In this document: positions 1 to 61,891 of the stretch, one piece after another | Layout: every line of letters starts with the position of its first letter | How positions within the stretch are numbered: position 1 is the stretch's first letter | Source of the DNA: Candidatus Terraquivivens tengchongensis | Lineage (GTDB): Archaea; Thermoproteota; Nitrososphaeria_A; Caldarchaeales; Wolframiiraptoraceae | Reading direction: 5' to 3' | Length of the DNA: 61,891 bases | NCBI GenBank assembly: GCA_023261845.1 | Contig: JALNJZ010000008.1 | Location: forward strand, 1-61,891 | Position numbers and translations under genes: made by a program | Notes under the pieces: model-generated | Databases searched by the model: none | Told to the model about the DNA's origin: nothing | The model's input: only the letters and a program-made list of their open reading frames with translations

Positions 1-35
1 GGCCCGTATACTTAACCGGACTATACTACCGGAGC
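1..35 (-). tRNA. 5' half of a tRNA, probably tRNA-Glu; truncated by window edge
   Basis: Reverse complement GCTCCGG-TA-GTAT-AGTCCGGTTAA-GTAT-A-CGGGC-C gives acceptor 5' strand, D-arm and anticodon-stem 5' strand resembling archaeal tRNA-Glu; anticodon lies off-window. Confidence 0.7.
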
Positions 36-182
36 TGCAGAATAGTTTTATAAGCGTCCACAAATTAAGCGTTTCGTCATTAAAAACTACAAAATCGCTC
101 GGATACGGCGTAATTATGACTAAACCTTAATATTTTGCTTACTCTGGTAAATTTCTCAGAAACTGTTGAGAGGTGATATTAT

Positions 183-1808
183 ATGTCTATGACAAGGCAA
201 CCCATCTTAATACTAAAAGAAGGGACTCAAAGGACAAGGGGCAGACCAGCCCAGCACAATAACATCTTGGCAGCTAAGATAATTGCTGAGATGGTCAAGA
301 GTACGCTTGGGCCGAAGGGAATGGATAAGATGTTGGTGGATAGTCTAGGCGACGTCGTTGTCACGAACGACGGTGCAACTATTCTCAAGAAGATAGATGT
401 TGAGCACCCTGCTGCTAAGATGATAGTAGAGGTTGCAAAGGCGCAGGACGAAACAGTTGGTGATGGTACGACCACCGCGGTTATCCTGGCGGGTGAGCTC
501 CTGAAAAAGGCCGAGGAACTCATGGAGCAGAAAATCCACCCGAGTACAATAATTAGCGGCTACAGAAAGGCACTAGACGTCGCTTATAGGGCCCTTCAGG
601 ACATAACGTTAACCGTAGACCTAAAAGACAAGAACACAATCAAGAACGTCGTAAAGACCGCACTTAGTAGCAAATCGCTAGGGTATGCATTAGACCATAT
701 AGCCGACCTAGCAATAGAGTCCGTACTCTCTGTCGTAAAGGAAAGGGACGGTAAGTTAGTAGCTGATAAAGATGACATACAAATCGTGAAGAAAGTCGGC
801 AAGAGCCTCATGGAGTCTGAGCTTGTAAGGGGCATTGTGATAGACAAAGAGGTCGTACATCCTGCAATGCCGAAGAGGGTGGAGAACGCCAAGATAGCGC
901 TACTTGACACACCGCTGGAGATAGAAAAGACAGAGTTCAGCGCCGAGATTAGGATCAGAGATCCATCCAAGATAAAGGCATTCTTAGACGAGGAGACCAA
1001 CATACTTAAAGAGATGGTTGACAAGATAGTTTCTGTTGGCGCAAACATTGTGGTATGTCAGAAGGGCATAGATGATGCTGCTCAGTTCTTCTTAGCAAAG
1101 GCTGGCATACTCGCCGTAAGACGTGTTAAGAGGTCCGACATGGAAAAGTTGGCAAAAGCTACAGGAGGAAGAATAGTCACCAATATCGAAAGCCTCACTG
1201 AAAAAGACTTAGGAAGAGCCGGATTAGTGGAAGAGAGGAAGATAGGCGAGGATCGGCTAGTGTTCGTGGAAAAGTGCGAGAATCCTGGTGCAGTTTCCAT
1301 ACTGATTCGCGCTGGCCTGGAGAGGCAGATGGACGAAGCTGAGAGGGCATTAAACGATGCCATCATGAACGTCATCAATCTTGTGGAAAATAACAAGATA
1401 GTACCGGGTGGTGGTGCCGCGGAGGTAGAAATAGCCAAGGCTATACGAAGAGAGATGGGTAAGCTAACGGGCAAGGAGCAGCTAGCATTCCTTGCCTTTG
1501 CTGATGCGGTAGAAGTTATACCGAGGACGCTCGCAGAGAATGCAGGTCTCGAGCCTGTTGAGATAATGGCCTCACTGAGACATGCCCACGAGAACAACGG
1601 CAAGAGTTATGGTATTAATCTCTTCGCTGGCAAGGTTGATGATATGTTGAAGCTAGGCGTCCTAGAACCATTGAGGGTCAAAGAGAATGCATTGAAATCG
1701 TCTTTGGAGGCGGCCGCGATGATATTGCGTATCGATGACGTTGTCGCCGCTTCAAGGAAGAAGTTTACGGAGAAGAAGAGCGAAGAGGAGAAGAAGGGCG
1801 AGACTTAA
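183..1808 (+). CDS. ths: Thermosome (group II chaperonin) subunit
   Basis: [20 protein letters not shown] and GDGTTT motifs; 541 aa. Confidence 0.97.
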
Positions 1809-1815
1809 TAAAAAT

Positions 1816-2238
1816 TTATAATTTTTGCATTTTTATTGTTAAAACCCCATTTTTATACGATTTGTCAACCAATTCCACTTTATGAGGTAAAACCACGGTC
1901 TTTCTAAAACCACTGCCGCTTTTTATGATTATGCGCTTACCTAACACCAATACTTTTACATCATCTTCAGGACCTGGAACTTGCGCAATTATGCTTATGT
2001 AATTTCCATCGTATAACACTTCGTATATGAAATCCCTTAATCCTGACTTTTTGAGCATCTTACGAATCTCCTTTATCCAATAGAACAAGATGAATACGGT
2101 GACTGATACCAGCACAATCCCTACAAATCCTCTATGCATTCTAAGAGCGAATACAATAACCACTATCATAAGCACTGTTAAAAGCATTATTGTCACAGGT
2201 CTAAACTCCTGAACTCTACGGTCCTTGCTAGTCTGCAT
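1816..2238 (-). CDS. Membrane-anchored Hsp20/alpha-crystallin-like protein
   Basis: Two N-terminal hydrophobic helices; C-terminal IIAQVPG...SYKNGVLTIKM resembles the sHsp signature. Confidence 0.6.
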   Translation of the reverse strand: MQTSKDRRVQEFRPVTIMLLTVLMIVVIVFALRMHRGFVGIVLVSVTVFILFYWIKEIRKMLKKSGLRDFIYEVLYDGNYISIIAQVPGPEDDVKVLVLGKRIIIKSGSGFRKTVVLPHKVELVDKSYKNGVLTIKMQKL

Positions 2239-2251
2239 ACTTTACACCCAA

Positions 2252-5059
2252 CTACTCTAAAACAATAGATATGTAATGCAATTCTACTATCCCATTTTCT
2301 ACTATAATAACACCGTAGTTAATAACATTATCCTCTACCCACTCTAGAATCCTCTTTTCTGTCCATCTTTTTATAAAGGCCTGAACCAGATCCTCTACTT
2401 TTTTATAATCCTCGACCAACTTTACACTTACTTTACCTTCAAGGAAAACCAAGTGGGCGTTTATCTTTTCGGGCCTCATTACGGTAATGTTTGCGTGTTC
2501 GAGTAATGTAGAAACAAACTCCTTAATGTTGGAAATCATTTGTTCTTTTCCCGTAATCTCGGGAGGGAGTGTTTCCAATCCTGCCAACTTTGACAAAAAT
2601 GCTCTGAACGCACTCTCAGGCGTAGACCCAAGACCCACATAGTATTCGCCAGTAAAGGCAGCTCCCACGACGGCTACCGTACCGATTGTTGTTATAACAC
2701 CCTCTGCTGGCGCAGTATATACTGGAATGAAGTAAACTGGATAATCACCGATTTGGTATAGTATATTATCGCCTATCCTTGGGTTTCTGAGCAACGTCTC
2801 CATCTGTTTAAAGACTGGGTCCCTTCTTAGGGCTTCGATTGCTGCCGTTGGACCTAAAAGCTTAACTACGGACTCTAAAGGGACTTTATAGACGATTACC
2901 TCGCCGAGATGGGGGTAATCGTTTCTTACCACAGCATAGCCTGCAAGATTCTTTCCTAAAGCGCCTTTAAGCTGTAAAGAAAGTATGCCAATGAACTCTA
3001 TGTCTTCAAAGCCAGGCGGTTGCGCGTATATAAAGTAAGTCTCAAGTCCTTCAGGGATTTCGAAAAACTCCCTTGCACCTATAAATGTAGCGGGGTCCCT
3101 AACATGGTACTTGTTGTACACACCAATCCTCCATTCAAATAACTCAACAGGATATCTGGTTTGTTTATATAACCATACAGGCATTTCTGTGCTAACATAT
3201 TCAGCATAAAGGTTTTTGAATAACTCGCTGAAGAAATCATCACCTATTACTACGAGTTGTATTGTTCCATCATAGACATCTATCAATGCATAGCCAACAA
3301 AGCGTGCAAAGAGCTCGCCCCTACTCCATGGCACATTTTCAGCAGACGTCCTAAAAATGAGTGGCATTAACCAGTAGGTCTTTTCACCATCCGTCACCGG
3401 AAACATATCAATTGGCACGCTGTTCCATTCATACGAGAAGTAGGGGAATAGGAGTTTCATCCTATCGTATACATCCTTATACCTTATTATGTGAACAGTT
3501 TTATCGGGATATGATAACATGAACGTTACATCAAACAACCAGCTCAACGGCGGCTGAACATCCACACCACCTTTCCCTGAGTAGAAATGTCCACCAACCT
3601 CTTTGCTCGTTTCTTCACCAATAACATGAGCTGACCATGTGGTCGAAAGTAAACCTCCCTCTCCATAGTAGACTCTACGTTGTTTGAAAAATTTGCTAGA
3701 ATCTTCAATCGTTCCGTCATGCGCATTCAGTAAAAGGAAGCCATTTGGTACGTGCGTGTAAACCATGTGCTCGTTGAACCAACGGTCTTCAGGTCTCACG
3801 AACTCTGGCAGTATCGGCTTCATGGATGCACTCCAGTAAAGTGTATCGTTGAATCTTATTATGTCAGAATCTTCGAAGTCAACATATGGTATAAGACCTA
3901 TCTCCGGTTTAAGCTTCGTGAATGCCGCGTCCCAATCCCATAGCCTAATTTTTGATAAAATGTTTCTATTTTTTTCAACGTACAGGGATATTGTCTCTTG
4001 ACGTATTTCTTTTATAGAAAAATTATATGATAATTCCTTAATCTTATCAAGCTCTGCAAGATAACGGTTTACTGATATTTCTTGGACGACATAAGGACCC
4101 AACCACTCTACCCTTCTTGCATCCGCTATGCTGTTCTGTATGGCGATAACCGATCCTGCTAACAGAGCAACGAGTACTATGGCCCCTATTCTTACGTAAA
4201 TGTTTCCCAGCTTGCCCAACCTATGAGAGTCAATGTATGCATAAATCGCGAACAATGTCGCAATGGTTATTGTTGCTATGAGAGTTATTTTTGTGTTATA
4301 GTCGATATACGTTGTGAAGAACGAATTAAAAGCGGTCCAGAAGAGTCCAACAGCTATTAGCGCCTCTATTGTAGCAATTGGTATTATGACCCTACCTTCC
4401 TCCAAATACTTTACGATTGACGTACTAATGCTTTTGACGAACTGTGTGAGACCTACTAGAACGACAAGTCTAACTCCTACTGCGCTGAATATTGGAGGTA
4501 TGATAAGCAGCAGTGTCGGAAGTGCTGGTATTACCATACTTTGGGCAAATGCCTCGTCAGTAGGAGGGGTGATGAATGGTAAAAGGAATATCCTCCAAAC
4601 CTCAATTAGCTTTGGGTCCCACCCACTCAGCATTGCTAATACCGACATACCGAAGAGCGTATTCGTGAAAAATACCGTCCCCACTATCGTCTTCGTTATC
4701 TGCCATACTACAAAATTGCGTACGTTCATCCTGAAGTTTGAAAAATCTATCAAATCGAGATGGATTACGCCAGGGCTTTTGACGATGTTTATGAGCAACC
4801 TGAAGAACCAAAAAAGAAGCGATCTTCTATTCTTAAAATCGACCCTAAAGAAGGCTATTGTCGAAAGCACTAGGCCACCAACCAGCGCATAGTAGAATGG
4901 TCTTATGAAAAGTTCGCCGAACTCTATGAAGTTTAAAAATAAGTTAACAATCTGATTGCCTATTATGAAAAACATCAGCAGTATTATTATCGCCGTTATT
5001 ATCCTAATTGTCCACTTTCTTGACGATGTCCTTCTATTTGGGTAATACGCAGTCCGCAT
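2252..5059 (-). CDS. UPF0182 family membrane protein
   Basis: 935 aa, multi-TM N-half, IRLWD, HMVYTH, RVYYGE and DVYDG motifs. Confidence 0.8.
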   Translation of the reverse strand: MRTAYYPNRRTSSRKWTIRIITAIIILLMFFIIGNQIVNLFLNFIEFGELFIRPFYYALVGGLVLSTIAFFRVDFKNRRSLLFWFFRLLINIVKSPGVIHLDLIDFSNFRMNVRNFVVWQITKTIVGTVFFTNTLFGMSVLAMLSGWDPKLIEVWRIFLLPFITPPTDEAFAQSMVIPALPTLLLIIPPIFSAVGVRLVVLVGLTQFVKSISTSIVKYLEEGRVIIPIATIEALIAVGLFWTAFNSFFTTYIDYNTKITLIATITIATLFAIYAYIDSHRLGKLGNIYVRIGAIVLVALLAGSVIAIQNSIADARRVEWLGPYVVQEISVNRYLAELDKIKELSYNFSIKEIRQETISLYVEKNRNILSKIRLWDWDAAFTKLKPEIGLIPYVDFEDSDIIRFNDTLYWSASMKPILPEFVRPEDRWFNEHMVYTHVPNGFLLLNAHDGTIEDSSKFFKQRRVYYGEGGLLSTTWSAHVIGEETSKEVGGHFYSGKGGVDVQPPLSWLFDVTFMLSYPDKTVHIIRYKDVYDRMKLLFPYFSYEWNSVPIDMFPVTDGEKTYWLMPLIFRTSAENVPWSRGELFARFVGYALIDVYDGTIQLVVIGDDFFSELFKNLYAEYVSTEMPVWLYKQTRYPVELFEWRIGVYNKYHVRDPATFIGAREFFEIPEGLETYFIYAQPPGFEDIEFIGILSLQLKGALGKNLAGYAVVRNDYPHLGEVIVYKVPLESVVKLLGPTAAIEALRRDPVFKQMETLLRNPRIGDNILYQIGDYPVYFIPVYTAPAEGVITTIGTVAVVGAAFTGEYYVGLGSTPESAFRAFLSKLAGLETLPPEITGKEQMISNIKEFVSTLLEHANITVMRPEKINAHLVFLEGKVSVKLVEDYKKVEDLVQAFIKRWTEKRILEWVEDNVINYGVIIVENGIVELHYISIVLE

Positions 5060-5090
5060 GCAACTCGAGTTTATTTATTTATTGGTGACT

Positions 5091-5888
5091 TTAAACTTTT
5101 TTTACGGCATGCGCGCTGTTCCAAAGGTAATCAAAGTAGTCCCTAGCAAACTTTGCTAAGCTCGTATGTTCTGACCATATAGCTATGGCTGGTCTCTTTC
5201 CATTTTCAGCTGCAAATATTATCATAACTTCCTTCAAATCGCGGATTGCACCGCAACCAAACATATGCTCCCTGATTCTGACCTCTGCAACCTCAACCAA
5301 CTTCTTTAATATCTGCTGCTCAATATCTGATGTTAGCATTATTTGTACTCTGCCGTTCTTTCCTTTGATTGTTATAAAAAACGGTAACAATGTACGCAAG
5401 AGCTCCTTAGGAAGAATTGGTGTTGCTAATAAAAGCTCTCGCTCACAATTAGCGATGAGCTCCTTTAGCTTGGTTAAAATATTCTGCTCTCCTCTTAATA
5501 TCCAGATGTCTGACTTTTCCTTAGCCCACCTATTCTCGAAGATTGGTATGAGTTCGGATATTATTATATCACTATTTTGTTGGAGTTTTTCTTCAAGTTT
5601 CAACTTCATAGTTTCGACAGCTGTAATCGGGGATTTTGCGTGATACTTTGCAGGTCTTCCGCCCTCTACTTCAATCCATCCTTTCTCCTCCAAGCTTCCT
5701 AAAACTTCGTAAATTTTCGAATAAGGTATCTCAGCTATGTTGCTCAGCTCGCTAGCGGTCAACGGACCCATTTGGATAAGCGGAAGGTATGCCCTAATTT
5801 CGTAATCCGTAAGGCCTAGGTTTTGCATCGCCTTCCTGACTCTTTCACTGATAGTCATATTGCTGCCTGTCTTTTCAGACCAGCTCAT
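5091..5888 (-). CDS. TrmB family transcriptional regulator
   Basis: LGLTDYEIRAY...IPYSKIYEVLGSLEEKGWI wHTH plus TrmB effector domain; start likely ATG 5888 or 5858 rather than 6011. Confidence 0.88.
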   Translation of the reverse strand: MSWSEKTGSNMTISERVRKAMQNLGLTDYEIRAYLPLIQMGPLTASELSNIAEIPYSKIYEVLGSLEEKGWIEVEGGRPAKYHAKSPITAVETMKLKLEEKLQQNSDIIISELIPIFENRWAKEKSDIWILRGEQNILTKLKELIANCERELLLATPILPKELLRTLLPFFITIKGKNGRVQIMLTSDIEQQILKKLVEVAEVRIREHMFGCGAIRDLKEVMIIFAAENGKRPAIAIWSEHTSLAKFARDYFDYLWNSAHAVKKV

Positions 5889-6015
5889 ATGTTCATAAAT
5901 CTTAATGAATGCCACCTTATATCTGCTTCTTAGTTGCTGAAGGTTCTTTCGAAAGGCTTTATGACGCTCTTTACCTTGAGAGTCATAAAATAACCTACTG
6001 TTGAAAATCACAACA

Positions 6016-8307
6016 CTAATCGCTTAATCTGGCTGCGATCACTGCTTGACCGAGTGAGAGCCCACCATCACCGGGCGGGATCCTTGTATTTGTGTAGAAT
6101 CTAAAACCTTTTGCTTCGATCGTTCGTCGTATTGTTGTCGTTATTTGTTCGTTGTATGCCACACCACCCGTGAAAACAATGTTTTTTACACATTCGCTGG
6201 TTGCTATTTCTAAGGCAAGTTCGGCCAAGCCTAGTGCCAAATAATTCTGGGCTGAGAAGGCAAGGTCTCTCACCTTTTTTGAATTTAAACCCTTCATTGC
6301 CATTTCTGTAATCGATTCTACCATGTACCTTGTGTTCAAGACCCTGCCTTTTATTTCCGGCTTCAGTCCTAAGATGTCTGAGCCACCTATCGCTACAGAT
6401 TCGAGCTTCATAGCAGGCTCACCTTCGTAGGTTCTCTCATAGCATATGCCCAATATGGCTGCAACACTATCCAAAACCCTACCAGCGCTTGAAGTCTTTA
6501 TGTTTTTTCCATTCTTAATCTGTTTTAATACTATTTCTGCTTCGTCTCTACCTCTTGGAAGCTTATCAGTATTCGAAAATAACCACTCCTCACATATATC
6601 TGATCCGAACAATATACCCGCGGCCATCCTTGCTGGATACTTTGCGGCTAGGTCGCCGCCTGGCATTGGGTGATTTTCCAAATGTCCCAAGCGACGGAAA
6701 ACATTACCATCGCATAAAAGAACCTCACCACCCCACGCCAAACCATCGCTACCGTACCCGAATCCGTCGCATGCTATTCCTATGACTTCCTCCAACCCAT
6801 GCTCTACCATTACCGAGGCAACATGCGCATGGTGATGTTGGACAGGTATTGTTGGTATCTTAAACTTTTCAGCCAATTCTTTTGCTAGCCTAGTTGTCTG
6901 GAATCCTGGATGTAGATCATGAGCTATTACCTCTGGTTGTGCTCTGATAAGCTTAGCTAAATAATGTACTGCAGACTTCAAAAATTCGTAAGTTTCTACA
7001 CATTCTACGTCGCCAATATGCTGCGTTAAGAACGCCTTATCACCCATGAGGATACAAGCGGTAACGTTGAGCTCACCTCCCAAAGCAAAGACGTTTTTAC
7101 TGTACTCATGCGATAAGACGATTGGCTCTGGTGCGTAACCCCTCGAACGGCGTATAAAGCTGACAGACCCGTCAACTAACCTTACAACAGAATCGTCACA
7201 TCGGTTAACGATTTCTCGGTTGTGGAGAAGCATATAATCAACATCCTTTCCGATTCTTGAATAGGCCTCTTGATTTTGTATAACTATCGGCTCACCTGAC
7301 GGGTTTGCGCTTGTCATCACGTATGCCGGCTCCTTACTGTTAAGCAGTAGAAGAAGATGTAGGCCAGTATACGGTAGCATTACACCTACATTGTGAAGGC
7401 CTGGCGCTATCTCCTCAGATAGATAGTAGTCCTCACTTTTGCGTAATAAAACAATAGGGCGTGCTGGGGATGTGAGCAATGCTTCCTCTTGGTTACTAAC
7501 GATTGCAAAAGACTTTACGGTCTTCAAATCTTTAGCCATTATTGCAAAAGGCTTTTGTCGCCTATGCTTAACTTTCCTAAGCCTTATTATAGGTTCTGAA
7601 ATTGTTGTTGCCGTTGCTACGTGGAAGCCACCATTCCCCTTTATTGCCACTATGTATCCTTCATCGATAAGCTTAGCAGCTTCCTTTATCGGTTCTTTAC
7701 ATGCGATCAATTCTCCATTGTTGGTTGTTAAATAAACCATCGGACCGCACTTAGGGCATGCAATCGTTTGGGCGTGAAACCTCCTGTTCAAAGGATCATT
7801 ATATTCAGAACTACACAATTCGCACATCGGAAAATCTCTCATGGATGTATTTTGCCTGTCGTACGGTGTGTCTAATATGGCAGTGAATCTTGGTCCACAA
7901 TTCGTGCATGTTATAAAGAAGTAGCCGAATCTTCTATCAGTAGGATTTAGGAGCTCTTTAACACAATCATCACATATCGCCACATCCGCTGGTATCACAG
8001 AGCCCGTGACTAGGCTTTGCTCCGAACTCTTTAGTATCTCAAAACTCATGAACTCGTTCTTTGACTCTGAATAGCTTATATCGATCTTGGTTATATGAGC
8101 TAAAGGCGGCTTCTCCTTAACTAGAGCGTCCAAGAAAGATTTTATATCCAGTTCGGGTCCTTCTACGATTATCCTAACGGATGCGTCCTTTAGATTCTGG
8201 ACAAATCCTTTAAGCCCCCTGCTAACTGCGATTCTATAAACGAATGGTCTAAAGCCCACTCCTTGAACTATGCCTGAAACCCTGACTTCAGCCCTAACTT
8301 TTTCCAT
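6016..8307 (-). CDS. hypF: Carbamoyltransferase HypF
   Basis: Acylphosphatase GIVQGVGFRPF, two Zn fingers, HDLHP, QHHHAH, PPGDGGLSLGQ. Confidence 0.97.
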   Translation of the reverse strand: MEKVRAEVRVSGIVQGVGFRPFVYRIAVSRGLKGFVQNLKDASVRIIVEGPELDIKSFLDALVKEKPPLAHITKIDISYSESKNEFMSFEILKSSEQSLVTGSVIPADVAICDDCVKELLNPTDRRFGYFFITCTNCGPRFTAILDTPYDRQNTSMRDFPMCELCSSEYNDPLNRRFHAQTIACPKCGPMVYLTTNNGELIACKEPIKEAAKLIDEGYIVAIKGNGGFHVATATTISEPIIRLRKVKHRRQKPFAIMAKDLKTVKSFAIVSNQEEALLTSPARPIVLLRKSEDYYLSEEIAPGLHNVGVMLPYTGLHLLLLLNSKEPAYVMTSANPSGEPIVIQNQEAYSRIGKDVDYMLLHNREIVNRCDDSVVRLVDGSVSFIRRSRGYAPEPIVLSHEYSKNVFALGGELNVTACILMGDKAFLTQHIGDVECVETYEFLKSAVHYLAKLIRAQPEVIAHDLHPGFQTTRLAKELAEKFKIPTIPVQHHHAHVASVMVEHGLEEVIGIACDGFGYGSDGLAWGGEVLLCDGNVFRRLGHLENHPMPGGDLAAKYPARMAAGILFGSDICEEWLFSNTDKLPRGRDEAEIVLKQIKNGKNIKTSSAGRVLDSVAAILGICYERTYEGEPAMKLESVAIGGSDILGLKPEIKGRVLNTRYMVESITEMAMKGLNSKKVRDLAFSAQNYLALGLAELALEIATSECVKNIVFTGGVAYNEQITTTIRRTIEAKGFRFYTNTRIPPGDGGLSLGQAVIAARLSD

Positions 8308-8442
8308 CTACCATATTAGATCTCTTCAATCCATAACATATACTAGACGTCATTTAATGTCAAGTGATAATTAAAGTATTTACTTCATTAGTTTTTATAA
8401 GACGTTTATTACAAATATACTTGAAAGTTAAATTTAAGGAAT

Positions 8443-8973
8443 TTGCTTTTTTATTTAATTGGAGGTTGGATCTTTACGTTCAAATTCTCCTTGGAAGATG
8501 CGGTAAAAGAGCTCAGGCCGCAATTATGTTATCAGTGTATGAAGTGCTCCAGTGGATGTACGGCCGCAAAGGTCGTTAACAACTACAGACCCCATGAGAT
8601 AGTCGCCCTAGTGAAAGCAGGCTATTCTGACGAACTTATAAATAGCGACGTGATATGGGCATGCTCAGTTTGCTTAAAGTGCGTAGAATACTGTCCCCAG
8701 AGGGTCTCACCGTTTGAAGTGGTGATGGCACTCAGGAACGAGTCTATCGCAAGGGGGAGGGTGCCTCCGAAATCTTTCGTGGAAATGGCAAAATCCGTAT
8801 TGAAGGTTGGCCACATCCAAGAACCCATGTACATAATGTCAAAGGATTTTGAGGAAGTTTCTAGGATGGAGCTGGGCTTACCAGAGATGCCAAAACCGAA
8901 AGATTTTGAAAAATTTAAACAACACGTCTTGTTGGTAGGTTTTGAGAAATTAAAGGAGGTTATCCGAGTATGA
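8443..8973 (+). CDS. hdrC: Heterodisulfide reductase subunit C (start uncertain)
   Basis: Two CxxCxxCxxxC motifs (CYQCMKCSSGC; CSVCLKCVEYCP); directly upstream of hdrB. Confidence 0.9.
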   Translation: MLFYLIGGWIFTFKFSLEDAVKELRPQLCYQCMKCSSGCTAAKVVNNYRPHEIVALVKAGYSDELINSDVIWACSVCLKCVEYCPQRVSPFEVVMALRNESIARGRVPPKSFVEMAKSVLKVGHIQEPMYIMSKDFEEVSRMELGLPEMPKPKDFEKFKQHVLLVGFEKLKEVIRV

Positions 8974-9845
8974 AGTTCTTACTTTATTTGGGTTGTACTA
9001 CTGCGACGAAGCAATACGGTTATGAACTCTCGCTGAGGGCCACGTTACCATTGTTGGGCGTAGAGCTAGAGCATCCTAAAGACATGAACTGTTGTGGGGT
9101 TCCGATGAAGGGTATAAGCAAGTTTTATCCGTATTATGCCTGTGCAAGGATTATGGCACTAGCTGAGTCGCAGGGTTTGGATATCATTGCGCCATGTAAT
9201 GGCTGTCACCTAAATTTAACGGAGACAATCTACAAGTTGAAGTTGAATCCGTTGCTTATGAGCGCAGTGAATGAACTTCTTAAAGAGGAGGGGCTGAAGT
9301 ATACGGGTAAAGCGATGGTGTATCATCCTGTAGAAATTTTACATGACAAGATAGGCATTGAAAAGATAACATCATCAATTAAGAGAAAGTTGCCAGAAAT
9401 ACCAGTTTCTTCTCATCCTGGTTGTCACCTAATCAGACCAACAGAATTCCCGAGACCAGAGACAAGAGATGGTCCACTCAAGCTGGATAGATTGATCGAA
9501 GCCATAGGTCTTAAGGCGAGGGATTATCCTGAAAAGTACGAATGTTGTGGAGCGGCTATACTTCCCTACTCGCCGGAGGCGGCGATAAAGACTGCAGCCT
9601 TCAGAATAAAAAGAGCATTGGCTGTAGGTTCGAAAGCAATAACCAGCTTATGTCCTTACTGTATAGATATGCTCGATGGAAAGCAAGATGCAGCTAAAAC
9701 AATAACCGGTGACCAAAACATTTCAATTCCAGCGCTTTATTATACGCAATTACTGGGCCTTGCATTAGGTTTGGATGAAAAAGAGCTTGGGATGAGCCTA
9801 AACATGAGTCCGGTCGAGGTTTTACTCGAGGAGGTGAAAGTCTGA
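8970..9845 (+). CDS. hdrB: Heterodisulfide reductase subunit B
   Basis: Two CCG domains: YLGC/NCCG/PCNGC and HPGCH/ECCG/LCPYC; YYTQLLGLALG C-terminus. Confidence 0.93.
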   Translation: MKFLLYLGCTTATKQYGYELSLRATLPLLGVELEHPKDMNCCGVPMKGISKFYPYYACARIMALAESQGLDIIAPCNGCHLNLTETIYKLKLNPLLMSAVNELLKEEGLKYTGKAMVYHPVEILHDKIGIEKITSSIKRKLPEIPVSSHPGCHLIRPTEFPRPETRDGPLKLDRLIEAIGLKARDYPEKYECCGAAILPYSPEAAIKTAAFRIKRALAVGSKAITSLCPYCIDMLDGKQDAAKTITGDQNISIPALYYTQLLGLALGLDEKELGMSLNMSPVEVLLEEVKV

Positions 9846-11824
9846 TGGTCGAGGATGAAGAAGTTAGAATAGGCGTTTATATATGTCATTGTGGTTTAAA
9901 CATAGCATCTGTAGTTGACGTAAAGAAAGCGGCTGAAGAAGTATCAAAAGTACCGAATGTTGTGGTTGCGAAGGACTACCAATTCATGTGCTCTCAACCA
10001 GGCCAGAATATAATAATTGAGGACATAAAGCAACATCGCCTTAACAGGGTCGTCGTGGCTGCCTGCTCACCTAGAATGCACGAACCAACGTTCCAGAAGG
10101 CTGTCGAAAGGGGCGGTCTTAACCCATACCTTTTCGAGATGGCTAATATAAGGGAGCATTGTTCTTGGGTTCACGAAAAGGAAAAAGTTGCTGCGACAGA
10201 AAAGGCCATCAAATTAGTTAAGGCTGCTATCGCTAAAGCTAGGCTGTTAAAGCCGTTAAAGAGGGAGAAAGTAAATGTGATACCAAGGGCGCTCGTCATA
10301 GGTGGTGGGATAGCCGGCATCAGAGCTTCGCTCGACATAGCAAATGCTGGCTTCGAGGTTCACTTAGTTGAGACGAGACCCAGCATAGGAGGGAACATGG
10401 CAAGGTTAGATAAGACTTTTCCAACACTTGACTGTTCTCAGTGCATACTAACACCTTTGATGGTAGAAGTAAGCAGACACCCAAACGTCACTCTTCACAC
10501 CTATACGGACGTTGTGAACATTGATGGTTCTGTCGGGAACTTTAAAGTTAAACTATTGAAGAAACCAAGGTACGTTGACGAGTCGAAATGTACTGGTTGT
10601 GGCACATGTATCACAAAATGTCCATGGACCGCGCCGAGTGAATTTGAGTTAGGACTTGGGAAGAGAAAGGCAATATATTTCGAATTCCCACAGGCCGTCC
10701 CGCTTATTCCTGTGATCGACCCTGAGCACTGTATGTATTTCCAGAAGGGAACATGTAGAGCTTGTGAGAAATTTTGTCCTACTAAGGCTATAGACTTCAA
10801 TCAAAAACCGGAAGAGATAGAGTTGGAAGTTGGAGCAATAATCTTAGCTACTGGATATAGTTTGTACGATGTCGCAAAAGCCATGTCAGAATACGGTTAT
10901 CGCAAGTATAAGGACGTAATCACCGGATTAGAATTAGAGAGGCTCGTCTCGGCCACAGGACCAACAAAAGGGCACATAGTCAGGCCAAGTGATGGGAAGG
11001 AGCCGAAAAAGGTTGCAATAATTCTTTGTGTTGGTTCGAGGGACGAAAAGCACCTCAGGTTCTGCTGCAGGTTTGGATGTGTAGCAGGAATAAAGCATGC
11101 CTATTACATAGTGAGTCACATACCGGACGCGGAAGTGTACATTTGTTACAGGGACATCAGGACCTTTGGGAAAGGTTACGAAGAGTTCTATGAGAGAATC
11201 AGGAATTACGAAAACATCAAGTTCATAAGAGGTAGCCCAATGGAGATATTACAAGATGCTGATGGAAGTCTCTACTTTGACGTGTTCGATGCAAACACAA
11301 ACAGAATCGTAACACTCAGGCCAGATCTCGTCGTCCTTGAGACCGGCATAGTTCCTCACCCGACGTTTAAAGAAGTGGCCAAGATACTTAAGTGTGCGGT
11401 AGGTCCAGACGGTTTTGCGTTAGAATTACATCCAAAGCTTAGGCCTACAGAGACATCGGTTGACGGGGTATTTTTGGCCGGTGCAGTGCAAGGACCAAAG
11501 GACATACCCGACACTGTAGCTCAGGCAGGTGCTGCGGCATCTTCAGTCATAGCATTGATGTCGAAGGGCTACGTAGAAACAATACCTTACGTCTCCTCGA
11601 TTAACGAGGACTTATGTAGCGGTTGTGGTATATGCCAGCCCTTATGTGCTTACGACGCAATATCTTTAGTTAAAAAAGAAGATGGGAAGCAAGTTGCAAA
11701 AGTTGACATAGGCAAGTGCAAGGGGTGTGGAGTGTGTGCAGCCGCATGTCCATCCGGAGCCGCCCAACAGCTTGGATTTAACGACGAGCAGATTTTGGCG
11801 ATGGTAAGGACACTTACGAGGTGA
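9845..11824 (+). CDS. hdrA: Heterodisulfide reductase subunit A (FAD, Fe-S)
   Basis: [34 protein letters not shown] motif, inserted and C-terminal ferredoxin domains; 659 aa. Confidence 0.97.
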
Positions 11825-11829
11825 TTAAA

Positions 11830-12270
11830 ATGGTAGAGAATTTTGAACCGAATATAGTGGTTTTTGCATGCAACTGGTGCTCTTATGCTGGGATGGACCT
11901 AGCCGGAACTAGTCGAATACAATACCCCCATAACCTCAAAGTGATCAGAGTTATGTGTTCCGGCAGAATCAACCCAGCGTACATACTTGAGGCTTTCGCG
12001 AACGGTGCCGACGGTGTCCTTGTGACTGGTTGTCATCCTGGCGATTGCCACTATATATCTGGAAATTATAAAACCAGAAAGAGAATCATTCTACTGGAGA
12101 GGTTGCTTGAGCAGTTTGGTATTGAAAAAGAGAGGTTAAGGTTAGAATGGGTATCCGCATCAGAAGGGGAAAAGTTCGCCAACATCGCGAAAGAATTTGT
12201 CGAGCAAATAAGGAAGCTGGGGCCAAATCATATCGCAAAGGAATTAAGGAAGGAGGTGGCAGTAGTTTGA
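11830..12270 (+). CDS. mvhD: Methyl viologen-reducing hydrogenase delta subunit
   Basis: [31 protein letters not shown]; ATG 11830 follows GAGGTGA SD. Confidence 0.95.
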
Positions 12271-13244
12271 ATAAACCAAGGCTGGCCATAATACCTGGGG
12301 CAAACTGTGCCGGCTGCGACTATTCGCTCTTAGACTTAGGTGAAAAAGTCATAGAAGTTTTGATGGCTGTAGACATAGCTTACTGGCCGACCGCTGCCGA
12401 TCTAAAGTTGGAGGACCTAGAGAAGCTACCAGATGGTTCTATAGACCTTGTGCTCTTTGAGGGTGCCGTGAACAATGACGAGACGGAAGAAATGGCTAAA
12501 CTTGCAAGGAGGAAGGCAAAAAATCTCATAGCATTTGGAGCTTGTGCTTGTTTTGGTGGCATACCCGGTCTTGCAAACGTTGCCTCAAAGGACGGTATCC
12601 TCCGAAAAGCATACATAAAGAGTTTGAGCACAGTCAACCAGCAAGGAACGATACCTTGTAAGCTGACAAGGCTTGATGGCATTGAGCTAACAATACCAGA
12701 ATTTCTTGAGACTGTTAAGTCGCTTGATCAAGTAGTTAATGTGGATTATTACCTACCAGGCTGCCCACCACCACTCAAATTGGTAGCCGAGGCATTAACT
12801 GCCGCACTATCTGGAAAGCTACCACCAAAGGGCACGGTGTTCGGTTCGATGAAGTCCGTCTGTGACGATTGCAAGCGTATCCGTGAAGACAAGAAGATCA
12901 TGGAGATAAAACGCTACCACCAGCTCATCCCAGACCCTGAGAGGTGTCTTTTCGAGCAAGGCATAATATGTATGGGTCCTGCAACCAGAGGCGGTTGCGA
13001 TGCAGTGTGTCCTACGGCGAACGTTCCCTGTAGAGGTTGTATGGGACCGACACCAGGATCTCAAGATCAAGGTGCTAGGATGTTATCTGCCCTATCTTCT
13101 GTAATAGGGCTAGAGGTTGAAACGGGCGTTAGTGATGAAGAGGTTAGAAAGCTCATATTGCAGGTAAAGGATCCGTTAGGAACGTTTTACAGGTACAGTT
13201 TACCAAAATCAATAATGCGTAGGGTGTGGGGTGTTAGAGAATGA
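12267..13244 (+). CDS. mvhG: Group 3c [NiFe]-hydrogenase small subunit
   Basis: [32 protein letters not shown]; TTG at 12267 after GGAGGTG overlaps the mvhD stop. Confidence 0.94.
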
Positions 13245-14701
13245 AAAAGGTTGTAACGATTCAGCCCATAACTAGGCTTGAGGGGCACGGTAAGATTTCG
13301 ATATTTTTAGACGAAACTGGCAATGTTAAGGATGCTTACTACCAAGTAGTTGAGTTCAGGGGCTTCGAAAGGTTCTGCATAGGAAGATCTGTCGAGGAAA
13401 TGCCCATAATAACGCCAAGGATCTGCGGTGTTTGTCCATGGGCACACCACATGGCATCGGCGAAGGCCGTAGATGCTGTTTATGGGGCTGAGTTGCCAAA
13501 GACTGCCAAGAAAATACGGGAAATGGCCTACAATATATTCTACATACATGACCATTCAGCAGTATTCTATGCACTTTCTGCACCGGACTTCGTTGTTGGA
13601 CCCGATGCACCTAGAGCTGAAAGAAACATCCTCGGCCTTATCGGAAAGATTGGTCTAGAAACTGGGAAGAAAGTCATAAACGCTAGAATGGTGGCTACGA
13701 AGCTTTTGGAAAAACTTGCTGGGAGGGCAATAATACCGACTTGCGCTGTTCCAGGCGGTGTATCCAAACCTTTGACGGAAGACGACAGAAAAGAAATAGA
13801 AGAAGGTGCGAAGAAGCTTGTGGATTTCAGTCAGTTCACGCTGAAGATATTTGAAGATGTTGTTCTAAAGAATCAAAAATACCTTGACTTAATTATGGGC
13901 GACGTGTATAAGCATGAGACTTATTATATGGGTTTGGTCGACGAGAAGGGGCTGGTTAACTACTATGACGGAAAGGTCAGAGTTGTTGACCCGAAGGGAA
14001 GAATATACACAGAATTTCATCCAAAAGATTATCTAAATCATATAGGTGAACATGTGGAGACATGGACTTATCTTAAGTTCCCATACTTGAAGAGTTTAGG
14101 CTGGAAGGGGATAGTTGATGGTGAAACATCCGGCGTATATAGAGTAGGACCTCTTGGTAGACTCAACGTAGCTGACGGATTTGCAACACCGCTTGCGCAG
14201 GAAGCTTATGAAAAATTTAAAGAAATTTTGGGTAAGCCTGCTCATGCAACACTTGGATACCATTGGGCGAGGGTTATAGAAATACTTAATGCCGCTGAGA
14301 GGGTACTCGAGTTGAGCAAGGATCCAGACATAACCGGAAAGGACTTTAGAGTTCCTTTGACAAATACTCCAAGCGAAGGGGTCGGTATTGTTGAAGCACC
14401 AAGGGGCACACTTATACATCACTACAAGACGGATCAAAACGGCATATTGACCGACGTTAACCTGATAGTTGCAACGACACACAACAACGCTGGCATATGC
14501 ATGTCCGTAAAGAAGGCCTCGCAACAGCTTATAAGAGGTGGCAACGTAAACGATGGACTACTCAACATGATAGAGATGGCATTCAGAGCTTACGACCCGT
14601 GCTTAGCCTGTGGAACGCATGCGTTACCAGGTCAGATGCCGCTTGACGTATGTATATATGATGCAAACGGAAGACTCGTGGTCGAGATAAAGCGTCCTTG
14701 A
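13241..14701 (+). CDS. mvhA: Group 3c [NiFe]-hydrogenase large subunit
   Basis: TRLEGH, L1 RICGVC, L2 DPCLACGTH plus cleavable C-terminal tail. Confidence 0.96.
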   Translation: MKKVVTIQPITRLEGHGKISIFLDETGNVKDAYYQVVEFRGFERFCIGRSVEEMPIITPRICGVCPWAHHMASAKAVDAVYGAELPKTAKKIREMAYNIFYIHDHSAVFYALSAPDFVVGPDAPRAERNILGLIGKIGLETGKKVINARMVATKLLEKLAGRAIIPTCAVPGGVSKPLTEDDRKEIEEGAKKLVDFSQFTLKIFEDVVLKNQKYLDLIMGDVYKHETYYMGLVDEKGLVNYYDGKVRVVDPKGRIYTEFHPKDYLNHIGEHVETWTYLKFPYLKSLGWKGIVDGETSGVYRVGPLGRLNVADGFATPLAQEAYEKFKEILGKPAHATLGYHWARVIEILNAAERVLELSKDPDITGKDFRVPLTNTPSEGVGIVEAPRGTLIHHYKTDQNGILTDVNLIVATTHNNAGICMSVKKASQQLIRGGNVNDGLLNMIEMAFRAYDPCLACGTHALPGQMPLDVCIYDANGRLVVEIKRP

Positions 14702-15165
14702 AGAAGAAAGGGATAATCGTAATAGGGCTTGGTAATCCGATACTTGGTGACGATGCCGTAGGCCTAGTTGTCGCATCCGAGTTAAAGAGACGACTGGGCA
14801 ACCTTGTTAATATTGTTGAACTATGTGCTGGAGGTCTCACTGTGGCGGAGACCATGCTCGGTTACAGGAAGGCTATACTCGTGGATGCTTTGATTGAAGA
14901 GGGGGCCGTTCCTGGAAAAATCCTAAGGCTAACGTTCGAAGACTTAAAAGTAACACCTAAACGGTTCATCGGCTTTCATGATATGGACCTCGTAACTTCC
15001 ATCGAGCTCATTAAAGCTATAGAAAAAGAGTCTTTTCCAGATGAAATAGTGATTTTTGGGATAACTATTCAAAAACCGGGCTGCTACCAAGAGGGGTTAA
15101 GCGAGTGTGTAAAAACTGCCATACCAAAATGTGTTGAAATGATTGAAAAAGAATGCAGCCTTTGA
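14698..15165 (+). CDS. hyaD: Hydrogenase maturation endopeptidase
   Basis: GLGNPILGDDAVG, ILVDA and conserved His; follows mvhA. Confidence 0.92.
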   Translation: MKKKGIIVIGLGNPILGDDAVGLVVASELKRRLGNLVNIVELCAGGLTVAETMLGYRKAILVDALIEEGAVPGKILRLTFEDLKVTPKRFIGFHDMDLVTSIELIKAIEKESFPDEIVIFGITIQKPGCYQEGLSECVKTAIPKCVEMIEKECSL

Positions 15166-15189
15166 TTTTAACACCTGCAAAAATAACCA

Positions 15190-15214
15190 TTATTCATGAA
15201 TAACGCATGCATAA
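15190..15214. promoter_or_regulatory. Palindrome TTATTCATGAATAA and tandem CATG(A/C)ATAA; candidate operator
   Basis: Perfect 14-bp palindrome 15190-15203; same 9-mer recurs at 15206, 17351 and 21099 upstream of neighbouring operons. Confidence 0.4.
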
Positions 15215-15322
15215 CTTTATTATGACACAAATGCTGCTAACTTGTAAAGGCAAAAATTATTATATGAGTTATTAAGATATATACAAACTAGAACAAGTTA
15301 AGGCGACTATACGAAATAACGG

Positions 15323-16082
15323 GTGATGCGCTTGGATACAAGTTTAACATTATTGGTAAACTTTATCTTTGGAACACTACCATGGGTTACCTATACAGTA
15401 TTTTTGCTCGGCATTTCTTTGAAGCTATACACGTGGTTCTCAACGGCGCCATATCATAAGATCCAAAACATCGATTTCTGCAGGGTCCGTAGGGCTTATG
15501 ATAGGACAGTTTATATATTTGCTACTGTTTCAGGGTCGTTTCATAAAACCCAACATTAAATCTTTTGCACTCTGGCTTATGTCTTTCTCTGCACATATTT
15601 CGTTGTTTTTGATATTATTTGGACATCTGAGGCCTATCGGGGTCTGGTCAGCATCATGGTTTGCATGGATAGCATCCGAGCAATTTTTGACGAGGGATTT
15701 GCCATTTTATCTCGGCTGGGTCGTGCTCGGCGGTTTTAGTCTGCTGTTGGTGAGGAGGGTAGTCGATAGGTCAGTGAGAAGCATATCCGGCTTTGATGAT
15801 TACTTTTTACTTGTCATTTTGATCATAGTATTTCTCGCTGGAAACATGATGCGTGTATCTCCTTACATTCATGAACCCTTTGCACTTGAAATATCACCGG
15901 GCATAGTGATGCAACTTAAGGAAACACCATCGTTAATTTGGCTTGCCGTGCATGGAATTGCGGCTCAGATTCTGATAATGTATATGCCGTTCAGTAAGCT
16001 GTTTCATATAATAGCATCACCCTTTACAGTTCTCGCTTACAGCATTAGGCATGGTAGGCTTTACGGAGGTATGAAAACATGA
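15323..16082 (+). pseudogene. NarI/DsrM/HmeC-like membrane b-type cytochrome, split by a frameshift near 15452
   Basis: ORF 15323 encodes TM1 (FIFGTLPWVTYTVFLLGISLKLYTW); the +1 frame continues to SAH..FGH and AVH..PFSKLFH, four candidate heme ligands. Confidence 0.75.
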
Positions 16083-17296
16083 AGCTAGAGATGCTTAGAG
16101 AAGTATCACCGTTTACCATGCTGCAACTCGAGACGTGTGTAAGGTGTGCTCACTGCGCAGAATACTGCCCAGCATATGACGTTCTAAAAAAGCCGCAGAC
16201 AATGCCAGGCGGCAGGGTTTCAGTTATGCTTAAGATGATAAAGGGTGGTGCAAGTTCATGGTTTACGTTTTATCGATTAAGAGCAGGTAAGTTGAATGAA
16301 ATTGAGAATCACATTAAAAGCGTTTACGAATGCGCCCTTTGTGGTAGATGTATGGCCGTATGTCCGTTCGGAATACAAACGGACAAACTTTGGGAACTAT
16401 TTAGAAAGATCGTTTATAACTTCAATAAACACCCGCCCGTACTTAAGGAAGTTGACAAGTTCATACTTAGCACATACAATGCCTACGGTGTAGGAAACGA
16501 TGCGAGGGCGATGTGGGTTGATTACTTAGGCCTTGATAACGTTAAGATAAACGAACCTTCTGACATTGTGTATTTTGTAGGATGTACATCTTCGTTTAAG
16601 GCCGTCGCACAAGACATAGCATATGCCACATCTCTGACCTTAAACCATGCAGGGGTAAGCTGGACGCTCCTTGGTGAGGATGAGTGGTGCTGTGGCGCTC
16701 CACTACTCATGATAGGAGATGAAGAAGGTGCTAAGAAGATGGCTGAGCACAACGTCAGGGCGATAGAGAACTTAGGTGCGAGGTTGGTAGTATCAGCATG
16801 TCCAGGATGCGCGAGGGTCATTAAGCAAAAGTATCCTTCATTAATAGGCAGGGCCCTAAGGTTTAACGTCATGCATCTCATGGAATTGCTTGACCTATAC
16901 ATCAGAAAGGAGCGCATATCCCTCAAAGGAATAGAAAGAGACAGCACCCTCGTAACCTACCACGACCCATGTGAGCTTGCAAGGCTCAGCGGTGTGATAG
17001 ACGAACCAAGACGTGTGATCAATACTGTAACAACTTCCTTCAAGGAGATGCCCGAGAACAGGAGAGATGTGCGTTGCTGTGGAGGCGGAGGCATCCTCCA
17101 AGCAGTGAATGATGAGCTAAGGCTAAACATAGCCGAAAAGAGAGTGAAACAAGCCAAGGCTCTTGAGGTTGAAATCCTTACCTCTGCGTGTCCAGCTTGC
17201 AAAATAACGCTAATGGACGGGACAAAAAAGGTCGGCGCAAAGATACAGGTTTTAGACGTAGTAGAGCTGTTTGCTAGACGGCTCGGTTTGATGTAA
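16079..17296 (+). CDS. HdrD/GlcF-like Fe-S oxidoreductase (2x[4Fe-4S] + 2 CCG domains), copy 1
   Basis: CVRCAHCAEYCP, CALCGRCMAVCP, FVGC/WCCG/CPGC, HDPC/RCCG/CPAC. Confidence 0.9.
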   Translation: MKLEMLREVSPFTMLQLETCVRCAHCAEYCPAYDVLKKPQTMPGGRVSVMLKMIKGGASSWFTFYRLRAGKLNEIENHIKSVYECALCGRCMAVCPFGIQTDKLWELFRKIVYNFNKHPPVLKEVDKFILSTYNAYGVGNDARAMWVDYLGLDNVKINEPSDIVYFVGCTSSFKAVAQDIAYATSLTLNHAGVSWTLLGEDEWCCGAPLLMIGDEEGAKKMAEHNVRAIENLGARLVVSACPGCARVIKQKYPSLIGRALRFNVMHLMELLDLYIRKERISLKGIERDSTLVTYHDPCELARLSGVIDEPRRVINTVTTSFKEMPENRRDVRCCGGGGILQAVNDELRLNIAEKRVKQAKALEVEILTSACPACKITLMDGTKKVGAKIQVLDVVELFARRLGLM

Positions 17297-17437
17297 GTCT
17301 TCAAAACATTTATTTGGGGTACTTATATCCACCTGTTAAACTGATATATACATGCATAAATCAGCATAACATGCTAAGTCTTTATACGACGTAGGTTATA
17401 CCTCGCTATATTATTATAACCTTTGAGGTGAGCAGAC

Positions 17438-17806
17438 ATGTCAGAGAAAAGCATACTTAAGGAACAGCTGTTAACATACGACCATTTCTGGATCAAGGTT
17501 GAGCATAATTCTCCGACAGCACTAGTGAAGATAGGCCTGAAAGAGGATGTCATCAAGACGATAGGGCAGATAGATGCCTTCAGAGCCTTACCAAAAGGCA
17601 GATGTGTTAACAGAGGATACCCGTTCGGGTCGATAGAACATGGAAGAAAGATACTCATACTGCGTAGTCCCATCACGGGTTCGATAGTCGAAGTAAACGA
17701 AGAGGTCATTAAAAACCCGCAGCTGATAAACGAGGACCCTTACGGTAAAGGTTGGATAGCCATTCTGAAACCGAGCAATGTTGAAGAATTAGATGCATTA
17801 CTCTGA
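17438..17806 (+). CDS. GcvH-like protein lacking canonical lipoyl Lys
   Basis: H-protein motifs (SPITGSIVEVN, NEDPYGKGWI); GSIEHGRK at the ESxK position. Confidence 0.85.
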   Translation: MSEKSILKEQLLTYDHFWIKVEHNSPTALVKIGLKEDVIKTIGQIDAFRALPKGRCVNRGYPFGSIEHGRKILILRSPITGSIVEVNEEVIKNPQLINEDPYGKGWIAILKPSNVEELDALL

Positions 17807-17841
17807 AGACAAGACGAAGATGCCCCTACGGTGGGGAACAT

Positions 17842-18687
17842 ATGGTACCGGATGCAATATTTTTTGCATCAACATTCTTTCTAATCGGAACGATTTCCTT
17901 AATCGTCGGAGCTCTATGGAATATCAGAATATGGTTTCTCGGAACAGAAAACGCTATCGGGACAATTAAGAAGGCATTGTTAACTATCCTAACACCTCGT
18001 TCCTTAGCGGCCATTATCAAAGCATTCTTAGTTAAGGTCTTCGGTCAGTACAGACTCTACAAGTATGAACGACTGAGAGGGCTGGAAAAAGCGTCCTTTG
18101 TTTCTTTTTACGTTTTGTTAATACTTTCGAACCACATAGCCGCGGATATAGCAACAGGTGTTTCGAACGTTCAAGAACTTATGGTAGAATTTTTTAGGTC
18201 ACCTTTCTTTCCTGGCTACATATTCCATGAGTTAGGTACCGAGCTACCATTAATTTGGGCATCCTTCCTTCTGATTGACAATCTCTCGATGTTCATTGTG
18301 TTGTTCTTCGCCGAGGGGCTTGCGATATATAGAAGGTTTGTCAAGAAGAAGTTTATGTTTGGCACGAAAGAAGACGCCGTTGGTCTTTTCATGCCCGTGA
18401 TATGGTTCCTCTTTAGGTACATGGCTGAGGCTGCAACGATCGTGAAATTTGGCTTTCCAGATTCGGGTAAGTTCATGTTCGTAGCTTACGGCATAGCCCA
18501 ACTCATGGCAGGTCTAAGCCCTACACAAATCGAGTTGCTCTACAATGTTCTCTGGCCAACTTCTGGATTCTTCCTTGGCGTTTTTGTGGGCGCCATACCT
18601 CACTCGGGCAGGCTCTGGCATGCATTCGCCGGTCCTATGGCCATGTTGGTTAACTCTATACCTAAAACTGTAAGGAGTGTGAAGTAG
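17842..18687 (+). CDS. NarI/HdrE-like integral membrane subunit, divergent
   Basis: About 5 TM helices, YRRF, AEAA and C-terminal IPHSGRLWHAFAGP (cf. PxSKLxH); precedes an HdrD-like gene. Confidence 0.7.
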   Translation: MVPDAIFFASTFFLIGTISLIVGALWNIRIWFLGTENAIGTIKKALLTILTPRSLAAIIKAFLVKVFGQYRLYKYERLRGLEKASFVSFYVLLILSNHIAADIATGVSNVQELMVEFFRSPFFPGYIFHELGTELPLIWASFLLIDNLSMFIVLFFAEGLAIYRRFVKKKFMFGTKEDAVGLFMPVIWFLFRYMAEAATIVKFGFPDSGKFMFVAYGIAQLMAGLSPTQIELLYNVLWPTSGFFLGVFVGAIPHSGRLWHAFAGPMAMLVNSIPKTVRSVK

Positions 18688-18690
18688 GAC

Positions 18691-19926
18691 ATGACAAAAA
18701 CTAGAAGTTTGCCGTTAAGCGTTAAGCAGATGATCGAGCTTGATGGCTGCGTTAGGTGCGAGATATGTAGGGAAGAGTGCTCGTTATACAGGCTCTTGAA
18801 TTCTAATCCACATCCATTAGATTTTCCCACCAGTTGCGGTGGGCTGATCAGACGATTTAGGTCTTTGGTTCGTAAAGACCATAGCCTGAAGGCCAAGCTT
18901 TTTGGATTAAAGTCTCCCTCAGACGAAGAGATATGGGAGCTGGCCGATGCTCTCTTCCTAAACTGTTCGCTATGTGGCAGGCGTAGCGTGTTCTGCCCAA
19001 TCGGTATAGAGACTCCAGCGCTCATAACATCCATGAGGGAATACTTCGTGGATGTTTTTAGTAACTTCCATTGTGCTGTTGAATTCTTGAATAACCTCCA
19101 TCGTATGATTAACGAGACAAAGAACGTATTTGGTGTCGATAACTCCGCAAGAACCAACTGGTCGCTATACACGGGAGTAGATGTTAATGTTAAAGACAGC
19201 GCTAACGTCGTGTATTTTGTTGGTTGTATCTCATCCTATCAGGGTAGGGCGCAGGACATATCTGCAGCCATAACTTCAATACTGAACTATGTGGGTGAGG
19301 ACTGGACACTTTTGAAGGACGAGACTTGCTGTGGTCATCCGCTCGCGGTGAGTGGTGGGATTAGAAAGGCTGTAAATTTGATAAGACATAATCTAAAGCA
19401 GTTAGCATCTATCGGTGCTAAGACTGTCGTTACGGGTTGTCCAGGTTGTTACCTTGCCATAAAACATGAATGGCCAAAGCTACTAGGTCACGAGTTTGAC
19501 TTTGAAGTACTCCATTTTACTGAACTGCTCAGCAGGTACATGGCTGACGGTAAATTAAAGGTACCGACCCTAGAAGCTAGAGTTACGTACCACGATCCCT
19601 GTGAGTTAGGCAGGCTTGGAGGAGTTATTGAAGAACCTAGGAAGGTCATTAAGCAAATAACCCAAGAGTTTATTGAACCATATGGTCACGGTATAGAAGG
19701 CATATGCTGTGGTTCTGGCGGTATGCTGAAAGCATTGAACCCAGAACTTTCAATGCGGCTTGCCATTCAAAGGTTGAAGATTTTGAAGGACACAGGGTCC
19801 GAGTACATACTATCAGCATGTCCAACGTGTATACAAGCCTTTACATCCGTCGCATCAAAAATTGATGAAAAGCTTAAGATATTAGACATAAGTCAGTTGA
19901 TTGCCAAGCAGAATAACATGTTATAA
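18691..19926 (+). CDS. HdrD/GlcF-like Fe-S oxidoreductase, copy 2
   Basis: CVRCEICREEC, CSLCGRRSVFCP and two complete CCG domains. Confidence 0.9.
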   Translation: MTKTRSLPLSVKQMIELDGCVRCEICREECSLYRLLNSNPHPLDFPTSCGGLIRRFRSLVRKDHSLKAKLFGLKSPSDEEIWELADALFLNCSLCGRRSVFCPIGIETPALITSMREYFVDVFSNFHCAVEFLNNLHRMINETKNVFGVDNSARTNWSLYTGVDVNVKDSANVVYFVGCISSYQGRAQDISAAITSILNYVGEDWTLLKDETCCGHPLAVSGGIRKAVNLIRHNLKQLASIGAKTVVTGCPGCYLAIKHEWPKLLGHEFDFEVLHFTELLSRYMADGKLKVPTLEARVTYHDPCELGRLGGVIEEPRKVIKQITQEFIEPYGHGIEGICCGSGGMLKALNPELSMRLAIQRLKILKDTGSEYILSACPTCIQAFTSVASKIDEKLKILDISQLIAKQNNML

Positions 19927-19928
19927 AT

Positions 19929-21020
19929 TTAACTTTTGCCTGAGTCCCCAGGAGGACGTTCAATAGTAACGAATTTTCCAGATTCCTCTAGCGATCTGTT
20001 TATCGCTACTTCTGCAATCTGACGATAACATACACTAATTTCCTTAAGAGAACATATTATTCGAAAGAGACAGTGTCTGAATGATTTACTATTGCTGGCT
20101 AACTTTTCACCACTTCCTATCTTCTCTTCAACCAAATCATTGATTTGAGTTATTGTCTTATTTGCCAGCAAAAGATCCCTTAATAATAAAGAGTCTATTG
20201 CATTTTGAGATGCATGTTTCAGCATTGCGCAAAAATCGGTGCACCAATCTATGATACGCTTCTCAATCCCGCATCCGTTCGTGAATATTTCGTATGTTGA
20301 AAGAGTAATTGATTCGCACAAGTTGACAGCCCTCTTAAGCAAAAGTAAGACCAGCCTGTTTCCAAGCAGCCATAGAGTTGACTTTATCCCAAGGGCCTCC
20401 CGTACACTTGGGTCGTTGATTGCTCTTATAAGCTGCCTTACCGTTAACCAATAAAGTCTATCACATTCTTCGCCTATGCTCATAATACGCTTAACCATGT
20501 CTTGGTTACCACTTGACAGCATGTTTACAACATTGTCAAGCATATCCACTACAAGGCTATGAAACCTCCTGATGGAGCTGTCCATGGACGGCCTAACGGG
20601 ATTTGAGAGATTCTGAATAATTATGATGTTTTCAGAACTATCTGTAATGTGGATTCCAATGAGTTTCCTTGTTATCGCATTAATTTCCTCAATCTGTTTC
20701 TGCGTGAACGGTCTTCTGGATTGTAGCCAAATCGTATCATGACCAGCTATATATGCTCCTATCAAAACTCTAGTGATAGAATTGGGCTCTACGCATGCGT
20801 CCATATTTATTATGCAAACCGGTGGTCCAACGACCCCTTCCCGCTCAACTTTGCTTAACTCCAACGAATCACCAGTCTGTCTTACAGCTAAGTAATCATT
20901 CTCCTTTATCCCAACGGCATCGGTCCAAGCTTTTGGTAGCGTGATACATAATGCTGACCGGCCAAGTTTCATTACCTTTCTTAACGTGCGGTTATGCAGG
21001 TGGCTATTTTGCGTGCTCAA
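19929..21020 (-). CDS. AbrB-PhoU type archaeal regulator, copy 1
   Basis: RKVMKLGRSALCITLPKAW AbrB N-terminus, GAYIAGHD and PhoU-like helical repeats. Confidence 0.85.
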   Translation of the reverse strand: MSTQNSHLHNRTLRKVMKLGRSALCITLPKAWTDAVGIKENDYLAVRQTGDSLELSKVEREGVVGPPVCIINMDACVEPNSITRVLIGAYIAGHDTIWLQSRRPFTQKQIEEINAITRKLIGIHITDSSENIIIIQNLSNPVRPSMDSSIRRFHSLVVDMLDNVVNMLSSGNQDMVKRIMSIGEECDRLYWLTVRQLIRAINDPSVREALGIKSTLWLLGNRLVLLLLKRAVNLCESITLSTYEIFTNGCGIEKRIIDWCTDFCAMLKHASQNAIDSLLLRDLLLANKTITQINDLVEEKIGSGEKLASNSKSFRHCLFRIICSLKEISVCYRQIAEVAINRSLEESGKFVTIERPPGDSGKS

Positions 21021-21150
21021 TTCTATAAAAAGGGGTTACGTCTAGCTATTTATGTATAACGTATACGTAACATTTGTCTAACATATGAAACAATACGTCA
21101 TGAATAATATCGCATTATGAATAAAACATGTTTGGAGGTGGTATTAGTAG

Positions 21151-21552
21151 ATGGCAATATCCGTTTCTGCATTCGTAGGAAAAACGTTTGTATCAAAAGT
21201 TACTCAGGGGATGTGGGCTAGGCTTGAGCAAACAGAGGATGGTTCTGAAATAGTTGTACGCGTTGGTCTTGTGAGAGATGTTGTAGAGTTCGTAGGCACG
21301 ATAGAGTTCGTTAGGGTTCTTCCGAGGGGCCGTCTGGTTACTAGAGGGCATCCTTTCGGCTCCGTCGAGCATGGTATGCGCGTGATGCTTCTAAGAAGCC
21401 CAGTATCCGGATGGATAGTCGAGGTTAACGAGAAACTGAGGGAGAAGCCTGAACTCATAAACGAGGACCCCTATGGTGAAGGCTGGATCGCCGTGTTTAG
21501 ACCAATTAATTATGAAGAGGATATAAAGTACTTTAGCGAATTGACGAAATAG
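21151..21552 (+). CDS. GcvH-like protein lacking lipoyl Lys
   Basis: SPVSGWIVEVN, NEDPYGEGWI; GSVEHGMR at the ESxK position; GGAGGTG SD. Confidence 0.85.
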   Translation: MAISVSAFVGKTFVSKVTQGMWARLEQTEDGSEIVVRVGLVRDVVEFVGTIEFVRVLPRGRLVTRGHPFGSVEHGMRVMLLRSPVSGWIVEVNEKLREKPELINEDPYGEGWIAVFRPINYEEDIKYFSELTK

Positions 21553-21567
21553 ACTGTCCGAACTACT

Positions 21568-22995
21568 ATGACTACATCTGACAAATTTTTAAGCGAACTT
21601 ATTAACAGGCTAGGACAGGAGTACGTTTCTGTAGATTCGCTTGAAAAGCTCGTTTATGCCCATGACTTCGCGGCCCTGCCCAAGTTTGTAAAACTACTCT
21701 TCAATACAACCCCTGATGTAATAGTACGACCAAAGAGTACAGAACACGTAACAGAGATTATGAAGTTGGCGAATGAGTACAAGATCCCTGTCATACCTCG
21801 GGGTAGCGCCACATGGGGGTTCGGGGGCACAGTGCCTGTAAAGGGTGGCATAATTTTAGACTTAACGGGGCTTAACAGGATAATTCATTTAGATGAGAAA
21901 AATGGGCTGCTGACCGTTGAATGTGGAGTCGTATGGGAAGATGTTATACGTTTTTTACGAAAGACGTGTTGGGAACTACCGACTTACCCTTCAAGTGCGT
22001 TAAGTTCAACTGTTGGCGGTTGGGCAGCCACTGGTGGGATAGGTTATGGTTCTCTTAAGTACGGCCCATTCGTTAAAAATGTTGTCAAGGTAACTGCTGT
22101 CCTTCCAGATGGAAGGGTCATTGTAGTTGATGATAACAGCGATCCTAGTTTATCACAACTCTTCGGGTCTGAGGGAATTTTATGTGTATTCACTGAGTTA
22201 ATTTTGAAGATGGTCCCGAAGAACGAGGCGGAAATGCCATTTATGGCAAACTTTAGCAATTTTGCTAACGCGTTGATGGCGGCTCAAGAGGTCTTGAGAT
22301 TAACAAGACCACATTCTCTTGTCCTAAGGACTTTCGGATTCGTTAGAACAAAGGATTACGTTGAATCCGATGCATATTTCTTTGGATGCTTTAATGATAA
22401 TAGACGTGACGTTTATGAGCAGTACCTTAAATTGGACAGTATCGTAAACCGATACCGAGGGTATCTTGTCCCGGAAGATGAAGCAAGACGTGAATGGGAA
22501 GAAAGATTTTATACTTTAAGAATCAAGAAATGGGGACCGAGTATCTTAGGCAACGAGTTCATAATACCAGTACACAAGATATTGGACATGGTGAGGTACT
22601 GTTGGCAGTTAGGTAATCAAGCGCATTTAGATGTAGAGGTCGAAGTCATGTTTATATCGAAAGACGAGGCCTTAATGTTCCCACTTTTCCTTTGTGACGA
22701 AAGAAAACCTATCAGATACCTTATGAGCGCAGCTATAGCGAAAAAAGTACTTGATGTAGCCATAAAGGTTGGAGGCAGACCCTACGGTTACGGATTATGG
22801 AACTTTCCCTTTATGGAGATTGCAGAGCCGGAGAAAAAAAGGGAGCTTGAACGTATGAAAAGCACGTTAGATTCACAGAACTTACTAAACCCGGGTAAAA
22901 CGATAGGTGCTGAGGTCATGCTAGGTCTTCCTCTTCCTGGAAAGCTCTACAGCACATTTATGGATGGTGTTTGGGTTTTAAGGAAGGTGATTTGA
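21568..22995 (+). CDS. GlcD/D-lactate dehydrogenase-like FAD-binding oxidoreductase
   Basis: PDVIVRP, PRGSATWGFGG, STVGGW, GSEGIL, LLNPGK (VAO/PCMH-type FAD domain). Confidence 0.88.
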   Translation: MTTSDKFLSELINRLGQEYVSVDSLEKLVYAHDFAALPKFVKLLFNTTPDVIVRPKSTEHVTEIMKLANEYKIPVIPRGSATWGFGGTVPVKGGIILDLTGLNRIIHLDEKNGLLTVECGVVWEDVIRFLRKTCWELPTYPSSALSSTVGGWAATGGIGYGSLKYGPFVKNVVKVTAVLPDGRVIVVDDNSDPSLSQLFGSEGILCVFTELILKMVPKNEAEMPFMANFSNFANALMAAQEVLRLTRPHSLVLRTFGFVRTKDYVESDAYFFGCFNDNRRDVYEQYLKLDSIVNRYRGYLVPEDEARREWEERFYTLRIKKWGPSILGNEFIIPVHKILDMVRYCWQLGNQAHLDVEVEVMFISKDEALMFPLFLCDERKPIRYLMSAAIAKKVLDVAIKVGGRPYGYGLWNFPFMEIAEPEKKRELERMKSTLDSQNLLNPGKTIGAEVMLGLPLPGKLYSTFMDGVWVLRKVI

Positions 22996-22996
22996 G

Positions 22997-24166
22997 ATGT
23001 TCATCATCCCAAAATTACAGCTGGAAGATATCTTCGCATGTGCCCAGTGTGGTTATTGTGTGAAGAAGTGCCCTGTTTACTACTTTTTGGGATGGGAGTC
23101 TACATCACCGAGGGGTAAAATGTTCACCCTTAAAGAAATTTTAGGAAACAATAGTAGATTGGACGAGCAAAAGATACATAAGCTCGGAAAACCACTTTCT
23201 ATGAGGTTTTTTAACTGCACGTTTTGTGGACTATGCAAAGAAGTCTGTCACGTAGAGGTCGATTTGCTGGAAACATGGTCAAAAGTTAGGGAAGTATTGT
23301 ATGAGCTCGGGATTGTACCTGAGAGCATTATCAAGCTATCCGAAACAGTAAAGCAGTCAAAGAACATTTACATGATGGATAATACATCAAGAATGGACTG
23401 GGTTACTTATACTGGTGCTGATGTAAACTTTAAGGATTCGGCAGAAGTTGTCTATTTTGTTGGTTGTATAACGTCATTCTCCGGCAGGGTTCAGTCAATT
23501 GCGCAAGCGGTTTCGTCACTCTTAAATTATGTAAACGAAGATTGGACGTTGTTGAAAGATGAGTGGTGCTGTGGTCATCCACTAGTCCTCTCTGGTGCTA
23601 TTAGAGAGGCCAGGGTCTTGGCGTTCCACAACGTCGAGATGATAGAATCCACAGGTGCAAAGAAGGTTGTGACAGGTTGTCCAGGTTGCTACCTAGCGCT
23701 TAAACATGAATACCCGAGACTTTTAGGGAAAAAACCCAAGTTTGAGGTGTTGCATTCCAGCCAACTTCTTAGCACCTACATAACTTCTGGAAGGCTTGTG
23801 GTTCCTAAGTCAGACATAACACTAACCTATCATGACCCCTGTGAGCTCGGAAGAATATCCGGCATCATCCGAGAGCCACGAGTAGTCTTACAAAGTGTTA
23901 CAGATACATTCGTAGAGCCTGAGTATTTTGGAAGAGAATCGATATGTTGTGGTTCCGGAGGCCTCCTGAAAGCGGTCAACCCATCTCTAGCTGAAAGCAT
24001 TGCTCAAAGGAGGTATGGAATGTTAGCATCCACAAATGTTGAAGTAATTGTCTCAGCATGTCCTACATGTGTTCAAACACTCGCCCAAACGGCCACCACG
24101 ATGCAAAATGGTAGGCGCGTTATCGACCTATCGCAACTAATAGCCGAGCAAGTAGGTTTAATGTAG
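22997..24166 (+). CDS. HdrD/GlcF-like Fe-S oxidoreductase, copy 3
   Basis: CAQCGYCVKKCP, SPRGK, CTFCGLCKEVC and two CCG domains. Confidence 0.9.
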   Translation: MFIIPKLQLEDIFACAQCGYCVKKCPVYYFLGWESTSPRGKMFTLKEILGNNSRLDEQKIHKLGKPLSMRFFNCTFCGLCKEVCHVEVDLLETWSKVREVLYELGIVPESIIKLSETVKQSKNIYMMDNTSRMDWVTYTGADVNFKDSAEVVYFVGCITSFSGRVQSIAQAVSSLLNYVNEDWTLLKDEWCCGHPLVLSGAIREARVLAFHNVEMIESTGAKKVVTGCPGCYLALKHEYPRLLGKKPKFEVLHSSQLLSTYITSGRLVVPKSDITLTYHDPCELGRISGIIREPRVVLQSVTDTFVEPEYFGRESICCGSGGLLKAVNPSLAESIAQRRYGMLASTNVEVIVSACPTCVQTLAQTATTMQNGRRVIDLSQLIAEQVGLM

Positions 24167-24203
24167 CAATAAAAAGTTTTAATTTTTTAAAATCATAGGT
24201 CAA

Positions 24204-24632
24204 CTATTTGATAATTTTCGGTATCTCTTCTTGTAGCCACGGAATCATATCCTCAACTTTCGAGAATAAACCTTTCAGTTCATCCTCAAGTTTTGAAGGC
24301 TTTATAAGAGCCAACCATCCTTTTCCGTAAGGGTCTTCATTCAAAAGCTTAGGCTGAGACTTCAGGGCCTCGTTAAGCTCCACTATAGTTCCAGACACGG
24401 GAGACTTCAAGGGTCCAACCCATTTTCCGGTTTCTATGGTCCCTATAGGTTTACCTGCCTCCACAACTTTACCCTTTGGCATGAGTCTAACGTACACTAT
24501 CGGACCAGCCGCTTGCTGCACTAAGTCCGTAACACCAACCCTCACGAGGTCCCCCTCGATTTTTAACCATAGATGGTCCTTGGAGTAGTACAAACCTTCC
24601 GGAAACTCGTACTTGTCAAATAGCTTCACCAT
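24204..24632 (-). CDS. gcvH: Lipoyl carrier protein (GcvH/LbpA-like) with intact lipoyl Lys
   Basis: LYYSKDHLW, GTIETGKWVGP, NEDPYGKGW; ATG 24632 after GGAGGTGG SD. Confidence 0.92.
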   Translation of the reverse strand: MVKLFDKYEFPEGLYYSKDHLWLKIEGDLVRVGVTDLVQQAAGPIVYVRLMPKGKVVEAGKPIGTIETGKWVGPLKSPVSGTIVELNEALKSQPKLLNEDPYGKGWLALIKPSKLEDELKGLFSKVEDMIPWLQEEIPKIIK

Positions 24633-24718
24633 AACTACCACCTCCATCTAGTCAAACCTAATTGCAAATAAGCATTACCCATTTTTTAAAAACTCTTTAA
24701 AATAATTAGTTTGTGTCT

Positions 24719-25174
24719 TTAGGAATGATTTGGGCTAATGACCTCATATTCTGTCATTACGGCTATAGCAGGTTTTATGGACCTAGTTAAGTGGCAGTAT
24801 TCTATAGCTAACTTTGCGCATCTCGTAACCTTCTCGAGTTCTGGACTCTCTGCTAAAACCTTTAATTTAATTTTTATATTGGTGATCCTGTATCCCCCAC
24901 TATCTAACTTAACCTCTCCGTCAACGCTAACTTCCATACCATCTATCTTTGCACCCAGTCGCCGCTGGAAGTAGATGAACATAGTTATCATACACCCCCC
25001 TAAGGCAGAAAGAAACACCTCATCCGGACATGGATACCTTCCTAAGCCACCGAAGTCCTTAGGCATGTCTAGACGAATAGCACCCGCTTTGGTAAAAGCC
25101 TCAGCACCTGTAGAGTGGTCCCACCGTAAACTTACGTTAAAAGTCAGGGAGTCTGACTTGGCTTCATTACTCAT
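24719..25174 (-). CDS. OsmC/Ohr family protein
   Basis: DMPKDFGG, PDEVFLSALGGC and AIEYCHLTRS; both conserved Cys present. Confidence 0.85.
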   Translation of the reverse strand: MSNEAKSDSLTFNVSLRWDHSTGAEAFTKAGAIRLDMPKDFGGLGRYPCPDEVFLSALGGCMITMFIYFQRRLGAKIDGMEVSVDGEVKLDSGGYRITNIKIKLKVLAESPELEKVTRCAKLAIEYCHLTRSIKPAIAVMTEYEVISPNHS

Positions 25175-25209
25175 AAGGTTTTATGTTGTTATACCTTACT
25201 TAAAGATGT

Positions 25210-26283
25210 TTAGGTTTTCTCCTCAAAACCACCGACGTCTATACTCACATACTCACCAGATTCCTCAACAGACCTATTGATTGCAACTTCTCCTATGTAT
25301 CTGTAGTTTAGGACGATATTTCTCAAAGACCTAACTATGCCTGATAGAGATGGACAGACGTTGACGTCGTACTTTTTTGGAGCCATCATCTCGGCTGCCT
25401 CAAGAACTTTCACAAGCTTGTTTGCAGACTCAATAGCGTTATTGCCGCCTACTAAGTCTCTTGTGATAAGGGAATCGATTGCTGTGTTTGATAACTTTCT
25501 AATCTCCTCACGTATGTTGGCAAACCAATGGGCGGTCTCTGCATCGAGTTTATAGCCAAGTTTTAGCAAGTTTTCGACGTATCTGGATATGTATTTGCTA
25601 TCTGTAACTATACTTTTTAACATTCTAACAACCGTCCTATTTCCTAAGAGCCAAAGATTAGACCTTATACCAAGCTCCTTTGCTAAAGTCTTATCATTGA
25701 CCGATAGGAGCAGTTGCCTTGTTACAAGCCAATAAATTTTGTCACACTCTACCTCAAGCGCCTTGATATCTTCAAGCCGCTTTGGATCCTCTTCACCTAA
25801 AAGGATGCCCAGTGCCACCTCATACATGTTAGAAGATATTAGGTGGAGTCTACGGATGGAGCTATCGATTGTTGGTCTAGAAGGGTCAGCAAGACTTTGG
25901 AGTATGATTATGTTATCGGTTTGCTCTGTTACATGAAGTCCTACAAGCATCTCTGTTAGAGCGCGTATCCCTTCAATGTCGTTAGGTTTAAAACCATTCT
26001 TCGTCTGTATCCAAATGATTTTGTGACCAACCATGTATGCGCCGATTATGATTCTCCGTAACATATTTTGTGAGGGGCAAATATCTGCGTTGATAACACA
26101 TATAGCGGGCGGGGTCTCAAATTCACTATCAGCTTTCTTTATTTTAATGTAATTTTCTTCGGCACCATCTATGAGGACGTAGTCGCCCTCTTTTAGCTTG
26201 ACCAAGGATGTCCACTCTTTAGGTAAAGTCACCGCTAGAGCAGACCTACCAAGTCTTATGACCTTACGGAGGTGTGGACGCAT
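25210..26283 (-). CDS. AbrB-PhoU type archaeal regulator, copy 2
   Basis: RKVIRLGRSALAVTLPKEW; clear paralog of 19929-21020 (shared YWLxxRQL and LWLLGNR). Confidence 0.85.
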   Translation of the reverse strand: MRPHLRKVIRLGRSALAVTLPKEWTSLVKLKEGDYVLIDGAEENYIKIKKADSEFETPPAICVINADICPSQNMLRRIIIGAYMVGHKIIWIQTKNGFKPNDIEGIRALTEMLVGLHVTEQTDNIIILQSLADPSRPTIDSSIRRLHLISSNMYEVALGILLGEEDPKRLEDIKALEVECDKIYWLVTRQLLLSVNDKTLAKELGIRSNLWLLGNRTVVRMLKSIVTDSKYISRYVENLLKLGYKLDAETAHWFANIREEIRKLSNTAIDSLITRDLVGGNNAIESANKLVKVLEAAEMMAPKKYDVNVCPSLSGIVRSLRNIVLNYRYIGEVAINRSVEESGEYVSIDVGGFEEKT

Positions 26284-26446
26284 ACCAAGTGACGTATTCC
26301 GTCATCTCAATATATACCTTTACCGATAGCGCACAGACCCACATATACAAAATTAGGCGATAAGAAGTTTTTAAAGACCTGGTCACCTGTATGCTACGGA
26401 ATAAAATAGTGGTGCTAGTTATTGTTAACGTAGAGGTCGATGTCCT

Positions 26447-27493
26447 TTGGATAGGATAACGATGGCTCATGGTGCGGGGGGCGTCGTAATGCAATCTCTG
26501 ATTAAGGATTTTATACTCAAGAACCTTGCATGGGGAAGTGCTGAAGTTCCTCTTGAGGCATTAGATGATGCAGCTGTCGTAGATGGTATTGTGATAAAGT
26601 CAGATTCTTATACGGTTAAGCCATTATTCTTTCCAGGTGGCGACATAGGAAGGTTGGCAGTCTCGGGAACTGTGAATGACATATCTGTGTTGGGGGCCGA
26701 GCCCGTTGCTCTCGCAATGGGTTTTGTTTTAGAAGAGGGGTTTCCACTGTCGGATTTTGAGAGGATAATCTTAAGCATAAGACAAACATGCATGGAGGCT
26801 AACGTGTTCGTAGCAACCGGTGACACGAAAGTCGTGGAAAGGGGTGCTTTAGATGAGTTCATTATAAACTCGTCCGGTATCGGAAGAAGACAGGCCGTGT
26901 TGGATCACAATCTTAGTGTCGTTAAACGTTACAGGAATATCGAGGCGCGATGGCTCCTTGACTCTAACGTTAGACCAGGTGACAAGATAATAGTTTCTGG
27001 GACTATCGGCGACCATGGCATAGCCGTACTTTCCTCAAGGGAGGGTTACGGGTTCGACACAATCATAAAGTCTGATGTTGCACCCCTTAACAAAATGATA
27101 AAGAAGGCCTTAGAGGTCGGCGGAATCGTTGCTATGAAAGACCCAACGAGAGGTGGTCTATCAAATGCCCTTAACGAGTGGTCTCAAAAATCAAGGGTTG
27201 GAATTTACATAAAAGAAGAGAAAATACCGATAAGGGAGGGCGTTAGGGCTGCCTGCGAGATGCTTGGTATAGATCCTCTTGAAGTAGGAAACGAAGGGAA
27301 AGTTATAATCGCGGTGGTGCCCCAGATGGCCGAGACAGTACTGGAGGCCATACGTGAGACACCAGAAGGAAGAGATGCTGAGATAATAGGTGAGGCCACC
27401 GATAAGTATGAACACGTCGTACTTGAGACAATAGTAGGCGGTAGGAGGCTTTTACCTCCGCCAATCGGCGATCCTGTTCCGAGAATCTGCTGA
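26447..27493 (+). CDS. hypE: Carbamoyl dehydratase HypE
   Basis: HGAGG, GDIGRLAVSGTVND, DPTRGG, C-terminal PRIC. Confidence 0.97.
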   Translation: MDRITMAHGAGGVVMQSLIKDFILKNLAWGSAEVPLEALDDAAVVDGIVIKSDSYTVKPLFFPGGDIGRLAVSGTVNDISVLGAEPVALAMGFVLEEGFPLSDFERIILSIRQTCMEANVFVATGDTKVVERGALDEFIINSSGIGRRQAVLDHNLSVVKRYRNIEARWLLDSNVRPGDKIIVSGTIGDHGIAVLSSREGYGFDTIIKSDVAPLNKMIKKALEVGGIVAMKDPTRGGLSNALNEWSQKSRVGIYIKEEKIPIREGVRAACEMLGIDPLEVGNEGKVIIAVVPQMAETVLEAIRETPEGRDAEIIGEATDKYEHVVLETIVGGRRLLPPPIGDPVPRIC

Positions 27494-27494
27494 A

Positions 27495-28565
27495 CTATTT
27501 ATCAAACACATTAAGACGCGATAGTTCTTTCTTGACGAAGGCTTCCCTTTTCTCGTCATCAAGGTCGTTTACGAACATATGCATCTTGAGCAGGAACTCC
27601 CTAAGCCCCTCTATCCTCGATTCATAAATTGGCGTCAGGTTTGTGTTCTCTTCTTGCGATATCTTAATGGACTCTGCAGCGGCCGTCCCACTCTCGATCG
27701 CAAGCCTTATGCCTTCTCCTGAGAAAGGGTTACAAAATCCTCCAGCATCACCAACGAGCACGACATTCTCGAGCCCTGTTGATGATATGGCAAACGGTAT
27801 GTATGCAGTTTCTCTCGTATTCATCCTTACAGGTTTAAATGAAAACTCATCTCTTAGCAGATTCAAAAGCTTCTTCATGTAAGACTGAAAGTCAATAGTT
27901 CTGCTTTCGAAGCCAAAACCTACAAGAAATTTTCCGTCCTTGGGAATTACGTAACCGTAGGTCGGCACGATTTTGCCATTGAGGATTACATAGAAATTAT
28001 CTTCGAAATCGCCTTCTCCATCCCAAACTTCTTGCACGACAGCGAGTGTTCTAGGCTTATAGTTCGGAAATAAACAAGAACGAACCTTTGAAAAAACACC
28101 ATCAGCACCGACTACATAAGTGGCTTCGAAGACCTCCATAATGCCATTTATCCTTACTTTTAGCATGTTATACTTCCCTAGCTTCAGCTCGATAAACTCT
28201 GCACGGTACAAAAGATCGACATTGTGCGTCCTAGCTTCTTCCCTTAACCATTCATCAAAGGCAACCCTACGCAAATTGATTAATGAATAATTTTTCATCG
28301 CGCCGCCGTTGCGCTTCCCACTAGGCGGTACATAAAAAAGCCCTAATCTTTCCGGGACAGATAACACTGACTGGGGAATGCATAATCCTAACTCGAGTTC
28401 CAGTAAATCTTTTGTTACGGTCGGTGTAACACCGCCGCAGACCTTTTTTCTGTAGCGTGTTGATTTTTCCAACAGCGCTGTTTTAAATCCCATCTTAGCG
28501 CATTTTATCGCACACGCAACACCCGCAGGACCGCCACCGACCACTATCACATCAAACCTGCGCAC
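27495..28565 (-). CDS. FAD-dependent oxidoreductase, geranylgeranyl-reductase family; LipT-like by context
   Basis: VVGGGPAG, KVCGG, GADG, GDAGGFCNPFSGEGI; overlaps the end of the lipoate ligase gene. Confidence 0.8.
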   Translation of the reverse strand: MRRFDVIVVGGGPAGVACAIKCAKMGFKTALLEKSTRYRKKVCGGVTPTVTKDLLELELGLCIPQSVLSVPERLGLFYVPPSGKRNGGAMKNYSLINLRRVAFDEWLREEARTHNVDLLYRAEFIELKLGKYNMLKVRINGIMEVFEATYVVGADGVFSKVRSCLFPNYKPRTLAVVQEVWDGEGDFEDNFYVILNGKIVPTYGYVIPKDGKFLVGFGFESRTIDFQSYMKKLLNLLRDEFSFKPVRMNTRETAYIPFAISSTGLENVVLVGDAGGFCNPFSGEGIRLAIESGTAAAESIKISQEENTNLTPIYESRIEGLREFLLKMHMFVNDLDDEKREAFVKKELSRLNVFDK

Positions 28566-30142
28566 TTTTTATCACCCATTTTAGAGGATGCCGCCAAGAC
28601 TTTCTTAAGAAGTGTTAGGTTAATCTTGGTCTGGGCCTCGAAGCCACCCCTATATGCCTCTTCTGCCTTGCCCAAATCATAGCAGGTTTTGTCCTCGATA
28701 TCTATTATTATCCCTGGCACACCAACATCTCTCATCTCATCCCGATGTTTTACATAAAATGCTTCACAACAACACCCAACAAAGCCCTTTGCACCTTTGG
28801 CCTTCATCATCCTCAAAACCTCTATCAGGTGTTCAAAGTTACAGATCGTTACGGGTTTTATACCAAATTCTTCCGCTAAGCGATATGCCTCGCCAACTGT
28901 GCATTTACCACATTTTGTACACTCATCCGTTCTTCTATACATGCATGATACCATCTTAGAACAGTATGGTAGCAGCATATAGTCGAAACCGTTCTTTAAC
29001 GTTGACTTGATGCCGTTTGTTATTGGATATATGTTGTTGACCTCATTATTATCTATACCGTAAGATTCAAGCTCAGTTTTTTCTAAGGCCTCTAGTATGA
29101 GTTCTACAACATCATCTTCGGTTATGCTGAGTGCCCTAACATGTTTTTCATTAAATATTCTGTGAACTATTTCCCTTATTTTATCAGCATCTGCTGGGAT
29201 GAACTTAAGGGCAGCCTCCAAGTCCATGATTGCTCTTTGTGGGAATATGAAGAAGTCCCCTGTTATCAGCACACTTTTTATAATGTTTGCATCCTTGTCC
29301 ACGCTCAACGATACGTGGATGACGCCACCCGGCTTCTTATCAACTGCATGTACCATAGTAGAACCTTTTAGTGAGCGCCTATCCATGAATATCCACTCTT
29401 CGGAACCGAACCACGATAGCTTTTTCTCAAAAAGCTCTAACTCGTGATTGGTAAGTTCACCGAGTTTAAGTTCTATGTTAAGTGTCTCCTCGAAGCCTCT
29501 GATTAATGCGCTCTTGATTTCCTCATAATCTGGGATATAGCCCAGCTCCCACTTAAGACATGTTACTCTCTTCTTCACAGATTCCAGCTCTTTATCCTTG
29601 AGCTTTATTATTGGAATCTTTAACACCTTTATCATCGTCTCGACGTCAAAGTTTACGAGGAGCGTGCCTTGGAAGAGAAAGGCATCCTCTCTTTCAACAC
29701 CACCCGTGCCCGATATCTTCCTACCATCTATCTCTATGTCGTTCCTAGGTCGGAAGCAGGCGTTTAAACCAAACTCTTTTAGAGCATTTACAACGCATTC
29801 GCACATCGTCTTAAAGATCCATTCTAAAGAGTAGTTCGTGCATACTGAGTGCTTTGATGCTATTACCTCCCACCCAATGGTAGAGCTGTCAAAGTAGATA
29901 GCGCCGCCCCCTGTTAACCTCCTGTTAACGTCTATACCTTTTTCCTTTGCGTATTCCAATCGAACCTCTTGCTCAACGTCTTGGTGATACCCAACGAGGG
30001 CTGCAGGTGGACTGAACCTCAAAAACCTTACAGTATCTGGTACCAGGTTCCTTGCTCTACATTCTAATATCACGTTGTCGAGTGTCATGTTTTCAGACGC
30101 AGGTCTAAGGCCTGTATCAATAAGTCTCCACTGACGCAACAC
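28547..30142 (-). CDS. lplA: Lipoate:protein ligase (catalytic + LplB-like domain) fused to a Cys-rich DUF116-like domain
   Basis: RRLTGGGAIY, NDIEIDGRKISG, QGTLL, ITGDFF; tail LLPYC...CTKCGKC...GCCC. Confidence 0.88.
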   Translation of the reverse strand: MLRQWRLIDTGLRPASENMTLDNVILECRARNLVPDTVRFLRFSPPAALVGYHQDVEQEVRLEYAKEKGIDVNRRLTGGGAIYFDSSTIGWEVIASKHSVCTNYSLEWIFKTMCECVVNALKEFGLNACFRPRNDIEIDGRKISGTGGVEREDAFLFQGTLLVNFDVETMIKVLKIPIIKLKDKELESVKKRVTCLKWELGYIPDYEEIKSALIRGFEETLNIELKLGELTNHELELFEKKLSWFGSEEWIFMDRRSLKGSTMVHAVDKKPGGVIHVSLSVDKDANIIKSVLITGDFFIFPQRAIMDLEAALKFIPADADKIREIVHRIFNEKHVRALSITEDDVVELILEALEKTELESYGIDNNEVNNIYPITNGIKSTLKNGFDYMLLPYCSKMVSCMYRRTDECTKCGKCTVGEAYRLAEEFGIKPVTICNFEHLIEVLRMMKAKGAKGFVGCCCEAFYVKHRDEMRDVGVPGIIIDIEDKTCYDLGKAEEAYRGGFEAQTKINLTLLKKVLAASSKMGDKKCAGLM

Positions 30143-30143
30143 T

Positions 30144-31133
30144 TTACACCTTTTGAGCGACGTCCTGCCATATTAATGAACAGCAACTGTCATGAATGAC
30201 GACATTTAGACCCAACTTTCTTGCAAACTTGTAAGCTTCTTCACTAGGATAAGCAATACCGTTGACTCCTACCTTTAACGCCAAAACATCTATCGCAGAC
30301 CTTAGCGCACCCCTTGCTCTGGCACACCCTAGCGTTATAGGAGTATTTGGCATCAAAAGCCTAGCAAAAAGAATTACACGTATGATGTCTACAGGGCTAG
30401 GAGGAGTGCTTTCCATAGGTGTGTTGGCAAGGGGCATTAAGGCGACAACCACGAGAGTATCCGGCCTATACTTAGAAACAATCTCTACAGCTTTCTTCTC
30501 GCCCAAAATCTGGCCATAATGCATACCAACGACTATATGTGGCACCATGGACACATGATGTTTCTTTAAATTATCTAGAGACCTTTCGTAGTCCGCCACT
30601 GTTTTATTTAACTTCAGCACATCTCTTATGGTTTCGTCGGAACCGACAATATCCATCATGGCAGCATCAATACCAGCATAGGCCAGACCTTCGGCGAGCT
30701 CTTCGTCAACTAAACCCGTGTGCACTACTACGTGAAGCCCAAGCTCATCTTTTATCCTCTTCAGCACAGGTATAAACTTCTTTATCGGAACGCGCCCATC
30801 CTCAAGGCTTCCACCCGTCACAAGGCAACCAACACCGCCAGCCTCCTTTACCCTAAGGCAGACATCGAACAGGGCTTCGGGTGTCGTCGCATGAAGCATA
30901 CTCTTTAGGAGCGTACCTTTGCAGTGCTCGCACTGTAGCCTGCAGACCGTACCGGTTATCGATATTCCGGGAAAGCGAAGGACGTTAGCGGGCGTGTAAA
31001 ACGAGGTTTCAACATGCACCATACCTGGAAAGTAGAAATGAACTTCATCTGGAAAGTTTGCGCGCGTTATCTTCCATGCTTTTTCTATTAGCGGCTTTAG
31101 TTCATCAAATTTTAGGCTGAAGCAGGAACCCAT
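30144..31133 (-). CDS. lipS1: Radical SAM lipoyl synthase component LipS1
   Basis: CRLQCEHC plus GCAR and C-terminal CC motifs characteristic of LipS1; adjacent to lipoate ligase. Confidence 0.8.
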   Translation of the reverse strand: MGSCFSLKFDELKPLIEKAWKITRANFPDEVHFYFPGMVHVETSFYTPANVLRFPGISITGTVCRLQCEHCKGTLLKSMLHATTPEALFDVCLRVKEAGGVGCLVTGGSLEDGRVPIKKFIPVLKRIKDELGLHVVVHTGLVDEELAEGLAYAGIDAAMMDIVGSDETIRDVLKLNKTVADYERSLDNLKKHHVSMVPHIVVGMHYGQILGEKKAVEIVSKYRPDTLVVVALMPLANTPMESTPPSPVDIIRVILFARLLMPNTPITLGCARARGALRSAIDVLALKVGVNGIAYPSEEAYKFARKLGLNVVIHDSCCSLIWQDVAQKV

Positions 31134-31162
31134 CTAACCACCGACGGTGTTGTTTGCTTAAT

Positions 31163-32278
31163 CTAGATGTGTTCAGCATAACCGAATAAACCTTCCAGTC
31201 CATCTACCCATACCTTGGCTGGAATGTTGGAGTAATCTTGTAACTGTCTTCTTATCAGTTTAATATCATCTTTTGTTGGTACGAATGGATAGTTACGCAT
31301 CTCACCGATTAGTGCGTGATACGGCGTGTAATCCGAGAAGGGTCTGTTGCATGCGTTATCCCTCTTCTTGCTGGCACATCCTGAGGTCATAAACGGAAGC
31401 CCGCTTTCTATCACCTCGTCAAGCACATCTTTTTCCAGACCAAAATCTATCAATCTTCCAAAGTTATCAAAACGCATATTGTCAACGCTCGTTAGGCCCT
31501 TGTTGATTAGGTAACGAGCGAGCTGTATGCGCCTATATTGTCCAATTGGGGGCTGAGTATGTTCTTCCATAATTGAGCCCTCCTCCGGGAAGAATGAGAA
31601 TAGGTGTGTTAATGCGCCGATATCGTAAGCCGTTTGTATACATCTGACCATCTCCTCCTCAGTCTCACCAAGGCCGACTATCAAGTGAACGCCGACATTA
31701 TACCTGCCAAATACATCTACAGCCTCTTCAACAGTATTCCAGTATTTCTCCCAACGATGGGGGCCTCCGACCCCTTTGCCCCTGAGTTTATCAAAAAGCT
31801 CAGGTGTCGCGGCATCTATTGCTATGCCTACTTTGTCAGCCCCTGCCCTCTTCAGTTCCTCGAGCCAGCTACGGTCTATTATCGTCGGCGTTATTAGCCC
31901 GGATATTGAGTCTGTCTTTTTGCGTAACCTCCTAACGATTGTTAGACAGTCCTCCGGCGCCCTACGGTTCGTCACCATCGAGACACAAACCCTTTCAACG
32001 TACGGACATGAGTCCATTCTTTCAAGGACTTCATTTAGGCTAACCGTCGGCCAATCGACACGTATGAAGCTGTAGTCGGTCCAGATTTTCTCTAACTTTC
32101 TGCTTCTAGAAAGTCCGCAGTAAGCACACCTTCCTACACAACCATTACTATACGTTAGGAGGAGGTTAACACAATAAAGGGTCGCACCCCTAAAGAACGC
32201 ACCGTTTACCAATCCCAATGTCATGGCTGCTGCAAGGCTTATTCTTACATACTCTGGCGATTCTTGTTGTATAGTCAT
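31163..32278 (-). CDS. lipS2: Radical SAM lipoyl synthase component LipS2
   Basis: CVGRCAYC plus TSGC...CNRP motif characteristic of LipS2. Confidence 0.8.
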   Translation of the reverse strand: MTIQQESPEYVRISLAAAMTLGLVNGAFFRGATLYCVNLLLTYSNGCVGRCAYCGLSRSRKLEKIWTDYSFIRVDWPTVSLNEVLERMDSCPYVERVCVSMVTNRRAPEDCLTIVRRLRKKTDSISGLITPTIIDRSWLEELKRAGADKVGIAIDAATPELFDKLRGKGVGGPHRWEKYWNTVEEAVDVFGRYNVGVHLIVGLGETEEEMVRCIQTAYDIGALTHLFSFFPEEGSIMEEHTQPPIGQYRRIQLARYLINKGLTSVDNMRFDNFGRLIDFGLEKDVLDEVIESGLPFMTSGCASKKRDNACNRPFSDYTPYHALIGEMRNYPFVPTKDDIKLIRRQLQDYSNIPAKVWVDGLEGLFGYAEHI

Positions 32279-32302
32279 TATGTTATGGTTCAGGAATTTT
32301 TG

Positions 32303-32316
32303 TATATAACTTTTTA
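32303..32316 (-). promoter_or_regulatory. BRE/TATA-like promoter for the lipS2 operon (leaderless spacing)
   Basis: Minus strand AAAAAG-TTATATA about 25 nt upstream of the ATG at 32278. Confidence 0.45.
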
Positions 32317-32320
32317 ACGG

Positions 32321-33406
32321 TCACGACGGTACCATATGAGTTGCCCAGATCCTACATGTACCTTCAATAGAGACCATGCATGGTCCTATGGGCTTATTCG
32401 GTTTGCATACTTTCATGTAAAGTGGACATTGTGTAGGCTTGATTCTTCCGAGCATTATCTCGGCACATCTGCACCCTGCATGCATCTCATTGGCATAGTC
32501 CACGTCCTTCAGGCCGTACTTGTATTTTGCATCGTAATCCTTAAACTCCTCCTTCAGGATGAAGCCGCTGCTTTCTATTGTACCTATACCCCTCCAATGG
32601 GCGTCGGTTAGTTTAAAGACGTGGTTAATCGTTTGCATTGCCCTAACATTGCCTTCCCACGTGACGGACCTCGAATACTGGTTTAGCACTTCTGCCCTAC
32701 CCTCTGATATCTGCTTAACCAACATGAAGATAGACATTAAAACATCCACAGGCTCGAAACCGGAGGCAACAACAGGTATTCCGTACTCTTTAGCTAGAGG
32801 TTCGTAAGCCTTTAGGCCGCTTATCGTCGTTGCATGGCCAGGCGCTATTACGCCATCCATCTCCAGCTTACCGCGTGAGTAAAGAGCGATAACTGCAGGA
32901 GGTACGTACCTGTGCGAGCTGAGTATCGAGAAATTTTTCGGCGGGGTACGAAGTATATGTAGCGCAGTAGCCGGAGCGGTGGTCTCAAACCCTACCGCAA
33001 AGAAGACGACTTCCCTGTTCTGATCCGATTCCGCCATCCTTAAGGCATCGAGTATGCTATAAACGATCTTCACATCGCCGCCTTCTGACCTTACCGCCTC
33101 TAAGGAGTGCTTGACACCGATCGACCTTGATACGTCTCCGAATACAGCAACAGTCTTACCTTCAAGTGCGAGTTCGGCGGCTTGGTCTATGTCCAATGCA
33201 GGAGTTATGCATACAGGACAGCCAGGCCCGGCGATAAGTTCTATGTTATCTGGGAGGAGCGCGCGCAACCCATAATGGACTATAGTCCATTCATGCGTAC
33301 CACATACATGACATATTTTAATCGGTTTCTTCAGATGTATGTTCTTTATTTTGCGTACGAGTGCCTCCACTAATTCTCTATTCTTGAATTCCTTCAGAAA
33401 GCTCAA
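32321..33406 (-). CDS. hypD: Hydrogenase maturation protein HypD
   Basis: HVCGTH, GPGCPVC, GFETT, APGH, CMVSIEGTC. Confidence 0.97.
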   Translation of the reverse strand: MSFLKEFKNRELVEALVRKIKNIHLKKPIKICHVCGTHEWTIVHYGLRALLPDNIELIAGPGCPVCITPALDIDQAAELALEGKTVAVFGDVSRSIGVKHSLEAVRSEGGDVKIVYSILDALRMAESDQNREVVFFAVGFETTAPATALHILRTPPKNFSILSSHRYVPPAVIALYSRGKLEMDGVIAPGHATTISGLKAYEPLAKEYGIPVVASGFEPVDVLMSIFMLVKQISEGRAEVLNQYSRSVTWEGNVRAMQTINHVFKLTDAHWRGIGTIESSGFILKEEFKDYDAKYKYGLKDVDYANEMHAGCRCAEIMLGRIKPTQCPLYMKVCKPNKPIGPCMVSIEGTCRIWATHMVPS

Positions 33407-33430
33407 ATGGTATCACCGGAGATGCAGTAA

Positions 33431-33646
33431 TTATTCGCTGAGCATCTCTGATAACAGCTCTATTGTCTTGAGCGCCTCGTCCTCGTTAAGCACCTGTATG
33501 GCGTAGCCAGCATGAACAAGCACGTACTGTCCTATAGAGACGTCTACGAGTGAAACATCCACCTCTCTGAGCGTATTATCACCAAAATCTACTTTGGCCA
33601 TATTACCGACTTTTTCGATAACCTTTGCGGGCACGGCTAAGCACAT
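33431..33646 (-). CDS. hypC: Hydrogenase chaperone HypC
   Basis: MCLAVPA N-terminus (ATG 33646), YVLVHAGYA. Confidence 0.95.
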   Translation of the reverse strand: MCLAVPAKVIEKVGNMAKVDFGDNTLREVDVSLVDVSIGQYVLVHAGYAIQVLNEDEALKTIELLSEMLSE

Positions 33647-33692
33647 CTTATATAAGATTCGCGTCGTTCCAGCTAATAAACTCTCGTTAGAC

Positions 33693-34064
33693 CTAAAGCT
33701 CAAGCCTAACCCTTTTTATGATGCAGCCCTTCCCCTCTAAGACTTCTACAGGACTTCCGCATACAGGGCACAAGAATAAAGGTGTTGAGACGTGATAAGA
33801 TGCATCATCGACGTAGTCTGGCTTACCATCGAACCCGCAGACCTCGCACCTAACGTGAGCATCCATAATGTTAATGATTAGACGGGAATTTTCTAGGATT
33901 GTGCCCTTAGAAAGTACGTTGTATGCAAAGCGCATCTGTTCTGGATTAAGGAAGGATAGCTGGCCGACGTCTAACTCAATTTCTAAAACCCTTTTCGCGT
34001 CCCTCTTCCTAGCTTCTTCAATTACTTTCTCTACGAGCTGTGACATGATGGAGAACTCGTGCAT
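33693..34064 (-). CDS. hypA: Nickel chaperone HypA
   Basis: MHE N-terminus and two CxxC motifs. Confidence 0.95.
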   Translation of the reverse strand: MHEFSIMSQLVEKVIEEARKRDAKRVLEIELDVGQLSFLNPEQMRFAYNVLSKGTILENSRLIINIMDAHVRCEVCGFDGKPDYVDDASYHVSTPLFLCPVCGSPVEVLEGKGCIIKRVRLEL

Positions 34065-34066
34065 GT

Positions 34067-34768
34067 CTACAACAAACCCAGTACCTTGGCTACTTTCTCT
34101 ATGCCCTCACCAGTTTTGCAACTCGTCCTAATGACCACAATATCTGGAGAAACTTTTTTTATCTTGGCTTCCAACCCATCGACATCAACATCCATAGTTC
34201 CTGCTAGATCTATCTTGTTAATAACTGCCACATCCGCTTCCATGAATATGTAAGGGTGTTTTAACGGTGTGTAAGGACCCTCGGTCACACTTATGACGAC
34301 CACTCTGCTGTCCGTTCCAAGCGGAAATTCGGCCGGGCATATCAAATTCCCAACATTCTCTATAAAAAGCACATCAATGTCATTCAGGTCTATTTTGCTT
34401 AGGGCCTTTCTCACGAGGTTAGCATCAAGATGACATTCCTTGCCAGTGTTTATCTGTAACGTCTTAGCGCCAGACCTCTTCAACCTTTCGGCGTCTATTG
34501 TCGTCGTAACATCGCCACCAAATACAGCAATTCTATATTTGTCCTTTAACAGTCCTATTAGCCTCTCAATCAACGTTGTCTTCCCCGAACCCACGGAGCC
34601 CATAACGTCTATGGCTCTTATGCGGTGCTTTTCTAGGAGTTGTTTGTTTTCTTCAGCTATTTTTCTGTTCGCCTCAAGCAAGTCTTCTTCGAGTTCTATG
34701 TCGAAAACCTCGCCCTTATCAGGCACTATTACCTCTATTTCGTCTGGCAAAGCTGGGTGCTCCCTCAA
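34067..34768 (-). CDS. hypB: GTPase HypB
   Basis: GSVGSGKTT, ECHLDA, ENVGNLICP, NKID. Confidence 0.96.
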   Translation of the reverse strand: MREHPALPDEIEVIVPDKGEVFDIELEEDLLEANRKIAEENKQLLEKHRIRAIDVMGSVGSGKTTLIERLIGLLKDKYRIAVFGGDVTTTIDAERLKRSGAKTLQINTGKECHLDANLVRKALSKIDLNDIDVLFIENVGNLICPAEFPLGTDSRVVVISVTEGPYTPLKHPYIFMEADVAVINKIDLAGTMDVDVDGLEAKIKKVSPDIVVIRTSCKTGEGIEKVAKVLGLL

Positions 34769-34928
34769 GTTTAAGACGTTTGTTCTAAGATTTAAAGGTG
34801 AGTTGGTATATGTATAAAAGGGTCTTTGGTCAATTTCAGAAAGACACTAACACCACTCATATATGTATTCGGTTAGAAACGTTTAAAAATCGCAAAAAGT
34901 TTTTGTGTTGTAAGTTCGGTGTCATCTC

Positions 34929-36515
34929 TTGACTCAAACCATTAAATCTTTGAAGGAAGATGCCAAAGTCATTGCCACCACCCAGAGTATCTGTCCTACG
35001 TGTAATGCAATAATACCAGCATATCTTCTCGAAATAGATGGAAAAGTTCTAATGAGAAAGTCCTGTCCAGAGCATGGTTATGTTGAGGAGCTTTATTTTG
35101 GCGACGCGAACATGTACAAAAGGTTTAGCAGGTGGGCACATGATGGTAAGGGAATAGAGAACCCGAACGTTCAAGTTAAGGAGCCGACCTGTCCGATGGA
35201 CTGTGGTCTATGTAACATGCATTTGAGCCATACGGCTCTTGCAAATCTTGTTGTGACAAATAGGTGCGATCTCAGGTGCTGGTACTGCTTCTTTTACAGC
35301 GAAAAGGCAGGATATGTTTACGAGCCTACATTAGAGCAAATAGAGGAGATGATAAAGGTCCTTAGGGCAGAGAGGCCGGTACCAGGAAACTCTGTCCAGT
35401 TGACAGGCGGAGAGCCATGTTTGAGGGATGATCTCCCGGATATAATTCGCATAATAAAAAAGTACGGCGTTGATCATGTCCAGCTTAACACTAACGGCAT
35501 AAGGCTTGCTAACGACTTTGAGTTTTTCAAGAGGGTTAAGGAGGCTGGCTTGAGTACACTTTACCTAAGCTTCGACGGCGTAACACCAGAGACAAATTTG
35601 AAGAACCATTGGGAGGTGCCAGCAATTTTAGATAACGCGAGAAGACTCAACATTGGCGTCGTTCTTGTACCGACCATAATAAAGTCCGTTAACGAGCATG
35701 AGTTGGGAGACATCATCAGGTTTGGTTTCAAAAATATTGATATAGTTAGATCGGTGAACTTTCAGCCAGTCTCAATAACCGGTCTGATGCCAAAAAAGGA
35801 TAGGGATAAGTATAGGATAACGATACCCGATTGCATTCACCTTATAGAGGAGCAAACGGATGGGCAGATACCAGCGGATGCCTGGTTCACGGTTCCTACA
35901 TGCGCGCCCGTGACACACTTTGTAGAAGCTTTAACGTTAAAACCACAGTACGAACTGACGCCGCACTTCGTCTGCGGTGCCGGAACGTACGTTTTTAAAG
36001 ATGGGGACAGGCTCGTGCCGATAACAGACTTCATTGATATTAATGGTCTGCTTAATTACCTCTCCGAAAAGGCGGAGGAGGTAAGGCAGGGGAAGAGTAA
36101 GTACATAGTGGGGCTCAAGCTGCTTATGAAAATAAAGAGTTTCATAAATGAAAGTAAAAAGCCGAGTGGGCTGAACGTATCTAGAATTCTCTTCCAGATG
36201 CTTATAAAGCACGACTATAGGAGCGTTGGCGAATGGCATAAGAGAAGCCTTTTCCTCGGCATGATGCACTTCCAAGATAAGTACAACTACGACATAGAGA
36301 GGGTTAAAAGGTGTAGCATTCACTACCTCGTGCCGGACGGTCGTATCATTCCGTTCTGTGCGTTCAACGTGTTACCGGAGATTTATAGGGATAGCATACA
36401 AGCGAAGTATGGTATACCCATACCTGAGTGGGAAAGACGTACGGGTAGAAAGCTAAGCCAAGATTTTTACGTCAGAAAACAACCAACGGTGGTTGAAGGG
36501 ACAACGCGAGCTTAA
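34929..36515 (+). CDS. tes: Radical SAM tetraether lipid synthase (Tes/GDGT-MAS, MJ0619 family)
   Basis: N-terminal SICPTC..CPEHG, CPMDCGLC, CDLRCWYC, C-terminal RC..IIPFCAFN. Confidence 0.85.
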   Translation: MTQTIKSLKEDAKVIATTQSICPTCNAIIPAYLLEIDGKVLMRKSCPEHGYVEELYFGDANMYKRFSRWAHDGKGIENPNVQVKEPTCPMDCGLCNMHLSHTALANLVVTNRCDLRCWYCFFYSEKAGYVYEPTLEQIEEMIKVLRAERPVPGNSVQLTGGEPCLRDDLPDIIRIIKKYGVDHVQLNTNGIRLANDFEFFKRVKEAGLSTLYLSFDGVTPETNLKNHWEVPAILDNARRLNIGVVLVPTIIKSVNEHELGDIIRFGFKNIDIVRSVNFQPVSITGLMPKKDRDKYRITIPDCIHLIEEQTDGQIPADAWFTVPTCAPVTHFVEALTLKPQYELTPHFVCGAGTYVFKDGDRLVPITDFIDINGLLNYLSEKAEEVRQGKSKYIVGLKLLMKIKSFINESKKPSGLNVSRILFQMLIKHDYRSVGEWHKRSLFLGMMHFQDKYNYDIERVKRCSIHYLVPDGRIIPFCAFNVLPEIYRDSIQAKYGIPIPEWERRTGRKLSQDFYVRKQPTVVEGTTRA

Positions 36516-36545
36516 TTTTTATTAATGGTTTAGATAAATGGCCTA

Positions 36546-37400
36546 ATGATGGGTTTAAGGAAGCGGTTGCTCGAATTTCTCGAGGAGGACTTAGGCTGGG
36601 GAGACATAACAAGCGAGCTGATAATTCCAGAAGATGCAAAGGGCAGAGGAATTGTGAGGGCAAAGGAACCAGGCATAATGTGCGGCTGTGAGGAAGCAAG
36701 GGAGCTGGCCAAGCTTATGGACCTTAACGTTAAAGTCCTCAAAAGAGACGGTGAGCCTTTTGATAAGGGAGATGTTTTGCTGGAGCTTGTTGGTAGCGTG
36801 AGAAGCATACTAGCAATTGAGAGGGTTCTTTTAAACTTGCTTGCGCATATGTGTGGTGTGGCGACATATACGAGGAGAATAGTCGAGAAGGTACGTCAAG
36901 TAAATCCGAGAGTTAGGGTTGCGGCCACGAGGAAGACGTTACCAGGCTTGCGACTTTTCGAGAAGAAGGCCGTAAAAGTAGGCGGTGGTGACACGCATAG
37001 GTACGATTTATCAAGTATGGTGTTGATAAAGGACAACCACATAGCCGTCGTAGGCGACATTAAACTAGCTGTCGAAAGTGTTAAAAGGCTTGCAAGCTTC
37101 GCCGTAAAAATTGAGACCGAGGTTTCGACTGTAAAGGATGCAATCGATGCCGCAAGAGCGGGTGCCGACATCATCATGCTCGATAATATGACACCGTCCG
37201 AGATTAAAGAAGCGATAAGGGCGTTAGAAGTAAGTGGGTTAAGGGAAAACGTGCTGCTCGAAGCCTCAGGCAGGATTACTGAGGAAAACGTCGTAGATTA
37301 TGCAACAACCGGTGTAGACATTATTTCTATGGGTGAGATCACACATTCAGCTAAATCAATAGATATTAGCCTAGATGTTGAGTCGTTAATTAAAGAATGA
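36546..37400 (+). CDS. nadC: Quinolinate phosphoribosyltransferase
   Basis: EDLGWGDITS, TRKTLPG, HRYDLS, IKDNH, MLDN, EASG. Confidence 0.96.
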   Translation: MMGLRKRLLEFLEEDLGWGDITSELIIPEDAKGRGIVRAKEPGIMCGCEEARELAKLMDLNVKVLKRDGEPFDKGDVLLELVGSVRSILAIERVLLNLLAHMCGVATYTRRIVEKVRQVNPRVRVAATRKTLPGLRLFEKKAVKVGGGDTHRYDLSSMVLIKDNHIAVVGDIKLAVESVKRLASFAVKIETEVSTVKDAIDAARAGADIIMLDNMTPSEIKEAIRALEVSGLRENVLLEASGRITEENVVDYATTGVDIISMGEITHSAKSIDISLDVESLIKE

Positions 37401-38181
37401 TCTCCGGCCTCCACCTTAAGAACCTGCTTTCTATTCTCTTGACTAGCTCCACGAGCGTAGCGCCCATTATAGCAACCACCAGAACCAACGCATAAAGCCT
37501 ATCGCTCATTAGAAGCCCCTCGGCGTATATGAGCTGATATCCGATACCTACGGTCGCACCGACGAATTCTCCTATTATCGCACCTATGAGGGAATACGAT
37601 ACGCTAAGCCTTAGACCTGCAAATATCCAAGACACCACAGATGGTAGGATTACTATCCGCATTATCTGAAGTCTGCTAGCGTTCATGACCCTCATGATGT
37701 TCAGTATATCCGGATCTATGGATTTTATGCCAAGGTAAGTGTTATAGAATATGACGAAAAATGCGAGCGACCACGCCAAGAATATCTTAGAAAAGATTCC
37801 TATACCGAACCAGAAGATGACGAGCGGTGCGAGAGCCGGTCTAGGAATGGAGTTCAGCGCCGACATGAATGGTTCAAGTGTTGAAGAAACTAACTCTGAA
37901 TAGGCAAAGAGTAGTCCTAAAGCAACACCACTCACTATACCTAAGATGAGACCTGCAAAAGCTTCTCCAAGTGTTACGAATATATCTTTGAGAACGTTCT
38001 CTTGGAAGAAGAGTATGTAGAGCTCGCGCCCAATACGGCTTGGACTACTTGAGTAGAACGGGTCAAGTAGCGAAAACGATGGATAAATTCCGCCAGCTAA
38101 TGCTTCCCAAAGGAGCAAGAACATCATTAAGAGTGCTAAACGCCTTACATGCAACTTCCAGTTGCTTGTCGATGGTTTCAT
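37390..38181 (-). CDS. ABC transporter permease (NitT/TauT family)
   Basis: Multi-TM protein; SIPRPALAP, GAIIGEF. Confidence 0.9.
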   Translation of the reverse strand: MKPSTSNWKLHVRRLALLMMFLLLWEALAGGIYPSFSLLDPFYSSSPSRIGRELYILFFQENVLKDIFVTLGEAFAGLILGIVSGVALGLLFAYSELVSSTLEPFMSALNSIPRPALAPLVIFWFGIGIFSKIFLAWSLAFFVIFYNTYLGIKSIDPDILNIMRVMNASRLQIMRIVILPSVVSWIFAGLRLSVSYSLIGAIIGEFVGATVGIGYQLIYAEGLLMSDRLYALVLVVAIMGATLVELVKRIESRFLRWRPEIIL

Positions 38182-38199
38182 GATGCATACCTTCCATAC

Positions 38200-38988
38200 T
38201 CAGAGAAGGTCTAGCTGGCCCATTCGCATATCTTCCTTGAGGTCATCCAGTATGAGTCTATAAAGTCTATTAAATTCTGGGTCAAGTCTAGAACCGAGTG
38301 CAGACCTAGGTTTTGGTAGTTTGACAACATACTCTGACTTCACACTACCTGGTCTACTGTTCATCACGAGAACCCTGCTACCTAATATTATAGCCTCAGC
38401 TATATCGTGCGTAACCATTAATATGGTCTTCCGTGTCTTCATATGTATCCTTAATATTTCATCCTGAAGAGCCATCCTAGTTTGCGCGTCGAGCAAGCCG
38501 AGTGGTTCGTCCATAAGTATGAATTCCGGGTCGTAGGCAATCGCCCTTGCCAGCGCAACCCTTTGTCTCATGCCCGCAGATAGCTCGTGTGGATATTTAT
38601 TCTCGTAACCTTCGAGTCCAACCATTTTCAAGAGGTCTAGCGCCACCTTCTTTCTCTTTTCCTCCGGAAACTTTCTAACCTCGAGGCCCAGCGTGACGTT
38701 CTCGATGACCGTTCTCCAAGGAAGGAGTGCGTCCCTTTGGAAGACGTATCCTATACTTTTAGGATTTTTGACGAATATCTTACCGCTCATCAACACATCT
38801 TTTCGAAAGTTTAGCAGACCTGCAATGGCGTTAAGTAGAGTTGTCTTCCCGCAACCGCTGGGGCCAACTATTGTAACAAGTTCGCCGTCGTATAATTTAA
38901 ACGATACATTGCGGAGTGCATCAACTCTTCCCGTCGGTGACAAATAGGATACGCTCAATCCTTCAACGGATACGCATTCGGTGTTCAT
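38200..38988 (-). CDS. ABC transporter ATP-binding protein (NitT/TauT)
   Basis: GPSGCGKT, LSAGMRQR, LMDEP, VTHD; likely start ATG 38988. Confidence 0.93.
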   Translation of the reverse strand: MNTECVSVEGLSVSYLSPTGRVDALRNVSFKLYDGELVTIVGPSGCGKTTLLNAIAGLLNFRKDVLMSGKIFVKNPKSIGYVFQRDALLPWRTVIENVTLGLEVRKFPEEKRKKVALDLLKMVGLEGYENKYPHELSAGMRQRVALARAIAYDPEFILMDEPLGLLDAQTRMALQDEILRIHMKTRKTILMVTHDIAEAIILGSRVLVMNSRPGSVKSEYVVKLPKPRSALGSRLDPEFNRLYRLILDDLKEDMRMGQLDLL

Positions 38989-38990
38989 AA

Positions 38991-40001
38991 CTACGGCCTC
39001 CTGCCTACGAATCTCCAATCTACAGCTTCCTCAAAGCTTACGCTTTTCTCAAGAGCGCCAACCTCGATTAACGGCACGAGGTCGGCATAGTAGGCAGACT
39101 CACTTAAGCTACCATCTTCGGGTATGGCTTCCTTTATCCTATTTACAACCTTCTCGAGAAGTGCTATCTCCATACCCTTAAAGTATGGTTGAAGGACCTC
39201 GGCCACTTTCCTAGCGTCCTCCTTTTTTATGAACTCCAACGCCATTCTATGAGCCTTTACAACCCTTTCGACGATGTCAGGGTTATTGGATATGAAGTCC
39301 TCTCTGGTGACCAAGACCTGCGACATAGCCTCCTCTCCTAGCAACTCTACGTGCTGTTTTGGATCATAAAGGTCAATTAGCGCGTAAGCCTCACCGCTTT
39401 CCATCAGCTGCGTTGTCAGCGGGTCCCACGCTATGACCGCGTCAACCTTTCCAGTCTTTAGGGCCGTGTACATCGTCGAAAGCCCTCCAACGGCCACCAT
39501 TTCTACATCCTTTCCAGGCTCGAGTCCAGCTTTCTTTAAGAAGTAAACGGCGAATGCCCAGCTTCCAGCACCTGGTGCCGAGAAGCCCAACCTAAGACCC
39601 TTCAAGTCTTTAACCTCTTTGACAACGTCCCTAAGCTCCGACCTGACCATCAATGAAAATATTTCTCGAGAGTGTAGTGACATTATTATCTTCAGCGGTC
39701 TATCCTTAAGCCTAGCTATGGGTACGTGTACTGTCGATAGCGAAGCAAAATCTATCTCGCCAGTTATGAGTGCTTCCCTTGCTTTTGTGCCGCTCGGAAA
39801 CGCCATGTAGGTCGCATTTATTCCTACATCGTCCATGAAGAGGGCTATCGCCACATAAGTCGGCGCGTACGTTATTGCAGGTACGTTACCTATCTTAACG
39901 CTGTATTTGGTCTCTTCTTTTGGTACATAAAGAAAGAGCGTACCCAAGATGAGTGCTACGATAATTATTGCCGTAATTATCAGCACATTCAGTCGTTTCA
40001 T
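38991..40001 (-). CDS. ABC transporter substrate-binding protein (NMT1/SsuA-like)
   Basis: N-terminal anchor, DLKGLRLG..PG, GKVDA. Confidence 0.88.
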   Translation of the reverse strand: MKRLNVLIITAIIIVALILGTLFLYVPKEETKYSVKIGNVPAITYAPTYVAIALFMDDVGINATYMAFPSGTKAREALITGEIDFASLSTVHVPIARLKDRPLKIIMSLHSREIFSLMVRSELRDVVKEVKDLKGLRLGFSAPGAGSWAFAVYFLKKAGLEPGKDVEMVAVGGLSTMYTALKTGKVDAVIAWDPLTTQLMESGEAYALIDLYDPKQHVELLGEEAMSQVLVTREDFISNNPDIVERVVKAHRMALEFIKKEDARKVAEVLQPYFKGMEIALLEKVVNRIKEAIPEDGSLSESAYYADLVPLIEVGALEKSVSFEEAVDWRFVGRRP

Positions 40002-40100
40002 CGCTTTACAGTCTGAAAACGCGTTAGTTTAAAGCGTATCTTTGATGGCAAATTATGTTAGAATGCTAGACGTTCCTTGCAATTTATGCATTTTTTAGTG

Positions 40101-40322
40101 CTATTTCGTGGCCTTGGTATCGGCTTGGAAATTTATCTTATGGTGTGATCCGTCGCAAAACGGCTTGTTTTCGGAGGCACCACATCTACAAAGAGAGACA
40201 AACTCTCTATCTACGGGTAACTGGAAAACATTGTCCTCGTAATCCACAAGCTGGAAAGGCCCATACACTCTATAAGGACCATTCTTGCGGACCACTATTT
40301 TTACTATTTTTTCTTGAGTCAT
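40101..40322 (-). CDS. CDGSH iron-sulfur domain protein
   Basis: LCRCGASENKPFCDGSH. Confidence 0.92.
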   Translation of the reverse strand: MTQEKIVKIVVRKNGPYRVYGPFQLVDYEDNVFQLPVDREFVSLCRCGASENKPFCDGSHHKINFQADTKATK

Positions 40323-40352
40323 GTATTACATAACTGTATTATATGTATTTAT

Positions 40353-41030
40353 TTATATTTTTTGACTATTGCGGTTACGTCTCCTTGCATACCATTCACA
40401 GTAAATCGTTATAGGACAGAGTTCGCATTTTGGCCTCGGCTTCTTGCATATTTCTTTTCCAAACCTAACCAGTATCCCGTTTACAATCCTTCTCATGTAT
40501 GGCGGTGTGATGCTTTCTATACCCTTTCTCGTCTCCTCGTACTTCGCGTTCCACCTGACTATTCCAAGCCTCTTGGAAACCGTCTCAACGTGTGTATCTA
40601 CTGCCACAATCGGTTCGCCATAGGCGATTGATAGCACGATATCAGCCGTCTTGTAACCTACGCCCGGAAGCTCGATGAGCGTCTCCCTGTTTCTTGGTAC
40701 TTGTCCACCATAGCGCTCAAGTATTAATTTTGCGACCTCCTTTACCCTCTTAGCCTTCTGTCTGTAAAACCCTACAGGCTTTATTAGGCGCATTATGTCG
40801 CTGAGTGATGCCTTCGCAATTTCCTCAGCATTCTTATACTTTGAGAAGAGTCTGCTGAATGCCAAATCCGTCATCTCATCACGGGTTCTATGCGAAAGTA
40901 TCGTACCTATGAGTACCTTGAATGGGTCCGACCTATCTAAATGCGCAGGAGTCTGAATGCCATAACGCTCAGATAGTAATTTAATTATGTTTGTGAAAGT
41001 TTTTTCGTCCAACTTTGCATACTTAAACAT
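40353..41030 (-). CDS. nth: Endonuclease III
   Basis: HhH LPGVGYKTA, VDTHV, C-x6-C-x2-C-x5-C. Confidence 0.93.
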   Translation of the reverse strand: MFKYAKLDEKTFTNIIKLLSERYGIQTPAHLDRSDPFKVLIGTILSHRTRDEMTDLAFSRLFSKYKNAEEIAKASLSDIMRLIKPVGFYRQKAKRVKEVAKLILERYGGQVPRNRETLIELPGVGYKTADIVLSIAYGEPIVAVDTHVETVSKRLGIVRWNAKYEETRKGIESITPPYMRRIVNGILVRFGKEICKKPRPKCELCPITIYCEWYARRRNRNSQKI

Positions 41031-42241
41031 TACCTATAGGCTATGTACTCTTTGCCAAGCAGCTCCCTTGCCACTATTATCTTCATTATCTCCGTTGCGC
41101 CCTCGGCCCACATGTACGACCGTATACCCCTCAATGCTATCTGGAGTGGGCACTCGGCCATGTAACCGTATGCTCCATACCATTGCATGGCGTCGTTTAT
41201 CGCATCAAACGCTATCCACGGTGCCAACATCTTAGCCTCTGCCGCCACCCTAGTCACCTCAAACCTCGTGAACTTGCCTTCTCTCTGCTCTTTGTCAAAC
41301 ATCCATAATGCTTTGTATCCCAAAAGCCTCACGGCATCCAACTTCGCATAGTTTTCAGCCAGCTTAAACTGTACACCTTCGTATTTTGCTAACGGATTGC
41401 CGAAGACGTTCCTTTGTTTTATGTACTCAATAGCTGTCTCGAGGGCCGACATAGCAGCACCGCAGCAGACAACAGATATTATCGACCTGGCAAAGTCAAA
41501 GCCCTCCATGCAAATGTAGAACCCCCTATTCTCTGGCCCTACCCTATTCTCCTCAGGAACCTCTACATCCTTTAATGAAAAACCTCCGGTCGATATTCCC
41601 TTTCTTCCCATCTCTTTGAGGTACGTAACACTAACCTCCCCAGAAACTTCCTTTATTGGTACGTAAAACAACGACATGCCCCTTGTTCCCTTTGATGGGT
41701 CGGTCTTCGCCAAGGTGAGGAAACCACCACCCTCAGGCAGCAGTTCCATCACCTCTCTCACACCAGACGTGTACAGCTTCTCACCATTGAGGATGTACGC
41801 GCTACCTTTCTTTACAGCAGTCATCCTTATGCTAGCAAGGTCTGAACCAGCAGCTGGTTCTGTTGTCGCTATCCCGACGAACGCTCTACCCTTTACAACT
41901 TTTGAGAGGACCTTTTTTGAGAGTTCAGGATCTCCGTACTTATCGAATATATAGCCCCATGCTGTGGGGACAAGGTAGAAGACGGCAGTGGCACAGGATA
42001 CATCTGCTCTACCTATCTCCTCGCCCGCTATGCCTGCGGTCACAGCATCCGCACCTGCCCCACCTTTTTCCGGCGATACCGTCATCGCAAGGGCCCCTAT
42101 ATTCGCTAAACCCTCAATTATATCATAGGGTATTCTACCACCTTCCTCTATCTCCAAAAGTCTTGGGGCCAGGTTATTTTGACAGTATTCTCTAATGGAT
42201 TTTCTAAAAAGTTCTTGCTCCTCAGTAAATTCAAAATCCAA
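41030..42241 (-). CDS. Acyl-CoA dehydrogenase
   Basis: TEPAAGSD, LNGEK, RNVFG, GAYGY, EGATEI. Confidence 0.93.
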   Translation of the reverse strand: MDFEFTEEQELFRKSIREYCQNNLAPRLLEIEEGGRIPYDIIEGLANIGALAMTVSPEKGGAGADAVTAGIAGEEIGRADVSCATAVFYLVPTAWGYIFDKYGDPELSKKVLSKVVKGRAFVGIATTEPAAGSDLASIRMTAVKKGSAYILNGEKLYTSGVREVMELLPEGGGFLTLAKTDPSKGTRGMSLFYVPIKEVSGEVSVTYLKEMGRKGISTGGFSLKDVEVPEENRVGPENRGFYICMEGFDFARSIISVVCCGAAMSALETAIEYIKQRNVFGNPLAKYEGVQFKLAENYAKLDAVRLLGYKALWMFDKEQREGKFTRFEVTRVAAEAKMLAPWIAFDAINDAMQWYGAYGYMAECPLQIALRGIRSYMWAEGATEIMKIIVARELLGKEYIAYR

Positions 42242-42345
42242 CTATGCGCACCCCTTCGAATCAGAACGTAGGTGAAATGCTAGGCGTTATAAGTCTTTTT
42301 CGTGATTTATAGACATTCTCCATATCAATTGTAAGAACCTTACTG

Positions 42346-43443
42346 CTAGATATCAGACGGCGATATATTCATCATGGCTACCTCTACGCCGCCAGTCTTT
42401 CCCCTTTGCACGAACATCTTGTCAGGAAACCTGATGGCTAAGTTGTTGAATACATCATGAGCCATACTCGGTGTTGAAAACAATTTCCTTTCCAGTAAAA
42501 GAAAAACGCAAAGCCTTTCTAACATACTAAGACTTACTGCATTCCCTCTGCTCGAAAACCTCCTGTATGCCTCTATTATCATGTTCGCCACATCAAACCT
42601 ACTAGCTTTCGTCAAGCCCGGAATCATGAGCGGCGCGATGTCACTTATGATTTCTTCCTCGATTCTTTTCATGGGAACTTTAAAGTAGCGTTCGAATACA
42701 TCTTTATGCTTAACGAAGGTCTCATCTACAGAATACTTGCCCCTACCGGCCCTTTTAAGAATGCCTAAATCCACGAGCCATTCCAGCCTAGGCGGCGCTA
42801 TGTGTCTGTATTTAGCATATTGACTGCTCTTTATCCATTCACTCTTATTTTCTAGACCTAGCCTCTTCGTCCTGAATTTTTCTGCCTCAGTTATCTCCTT
42901 CTCTATCAGGTTCCTCTTCCTCGCGTCAACCTTTGTTATGATACTTTTTAGGGCAGAAGGGTAAAGCTCCTCCATCATATGGTTCATTGCTTCCATTCTC
43001 GTGAACTCTTCACGTTCCAAAACCCAAATTATAGTATTCAACAAAAACGGAAAGTCTGCAGAGATTAAAGTAACTAATAACAGCACTCTCTCAACAGGAT
43101 TTAGCGTCAAAAGCTCTTCATGCGTAATTTGTCTACTTTCGTGGAGAAACTTTGTGGCAGAATCAAGTTTTACGTAAAGTCTGCCTACATTGCCCAAAGT
43201 CTGTGTCTTTCTATCCAATATGTTAATCTCTGCAGCAACGGAGACATAGTTTCTTGCATTTACGGGCCTGGTAATTATGCCTATGGGTTTTATCGGAAGT
43301 TGTGGCGGTCCGATATTACGTACGAAATCGTAAAGAAGGGATGCCAAAAAATCGAAGCTCTTCGGCGTGTCTTCCTCGGCTAGACACGCTATAAGTCTCA
43401 TGTAACCTAGCCTGCAAACATCTCCATGCGTTTCCAAAATCAT
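42346..43443 (-). CDS. Hypothetical protein coupled to DNA methyltransferase
   Basis: 365 aa ORF, ATGA overlap with MTase stop; possible wHTH segment (RLEWLVDLGILKR). Confidence 0.6.
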   Translation of the reverse strand: MILETHGDVCRLGYMRLIACLAEEDTPKSFDFLASLLYDFVRNIGPPQLPIKPIGIITRPVNARNYVSVAAEINILDRKTQTLGNVGRLYVKLDSATKFLHESRQITHEELLTLNPVERVLLLVTLISADFPFLLNTIIWVLEREEFTRMEAMNHMMEELYPSALKSIITKVDARKRNLIEKEITEAEKFRTKRLGLENKSEWIKSSQYAKYRHIAPPRLEWLVDLGILKRAGRGKYSVDETFVKHKDVFERYFKVPMKRIEEEIISDIAPLMIPGLTKASRFDVANMIIEAYRRFSSRGNAVSLSMLERLCVFLLLERKLFSTPSMAHDVFNNLAIRFPDKMFVQRGKTGGVEVAMMNISPSDI

Positions 43444-44639
43444 GCAAAAACCTCCACGGGCACCTTAGCCCAAGCGACAGGCTCATTGTTAGGTATGGGA
43501 TTACCTTTGTGGAGCTCCAGTATTCTCTCTCGGCTCACGCCTTCCTCTTCTTTTATGTACATGAGGTGTTTATTTGACTTCGGTATGGAGTCTGAGATTA
43601 GCCTAGCGACCGTGAAGCCTACGCTTTCTGCTATCGGCGCTATCATCTCAGCCATGTTGATGTAATGGCCGTTTAACTTCACGTCACCAACAACCACGAA
43701 GCAAGCCGAGTTGTCCTTTAATACCCTAAACATCTCCTTCAATGACTCGAGCATAAAAACTCTGAACTTCTGCTTCGATTCAGATTGAAACAGCTTATTC
43801 TTCACCTCTATGTAGTCGTACCCTAAAAACCATAACCTCAGCCAGTTGTCCCAAGCATAAGTCTGCATGTTAAAATAAGGTGGAGAAGTAACTATCAGGT
43901 TGACGCTTTCATCCTCTAGCGGTAGCTTCCTAGCATCTTCCATCGTCGCCACGCCCCTAACTTCTGGCAAACCATCTCTTAAGACCCTCTTAGCCTTCGT
44001 AAGTAGACACTTCAATACGTCTCTCTTGGGCTTCTTTAAACCATTCTTTTTGATAAAGCGTCGTATGTACTTCGGAGACATCGAGAAGGCATGGGAGCAC
44101 GGTATGCTCAAATGCATCTTGGTAGGACCGTGGAGTATTCCACACATGAGCGCTTTTATAAAATTTCCAAGGTCTGAGTCGTCGTCCATTAACATATCTC
44201 TTATTGACAATATCTGCCTCAGTGTGTATTTACTGAAGAATACGCGAACCTCGCCGCTTACCTCATCAACATCGTAGCTTTCTGGGTTCCACTTTTTCCT
44301 CGTATTATGTATCCATTCCATTACATCATCCAAAGTAACTGGATTTACCTTTGCTCTTGTTATGACGTATGCCTCAGGTGCCAAGTCGTTGCCTATACCG
44401 ATTCTTCCGTTAAGGCACGCCTCAAGGGGCAAGGTTCCCTTTCCGGAAAAGGGGTCGAGGACTATATCGCCACGTCTGGAGTACTTTTTTACGAAGTAGT
44501 GAGCAAGGGCAGGAGGGAACGAGCCAGTCCTAGAGCATATCCTATGAAGGGTCGAGCCCCAACCATCGCCTGCGTACTTCCAAGAGTCAGGTATATCTGT
44601 GCTTAAAATCATGAGGTAATTTCCCATCAAAAGCCGCAC
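43440..44639 (-). CDS. Amino (N4-C/N6-A) DNA methyltransferase
   Basis: Motif I DPFSGKGT preceding motif IV TSPPY. Confidence 0.88.
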   Translation of the reverse strand: MRLLMGNYLMILSTDIPDSWKYAGDGWGSTLHRICSRTGSFPPALAHYFVKKYSRRGDIVLDPFSGKGTLPLEACLNGRIGIGNDLAPEAYVITRAKVNPVTLDDVMEWIHNTRKKWNPESYDVDEVSGEVRVFFSKYTLRQILSIRDMLMDDDSDLGNFIKALMCGILHGPTKMHLSIPCSHAFSMSPKYIRRFIKKNGLKKPKRDVLKCLLTKAKRVLRDGLPEVRGVATMEDARKLPLEDESVNLIVTSPPYFNMQTYAWDNWLRLWFLGYDYIEVKNKLFQSESKQKFRVFMLESLKEMFRVLKDNSACFVVVGDVKLNGHYINMAEMIAPIAESVGFTVARLISDSIPKSNKHLMYIKEEEGVSRERILELHKGNPIPNNEPVAWAKVPVEVFA

Positions 44640-44760
44640 GGCTTTTATCCAGAGCTATAACCGTTGGGTTTACGTAGGCAGGTGAATAATTCCTACATCA
44701 CGTTCACGGTATTTAATAGAAAATCTGCTTACTTATTGTGGGCATGTACATGAAACTCAT

Positions 44761-45393
44761 GTGTGGCAGGATTTCCCTGAAAAACTTATACGCACATATG
44801 TTCTTCAGAAACAGCTGGTGGATAGGTTGACATATGTGCTGAGATACGAGGGGCAAGAATACTACGAGTTGGAGATAAAAGGGTTCAAGAGAAAGTTACC
44901 TCTCGTTCAAGTATCTCCAGACACTTGGATTGCATACTTTGATAGCTTAGGCGATAAGGAGTTCATAAACCATTGCGCGAAAGAACTTTACAAACACCTA
45001 GTGACTTGTGACATCCTAATGACGACCGAGAGTAAGGGCATAGCACTCGTTCATGAGTTGGCAAATATGTTGAACCATGGCTTTTATGTGGTCTGCAGGA
45101 AGGAAATTAAACCGTTCATGCGCGACCCGATATTTGTATCCTACAAACCTATAACGTCCAGTAAGGAGCTGATACTTTGCATAGACGGAAGGTATAAGGA
45201 GAAGATTGTTGGCAAGAGGGTTGGCATAATAGACGACATAGTCAGCACGGGTGAGACTTTAAATGCCATGGAAGAAATCGTCATGAGAGCCGGCGGGATT
45301 GTTGAAAAGAGAGCGGCGATACTCTTAGAGGGCAATAAGCGGGATGATGTCATTTATCTGGGCATCCTGCCGATATTCAAGAGAGCAGTGTAG
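44761..45393 (+). CDS. Type I phosphoribosyltransferase (APRT-like)
   Basis: ESKGI, PRPP loop IIDDIVSTGET; true start may be further downstream. Confidence 0.85.
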   Translation: MWQDFPEKLIRTYVLQKQLVDRLTYVLRYEGQEYYELEIKGFKRKLPLVQVSPDTWIAYFDSLGDKEFINHCAKELYKHLVTCDILMTTESKGIALVHELANMLNHGFYVVCRKEIKPFMRDPIFVSYKPITSSKELILCIDGRYKEKIVGKRVGIIDDIVSTGETLNAMEEIVMRAGGIVEKRAAILLEGNKRDDVIYLGILPIFKRAV

Positions 45394-45434
45394 CGGAAAA
45401 CTGAAATAGGACGATGAAAAAACCTTTATCTGAT

Positions 45435-45550
45435 AGCCCGGTCGTCTAGCGGCCAATCGCTCGGTCAGATGCTGGGCTAAGGATCGCGGGCTCTGGATCT
45501 TGTGACAGAGGAGAACCCCGCGGACGCCGGTTCGAATCCGGCCCGGGCTA
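45435..45550 (+). tRNA. tRNA-Gln(CTG) with two introns (45457-45480 at 21/22; 45497-45515 at 37/38)
   Basis: Acceptor AGCCCGG/CCGGGCT, T-arm GCCGG-TTCGAAT-CCGGC, anticodon stem GCGGG/CCCGC with CT-CTG-G; both inserts fold into bulge-helix-bulge motifs; CCA not encoded. Confidence 0.9.
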
Positions 45551-46325
45551 TCAATTTCGGGTGTCCATATTTCGCTAAGACGGACCTAGCGGCGGGACTT
45601 CGCATCCAGGACTCATGACCAACCTCTGTCGCCTCAGCATTCTCCCTGATTACCCTTGCAAGCGGGTCGCCCGGCTCTACGTCTTTTGTGAGTAGTGCCA
45701 AACCTGTAAAAACAAGGCCGCTCGGCTTTATGCCGTTGACCGGTAGCGCGTTCATTGCCATCCACTCTACGCTTGCCCTGCTTATCCCGTCCGACTCTAT
45801 CATTCGATTTACATTAGGGTCCGATATCCAGACAAGTGCTTCAACAGCCCCATCCTCGTAATCGGCGGCAATCACGGCATTTTCCGGAAAGGGCAGCATC
45901 TTAGAGTGGTTTATACTCACAGGCCTCATGGCAAGACTCCCAGCCGCCAACCTCAACTCTTCTTCAGTAAAGAGCGTGTTGTTCCTAGTCTTTCCGACGT
46001 GTAGCGCTCTGACCTTCCAGAGCTTAGCGCCCCTTGATTCGGCCAAATCCTTGTAGAGCTTGAACGTATCCGAGGCCCACTTGAACGATTCAGCACCGGC
46101 AGCATGCTTCTTAAACCAATCTTTAGCTTTTTCAAGCGTCCAACCCTTTTCTTTCGAGAAAAGGCAACTCTGAACCTCCATCGTATCTTCTCCCTTTGGC
46201 TTAGCCACTATGGCCTTTATCCCTTGCTCCGGGTCTATGTCTATAGTCCTGAACGTTCCTTCTTCGAACTCTGCAGGATCTCTATGACCGCTCCTTATGT
46301 ATTCTTCAGTCTCCTCCCATGGCAT
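45477..46325 (-). CDS. Virus prohead protease-like protein; 3' end runs antisense into the tRNA
   Basis: TRNNTLFTEEEL...RPVSINH...SVE...FTGLALL..PGDP pattern of head maturation proteases; directly downstream of portal. Confidence 0.7.
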   Translation of the reverse strand: MPWEETEEYIRSGHRDPAEFEEGTFRTIDIDPEQGIKAIVAKPKGEDTMEVQSCLFSKEKGWTLEKAKDWFKKHAAGAESFKWASDTFKLYKDLAESRGAKLWKVRALHVGKTRNNTLFTEEELRLAAGSLAMRPVSINHSKMLPFPENAVIAADYEDGAVEALVWISDPNVNRMIESDGISRASVEWMAMNALPVNGIKPSGLVFTGLALLTKDVEPGDPLARVIRENAEATEVGHESWMRSPAARSVLAKYGHPKLIARAGFEPASAGFSSVTRSRARDP

Positions 46326-46327
46326 TT

Positions 46328-47602
46328 TTACTTTCTCATCTCCTTTTCAGGCTCTTCGGTCAGCATGAAGCCAAACTTCTTCAGCATCCCCCGCAACTCG
46401 TCAAGCCTGACGACCTGCATATTATGCGTCAACAGCTCAGCGAACTTTATGAGATGCTCTATCTCTATCTTCGGTTCTTCTCTTAGACCCCAGTTCCAGC
46501 GCACGTTTGCCTGTTTAGGGTCTATGCCACGGGTCCTAAGGAACTCGTCGAATATTTCGCGTTCAGTTATCCGCTTGATGAACCTCCTGACTGCTGCGAG
46601 CTTCCTCTCCATCGCAGCATCCGCCACCTTCGCAGAGGCCTCCGTAAAGCCTGGAGTCGTGAAGAGCCTTACGTGGTGCGTCTGCGTTCCCATTATGAAC
46701 TGATCAAATATGTGTTTCCAGAAGAACTCTAAGACAGCTCTAGACGAGACTCCTACTTCCCTCACATCAAACTCTTTGCTGTTCGTTAGGAAGTCCTGCT
46801 CTGGTTCAAGCTTCTCTAACTGTGATTGAGCCTCCTTCAGGACGTCAAGGGGCATCGCTGGGAAAACGTAAACGTGACGCGGTATTGCCTTTATGGCAAG
46901 CCTCATCGAGGCATCGTCAAGTTTCTCCTTTAGTTTGACGAATGGTTCGCGCTTTCTGACCTTGCCCTTTACTGTAAACCCTACGCCTTCCGTGAGCATA
47001 GAGGTTAGCCAGCCCGTGCCGAATGCATGTTCATCGACGACGTTCCACTTATAATGGACGACGAGCTTAGGCGATAGCTTAGTTTGCTGACCCCTATACG
47101 AGCGGTTATACCATAAAACTGTTCCATCTAACGTTCGCACGGCCGATACTACCGAGCTAAGCGGCAAGGGTTTCATGTCCACCAACGCCGCACCTTTTGC
47201 CGGTACTATGAGGTCCACTTTCGTAGACGTCCAAGGGTCTTTGAGTACTTCAACATCATAAGCATCGTAAACTCTTTCTAAGAAGAAGTTGCCACATAAC
47301 GTTGTCCACTTCGCGATTTTCAGATGAAGCTCATCGAGGTTTATTTTTGCGTTAAACTCATCAATGCTGTCTTTTGCAATATCAAAATCGGCAGTTGTGT
47401 AACCGCCCATGCCTGCGACTGCCTGCTCTATGTAATCTGCCGCACTCATTATCAGCGGATCGCATAGGTAATAATTCACGTACTGCTGGAATGGGACGAT
47501 CGGATATTCGATTATTCCGGATGTCATGTAAATGGTCAGGTTCTGTACAGATTCTGTTATTGGCCTGATGTGTATCTTTCCCGTTAATCTTCTCAGAAAC
47601 AT
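46328..47602 (-). CDS. Virus portal protein (HK97-type head)
   Basis: 424 aa; DP.I..A, GNFFLE, KPLP, VVHYKWN..AFG pattern typical of portals; context. Confidence 0.75.
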   Translation of the reverse strand: MFLRRLTGKIHIRPITESVQNLTIYMTSGIIEYPIVPFQQYVNYYLCDPLIMSAADYIEQAVAGMGGYTTADFDIAKDSIDEFNAKINLDELHLKIAKWTTLCGNFFLERVYDAYDVEVLKDPWTSTKVDLIVPAKGAALVDMKPLPLSSVVSAVRTLDGTVLWYNRSYRGQQTKLSPKLVVHYKWNVVDEHAFGTGWLTSMLTEGVGFTVKGKVRKREPFVKLKEKLDDASMRLAIKAIPRHVYVFPAMPLDVLKEAQSQLEKLEPEQDFLTNSKEFDVREVGVSSRAVLEFFWKHIFDQFIMGTQTHHVRLFTTPGFTEASAKVADAAMERKLAAVRRFIKRITEREIFDEFLRTRGIDPKQANVRWNWGLREEPKIEIEHLIKFAELLTHNMQVVRLDELRGMLKKFGFMLTEEPEKEMRK

Positions 47603-47720
47603 CTCAAAGAAATGTTAAAACCAACATGGATAAAAATTCTATAGCACAAAATGTCGTGAAAGTGAAGCGAATATCTATGTAAAAAATTTATAGCTAAGTT
47701 TTGTGAAAAATTATTTTGGA

Positions 47721-47975
47721 ATGAGAGAATTGGAACAATTCGTGAGGATATTAGAGTTAGCAAACACTGGTGGTGTGACGCCTTACAGAATCGGGCGCGT
47801 TCTAGGTATCAACTATCAAAGACTTAAGCGTATTTTAAATTATGCAGTAAGCGAGGGGATAATGACATACAGACAGGCGAGGGGTGGCGTAAAGATTTAC
47901 GAGCTTACCGAGAAGGGGGAGAGGTTGCTGAATGTCTGGGTTAGCTTTAACTACGAAAATGCGACCGATATCTAA
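47721..47975 (+). CDS. Small winged-helix DNA-binding protein
   Basis: VTPYRIGRVLGINYQRLKRIL...YELTEKGERLL. Confidence 0.75.
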   Translation: MRELEQFVRILELANTGGVTPYRIGRVLGINYQRLKRILNYAVSEGIMTYRQARGGVKIYELTEKGERLLNVWVSFNYENATDI

Positions 47976-48045
47976 CGTTTCGTAATTTATGAAATTTGCA
48001 TCATAATTTTTAGGAAGGTATTTGTACAAATTATTTTGAGCAGAA

Positions 48046-48474
48046 ATGGATGCATGGCCTGATTCAAACGTTGGGGACCTAATTTCTCCGAGGGATAAAA
48101 GTATCGTGCTAAGCTTCAAGGCTGGTGTGACGATAACCAAAGGAGACCCAGCATACCTAGTCGGGCCGGATACTGTAGCGCCAGCAACAGCACCTATGAA
48201 TTGTATAGGAATAGCTTTGGAGAATGCCTTGGAAGGCGACTACGTACCAGTATGCGTCCTAGGTGTCGTGAAGGTCGTGGCAGGTGCAGCCATAACCGTA
48301 GGCCAAGCTGTGTACGGTGCGGATGCTTCGAGGCGTATACTTCCATTGATCGACCAAGACGTAAATGAAAATGGAACCAATACGTACACCATATACTATG
48401 CTAGGAAGCTTGGTATCGCCCTCGATAACTTCACAGCTCCTGGTGATACCGGCAGAATTCTCGTGGTGAAGTGA
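48046..48474 (+). CDS. Capsid cement/decoration protein (DUF2190-like)
   Basis: Gly/Ala-rich beta protein (ITKGD, IGIALE, GAAITVGQAV, LGIAL) immediately before the major capsid gene. Confidence 0.7.
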   Translation: MDAWPDSNVGDLISPRDKSIVLSFKAGVTITKGDPAYLVGPDTVAPATAPMNCIGIALENALEGDYVPVCVLGVVKVVAGAAITVGQAVYGADASRRILPLIDQDVNENGTNTYTIYYARKLGIALDNFTAPGDTGRILVVK

Positions 48475-48475
48475 T

Positions 48476-49438
48476 ATGAGCTGGCAGGATATGATGCCCA
48501 AAAAGTTTGAGGTTTTATACAGCGACCCGAGGGTTAGGGATGAGCTCAACGAATTGCTGCCGAAGTTCTCGACTAACCCCCTATTTGTCCGTATCTCAGA
48601 GCTCTTCCCGTCTGGCTATGAGTCGATAACGAGCAGTATGCTTGGCGCGGTAGCCAGAGTGCATGACGTGGTAGTGGAGGCGGCCCAGCCCAACTTGATA
48701 GCGAGGCAGCTAGTTCAAGTCATAAGGACGTCGGACCCTGTTGTGAGGTTCCCGAAGGCGAAGAAGGCGAGAGCGTATAGGAGCGCGGAGCTGGCTCAGG
48801 TGTGGATTACTGGCGAGAAGTACGAAGTTCAGGACGTTAAAGCCGACTTGGAGATAAGGGCGGCAGCCGAATGGACGAGGAAGTTCCTCGAAGATACACC
48901 ATGGAGCGTGCTAGAAAGACAGGCAGCGGAGCTGGGCAGAGCCATCGGCCTGCTGGAGACAGAGGAGGTTATAGGGATGTTCATGCGGATACCCGAAGAC
49001 GAACTCGCCGGAGGCTCGGAGATTACTACTATCAACCTTGGAAGACTTAGTTATGAGGATGTTGTCAATGCAAGGAAAGCTGTGTTGAAGGAGATGTTCC
49101 ATCCAGACTGCTTACTGGTCAGCGTGTCTAGGGAGGCCGACCTTTGGAAGGACGATAAATTCATACATAGTTTTTACTTCGGCGATATGGCCGATAAGCA
49201 GAGGGGTGTGCTGGGCAACTTCTTAGGCCTAGAACTAATAGTTGACAATAGTGGCTCGGTTCCAGACAACAAAGCGTTCGTTATAGATAGGAAGGCGGCT
49301 GGTGTGCTACTCGTCAGACGGGATTTGACGATAAGCAGTTATGAAACGATGAAGGACGAGGTCTACGGTGTCATGGCAAGCGAACGAATAGGCATGGACA
49401 TACTACGTTCAAAAGCCGTAGCAAGGATAAGCATCTGA
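48476..49438 (+). CDS. HK97-fold major capsid protein
   Basis: 320 aa; IARQLV, WTRKFLED, LGRAI, HPDCLLV, GNFLGLELIV, ERIG pattern; context with portal, protease and cement. Confidence 0.8.
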   Translation: MSWQDMMPKKFEVLYSDPRVRDELNELLPKFSTNPLFVRISELFPSGYESITSSMLGAVARVHDVVVEAAQPNLIARQLVQVIRTSDPVVRFPKAKKARAYRSAELAQVWITGEKYEVQDVKADLEIRAAAEWTRKFLEDTPWSVLERQAAELGRAIGLLETEEVIGMFMRIPEDELAGGSEITTINLGRLSYEDVVNARKAVLKEMFHPDCLLVSVSREADLWKDDKFIHSFYFGDMADKQRGVLGNFLGLELIVDNSGSVPDNKAFVIDRKAAGVLLVRRDLTISSYETMKDEVYGVMASERIGMDILRSKAVARISI

Positions 49439-49629
49439 TGGACATGCCTCCGGCTAAGGTTAAGATGACGATAACCGTGGATCTGCAAGTTGCCGAGTAC
49501 CTCGAGGGGCTACACCGAAAGTTAGTCCAAAGGATGCTCGAAGAGCGCAGAAGACCTCCGAGCTTCAGCCAATTCATGAATGATTGGCTGTCGAGGCACA
49601 TCTCGGAAGAGATGGAAAGGGTGGACTGA
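49438..49629 (+). CDS. Ribbon-helix-helix-like small DNA-binding protein
   Basis: KVKMTITVD beta ribbon followed by two helices (SFSQFMNDWL); TGATG coupling to capsid gene. Confidence 0.6.
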   Translation: MDMPPAKVKMTITVDLQVAEYLEGLHRKLVQRMLEERRRPPSFSQFMNDWLSRHISEEMERVD

Positions 49630-49754
49630 GCTGCTCAACCCCCCAAATTTTTTAACGGTACAAAGCACCGTTGAATGCTCGAAGTTCCTCATGTACCGAC
49701 CGGGTGTGGGAGAATGTTTATTACATTCGCTTGGAATGAGAAACGTTTGCGAGA

Positions 49755-50423
49755 ATGTCGGAGCAGGAACTTAGGAGGAAGATAGTATCCATAGGAAAGA
49801 AGGCTTTCGATTACAAGCTCCTATCGGGGACCTGGGGCAACATAAGTGCAAGGTTTGGTAAAGACAAGATGCTCATAACACCGAGCGGTTTTGAGAAGGT
49901 GGCGCTAAAACCAAGCGACATAGTTCTGATGGACTTACAGGGCAATATACTTAGGGGAAAATGGAAACCTTCATCAGAGGTGCCCGTGCATAGCCTTATT
50001 TACAAAGCAAGGGAGGATGTAAATGCAGTCATACATATGCATTCGCACTATGCGATCGCCTTAGCCGTCACTGGACAAGAAATACCGGTGTTGACGTCTG
50101 AGTTTGCGGCCGCTGTAGGTCATAAGGTGCCCGTTACACGTTATGCTATGTCAGGTACGCAGGAGTTTGCAGAGGAGGTTGTTAGAACTTTGGGCGAGGG
50201 TAAAGCGGTTTTGTTGAGAAATCACGGTGTAATCGCGGTCGGCGATTCTTTGGAGGATGCGTTCCAGACAGCTTTGTTGGTAGAGGATGAGGCTAGGACT
50301 TTTATCCTTGCGAGCTCTTTAGGTTATGCAAAACCCCTCGATGTCAACGAGGTGAAAAGGCTCAGGGATGCCTATCTAAAAAGTTATGGTCAGGAAAAAA
50401 GAAGGTTAAGCTTAAGGTTCTAG
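49755..50423 (+). CDS. Class II aldolase (FucA-like)
   Basis: GNISAR, ITPSG, PSSE..H, HMHS, LLRNHG. Confidence 0.92.
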   Translation: MSEQELRRKIVSIGKKAFDYKLLSGTWGNISARFGKDKMLITPSGFEKVALKPSDIVLMDLQGNILRGKWKPSSEVPVHSLIYKAREDVNAVIHMHSHYAIALAVTGQEIPVLTSEFAAAVGHKVPVTRYAMSGTQEFAEEVVRTLGEGKAVLLRNHGVIAVGDSLEDAFQTALLVEDEARTFILASSLGYAKPLDVNEVKRLRDAYLKSYGQEKRRLSLRF

Positions 50424-50470
50424 AGTGTTTTTGGTAAAAGTTTATAGGGCATTAACATCAAACGCGCCTC

Positions 50471-50683
50471 ATGCGAAAAAGGTCATTGTCCCTATATCTG
50501 TTCATGATACTCATCGGCGCCATAGGTCTCCCGATCTTACTCGTACTCTTACAAAACATTCAGTGGTATGAGATTCTCATACTTTCCGTGCTATATTCTT
50601 CGCTTATCGTAGTTGGTGGTATAGGTATAATCCTCACCCTACGAAAGGAACGGTATGAGAGGCAGAGTTCAAAGGGTTTTTAG
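50471..50683 (+). CDS. Small two-TM membrane protein
   Basis: Two hydrophobic helices; TATA-like TTTATA about 25 nt upstream. Confidence 0.55.
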   Translation: MRKRSLSLYLFMILIGAIGLPILLVLLQNIQWYEILILSVLYSSLIVVGGIGIILTLRKERYERQSSKGF

Positions 50684-50759
50684 ATTTCTTTTATGTAAAA
50701 AACGGCATGGTATAACTTTTTAAGCATAAACTTCAGAATGAGTATAGGGCTGATGTAAC

Positions 50760-51398
50760 GTGCCAGTAGAGTTTGGGGGCGTTAAGATAAGCTGGCTCGG
50801 TCATGATGCATTCAGGTTGAAGGATAACAAAACAATCTACATAGACCCTTACAAGATAAAGGGGAAGGAGATGGCAGATATAATCCTAATAACGCATGAA
50901 CATTTCGACCATCTCAGTGTTGAGGATATCAACAAGGTATCCTCTGAAAAATGCGTGATAGTAGCTGCAAGATCTTGTGCAAACCAGTTGGGAAGGGTGA
51001 AGGCCAAGGAGATAAAGTATGTGAAACCCGGCGATGAACTTGAAATTGATGGTGTGAAGATAAAGGCCGTGTATGCTTATAACGTTGCAAAACCATTCCA
51101 TCCAAAAGATGCTGGCGGTGTCGGTTACATAGTGAGTATGAAGGGTGTAAGCATATACCATACGGGCGACTCGGATTTCATCCCAGAGATGAAGGGATTA
51201 AAAGTGGATGTTTTTTTGGTTCCGGTCAGCGGAACTTATGTGATGACGGCAGAGGAGGCTGCTTCTGCCGCGAATACTATAATGCCGAAACTTGCCATAC
51301 CCATGCATTACGGCGCGATAGTCGGCTCGGAAAAGGACGCTGAACGGTTCAAAAAGCTGGCTAAGTGCGAAGTAAAAATACTAAATAAAGAAGACTGA
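50760..51398 (+). CDS. Metallo-beta-lactamase-fold hydrolase
   Basis: WLGH, IDPY, THEHFDH, YHTGD, IPMHYG. Confidence 0.9.
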   Translation: MPVEFGGVKISWLGHDAFRLKDNKTIYIDPYKIKGKEMADIILITHEHFDHLSVEDINKVSSEKCVIVAARSCANQLGRVKAKEIKYVKPGDELEIDGVKIKAVYAYNVAKPFHPKDAGGVGYIVSMKGVSIYHTGDSDFIPEMKGLKVDVFLVPVSGTYVMTAEEAASAANTIMPKLAIPMHYGAIVGSEKDAERFKKLAKCEVKILNKED

Positions 51399-51519
51399 GG
51401 CCGATGCTTTTGGCACCATACAGTATACCGGCCCGTAAACAGGAACTTTTAATTAGGAGATATGTTTAATTAATGCCAAAAATATTTCAAATTTTCAGAA
51501 GTAAGGGGATAGACATAAG

Positions 51520-52269
51520 ATGGCAGCATTAGGTATAGCAGGGGCTTATGATAGGGCAATTACCGTCTTCTCACCTCAGGGGAGGTTATACCAGGTAGAG
51601 TATGCCCTTGAGACTGTAAGGTCTGGTTCTACGGTTGTTGCCATAGCCTCAAAGGAAGGTGTTGTCTTAGCAGTTGAAGAAAGGATGCACACAAAACTCC
51701 AAAATCCAGAATATTCATGGAAGCTCTTCCAGATTGACGAGCATATAGGAGCCGCAGCCGCAGGCCTAAACTCTGATGCAAGGGTCCTGGTGGATAATGC
51801 AAGGATATACGCCCAGATAATAAGACTATCGTACGACGATGCGGCGACTGTAGAGGCTATCGGAAAGAGGATCGGAGATATTATGCAGATGTACACACAA
51901 CATGCAGGTGTGAGACCATTTGGTGCTGCCCTGTTAATCGGTGGTGTTGACAAAACCGGCCCGCACGTATTCTACACGGAGCCGAGCGGTCTGGTTTTGG
52001 AGTACTTCTCATGGTCCATAGGAAGGGGTGCTGACAAAGTGAAGGAGTTCTTGGAGGCGAACTACAAAAATGACATAAGCTTAGAGGAGGCCATAAGGTT
52101 AGCTGTTGCATCCTTGATAATTCAAGCCGAAAAGATGGATGAAGGGTGGACTATCAGGCTCGTTACGATACCCACCTCCACAAGGAAGTACACACCCATG
52201 CCACTGTCGGAGCTTGAGAAATACATCAAAGAGGCGATGGAAAAGCATAAACCTCACGGTTTGAAATAG
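51520..52269 (+). CDS. psmA: Proteasome alpha subunit
   Basis: YDRAITVFSPQGRLYQVEYA, RPFG. Confidence 0.97.
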   Translation: MAALGIAGAYDRAITVFSPQGRLYQVEYALETVRSGSTVVAIASKEGVVLAVEERMHTKLQNPEYSWKLFQIDEHIGAAAAGLNSDARVLVDNARIYAQIIRLSYDDAATVEAIGKRIGDIMQMYTQHAGVRPFGAALLIGGVDKTGPHVFYTEPSGLVLEYFSWSIGRGADKVKEFLEANYKNDISLEEAIRLAVASLIIQAEKMDEGWTIRLVTIPTSTRKYTPMPLSELEKYIKEAMEKHKPHGLK

Positions 52270-52282
52270 CCGGGTTTTTAGA

Positions 52283-52978
52283 ATGACAAAACAAAAGGAA
52301 TCCTACACGATTGCAAGGTTAGTACGCGGTGAAACGTTCGAGATACTCGTAGACCCGGATAATGCGCTCAAATATAAGATGGGCGAAAAAGTGCCTATTT
52401 CGAAGATCCTCATATACGAGGAGATCTACACCGATGCGAAGAAGGGCATAAGGGCATCCGAAGAGCAGTTGTTGAAGGCTTTTAAGACGAAGGACAAGCT
52501 GGCCATAGCCGCCAAGATACTCGCAGAGGGGACTCTGCAGATAACGTCCGAGCAGAGGCATAGGTTAATAGAGGAAAAGAAGAGACAAATAATAGAGTTC
52601 ATATCGAAAAACGCAGTTGACCCGAGGACAAGACTACCCCATCCGCCGCAAAGAATCGAGTTGGCTATGGAACAAGCAGGTGTATCAGTAGACCCGTTCA
52701 TCGATGCAAAAGAGCAAGCAACGAAGGTTATAGAGAAGCTAAGCCCAATACTCCCAATGAAGGTAGGTATGACAAGGATGTACGTCAGGGTGCCCGGCGA
52801 GTTTGTAGGCAAAGCGTACGGCCTTTTGAAAAACGTCGGGAAGATCCTAAAGGAAGAGTATAAAGGCGACGGTAGCTGGGTTGGTGAGGTTGAAATACTG
52901 GTTGGTCTTCAAGCTGACCTAATAGAGAAACTCAACAAGCTCTGCTCGGGAAGGGCAGAGGCAAGACCCATGGAATAG
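52283..52978 (+). CDS. Ribosome maturation protein SBDS/Sdo1
   Basis: FEILVDPD, DPRTRLPHPPQRIE. Confidence 0.95.
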   Translation: MTKQKESYTIARLVRGETFEILVDPDNALKYKMGEKVPISKILIYEEIYTDAKKGIRASEEQLLKAFKTKDKLAIAAKILAEGTLQITSEQRHRLIEEKKRQIIEFISKNAVDPRTRLPHPPQRIELAMEQAGVSVDPFIDAKEQATKVIEKLSPILPMKVGMTRMYVRVPGEFVGKAYGLLKNVGKILKEEYKGDGSWVGEVEILVGLQADLIEKLNKLCSGRAEARPME

Positions 52979-52987
52979 GTGGTGTAT

Positions 52988-53677
52988 ATGCCCATTTACT
53001 TTAACGATAGGGAAATTGTACTACCAGGACAGCTTCTGTCCGATGATGACAGAAGAGCCGGTAAAGGGACATATGTTATGGATGGAAAAGTTTACGCGTC
53101 CACGGTCGGCGCAGCAACGATAAGAGACGGAAAGGTAGAGGTCATAACGTTTAGTGGACCGTATAGGCCTACGGCTGGTGACATGGTCATCGGCGTGGTA
53201 TCCGACATAAAACCGATAGGTGTAGAAGTTGACCTTGGTGGCCATGTAACGGCGCTACTTAAAGTTAAGAACATAAAGGAACTTACATCGCTCGACCTAA
53301 AAGCCGGAGATGTGGTTTATGCAAGGGTAGCCAGCAGCGGGCTTAAGGGGGTTCTTCTGGAGCTGAACGAGCAATTTAAAAAGATAAACGAAGGAGTACT
53401 CCTGAGGATGACTCCGACGAAGATACCAAGGCTGATAGGAAAAAAGGGTTCCATGATAAATATGCTCAAGAAGATTACCGGGTGTAACATAATGGTTGGT
53501 ACAAATGGTTTTGTGATTGTGAATGGGCCTTCACCCGCAAAGGAGTTCGCCGCAATATCCGCCATAAGGCTAATAGAAAGGGAGGCCCATTCTCAAGGAT
53601 TGACCGATAAGGTCATAGCATACGTAAGCAAATTGGTTGGTAGTGAGGTTATGTATGACACAAGTGATAAAGCCTAA
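52988..53677 (+). CDS. rrp4: Exosome RNA-binding subunit Rrp4
   Basis: [16 protein letters not shown] (S1), RLIGKKGSM (KH). Confidence 0.93.
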
Positions 53678-54389
53678 GCTCATCGATGAGAATGGTAGAA
53701 GGTTGGACGGAAGGGGTCCGACGGATTTAAGACCCATGAAGATCGAGGTTAGTGTTTTAGAGAAGAGTGACGGTTCCGCGTACGTGGAGTTAGGCAAGAC
53801 GAAAGTGTATGCGGCAGTTTATGGGCCGAAAGAGGCCCATCCGAAGCACCTCGCAATACCAGATAGGGCGATACTCAACTGTAGATACCATATGACGTCC
53901 TTTAGTACGGATGAAAGAAAAATTCTTGGCATGACGAGAAGAGAGATAGAACTCTCCAAGGTCATAAGAGAGGCGCTCGAGTCTGTTGTGTTCCTTGAAG
54001 AATTTCCTAGGTCGGCCATAGACGTGTTCATAGAGGTTGTACAAGCTGACGGTGGCACAAGAACCGCAGGGCTTACGGCTGCCTCGCTCGCCTTGGCAGA
54101 TGCAGGCATACCGATGAGGGGGCTGATAGCCGCGGTAGCTGTCGGTAAGGTGGACGGGACGATAATCCTAGACCCATCGGATATAGAGGATAAGTATGGT
54201 GAGGCTGATATGCCAATTGGCATAGCACCCGGCTCAAACACCATCGTACTGCTCCAACTGAACGGGAAGATGACGAAGGATGAGTTTAAGCAGGGACTTG
54301 AGCTAGCCCAAATGGGCATCCAGAAGATTTACCAAGCCCAGCGTGAGGCTCTTAGAAGGAAGTATGGAGCCAGTGTGACGGAGGTTTAG
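53655..54389 (+). CDS. rrp41: Exosome nuclease Rrp41
   Basis: RLDGR, DGSAY, DGGTR; ATG 53655 after GAGGT. Confidence 0.95.
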
Positions 54390-54392
54390 AGC

Positions 54393-55235
54393 ATGTCGTT
54401 CCTTCCACTCAAGGAGAGATCATTTACCGTAAAGATAATGAGCGAAAAGATATACAAGCTGCTCCAGCAGGGAAAGAGGATAGACGAGAGGACGCCATAC
54501 GAATTCAGGAAGATAACGATGCAGACGAACGTCGTGGAGAAGGCAAACGGCTCAGCCCTAGTTTCTGTAGGAAGTACAAGGATACTTACGGGGATAAAGG
54601 TCGAGCTTGGTACGCCCTACAGCGATAGACCAAACGAGGGCGTATTCTCCGTTAATGCCGAGCTACTACCGCTCGCGTCTAAAAGCTTCGAACCAGGCCC
54701 GCCCGATGAGAGAGGCATAGAGCTGGCGAGAGTTGTTGACAGGTGCATACGCGAAGGAAAGGCGATAGACCTCGAGAAGCTTTGCATCATTCCAGGGAAG
54801 CTGGTCTATATCCTCTACATAGACATATACGTGCTGGACTACGACGGAAACTACTTTGATCCGTCCGTCATATCCGCGATGGCCGCTTTGGCGACTTGTA
54901 CCATACCAAAGTATTCGGCCACCGGTGAAAGGGTTGAAGGTGAATACATGAGGGTGCCCATTAGGGATGTTCCTCTTTCCTCAACGATAGGCATAATCAA
55001 GGACAAGCTACTAGTAGATCCCTGCTTAGTCGAGGAGAACTCATTAGATACTTCAATCGTGGTATGCATGGATAGTGCATCTAACGTCGTTGCGATACAG
55101 AAGAATTCTCCGGGACATATACCGCTTTCGTTGATGGAAAGTATAATAAATGTCGCAGAAGAGCAGATAAGCAGGATTAGGACGCAATTCAAGGAGGTTA
55201 TAGGGATTGAGAAAGAAGGTCGGGAACACTGTTAA
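54393..55235 (+). CDS. rrp42: Exosome subunit Rrp42
   Basis: KANGSA, FEPGPPDE, LARVVDR, DGN. Confidence 0.95.
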   Translation: MSFLPLKERSFTVKIMSEKIYKLLQQGKRIDERTPYEFRKITMQTNVVEKANGSALVSVGSTRILTGIKVELGTPYSDRPNEGVFSVNAELLPLASKSFEPGPPDERGIELARVVDRCIREGKAIDLEKLCIIPGKLVYILYIDIYVLDYDGNYFDPSVISAMAALATCTIPKYSATGERVEGEYMRVPIRDVPLSSTIGIIKDKLLVDPCLVEENSLDTSIVVCMDSASNVVAIQKNSPGHIPLSLMESIINVAEEQISRIRTQFKEVIGIEKEGREHC

Positions 55236-55431
55236 GCGGTTTGGCGCAAGATATGGTGCGACTTTGAGGAAGAGGTTGTTAGAAATAGAGCAGCAACAAA
55301 AGGCAACCTATGAGTGCCCAAAGTGTGGCGTTGTGGCCGTCAAGCGGAAGTTCATTGGCGTGTGGAGCTGCGGTAAGTGTGGTTACACTTTTGCTGGCGG
55401 TGCATACACACCTTACGTTTCGAAGAAGTAA
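55207..55431 (+). CDS. rpl37ae: 50S ribosomal protein L37Ae
   Basis: RFGARYG, CPKC..CGKC, AGGAY. Confidence 0.95.
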   Translation: MRKKVGNTVKRFGARYGATLRKRLLEIEQQQKATYECPKCGVVAVKRKFIGVWSCGKCGYTFAGGAYTPYVSKK

Positions 55432-55437
55432 TGGAAC

Positions 55438-55695
55438 ATGGAAAGACATGTGAAGGTCAGCATATCCATACCGATGGAAGGAAAGGCATCGGAGATTGTC
55501 ACCAGGGCGCTAAAAGTTGAGGCCGATAGCCTCCCATCGAAGAGGGTAACAGTGAGTGTAGAGGCTTCCGGTTGTGTACTTAAGCTGGAAGTAAATGCAA
55601 ACGACCTAACGGCCATGAGGGCCAGTATCAATTCCTTTTTACGCTGGATAGATTCTGCCCTGCAAGTCCATAAGCTGGTGTCAGGTAAAGATTAA
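55438..55695 (+). CDS. pcc1: KEOPS complex subunit Pcc1
   Basis: DLTAMRASINSFLRW; operon position. Confidence 0.88.
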   Translation: MERHVKVSISIPMEGKASEIVTRALKVEADSLPSKRVTVSVEASGCVLKLEVNANDLTAMRASINSFLRWIDSALQVHKLVSGKD

Positions 55696-55757
55696 CAGAA
55701 CACGTTTATAGGGAGGTTTTAAAAGAAAACTTCAGGGTTATTGGAAGTTATTATGGG

Positions 55758-56126
55758 GTGGTTGAGTTGTCGAGAGAGATACCACTAAACGTTCAGCAGC
55801 AATTGCTTAGGCTACAACAGCTCCAGCAGACATTGAGCGCCCTCTTGGCGGAGAAGCAGAGACTCGAAGCGGAGCTGGCGGAGATAAACAACGCGCTCGA
55901 AGAACTTGAGAAGGTTGATGAGAGCGCCGTCGTATATAAGGCTGTAGGTCCGATACTCGTTAAGGCGAACAAAGACAAGCTCACGGTTGAGCTAAAGGAC
56001 AAGAAGGAGCTGACGGAGACTAGGCTTAAAATCCTGGAGAAGCAAGACGCTAAGATGAGGACGCAGATAGAGTCTGTCCAGAAAGACATCCAGAGAATTA
56101 TGTCTGGTCAGCAGGCTTCGTCATGA
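55758..56126 (+). CDS. pfdB: Prefoldin beta subunit
   Basis: Coiled coils flanking VYKAVGPILV. Confidence 0.93.
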   Translation: MVELSREIPLNVQQQLLRLQQLQQTLSALLAEKQRLEAELAEINNALEELEKVDESAVVYKAVGPILVKANKDKLTVELKDKKELTETRLKILEKQDAKMRTQIESVQKDIQRIMSGQQASS

Positions 56127-57136
56127 AAGACAGAATGCTCGCCGAGAACGTTAGCAACTTACTTAAGTCCATGAGTGGTAAGACCGCAGCCATAATAACG
56201 CATGTTGGTGGCGACGCTGACGCTGTTGGCGCTGCATACGTTCTTAAGAGGGTTCTTGAAGAAGTCGTAGGTTGCGCCGCGGTGCACGTACACATACCGG
56301 ACGAAATGTCAGCACAGGTAAAGGCCATGGTAAACTATCTAAAGCTCGATGTTAAGAGCGCCGCTATAGGCGATGTTGATGCTGTAATATTGGTAGATGT
56401 TGGCTCGCTCGAGCAGGCAGGCGAGTATCTTGAAGAAATTATGAGGGCGCATGGTAAGGTATACATCATAGACCATCACACACCTCCACAGGGTGGGTAT
56501 CCAGAGGGGTTTTTCGTATTCTTTTCCGAGAACTATCGTGCACTCTGCGAGCTTTTAATGGACGTCGTGCAGCTTATGGATATAAAGCTGGATGCGTTGG
56601 AGGCGGAGGCCCTATTCCTCGGGATATACTACGATACCGCAAGATTGTCACTCGCCGATTCGGAGACCATGGTCAAAGTTTGCGAACTCATAAGGCTGGG
56701 TGTCAACCCTTCCAAGAACATACATTTGGTAGAGGTCCCAATCGATATTTCTGAGAGGATAGCGCGCCTGAAGGGAGCGATGAGGATGAACCTATATAGG
56801 TCTGGCGAGTGGTTGATCGCAACTTCCCAAGTAAACTCGTTTCAGACGTCCGTCGCTAGAGCCATCCTATCGCTTGGTTGTCATGTGTCAATAGTGGCTG
56901 GCGAGTACAAGGACGGGGTTGCGGTATCGATAAGGTCTCAGCAAGATTTCTTTGCCAAAACCAATATAAACCTAGGAAAGGACGTGGCGCAGGTTGTTGG
57001 CGCAAGGCTTGGGGGGTACGGTGGAGGTCACCCCACGGCTGCAAGGGCGTATTGTAGATCAGCGCCAGATGATGCCATTAAGTTGTGCTTGAGCTTATTA
57101 GAAGGTTTGCTTGGTGAGAAGTTGAGTCGAGTGTAA
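56123..57136 (+). CDS. DHH/DHHA1 phosphoesterase
   Basis: H..D.D, VD, IDHH, GGGH. Confidence 0.9.
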   Translation: MKDRMLAENVSNLLKSMSGKTAAIITHVGGDADAVGAAYVLKRVLEEVVGCAAVHVHIPDEMSAQVKAMVNYLKLDVKSAAIGDVDAVILVDVGSLEQAGEYLEEIMRAHGKVYIIDHHTPPQGGYPEGFFVFFSENYRALCELLMDVVQLMDIKLDALEAEALFLGIYYDTARLSLADSETMVKVCELIRLGVNPSKNIHLVEVPIDISERIARLKGAMRMNLYRSGEWLIATSQVNSFQTSVARAILSLGCHVSIVAGEYKDGVAVSIRSQQDFFAKTNINLGKDVAQVVGARLGGYGGGHPTAARAYCRSAPDDAIKLCLSLLEGLLGEKLSRV

Positions 57137-57142
57137 CCAAAG

Positions 57143-57997
57143 ATGGAAATAGTAAAGATCGAGGGGCTGACATTTACATACAGCGGCTCCGATACGCCTG
57201 CTATCAGCGACATAAACCTGAGCATCGAGGAAGGAGAGTTTGTCCTTCTCCTCGGACCTAGCGGTTGCGGAAAATCGACACTTTGCAGATGCCTGAACGG
57301 CCTCATACCGCATTTCTATGCTGGCAAGATGGAGGGGAGGGTAATAGTCGCTGGTATGGATGTTTCCAAAACGCCAACTTACGTGCTCTCCCAACACGTG
57401 GGCATGGTATTCCAGAACCCGGAGAACCAATTATTCTCGTTGACCGTTGAGAACGACGTGGCATTCGCGCTCGAGAATTTGGGCATACCAAGGGATGAGA
57501 TCAGGCGCAGGGTGGATTTTGCTCTCAAGGCAGTTGGGATAGAGGATTTGAGGAAGAGGTCACCTTTCGAGTTGTCGGGGGGTCAGCAACAAAAAGTTGC
57601 CATCGCCTCAGTCCTCGCGCTAATGCCTAAGCTTATGGTGCTTGACGAGCCGACGTCATCCTTAGACCCCGCATCCGCAAAGTCAATAATCGAGACAATT
57701 CTGAAGATAAGGAAGGAGCTCGGGACCAGCATCATAGTGGCTGAGCATAGGGTTGAGTTGTTAGCCGATAAGGTTGACAGAGTGATCGTTATGCAGAAGG
57801 GAAGGATAATCAAGGACGGGAGGCCGAGGGAAATTTTCGTCTCAGAAGAAATGGTGCCCTATGGCATACCTGTTCCAAAGGTTGTAAGCATGGCTAAAGG
57901 TGTGAACAAATACTTTCAAGTGTTTAACGAGATACCGCTTAGTTCTGAAGAGTTCGAGCAAGACATAAGGAGGTTTGTCCATGATAAGGTTCGATAA
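57143..57997 (+). CDS. ecfA1: ECF transporter ATPase A
   Basis: GPSGCGKS, FQNPENQ, LSGGQQQK. Confidence 0.9.
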   Translation: MEIVKIEGLTFTYSGSDTPAISDINLSIEEGEFVLLLGPSGCGKSTLCRCLNGLIPHFYAGKMEGRVIVAGMDVSKTPTYVLSQHVGMVFQNPENQLFSLTVENDVAFALENLGIPRDEIRRRVDFALKAVGIEDLRKRSPFELSGGQQQKVAIASVLALMPKLMVLDEPTSSLDPASAKSIIETILKIRKELGTSIIVAEHRVELLADKVDRVIVMQKGRIIKDGRPREIFVSEEMVPYGIPVPKVVSMAKGVNKYFQVFNEIPLSSEEFEQDIRRFVHDKVR

Positions 57998-58817
57998 TGT
58001 AACTTACGTTTACCCGACTGGTGTAAAGGCGTTGAACGGCGTCAGCGTTGAGATCGGCAGGGGTGAGCTAGTGGCGCTAATGGGTGAGAACGGTGCGGGT
58101 AAGACCACGTTCATAAAACACCTGAATGGTCTCCTGAAACCCACTAACGGTAAAGTCTACGTGGACGGGAAGGATACTAGGACACTCAGTGTGGCACAAC
58201 TGTCGAGGGTTGTTGGTATAGTGTTCCAGAACGCCGACGACATGTTCTTTCTTCCGACGATTGAGGAGGAGGTTGCCTTCTCCTTGAGGAACTTAGGCTT
58301 CAGCGAAGAGGTTGTGCAGAAAAGGGTGGATTGGGCCCTTAAGTTCATGGAGCTGGAGGAATACCGGAAAAGGCCTCCTTTTCTGCTAAGCGGTGGTGAG
58401 AAGAAGAGGTTAGCGCTGGCCATAATACTAGCGTGGAATCCTCAGGTCATAGCGATGGACGAGCCTACCGTCGGCCAAGATAGTGCACAGAGGGAGAAAC
58501 TGAAGGAAATGATAAAGCAACTGAACCTACAGGGAAGGACTGTCATAATTTCAACACATGATGTAGAATTCGTCGCGGAGCTTAGATCGAGGGTTATTCT
58601 GATGTCGAAGGGAAGAATTGTCGCCGACGGCAGGGCTGAAACGATACTTACGGATGGTGAGCTGTTAAGCAGCTGCTCAATACTCATGCCGCAGGTGGCC
58701 GCAACGATGTCTAGGCTGGCAGACTTGGGCTTTAACGCTAAGGCCATCTCGGTTGATGAAGCTGTAAGGAATATAGTGGAGGTCCTGAGGAGGTTTGAGC
58801 ATACTAGAGGGGCTTAG
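57975..58817 (+). CDS. ecfA2: ECF transporter ATPase A'
   Basis: GENGAGKT, FQN, LSGGEKKR, DEPTVGQD. Confidence 0.9.
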   Translation: MSMIRFDNVTYVYPTGVKALNGVSVEIGRGELVALMGENGAGKTTFIKHLNGLLKPTNGKVYVDGKDTRTLSVAQLSRVVGIVFQNADDMFFLPTIEEEVAFSLRNLGFSEEVVQKRVDWALKFMELEEYRKRPPFLLSGGEKKRLALAIILAWNPQVIAMDEPTVGQDSAQREKLKEMIKQLNLQGRTVIISTHDVEFVAELRSRVILMSKGRIVADGRAETILTDGELLSSCSILMPQVAATMSRLADLGFNAKAISVDEAVRNIVEVLRRFEHTRGA

Positions 58818-59553
58818 GTTCTACGCTGGCGATACTGTGATACATAGGCTTGACCCAAGAGTGAAATTTCTCATCTCAATGTTAATGCTCATCATAGTCG
58901 TGATGTATGTAGAGGCGTGGATGCTGACGATTCTTATAGCGTTACAGGCGATAATGGCTTACGCCGCTAAGGTCGTGCGACGCTGGCTAAAGACGATAAG
59001 GGGCTCGTTGCCCCTAGCTGTCCTTGTCTTTGGATTAAACGCCATATTCTTCATTTCGAGCGGCACGTATGCGACCTTGCAAGAGGCGCTTTACCAATCG
59101 ACCGCGCTAGCATATAGGCTTGTGTTGTTCCTTTCTTCGTTCTCCATATTCTTCTTGACCACGACGCCGGAGGAGATAGGGCTGACGCTCACAAGCTGGC
59201 GCGTTCCATATCCTTACACGTTCGCATTCATATCGGCGATAAGGTTTACACCGATAATAGCTCAGGAGCTCAGAGACATCATGGACGCGCAGAGAGCACG
59301 CGGTGTAGAGCTAGATAAAGGCGGACCTTTGCAAAGGGCTAAGAAGCTAGTACCGATACTCGTGCCGCTACTCGCAAATGCTCTAAGAAGAGCATACGAG
59401 TTAGCAGAGGCTATGGAGGTGAAGTGCTTTGGTGCTACAAAAAAGAGGACGTCATTAAGGGAGCTCAAGATGAGATATAAGGACTACGTGGTTTTGTCGG
59501 TGTCTCTGGCTCTATTCAGCCTAGCAGTGTACTACAGGCTATTCCCGTTTTAA
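58795..59553 (+). CDS. ecfT: ECF transporter transmembrane component
   Basis: LDPRVK, RFTP, AQRARG, AMEVK. Confidence 0.92.
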   Translation: MSILEGLRFYAGDTVIHRLDPRVKFLISMLMLIIVVMYVEAWMLTILIALQAIMAYAAKVVRRWLKTIRGSLPLAVLVFGLNAIFFISSGTYATLQEALYQSTALAYRLVLFLSSFSIFFLTTTPEEIGLTLTSWRVPYPYTFAFISAIRFTPIIAQELRDIMDAQRARGVELDKGGPLQRAKKLVPILVPLLANALRRAYELAEAMEVKCFGATKKRTSLRELKMRYKDYVVLSVSLALFSLAVYYRLFPF

Positions 59554-59564
59554 GTCCAAGTCGA

Positions 59565-60545
59565 TTATATTTGGGCTAGTTTCCTGACAGCCTCGCCTAC
59601 CTTCTCCATCGGATGGTTCTTTATTTCCTCCATCTTCTTTTCGAGTATCAGCTTACTCCTCGGATCCTCGCTCCAAAGCCTTGCGAAGGAGCCATCTTGA
59701 ATCCTTCTAAGGGCCTCCCTCATGTTCTCCTTCACGTGTTCATCGATTATCTGGGGACCTACGACTAAGCCGCCGAACTTTGCGGTATCAGAGACTGCGC
59801 TCAGCATACCAGTCAGACCTCCTCTGTATATCAAGTCAACTATCAGCTTCATCTCGTTGCACGCCTCAAAGTAAGCAAGCTCAGGCTGGTATCCCGCCTC
59901 GACGAGTACCTCGTATCCCTTCTTTATTAGCTCCATGATTCCGCCGACTAGGACTGCTTGCTCTCCCAGCAGGTCTGTCTCCGTCTCCTCCTTGAACGTC
60001 GTCTCGAGGACACCGGCCCTGGCGCAACCTAGCGCCTTAGCCATAGCCAAAGCTATCATCCTAGCTTTTCCAGAATAGTCTTGTCCAACGGCGAAAAGTG
60101 CCGGCACACCTTTCCCTTCAAGGTAGAGCTCGCGCATCCTTGGACCCGGAGCTTTGGGAGCGACGAGGACGACGTCCACATAGCTCGGCGGCACTATCTG
60201 TCTAAAGTGTATATTATAACCATGGGAGAAGCCCAAGACCTTTCCGGGCTTCATGTTCGGTTCTATGAATTTTTTGTAAATCTCAGGCTGCACCACGTCT
60301 GGTATTAGCATATGGACTATATCTCCTTCCTTCGCCGCCTTCTCTATAGGAAGAGGTTCAAGGCCATCTTCTTTTACCATCTTCCAGGATTTTCCTCCTT
60401 CCCTGACACCGACGACGACGTCTATGCCGGAATCCTTCATATTGAGTGCCTGGGCCCTTCCTTGGCTTCCGTAACCTATGACGGCTACCTTCTTACCCAG
60501 CAACGGCTCGAGGCTTATATCATTATCGTAGTATATTTTTACCAT
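59565..60545 (-). CDS. ilvC: Ketol-acid reductoisomerase
   Basis: [26 protein letters not shown]. Confidence 0.97.
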
Positions 60546-60560
60546 TTAATTCTCAACCTC

Positions 60561-60839
60561 CTACACGCCCGTACTTTTCCTTAAAGTCGTACCCAACATC
60601 ATGCAATTTACTTCCAGCACCACGGGTAGGTTAAATAGCTTTCTCTTGAGCCACTCTGCCTTCTCGGGTTTTACTAATACGGTCATCGTTAAGAGTTTGA
60701 CGTTCTCTATGCCAGACTCGCTTACTTCCGCGCTGATGAGCTTCGCCTGGGCTTGTCTCGTAGTCAAAAATACTTTAACGACCGCCTCTAGAGAGTCCTC
60801 TATCAACGCAGTGAATACGTGTCTAGCCATGGATATCAA
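60561..60839 (-). CDS. ACT-domain protein, probable acetolactate synthase small subunit
   Basis: ACT-like size and pattern; lies between ilvB and ilvC. Confidence 0.7.
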   Translation of the reverse strand: MISMARHVFTALIEDSLEAVVKVFLTTRQAQAKLISAEVSESGIENVKLLTMTVLVKPEKAEWLKRKLFNLPVVLEVNCMMLGTTLRKSTGV

Positions 60840-61891
60840 ACCCCTGAGGTACCACCATCTGATTAAGCCACTTGCCAGGAGGTACCATCGGCAACACCCT
60901 TTCTTCCCTGTCTATCGGCAGGTCTATTACTAGCGCTTGCCCTGACCTTATCGCTCTCCTCAATAACATCCTCAGGTCGTCCAAGGATTCGGCTACTGCT
61001 CCTTCCACGCCCATGGACTCGGCGAGCTTCACGTAATCAACATTTCTACTAGCACGTCTCTTCAGATATATCTCGAGGCATTCATCCTTGTACCTTTTCT
61101 GGTAAAAGAGGTCCTGCCACTGTCTTATCATGCCGAGAACCTTATTGTTGAATATTATGCATATCACAGGTATGTCGTACTGGGCCATCGGTATCAGGCT
61201 CTGGCACGTCATGACAAAACTGCCGTCACCATCTATACAGGCCACAGTCCTGTCTGGTGCTGCGACCTTTGCACCGACAGCAGCAGGCAGACCGAAGCCC
61301 ATCGTCCCGAGACCGCAGCTTGTCAGCAATGTTCTCGGCTCGAAAACCTTGAAGCAAAGCTGGACCCACATCTGGTGCTGTCCTACGCCAGTGGTCACTA
61401 TTGCATTTCGTGGTAGTTCCTCTCTTATCACCTTCAGCGCGCGCCAAGATGTTATCCTATTAGGTTCGCCGTGGTTGTTCATAAACTCCTCGAATCTTTC
61501 GCCTATCGCTTTGAGTCTTTGGATAAATGGTCTCGTTTCTTTCCTTGCAATCCTTGACGCTATGCAGGCGTAAAGCTCCGATAACGCCCTCTTCGCATCG
61601 CCGACTATGCTTACTGTTGGTACGACATTCTTGCCGAGTTCGCTCGCATCTATGTCTATGTGGATTATCTTTCTACCTTTCTGGAGCTCGTCAAACCTTC
61701 CGACTGACCTATCAGAGAACCTTATACCGACCGCCAGGATTGCGTCTGATTCCACCAACGCCATGTTTGCCTCGATTCTTCCATGCATGCCAATGACGCC
61801 TAGCATGAGCGGATGATCAGAAGGTATGGAGCCTAGACCAGGTGTCGTGACGACCACCGGGGCCATCAAATACTCAGCAAGCTTTGTTAGC
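60823..61891 (-). CDS. ilvB: Acetolactate synthase large subunit (N-terminus off-window)
   Basis: GMHG, RFSDR, GVGQHQMW, GTMGFGLP, GDGSF..NN. Confidence 0.95.
   Translation of the reverse strand, partial: LTKLAEYLMAPVVVTTPGLGSIPSDHPLMLGVIGMHGRIEANMALVESDAILAVGIRFSDRSVGRFDELQKGRKIIHIDIDASELGKNVVPTVSIVGDAKRALSELYACIASRIARKETRPFIQRLKAIGERFEEFMNNHGEPNRITSWRALKVIREELPRNAIVTTGVGQHQMWVQLCFKVFEPRTLLTSCGLGTMGFGLPAAVGAKVAAPDRTVACIDGDGSFVMTCQSLIPMAQYDIPVICIIFNNKVLGMIRQWQDLFYQKRYKDECLEIYLKRRASRNVDYVKLAESMGVEGAVAESLDDLRMLLRRAIRSGQALVIDLPIDREERVLPMVPPGKWLNQMVVPQGFDIHG

Follow-up and report, generated by a model that had tools for sequence, protein, structure and literature searches.

A hydrogenase-heterodisulfide reductase island enclosing a candidate dedicated lipoyl carrier in Candidatus Terraquivivens tengchongensis

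The question raised by this locus is which disulfide serves Hdr-type reductases outside methanogens, and the gene island described here is a testable candidate for an answer. The window, that is the whole stretch of DNA analysed, comprises 61,891 nucleotides. Its source is an anaerobic hot-spring archaeon. Open reading frames and searches against Pfam and NCBIfam identified, at positions 6016-34768, hypF, hdrCBA-mvhDGA-hycI, three HdrD-type CCG proteins, three GcvH-like genes, osmC, hypE and hypBACD-lipS2-lipS1-lpl-lipT (Table 1), and every gene class named in the first-pass annotation was recovered in its place. The reading favoured here, with a probability of about 0.5, is that GcvH3 is a carrier of the LbpA type, whose lipoyl group supplies the dithiol/disulfide couple for the island's CCG enzymes and its OsmC. 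The locus would then be a conserved redox island around one dedicated lipoyl protein.

Gene content of the island

Neighbouring reading frames from hdrC through hycI share 1-4 bases. The HdrB matches solved methanogen HdrB structures over the full length (9sfi_C, 7e-49; 5odc_B, 1e-46), scoring 179.3 bits with the NCBIfam model TIGR03288, below the cut-off of 345, and HdrA reaches 863.9 bits with NF040770 (HdrA2), below the cut-off of 1100. The match of mvhG to the VhuG model begins at residue 42, and translation of this gene probably starts downstream of 12147. The genes hypB-hypA-hypC-hypD-lipS2-lipS1-lpl-lipT occupy the minus strand from 34768 down to 27495, with intergenic gaps of at most 43 bases.

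Table 1. Features of the island, with window positions, strand and supporting matches.
Feature	Position	Strand	Support
hypF, [NiFe]-hydrogenase maturation carbamoyltransferase	6016..8307	-	Pfam HypF_C_2 226 bits; zf-HYPF; Acylphosphatase
hdrC-like two-[4Fe-4S] subunit	8443..8973	+	Fer4_8 and Fer4_9; 4-base overlap with hdrB downstream
hdrB, two CCG domains (disulfide-reducing site)	8970..9845	+	PF02754 in 2 stretches, 71.4 bits
hdrA, long FAD/Fe-S (bifurcating-type) subunit	9845..11824	+	Pyr_redox_2 and four Fer4 stretches
mvhD	11821..12270	+	PF02662 FlpD 195.5 bits
mvhG, hydrogenase small subunit	12147..13244	+	PF01058 88 bits; VhuG model 231.3 bits, below cut-off 450
mvhA, [NiFe] hydrogenase large subunit	13241..14701	+	PF00374 120.9 bits; VhuA model 424.7 bits, below cut-off 800
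hycI-type maturation protease	14698..15165	+	PF01750 47.9 bits
NarI1, NarI/DsrM/HdrE-like membrane anchor	15498..16082	+	PF02665 46.8 bits; DsrM model 41.8 bits, far below cut-off 300
HdrD1, two [4Fe-4S] sites and two CCG domains	16079..17296	+	CCG 106.2 bits in 2 stretches
GcvH1, GcvH fold without lipoyl-lysine (EHGR)	17438..17806	+	PF01597 84.2 bits; alignment A1
Memb2, polytopic membrane protein	17842..18687	+	
HdrD2	18691..19926	+	CCG 104 bits in 2 stretches
AbrB/MazE-fold and PhoU-domain protein, putative regulator	19929..21020	-	PhoU 30.2 bits; MazE_antitoxin 24.7 bits
GcvH2, GcvH fold without lipoyl-lysine (EHGM)	21151..21552	+	PF01597 80.6 bits; alignment A1
GlcD-like FAD-linked 2-hydroxyacid dehydrogenase subunit	21568..22995	+	FAD_binding_4 131.6 bits; TIGR00387 156 bits, below cut-off 568
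HdrD3, GlcF/TfrB-like CCG subunit	22997..24166	+	CCG 107.5 bits; TfrB model 188.6 bits, below cut-off 385
GcvH3, sole lipoylatable carrier of the island (ETGKWVGPLK)	24204..24647	-	PF01597 126.7 bits; NF002270 130.9 bits, above cut-off 117
OsmC-family protein, upstream of gcvH3	24719..25174	-	PF02566 54.4 bits
Second AbrB/PhoU-like putative regulator	25210..26283	-	MazE_antitoxin 24.7 bits; PhoU 18.3 bits (weak match)
hypE	26447..27493	+	AIRS_C 105.3 bits; AIRS 68.5 bits
lipT-like FAD oxidoreductase, geranylgeranyl-reductase family	27495..28565	-	TIGR02032 161.3 bits, above cut-off 158.8
Lipoate:protein ligase Lpl(AB) with fused C-terminal DUF116 domain	28547..30142	-	LplA-B_cat 166.3, Lip_prot_lig_C 28.9, DUF116 46.2 bits
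lipS1	30144..31133	-	NF053742 LipS1 235.3 bits, above cut-off 230
lipS2	31163..32278	-	NF053743 LipS2 223.7 bits, below cut-off 270; best model by far
hypD, hypC, hypA, hypB, same strand as lip genes	32321..34768	-	HypD 456.6, HypC 84.6, HypA 93.8, cobW/HypB 87.1 bits

The best NCBIfam models for HdrD1 are TfrB (171 bits) and DsrK (118 bits), both below their cut-offs. Memb2 gave no match in the Pfam and NCBIfam search, even at E<=1; it is the probable anchor of HdrD2, its residues H98 and H260 are invariant across 7 orthologues, and at loci L153 and L154 it forms one fused protein of 676 aa with an HdrD-like part. Memb2 also has an Atlas feature match (0.93) to clusters of the NarI-like type, which serves as no more than a lead. 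The second AbrB/PhoU-like gene has homologues within the island at L080, L151 and L153-L156.

Contigs of a metatranscriptome library cover 29 of the 30 bins of window positions 8001-28000, and eleven raw RNA reads from another run map to hdrA/mvhD, gcvH3 and the AbrB-like gene, in orientations that match sense transcripts if a standard stranded protocol was used for the library. These data are a weak sign that the island is expressed.

GcvH-like proteins and their possible partners

The first-pass annotation listed three GcvH-like genes and proposed a lipoylated GcvH-like carrier. All three genes are present, but in alignment A1 the lipoyl-lysine is found in GcvH3 only; because this residue is R in GcvH1, as in its 4 orthologues, and M in GcvH2, lipoylation at the canonical site is possible in just one of the three. 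M or T occupies this position in the GcvH2 orthologues of 4 related genomes, and the GcvH copy found upstream of GlcD in other lineages has R (8 cases). GcvH1 is broken in relative G001, and glcD begins 16 bases past GcvH2. The most likely role of GcvH1 and GcvH2, a suggestion of low confidence, is that of docking or regulatory subunits without redox function in the HdrD modules. In GcvH3, the K of the ETGKW/ESGKW motif is retained in all 16 rows of alignment A3, and identity within the genus is the highest among the island proteins (88-94%).

The claim that the window lacks gcvP/T, E2, mcr and dsrC was confirmed, and it holds equally for the whole genome (99.4% complete), where GDC-P, GCV_T, the 2-oxoacid_dh E2 domain, DsrC, MCR_alpha, ComA and NIR_SIR were sought and none was found. 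Among the partners listed by the first-pass annotation for a whole-genome search, gcvP/T, E2, DsrC, McrA, ComA and DsrAB-type genes are therefore missing, but Lpd is present, with 518 bits for TIGR01350 against a cut-off of 408.8. The lpd gene lies on contig C2 in one string with lipA and a gene for an LplA/LipM-type catalytic domain (lipM), and the same contig encodes a fourth, canonical GcvH. The idea that the genome is free of lipoate enzymes outside the island was rejected on account of this second set.

A role of the GcvH-like proteins in glycine cleavage or 2-oxoacid metabolism would fit their Pfam GCV_H matches and the score of GcvH3 above the NCBIfam GcvH subfamily cut-off. However, P, T and E2 are missing from the genome, GDC-P is absent from all seven genomes of the genus, and G041, which does have gcvP, carries extra island GcvH copies all the same. 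Such a role has a negligible probability, the lowest of the readings considered.

The main rival is that GcvH3 has an antioxidant role only. Electrons would then pass from NADH through Lpd and lipoyl-GcvH3 to OsmC and a hydroperoxide, LipS1 and LipS2 would merely mature the carrier, and the Mvh-Hdr complex and HdrD modules would use other thiol/disulfide substrates, being neighbours through co-transfer or shared regulation. The osmC and gcvH3 genes are co-directional and 72 bases apart, OsmC retains both conserved catalytic-type cysteines (alignment to 2onf_A, Ta0195, 1e-14), and GcvH3 again has an OsmC-family gene beside it or close by in Terraquivivens relatives and in G041, G042, L151, L156 and G408, a recurrence that also fits the carrier reading. 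A true Lpd is encoded while P, T and E2 are missing, a combination with a published precedent in Trichomonas, for which a peroxide-detoxifying system of OsmC with the H- and L-proteins of an incomplete glycine decarboxylase complex, without P and T proteins, is described. A GcvH-like protein adjoining OsmC in Hyphomicrobium was proposed as the electron donor of OsmC, and Ohr/OsmC enzymes are described as lipoyl-dependent peroxidases. Moreover, in all four genomes of family f3 examined, the gene after the GcvH3 homologue encodes a membrane protein with a thioredoxin fold (AhpC-TSA/Redoxin), and Hdr genes are absent from the vicinity. Nevertheless, among metagenome loci holding the best 80 of 570 GcvH3 relatives, OsmC is found near 2 and CCG proteins near 16, and the hdrC-hdrB-gcvH3-lip operons of L152 and L155 are without OsmC. 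Identity between island versions is also poor for OsmC (28-32%) as against 61-78% for GcvH3, and this reading offers no account of the GcvH copies without the lysine that accompany GlcD-HdrD3 and Memb2-HdrD2. A solely antioxidant role is thus possible rather than probable, and peroxidase and CCG-carrier functions are not mutually exclusive.

Recurrence and limits of the linkage

The linkage of mvh/hdr with gcvH and lip genes pointed out in the first-pass annotation is kept beyond the genus, with the gene order rearranged. The entire island is found in G041 (L080 and L147), G042 (L070 and L148) and L151, all with the same arrangement, namely hyp genes, hdrCBA-mvhDGA-Memb2-HdrD2, GcvH3, OsmC, HdrD1-AbrB, and a lysine-less GcvH-GlcD-HdrD3-LipS2-LipS1-Lpl-LipT; G116, G408 and L156 have it in part. 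In the metagenome-contig search anchored on GcvH3 (best 80 of 570 relatives), the proportion of loci with a CCG protein is 11 of 25 among those of at least 12 kb. L152 and L155 have hdrC-hdrB-gcvH3-lipS2(-lipS1-lpl-lipT) on one strand, L153 and L154 have hdrC-hdrB-gcvH3-lpl, and NarI-HdrD precedes gcvH3(-lpl) at L159, L163 and L165, while at L184, L201, L218 and L230 a lysine-bearing GcvH adjoins GlcD and/or HdrD.

The top two non-genus matches of a phylum-wide HdrB search, G116 (445 bits) and G408 (443 bits), both show the linkage, hdrCBA-mvhDGA being preceded upstream by GcvH-GlcD-HdrD in the former and adjoined by OsmC and GcvH in the latter. In a tree of 44 HdrB rows, the window HdrB falls inside an 11-row clade (support 100/99) that includes HdrBs directly adjoining gcvH3 without Mvh. 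In each of the 11 members a GcvH-like gene occurs no farther than 15 kb away, which for the 6 rows taken from the GcvH3-anchored search is so by construction. In an unbiased HdrB-anchored sample, a GcvH-like gene is near 2 of 18 high-scoring and 3 of 18 lower-scoring loci, and HdrB similarity as such is therefore not predictive of the linkage.

Since a nearby GcvH is missing from most Mvh-Hdr loci, the linkage is a lineage-restricted variant. All five same-family loci fetched (G003, G010, G014, G016 and G018) have hdr-mvh and hyp without lip, gcvH or HdrD, and in genus g5 MvhA is present in 6 of 6 genomes and island-type LipS1 in none of them at E<=1e-20. The proposal of a lipoyl carrier in the Mvh-Hdr circuit, put forward in the first-pass annotation, stands in part: no classical partner is encoded in the genome and the linkage is conserved, including the L152 and L155 operons, but the lysine is missing from two of the three candidate carriers and a GcvH-like gene is present in only 3 of 78 non-genus MvhA loci.

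The hydrogenase with its maturation genes, the lactate/glycolate-type dehydrogenase, the DsrMK-like modules and the lipoyl protein might also be independent modules of one transferable block without functional coupling. Island MvhA and HdrA are 51-59% identical to same-genus and same-family versions, compared with 86-88% for housekeeping neighbours; MvhA shares 59% identity with its same-genus G002/G003 counterparts and 70% with that of G041, and the canonical GcvH is 88% identical to that of G002. The island thus looks laterally acquired, so that part of the linkage could be due to co-transfer. Modules have been lost piecemeal in G004 and G001. As G004, a member of the genus, has lost the three HdrD modules and GcvH1 and kept mvh-hdr, lip, GcvH2, GcvH3 and OsmC, the HdrD modules are dispensable. 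Some CCG families, such as GlcF, GlpC and LutA, work without thiol substrates, and these are among the NCBIfam matches of the window. Against independence, at least five lineages have the same set with the gene order shuffled, and tight operons occur, namely hdrB-gcvH3-lipS2 and, with a 70-base gap, GcvH-GlcD-HdrD3-LipS2 of G041. In addition, the island, 2.4% of the genome, holds 3 of the 4 GcvH-like (GCV_H) genes and 4 of the 9 CCG-domain proteins (16 domain matches genome-wide), a clustering that is not random. A block of uncoupled modules is accordingly unlikely.

Proposed carrier scheme and comparison with sHdr-LbpA systems

In the favoured carrier reading, lipoylation of GcvH3 would be the task of the Lpl(AB)-LipS1/LipS2-LipT set encoded in the island, LipA and LipM serving the canonical GcvH encoded elsewhere. 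Lipoamide/dihydrolipoamide on GcvH3 would be the dithiol/disulfide substrate of the CCG-domain (noncubane Fe-S) enzymes, with HdrB of an MvhADG-HdrABC complex linking it to H2 and ferredoxin, two membrane-anchored HdrD modules to the membrane quinone pool, and GlcD-HdrD3 to a 2-hydroxyacid/2-oxoacid pair. Dihydrolipoyl-GcvH3 may also reduce the OsmC peroxidase, and Lpd could equilibrate the carrier with NAD(H). We infer all of these electron-transfer steps, as well as the direction of flow. The H2-driven direction is not secured, because lipoamide is a far weaker acceptor than CoM-S-S-CoB; with lipoamide at -0.29 V, almost no driving force is estimated for H2-driven bifurcation to ferredoxin. 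Given the low potential of lipoamide (published E0' -0.29 V), the reaction at Mvh-Hdr may be close to equilibrium or may proceed in the direction of H2 (confurcation). A lipoyl carrier was suggested earlier for Culexarchaeia.

The island shares with the published sHdr-LbpA design Hdr-like proteins, a lipoate-binding protein and LipS1/LipS2/sLpl/LipT. That it is a sulfur-oxidising system of this known kind is nonetheless highly improbable: the window encodes single copies of HdrB and HdrC, with mvhDGA following a long HdrA, whereas the sHdr set has two HdrB and two HdrC; TusA, DsrE and rhodanese genes are absent from the window, TusA and DsrE matches lying on contigs C12 and C5; and the family has been described as anaerobic fermenters. 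In favour of the carrier reading, there are two lipoylation sets, LipS1/LipS2/Lpl/LipT in the island and lipA-lpd-lipM on contig C2, which matches the split published for sHdr-LbpA systems, with a pathway dedicated to LbpA.

Gene content and layout of the island

Every gene class that the first-pass annotation had assigned to positions 6016-34768 was recovered in the ORF listing and profile searches. The window is the entire 61.9-kb contig C14 of a 1.22-Mb genome rated 99.4% complete. As judged by the ORF listing and Pfam, HdrA is the long form (659 aa) with mvhD next to it. LipS1 scored 235.3 bits and passes the NCBIfam cut-off of 230; LipS2, at 223.7 bits, is under its cut-off of 270, yet this was the top-scoring model. 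The LipT-like protein is above a geranylgeranyl-reductase family cut-off (161.3 vs 158.8), and the lipoate:protein ligase (Lpl) combines its catalytic domain and its C-terminal Lpl domain with an added DUF116. A tblastn query with Lpl, taken as a whole, gave matches of 54-58% identity in G041, G042, L151 and L155.

Features of the island, the window and related loci
Feature	Sequence	Position (strand)	Observation
hypF	island		profile searches
hdrC-hdrB-hdrA-mvhD-mvhG-mvhA-hycI	island		one operon, translationally coupled, frame overlaps of 1-4 bases (ORF listing)
NarI1-HdrD1 module	island	NarI1 15498-16082 (+)	NarI/DsrM-like membrane protein and HdrD1
GcvH1-Memb2-HdrD2 module	island	Memb2 17842-18687 (+)	Memb2 an unclassified membrane protein
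AbrB/PhoU-type gene	island		putative regulator, between HdrD2 and GcvH2
GcvH2-GlcD-HdrD3 module	island		GlcD-like flavoprotein
second AbrB/PhoU-like gene, osmC, gcvH3	island	gcvH3 24204-24647 (-)	in this order, opposite strand
hypE	island		profile searches
hypB-hypA-hypC-hypD-lipS2-lipS1-lpl-lipT	window	27495-34768 (-)	co-directional string, gaps of at most 43 bases
Lpl(AB)	window	28547-30142 (-)	DUF116 C-terminal, residues 384-489
radical SAM protein	window	34929-36515 (+)	HMPTM zinc-ribbon (methanopterin-type pterin methyltransferase family); adjoins hypB
ORF	window	42346-43443	no Pfam match
DNA methylase	window	43440-44639	downstream of island
ORF	window	46328-47602	no Pfam match
ORF	window	48476-49438	weak phage-capsid match, E 6e-5, under cut-off
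canonical (fourth) GcvH	contig C2	L049:8250-8687	next to two genes for ADP-forming acyl-CoA synthetases
lipA, lpd and LplA/LipM-type catalytic-domain string	G000:C2	238083-241067 (L048:16083-19067)	50 kb from canonical GcvH
GcvH1 remnant	G001	L034:345-723	split, partly inverted
Memb2 remnant	G001	L068	158-aa piece, 45% identity
ribbon-helix-helix-like GcvH fusion	G043	L149:8252-8842	further examples at L253 and L257
Memb2-HdrD fusion	L153	16172-18199	676 aa
Memb2-HdrD fusion	L154	16060-18087 (-)	676 aa

The gene order suggests that the hyp and lip genes may be co-transcribed in the genus, bringing hydrogenase maturation together with lipoate assembly; in G041, a genome outside the genus, the lip genes sit after GlcD-HdrD3 and not after the hyp genes. 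Downstream of the island, the segment at 42346-49438 may be a mobile-element remnant.

Contigs from one metatranscriptome library, which may hold DNA, lie over 29 of the 30 bins of window positions 8001-28000, and 26 of the 33 contigs are at least 99% alike. From another RNA run, 11 raw reads fell on hdrA/mvhD, on gcvH3 and on the AbrB-like gene, in orientations that fit sense transcripts, and two further runs (X2 and X3) gave 0 reads and amount to no test. Taken as a whole, this is a weak sign that the island is expressed.

GcvH-like proteins and lipoylation in the genome

All three GcvH-like genes are present, but of their products only GcvH3 qualifies as a lipoyl carrier. In the GcvH alignment (A1), GcvH3 (IETGKWVGPLK) has the lipoyl-lysine, as do ordinary GcvH proteins; the same column holds R (EHGR) in GcvH1 and its four orthologues, and M (EHGM) in GcvH2, the orthologues of which have M or T in four related genomes. 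The K that follows the R of GcvH1 is R in one orthologue and hence is not conserved. Canonical-site lipoylation is therefore possible in one of the three proteins only. GcvH3 is a predicted lipoyl protein of 147 aa encoded with four maturation genes and near a reductase, and E[TS]GKWVGP is common to all 16 rows of the GcvH3-type set (A3).

Upstream of GlcD, every island version has a GcvH copy with R, M or T in place of the lysine. Lysine-less copies are conserved partners of GlcD-HdrD3, and in some lineages they are found with Memb2-HdrD2 instead. That they are non-redox docking or regulatory subunits is a guess. Three Bathyarchaeia genomes encode a GcvH-like domain that lacks the lysine (ETWM at this site) and carries an N-terminal segment that by eye resembles a ribbon-helix-helix; the fusion genes lie between or beside mvh-hdr sets with an AbrB-like gene adjacent, and the product may sense conditions for, or regulate, Hdr loci by way of its GcvH fold. 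Damage to GcvH1 and Memb2 in the same-genus genome G001 (Table) indicates decay of the module inside the genus.

Family searches of the whole 99.4%-complete genome found no GDC-P, GCV_T, E2 catalytic domain (PF00198), DsrC, MCR_alpha, ComA or NIR_SIR. The lack of gcvP/T, E2, mcr and dsrC genes noted for the window extends to the genome, but that of an L/E3 gene does not, as an Lpd is encoded (518 bits against a cut-off of 408.8). Together these searches define two lipoylation routes, two lipoylatable H-type proteins and one E3, with the usual user enzymes absent. GDC-P was found in 0 of the 7 genomes of the genus, compared with 6 of 6 in a sister genus. Of the glycine cleavage proteins, H and L are present, and the reading of the GcvH-like proteins as part of that system was rejected because the P and T proteins were not found in the genome. 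The canonical GcvH and the Lpd of the lipA-lpd-lplA/lipM string form a core H and L pair of the genus, here in a genome where P, T and E2 were not found.

TusA and DsrE genes are located on contigs C12 and C5, not in the window. The TusA/DsrE pair on C12 was rejected as an Hdr locus, its neighbours being Lrp/AsnC-domain genes and a truncated flavoprotein, and the nearby CCG (PF02754) protein, encoded at a distance of 7 kb, being a GlcD-FeS-CCG fusion dehydrogenase. No tie of the pair to the island was seen.

The main rival to a partnership of GcvH3 with Hdr enzymes is that OsmC, GcvH3 and Lpd form a peroxide-detoxifying system without Hdr involvement, which would explain the missing P, T and E2 genes. 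The osmC and gcvH3 genes form an apparent operon, the island OsmC keeps both cysteines (its scores are far under the cut-offs of the OsmC and Ohr subfamily models), and Lpd is encoded in the genome. Lipoyl groups have been described as the reductant of Ohr/OsmC enzymes, a GcvH-like/OsmC pair has been proposed in Hyphomicrobium, and precedent exists in Trichomonas, an anaerobe described as having no P or T proteins, where OsmC detoxifies peroxide with the H- and L-proteins. However, peroxide detoxification leaves the lysine-less GcvH copies unexplained.

Linkage within and beyond the genus

G001, G005 and G006 share the island in synteny with the window, and MvhA is 93% identical in a same-genus relative with the same island. 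This synteny says little, since the flanks are equally syntenic. A further genome of the genus, G004, lacks NarI1-HdrD1-GcvH1-Memb2-HdrD2 and GlcD-HdrD3 and keeps mvh-hdr, hyp, lip, GcvH2, GcvH3 and one OsmC. The remaining two, G002 and G003, have no island GcvH or LipS1 genes, and their MvhA is only 59% identical to that of the window, whereas their canonical GcvH is 88% identical. Given this low identity, the island version of mvh-hdr looks laterally acquired. All five same-family loci fetched (G003, G010, G014, G016 and G018; 14-20 kb) have hdr-mvh and hyp without lip, gcvH or HdrD genes.

The proposed linkage of mvh/hdr with gcvH and lip genes recurs outside the genus, but most Mvh-Hdr loci have no GcvH. 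With MvhA as the anchor, a search of 185,579 species genomes gave 586 relatives, and the best 80, which span many phyla, were used. Two of these were from the genus, and a GcvH-like gene was present in 3 of the other 78 loci. G041 and G042, with MvhA 69-70% identical to that of the window, have the complete island in another order: hyp; hdrCBA-mvhDGA-Memb2-HdrD2; GcvH3; OsmC; HdrD1-AbrB; lysine-less GcvH-GlcD-HdrD3-LipS2-LipS1-Lpl-LipT. Here the lysine-less GcvH motif is EAGRR or ESGRR. As G041 also has gcvP, the GcvH of its island is a carrier additional to that for glycine cleavage. In the third locus, from Bathyarchaeota genome G043, the ribbon-helix-helix-like fusion to a lysine-less GcvH lies between two mvh-hdr sets, and the fusion recurs in two further genomes of that family.

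A second survey, anchored on GcvH3 in metagenome contigs, gave 570 relatives. Among the best 80, a CCG protein was encoded at 16 loci (11 of 25 when only those of 12 kb or more are counted), lipoylation genes at 15, a distant Lpd-like flavoprotein at 11 and OsmC at 2. L152 and L155 have hdrC-hdrB-gcvH3-lipS2(-lipS1-lpl-lipT) on a single strand, and L153 and L154 have hdrC-hdrB-gcvH3-lpl beside GlcD-HdrD3 with a lysine-less GcvH. The island set is also found in L156, on a 1.68-Mb contig; NarI-HdrD...gcvH3(-lpl) arrangements occur in L159, L163 and L165; and a lysine-bearing GcvH adjoins GlcD and/or HdrD in L184, L201, L218 and L230. Operons of the hdrB-gcvH3-lip type without OsmC are left unexplained if GcvH3 serves peroxide detoxification alone, though that view gains from a sister family in which the gene after the GcvH3 homologue encodes a membrane protein with a thioredoxin fold and Hdr genes are missing from the neighbourhood. 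In L193, L194, L197, L202, L205, L207, L209, L210, L213, L216 and L221, a GcvH3-type gene is followed by a flavoprotein 25-29% identical to Lpd, and these 11 metagenome loci may represent a different type of pairing between a lipoyl protein and its reductase.

The window HdrB falls in an 11-row clade (support 100/99) of a 44-row HdrB tree, and all 11 rows have a GcvH-like gene within 15 kb, 6 of them having been found via GcvH3. For an unbiased test, a profile of this clade was searched against 401 genomes of the phylum, and the 18 best non-genus loci (334-445 bits) were compared with 18 lower-scoring loci, which exclude second matches of listed genomes (G168:C43, G238:C37 and G248:C6). Of the 18 high-scoring loci, 2 had a GcvH-like gene close by, as had 3 of the 18 lower-scoring ones, and the idea that the HdrB clade predicts a neighbouring GcvH was therefore dropped. 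Of these 36 loci, only the two top matches are island-like: G116, with GcvH(K)-GlcD-HdrD upstream of hdrCBA-mvhDGA-hycI, and G408, with OsmC and GcvH(K) beside hdrCBA-mvhDGA. The three surveys show that the association is strong from the carrier side and weak from the Hdr side. Judged by gene neighbourhood, GcvH3-type proteins usually accompany CCG enzymes, and most Hdr complexes would use something else.

The 676-aa fusions in L153 and L154 tie the unclassified Memb2 family to HdrD. An AlphaFold2 model of Memb2 with seven orthologues had a mean pLDDT of 48.3, too poor for a fold search, and BLASTP showed no significant similarity between Memb2 and NarI1 (E 0.38). An Atlas feature match to NarI-like clusters (0.93) is a lead only.

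A proposed lipoyl carrier for Hdr enzymes and its relation to known systems

A possible reading, to which we give a probability of about 30%, is that in a set of non-methanogenic archaea lipoamide on a dedicated GcvH3/LbpA-type carrier is the physiological 'heterodisulfide' of bifurcating or confurcating MvhADG-HdrABC, that OsmC and the HdrD enzymes, whether membrane-bound or linked to 2-hydroxyacids, also cycle this carrier, and that the lysine-less paralogues are fixed non-redox HdrD subunits or regulators. The outcome would be a lipoyl-protein redox loop between H2, ferredoxin, NAD(H), quinone, organic acids and peroxide. The reading that we prefer, at about even odds, is less specific: GcvH3 would be the shared dithiol/disulfide carrier of the island CCG enzymes and also the reductant of OsmC, and Lpd would bridge this carrier to NAD(H). 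We infer every electron-transfer step. Peroxide detoxification by OsmC is compatible with this shared-carrier role. A complex prediction for HdrB with GcvH3 scored 0.00 without controls and weighs neither way on binding.

The first-pass annotation had proposed an H2-driven circuit in which lipoamide on the carrier replaces CoM-S-S-CoB or DsrC. The potentials of H2, ferredoxin and CoM-S-S-CoB are -0.41 V, about -0.5 V and about -0.14 V, respectively. With E0' of lipoamide given as -0.29 V, H2 bifurcation onto lipoamide and ferredoxin would be close to equilibrium. The family has been described as ferredoxin-reducing, H2-producing fermenters, and the H2-driven scheme is therefore not favoured over confurcation. 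Confurcation towards H2, or oxidation of the carrier by quinone, 2-oxoacid or peroxide, is at least as likely.

Homologues of HdrABC-MvhADG occur widely among bacteria and archaea in which neither CoM nor CoB is made, and the disulfide used by such enzymes was an explicit question for the authors of the Culexarchaeia study (bioRxiv 10.1101/2022.04.06.487207). The island offers a concrete, clonable candidate pair, GcvH3 and the adjacent reductase, and with hdrB and the carrier side by side in homologous operons the question is directly testable. The island would also carry the Hdr-lipoate partnership, for which genetic proof so far comes only from aerobic or lithotrophic sulfur oxidation, over to anaerobic hydrogen and fermentation metabolism. 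Judging from the island, GcvH-fold proteins that lack the lysine and are tied to HdrD enzymes may be a class not recognised before. No description of the island was found in the literature on lipoate or GcvH with Hdr, although supplements of PMC10332631 and PMC9246946 may list LipS1/S2 or Hdr genes of the lineage, and the main text of the genus-naming paper does not mention Hdr, lipoate or glycine cleavage genes.

As in methanogen MvhADG-HdrABC, hdrA, hdrB, hdrC, mvhD, mvhG and mvhA are present and adjacent, together with hycI and hyp genes, and the island HdrB aligns over its full length to solved methanogen HdrB structures. However, the methanogen equivalog cut-offs were missed (HdrB 179 vs 345, HdrA 864 vs 1100, VhuG 231 vs 450 and VhuA 425 vs 800), and since McrA and ComA were not found in the genome, CoM-S-S-CoB is not available as the substrate. 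TfrAB, DsrMK-DsrC and HdrDE have an architecture that the HdrD modules appear to share, a CCG protein exchanging electrons between a thiol/disulfide and a flavoprotein or membrane anchor. The best NCBIfam models for HdrD1-3 are TfrB and DsrK, and the NarI-like anchor scores against DsrM, HmcE and TmcC, all far under cut-offs; the pairs NarI1-HdrD1 and Memb2-HdrD2 may correspond to the cytochrome b anchor and CCG subunit of DsrMK/HdrDE, with scores for NarI1-HdrD1 of 42 vs 300 (DsrM) and 118 vs 400 (DsrK). In contrast to those systems, DsrC, DsrAB-type genes and CoM are not encoded in this genome.

The gene set of the OsmC/Ohr lipoyl peroxidases is represented by a two-Cys OsmC-family protein, a lipoylatable GcvH3 and a dihydrolipoamide dehydrogenase, of predicted activity. 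The Trichomonas hydrogenosome, as described, likewise belongs to an anaerobe with H and L but no P/T proteins, and OsmC next to the H-protein gene is a further common point. However, Hdr genes, hydrogenase genes and a dedicated LipS1/S2 pathway are absent there, whereas the island has all of these.

The core idea is already in print, as a suggestion for Culexarchaeia, which are described as non-methanogenic and without full CoM/CoB synthesis, and which have a gcvH in a group of hdrB and hydrogenase genes. According to the authors, the disulfide on which HdrB or a bifurcating Hdr complex acts could be carried by GcvH (bioRxiv 10.1101/2022.04.06.487207). That Ehe/HdrBC/GcvH cluster has a membrane-bound group 4 hydrogenase and is linked with SdhA and CdhA, whereas the island has Mvh. 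The LipS1/S2 genes, HdrD modules, OsmC and lysine-less copies are island features that the passages on the Culexarchaeia cluster do not mention.

The closest established system is sHdr-LbpA of Hyphomicrobium, Aquificae and Sulfolobaceae, in which Hdr-like proteins, a GcvH-related lipoate-binding protein and dedicated sLpl-LipS1/S2-LipT are reported to be encoded together, and LbpA is genetically essential in sulfur oxidisers. In its working model, Hdr-like proteins transfer two electrons to lipoamide on LbpA and E3 then passes them to NAD+. Both systems tie Hdr-like CCG enzymes to a lipoate-binding protein and to sLpl-LipS1/LipS2-LipT genes, which are present in the island, and in both a canonical lipoylation route coexists in the genome. 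A lysine-bearing lipoate-binding protein near hdr-like genes is provided by GcvH3, not by GcvH1 or GcvH2. In contrast, sHdr is described with two HdrB, two HdrC and a short HdrA, its clusters carry DsrE, TusA and rhodanese, none of which was detected in the window (Pfam), and the host family here is described as anaerobic and fermentative. Identity with sHdr-LbpA was rejected on the different subunit set and the absence of sulfur transferases from the window. The island has one hdrB, one hdrC and a long, bifurcating-type HdrA in an operon with the MvhDGA hydrogenase, and adds three HdrD-type modules, a GlcD-like dehydrogenase, OsmC and lysine-less GcvH paralogues. Hence, on comparative genomics, it would be a further case of Hdr-like enzymes working with a lipoate-binding protein, following the logic of sHdr-LbpA with another enzyme set: a long HdrA with [NiFe] hydrogenase, one HdrB/HdrC, two membrane HdrD enzymes and GlcD-HdrD.
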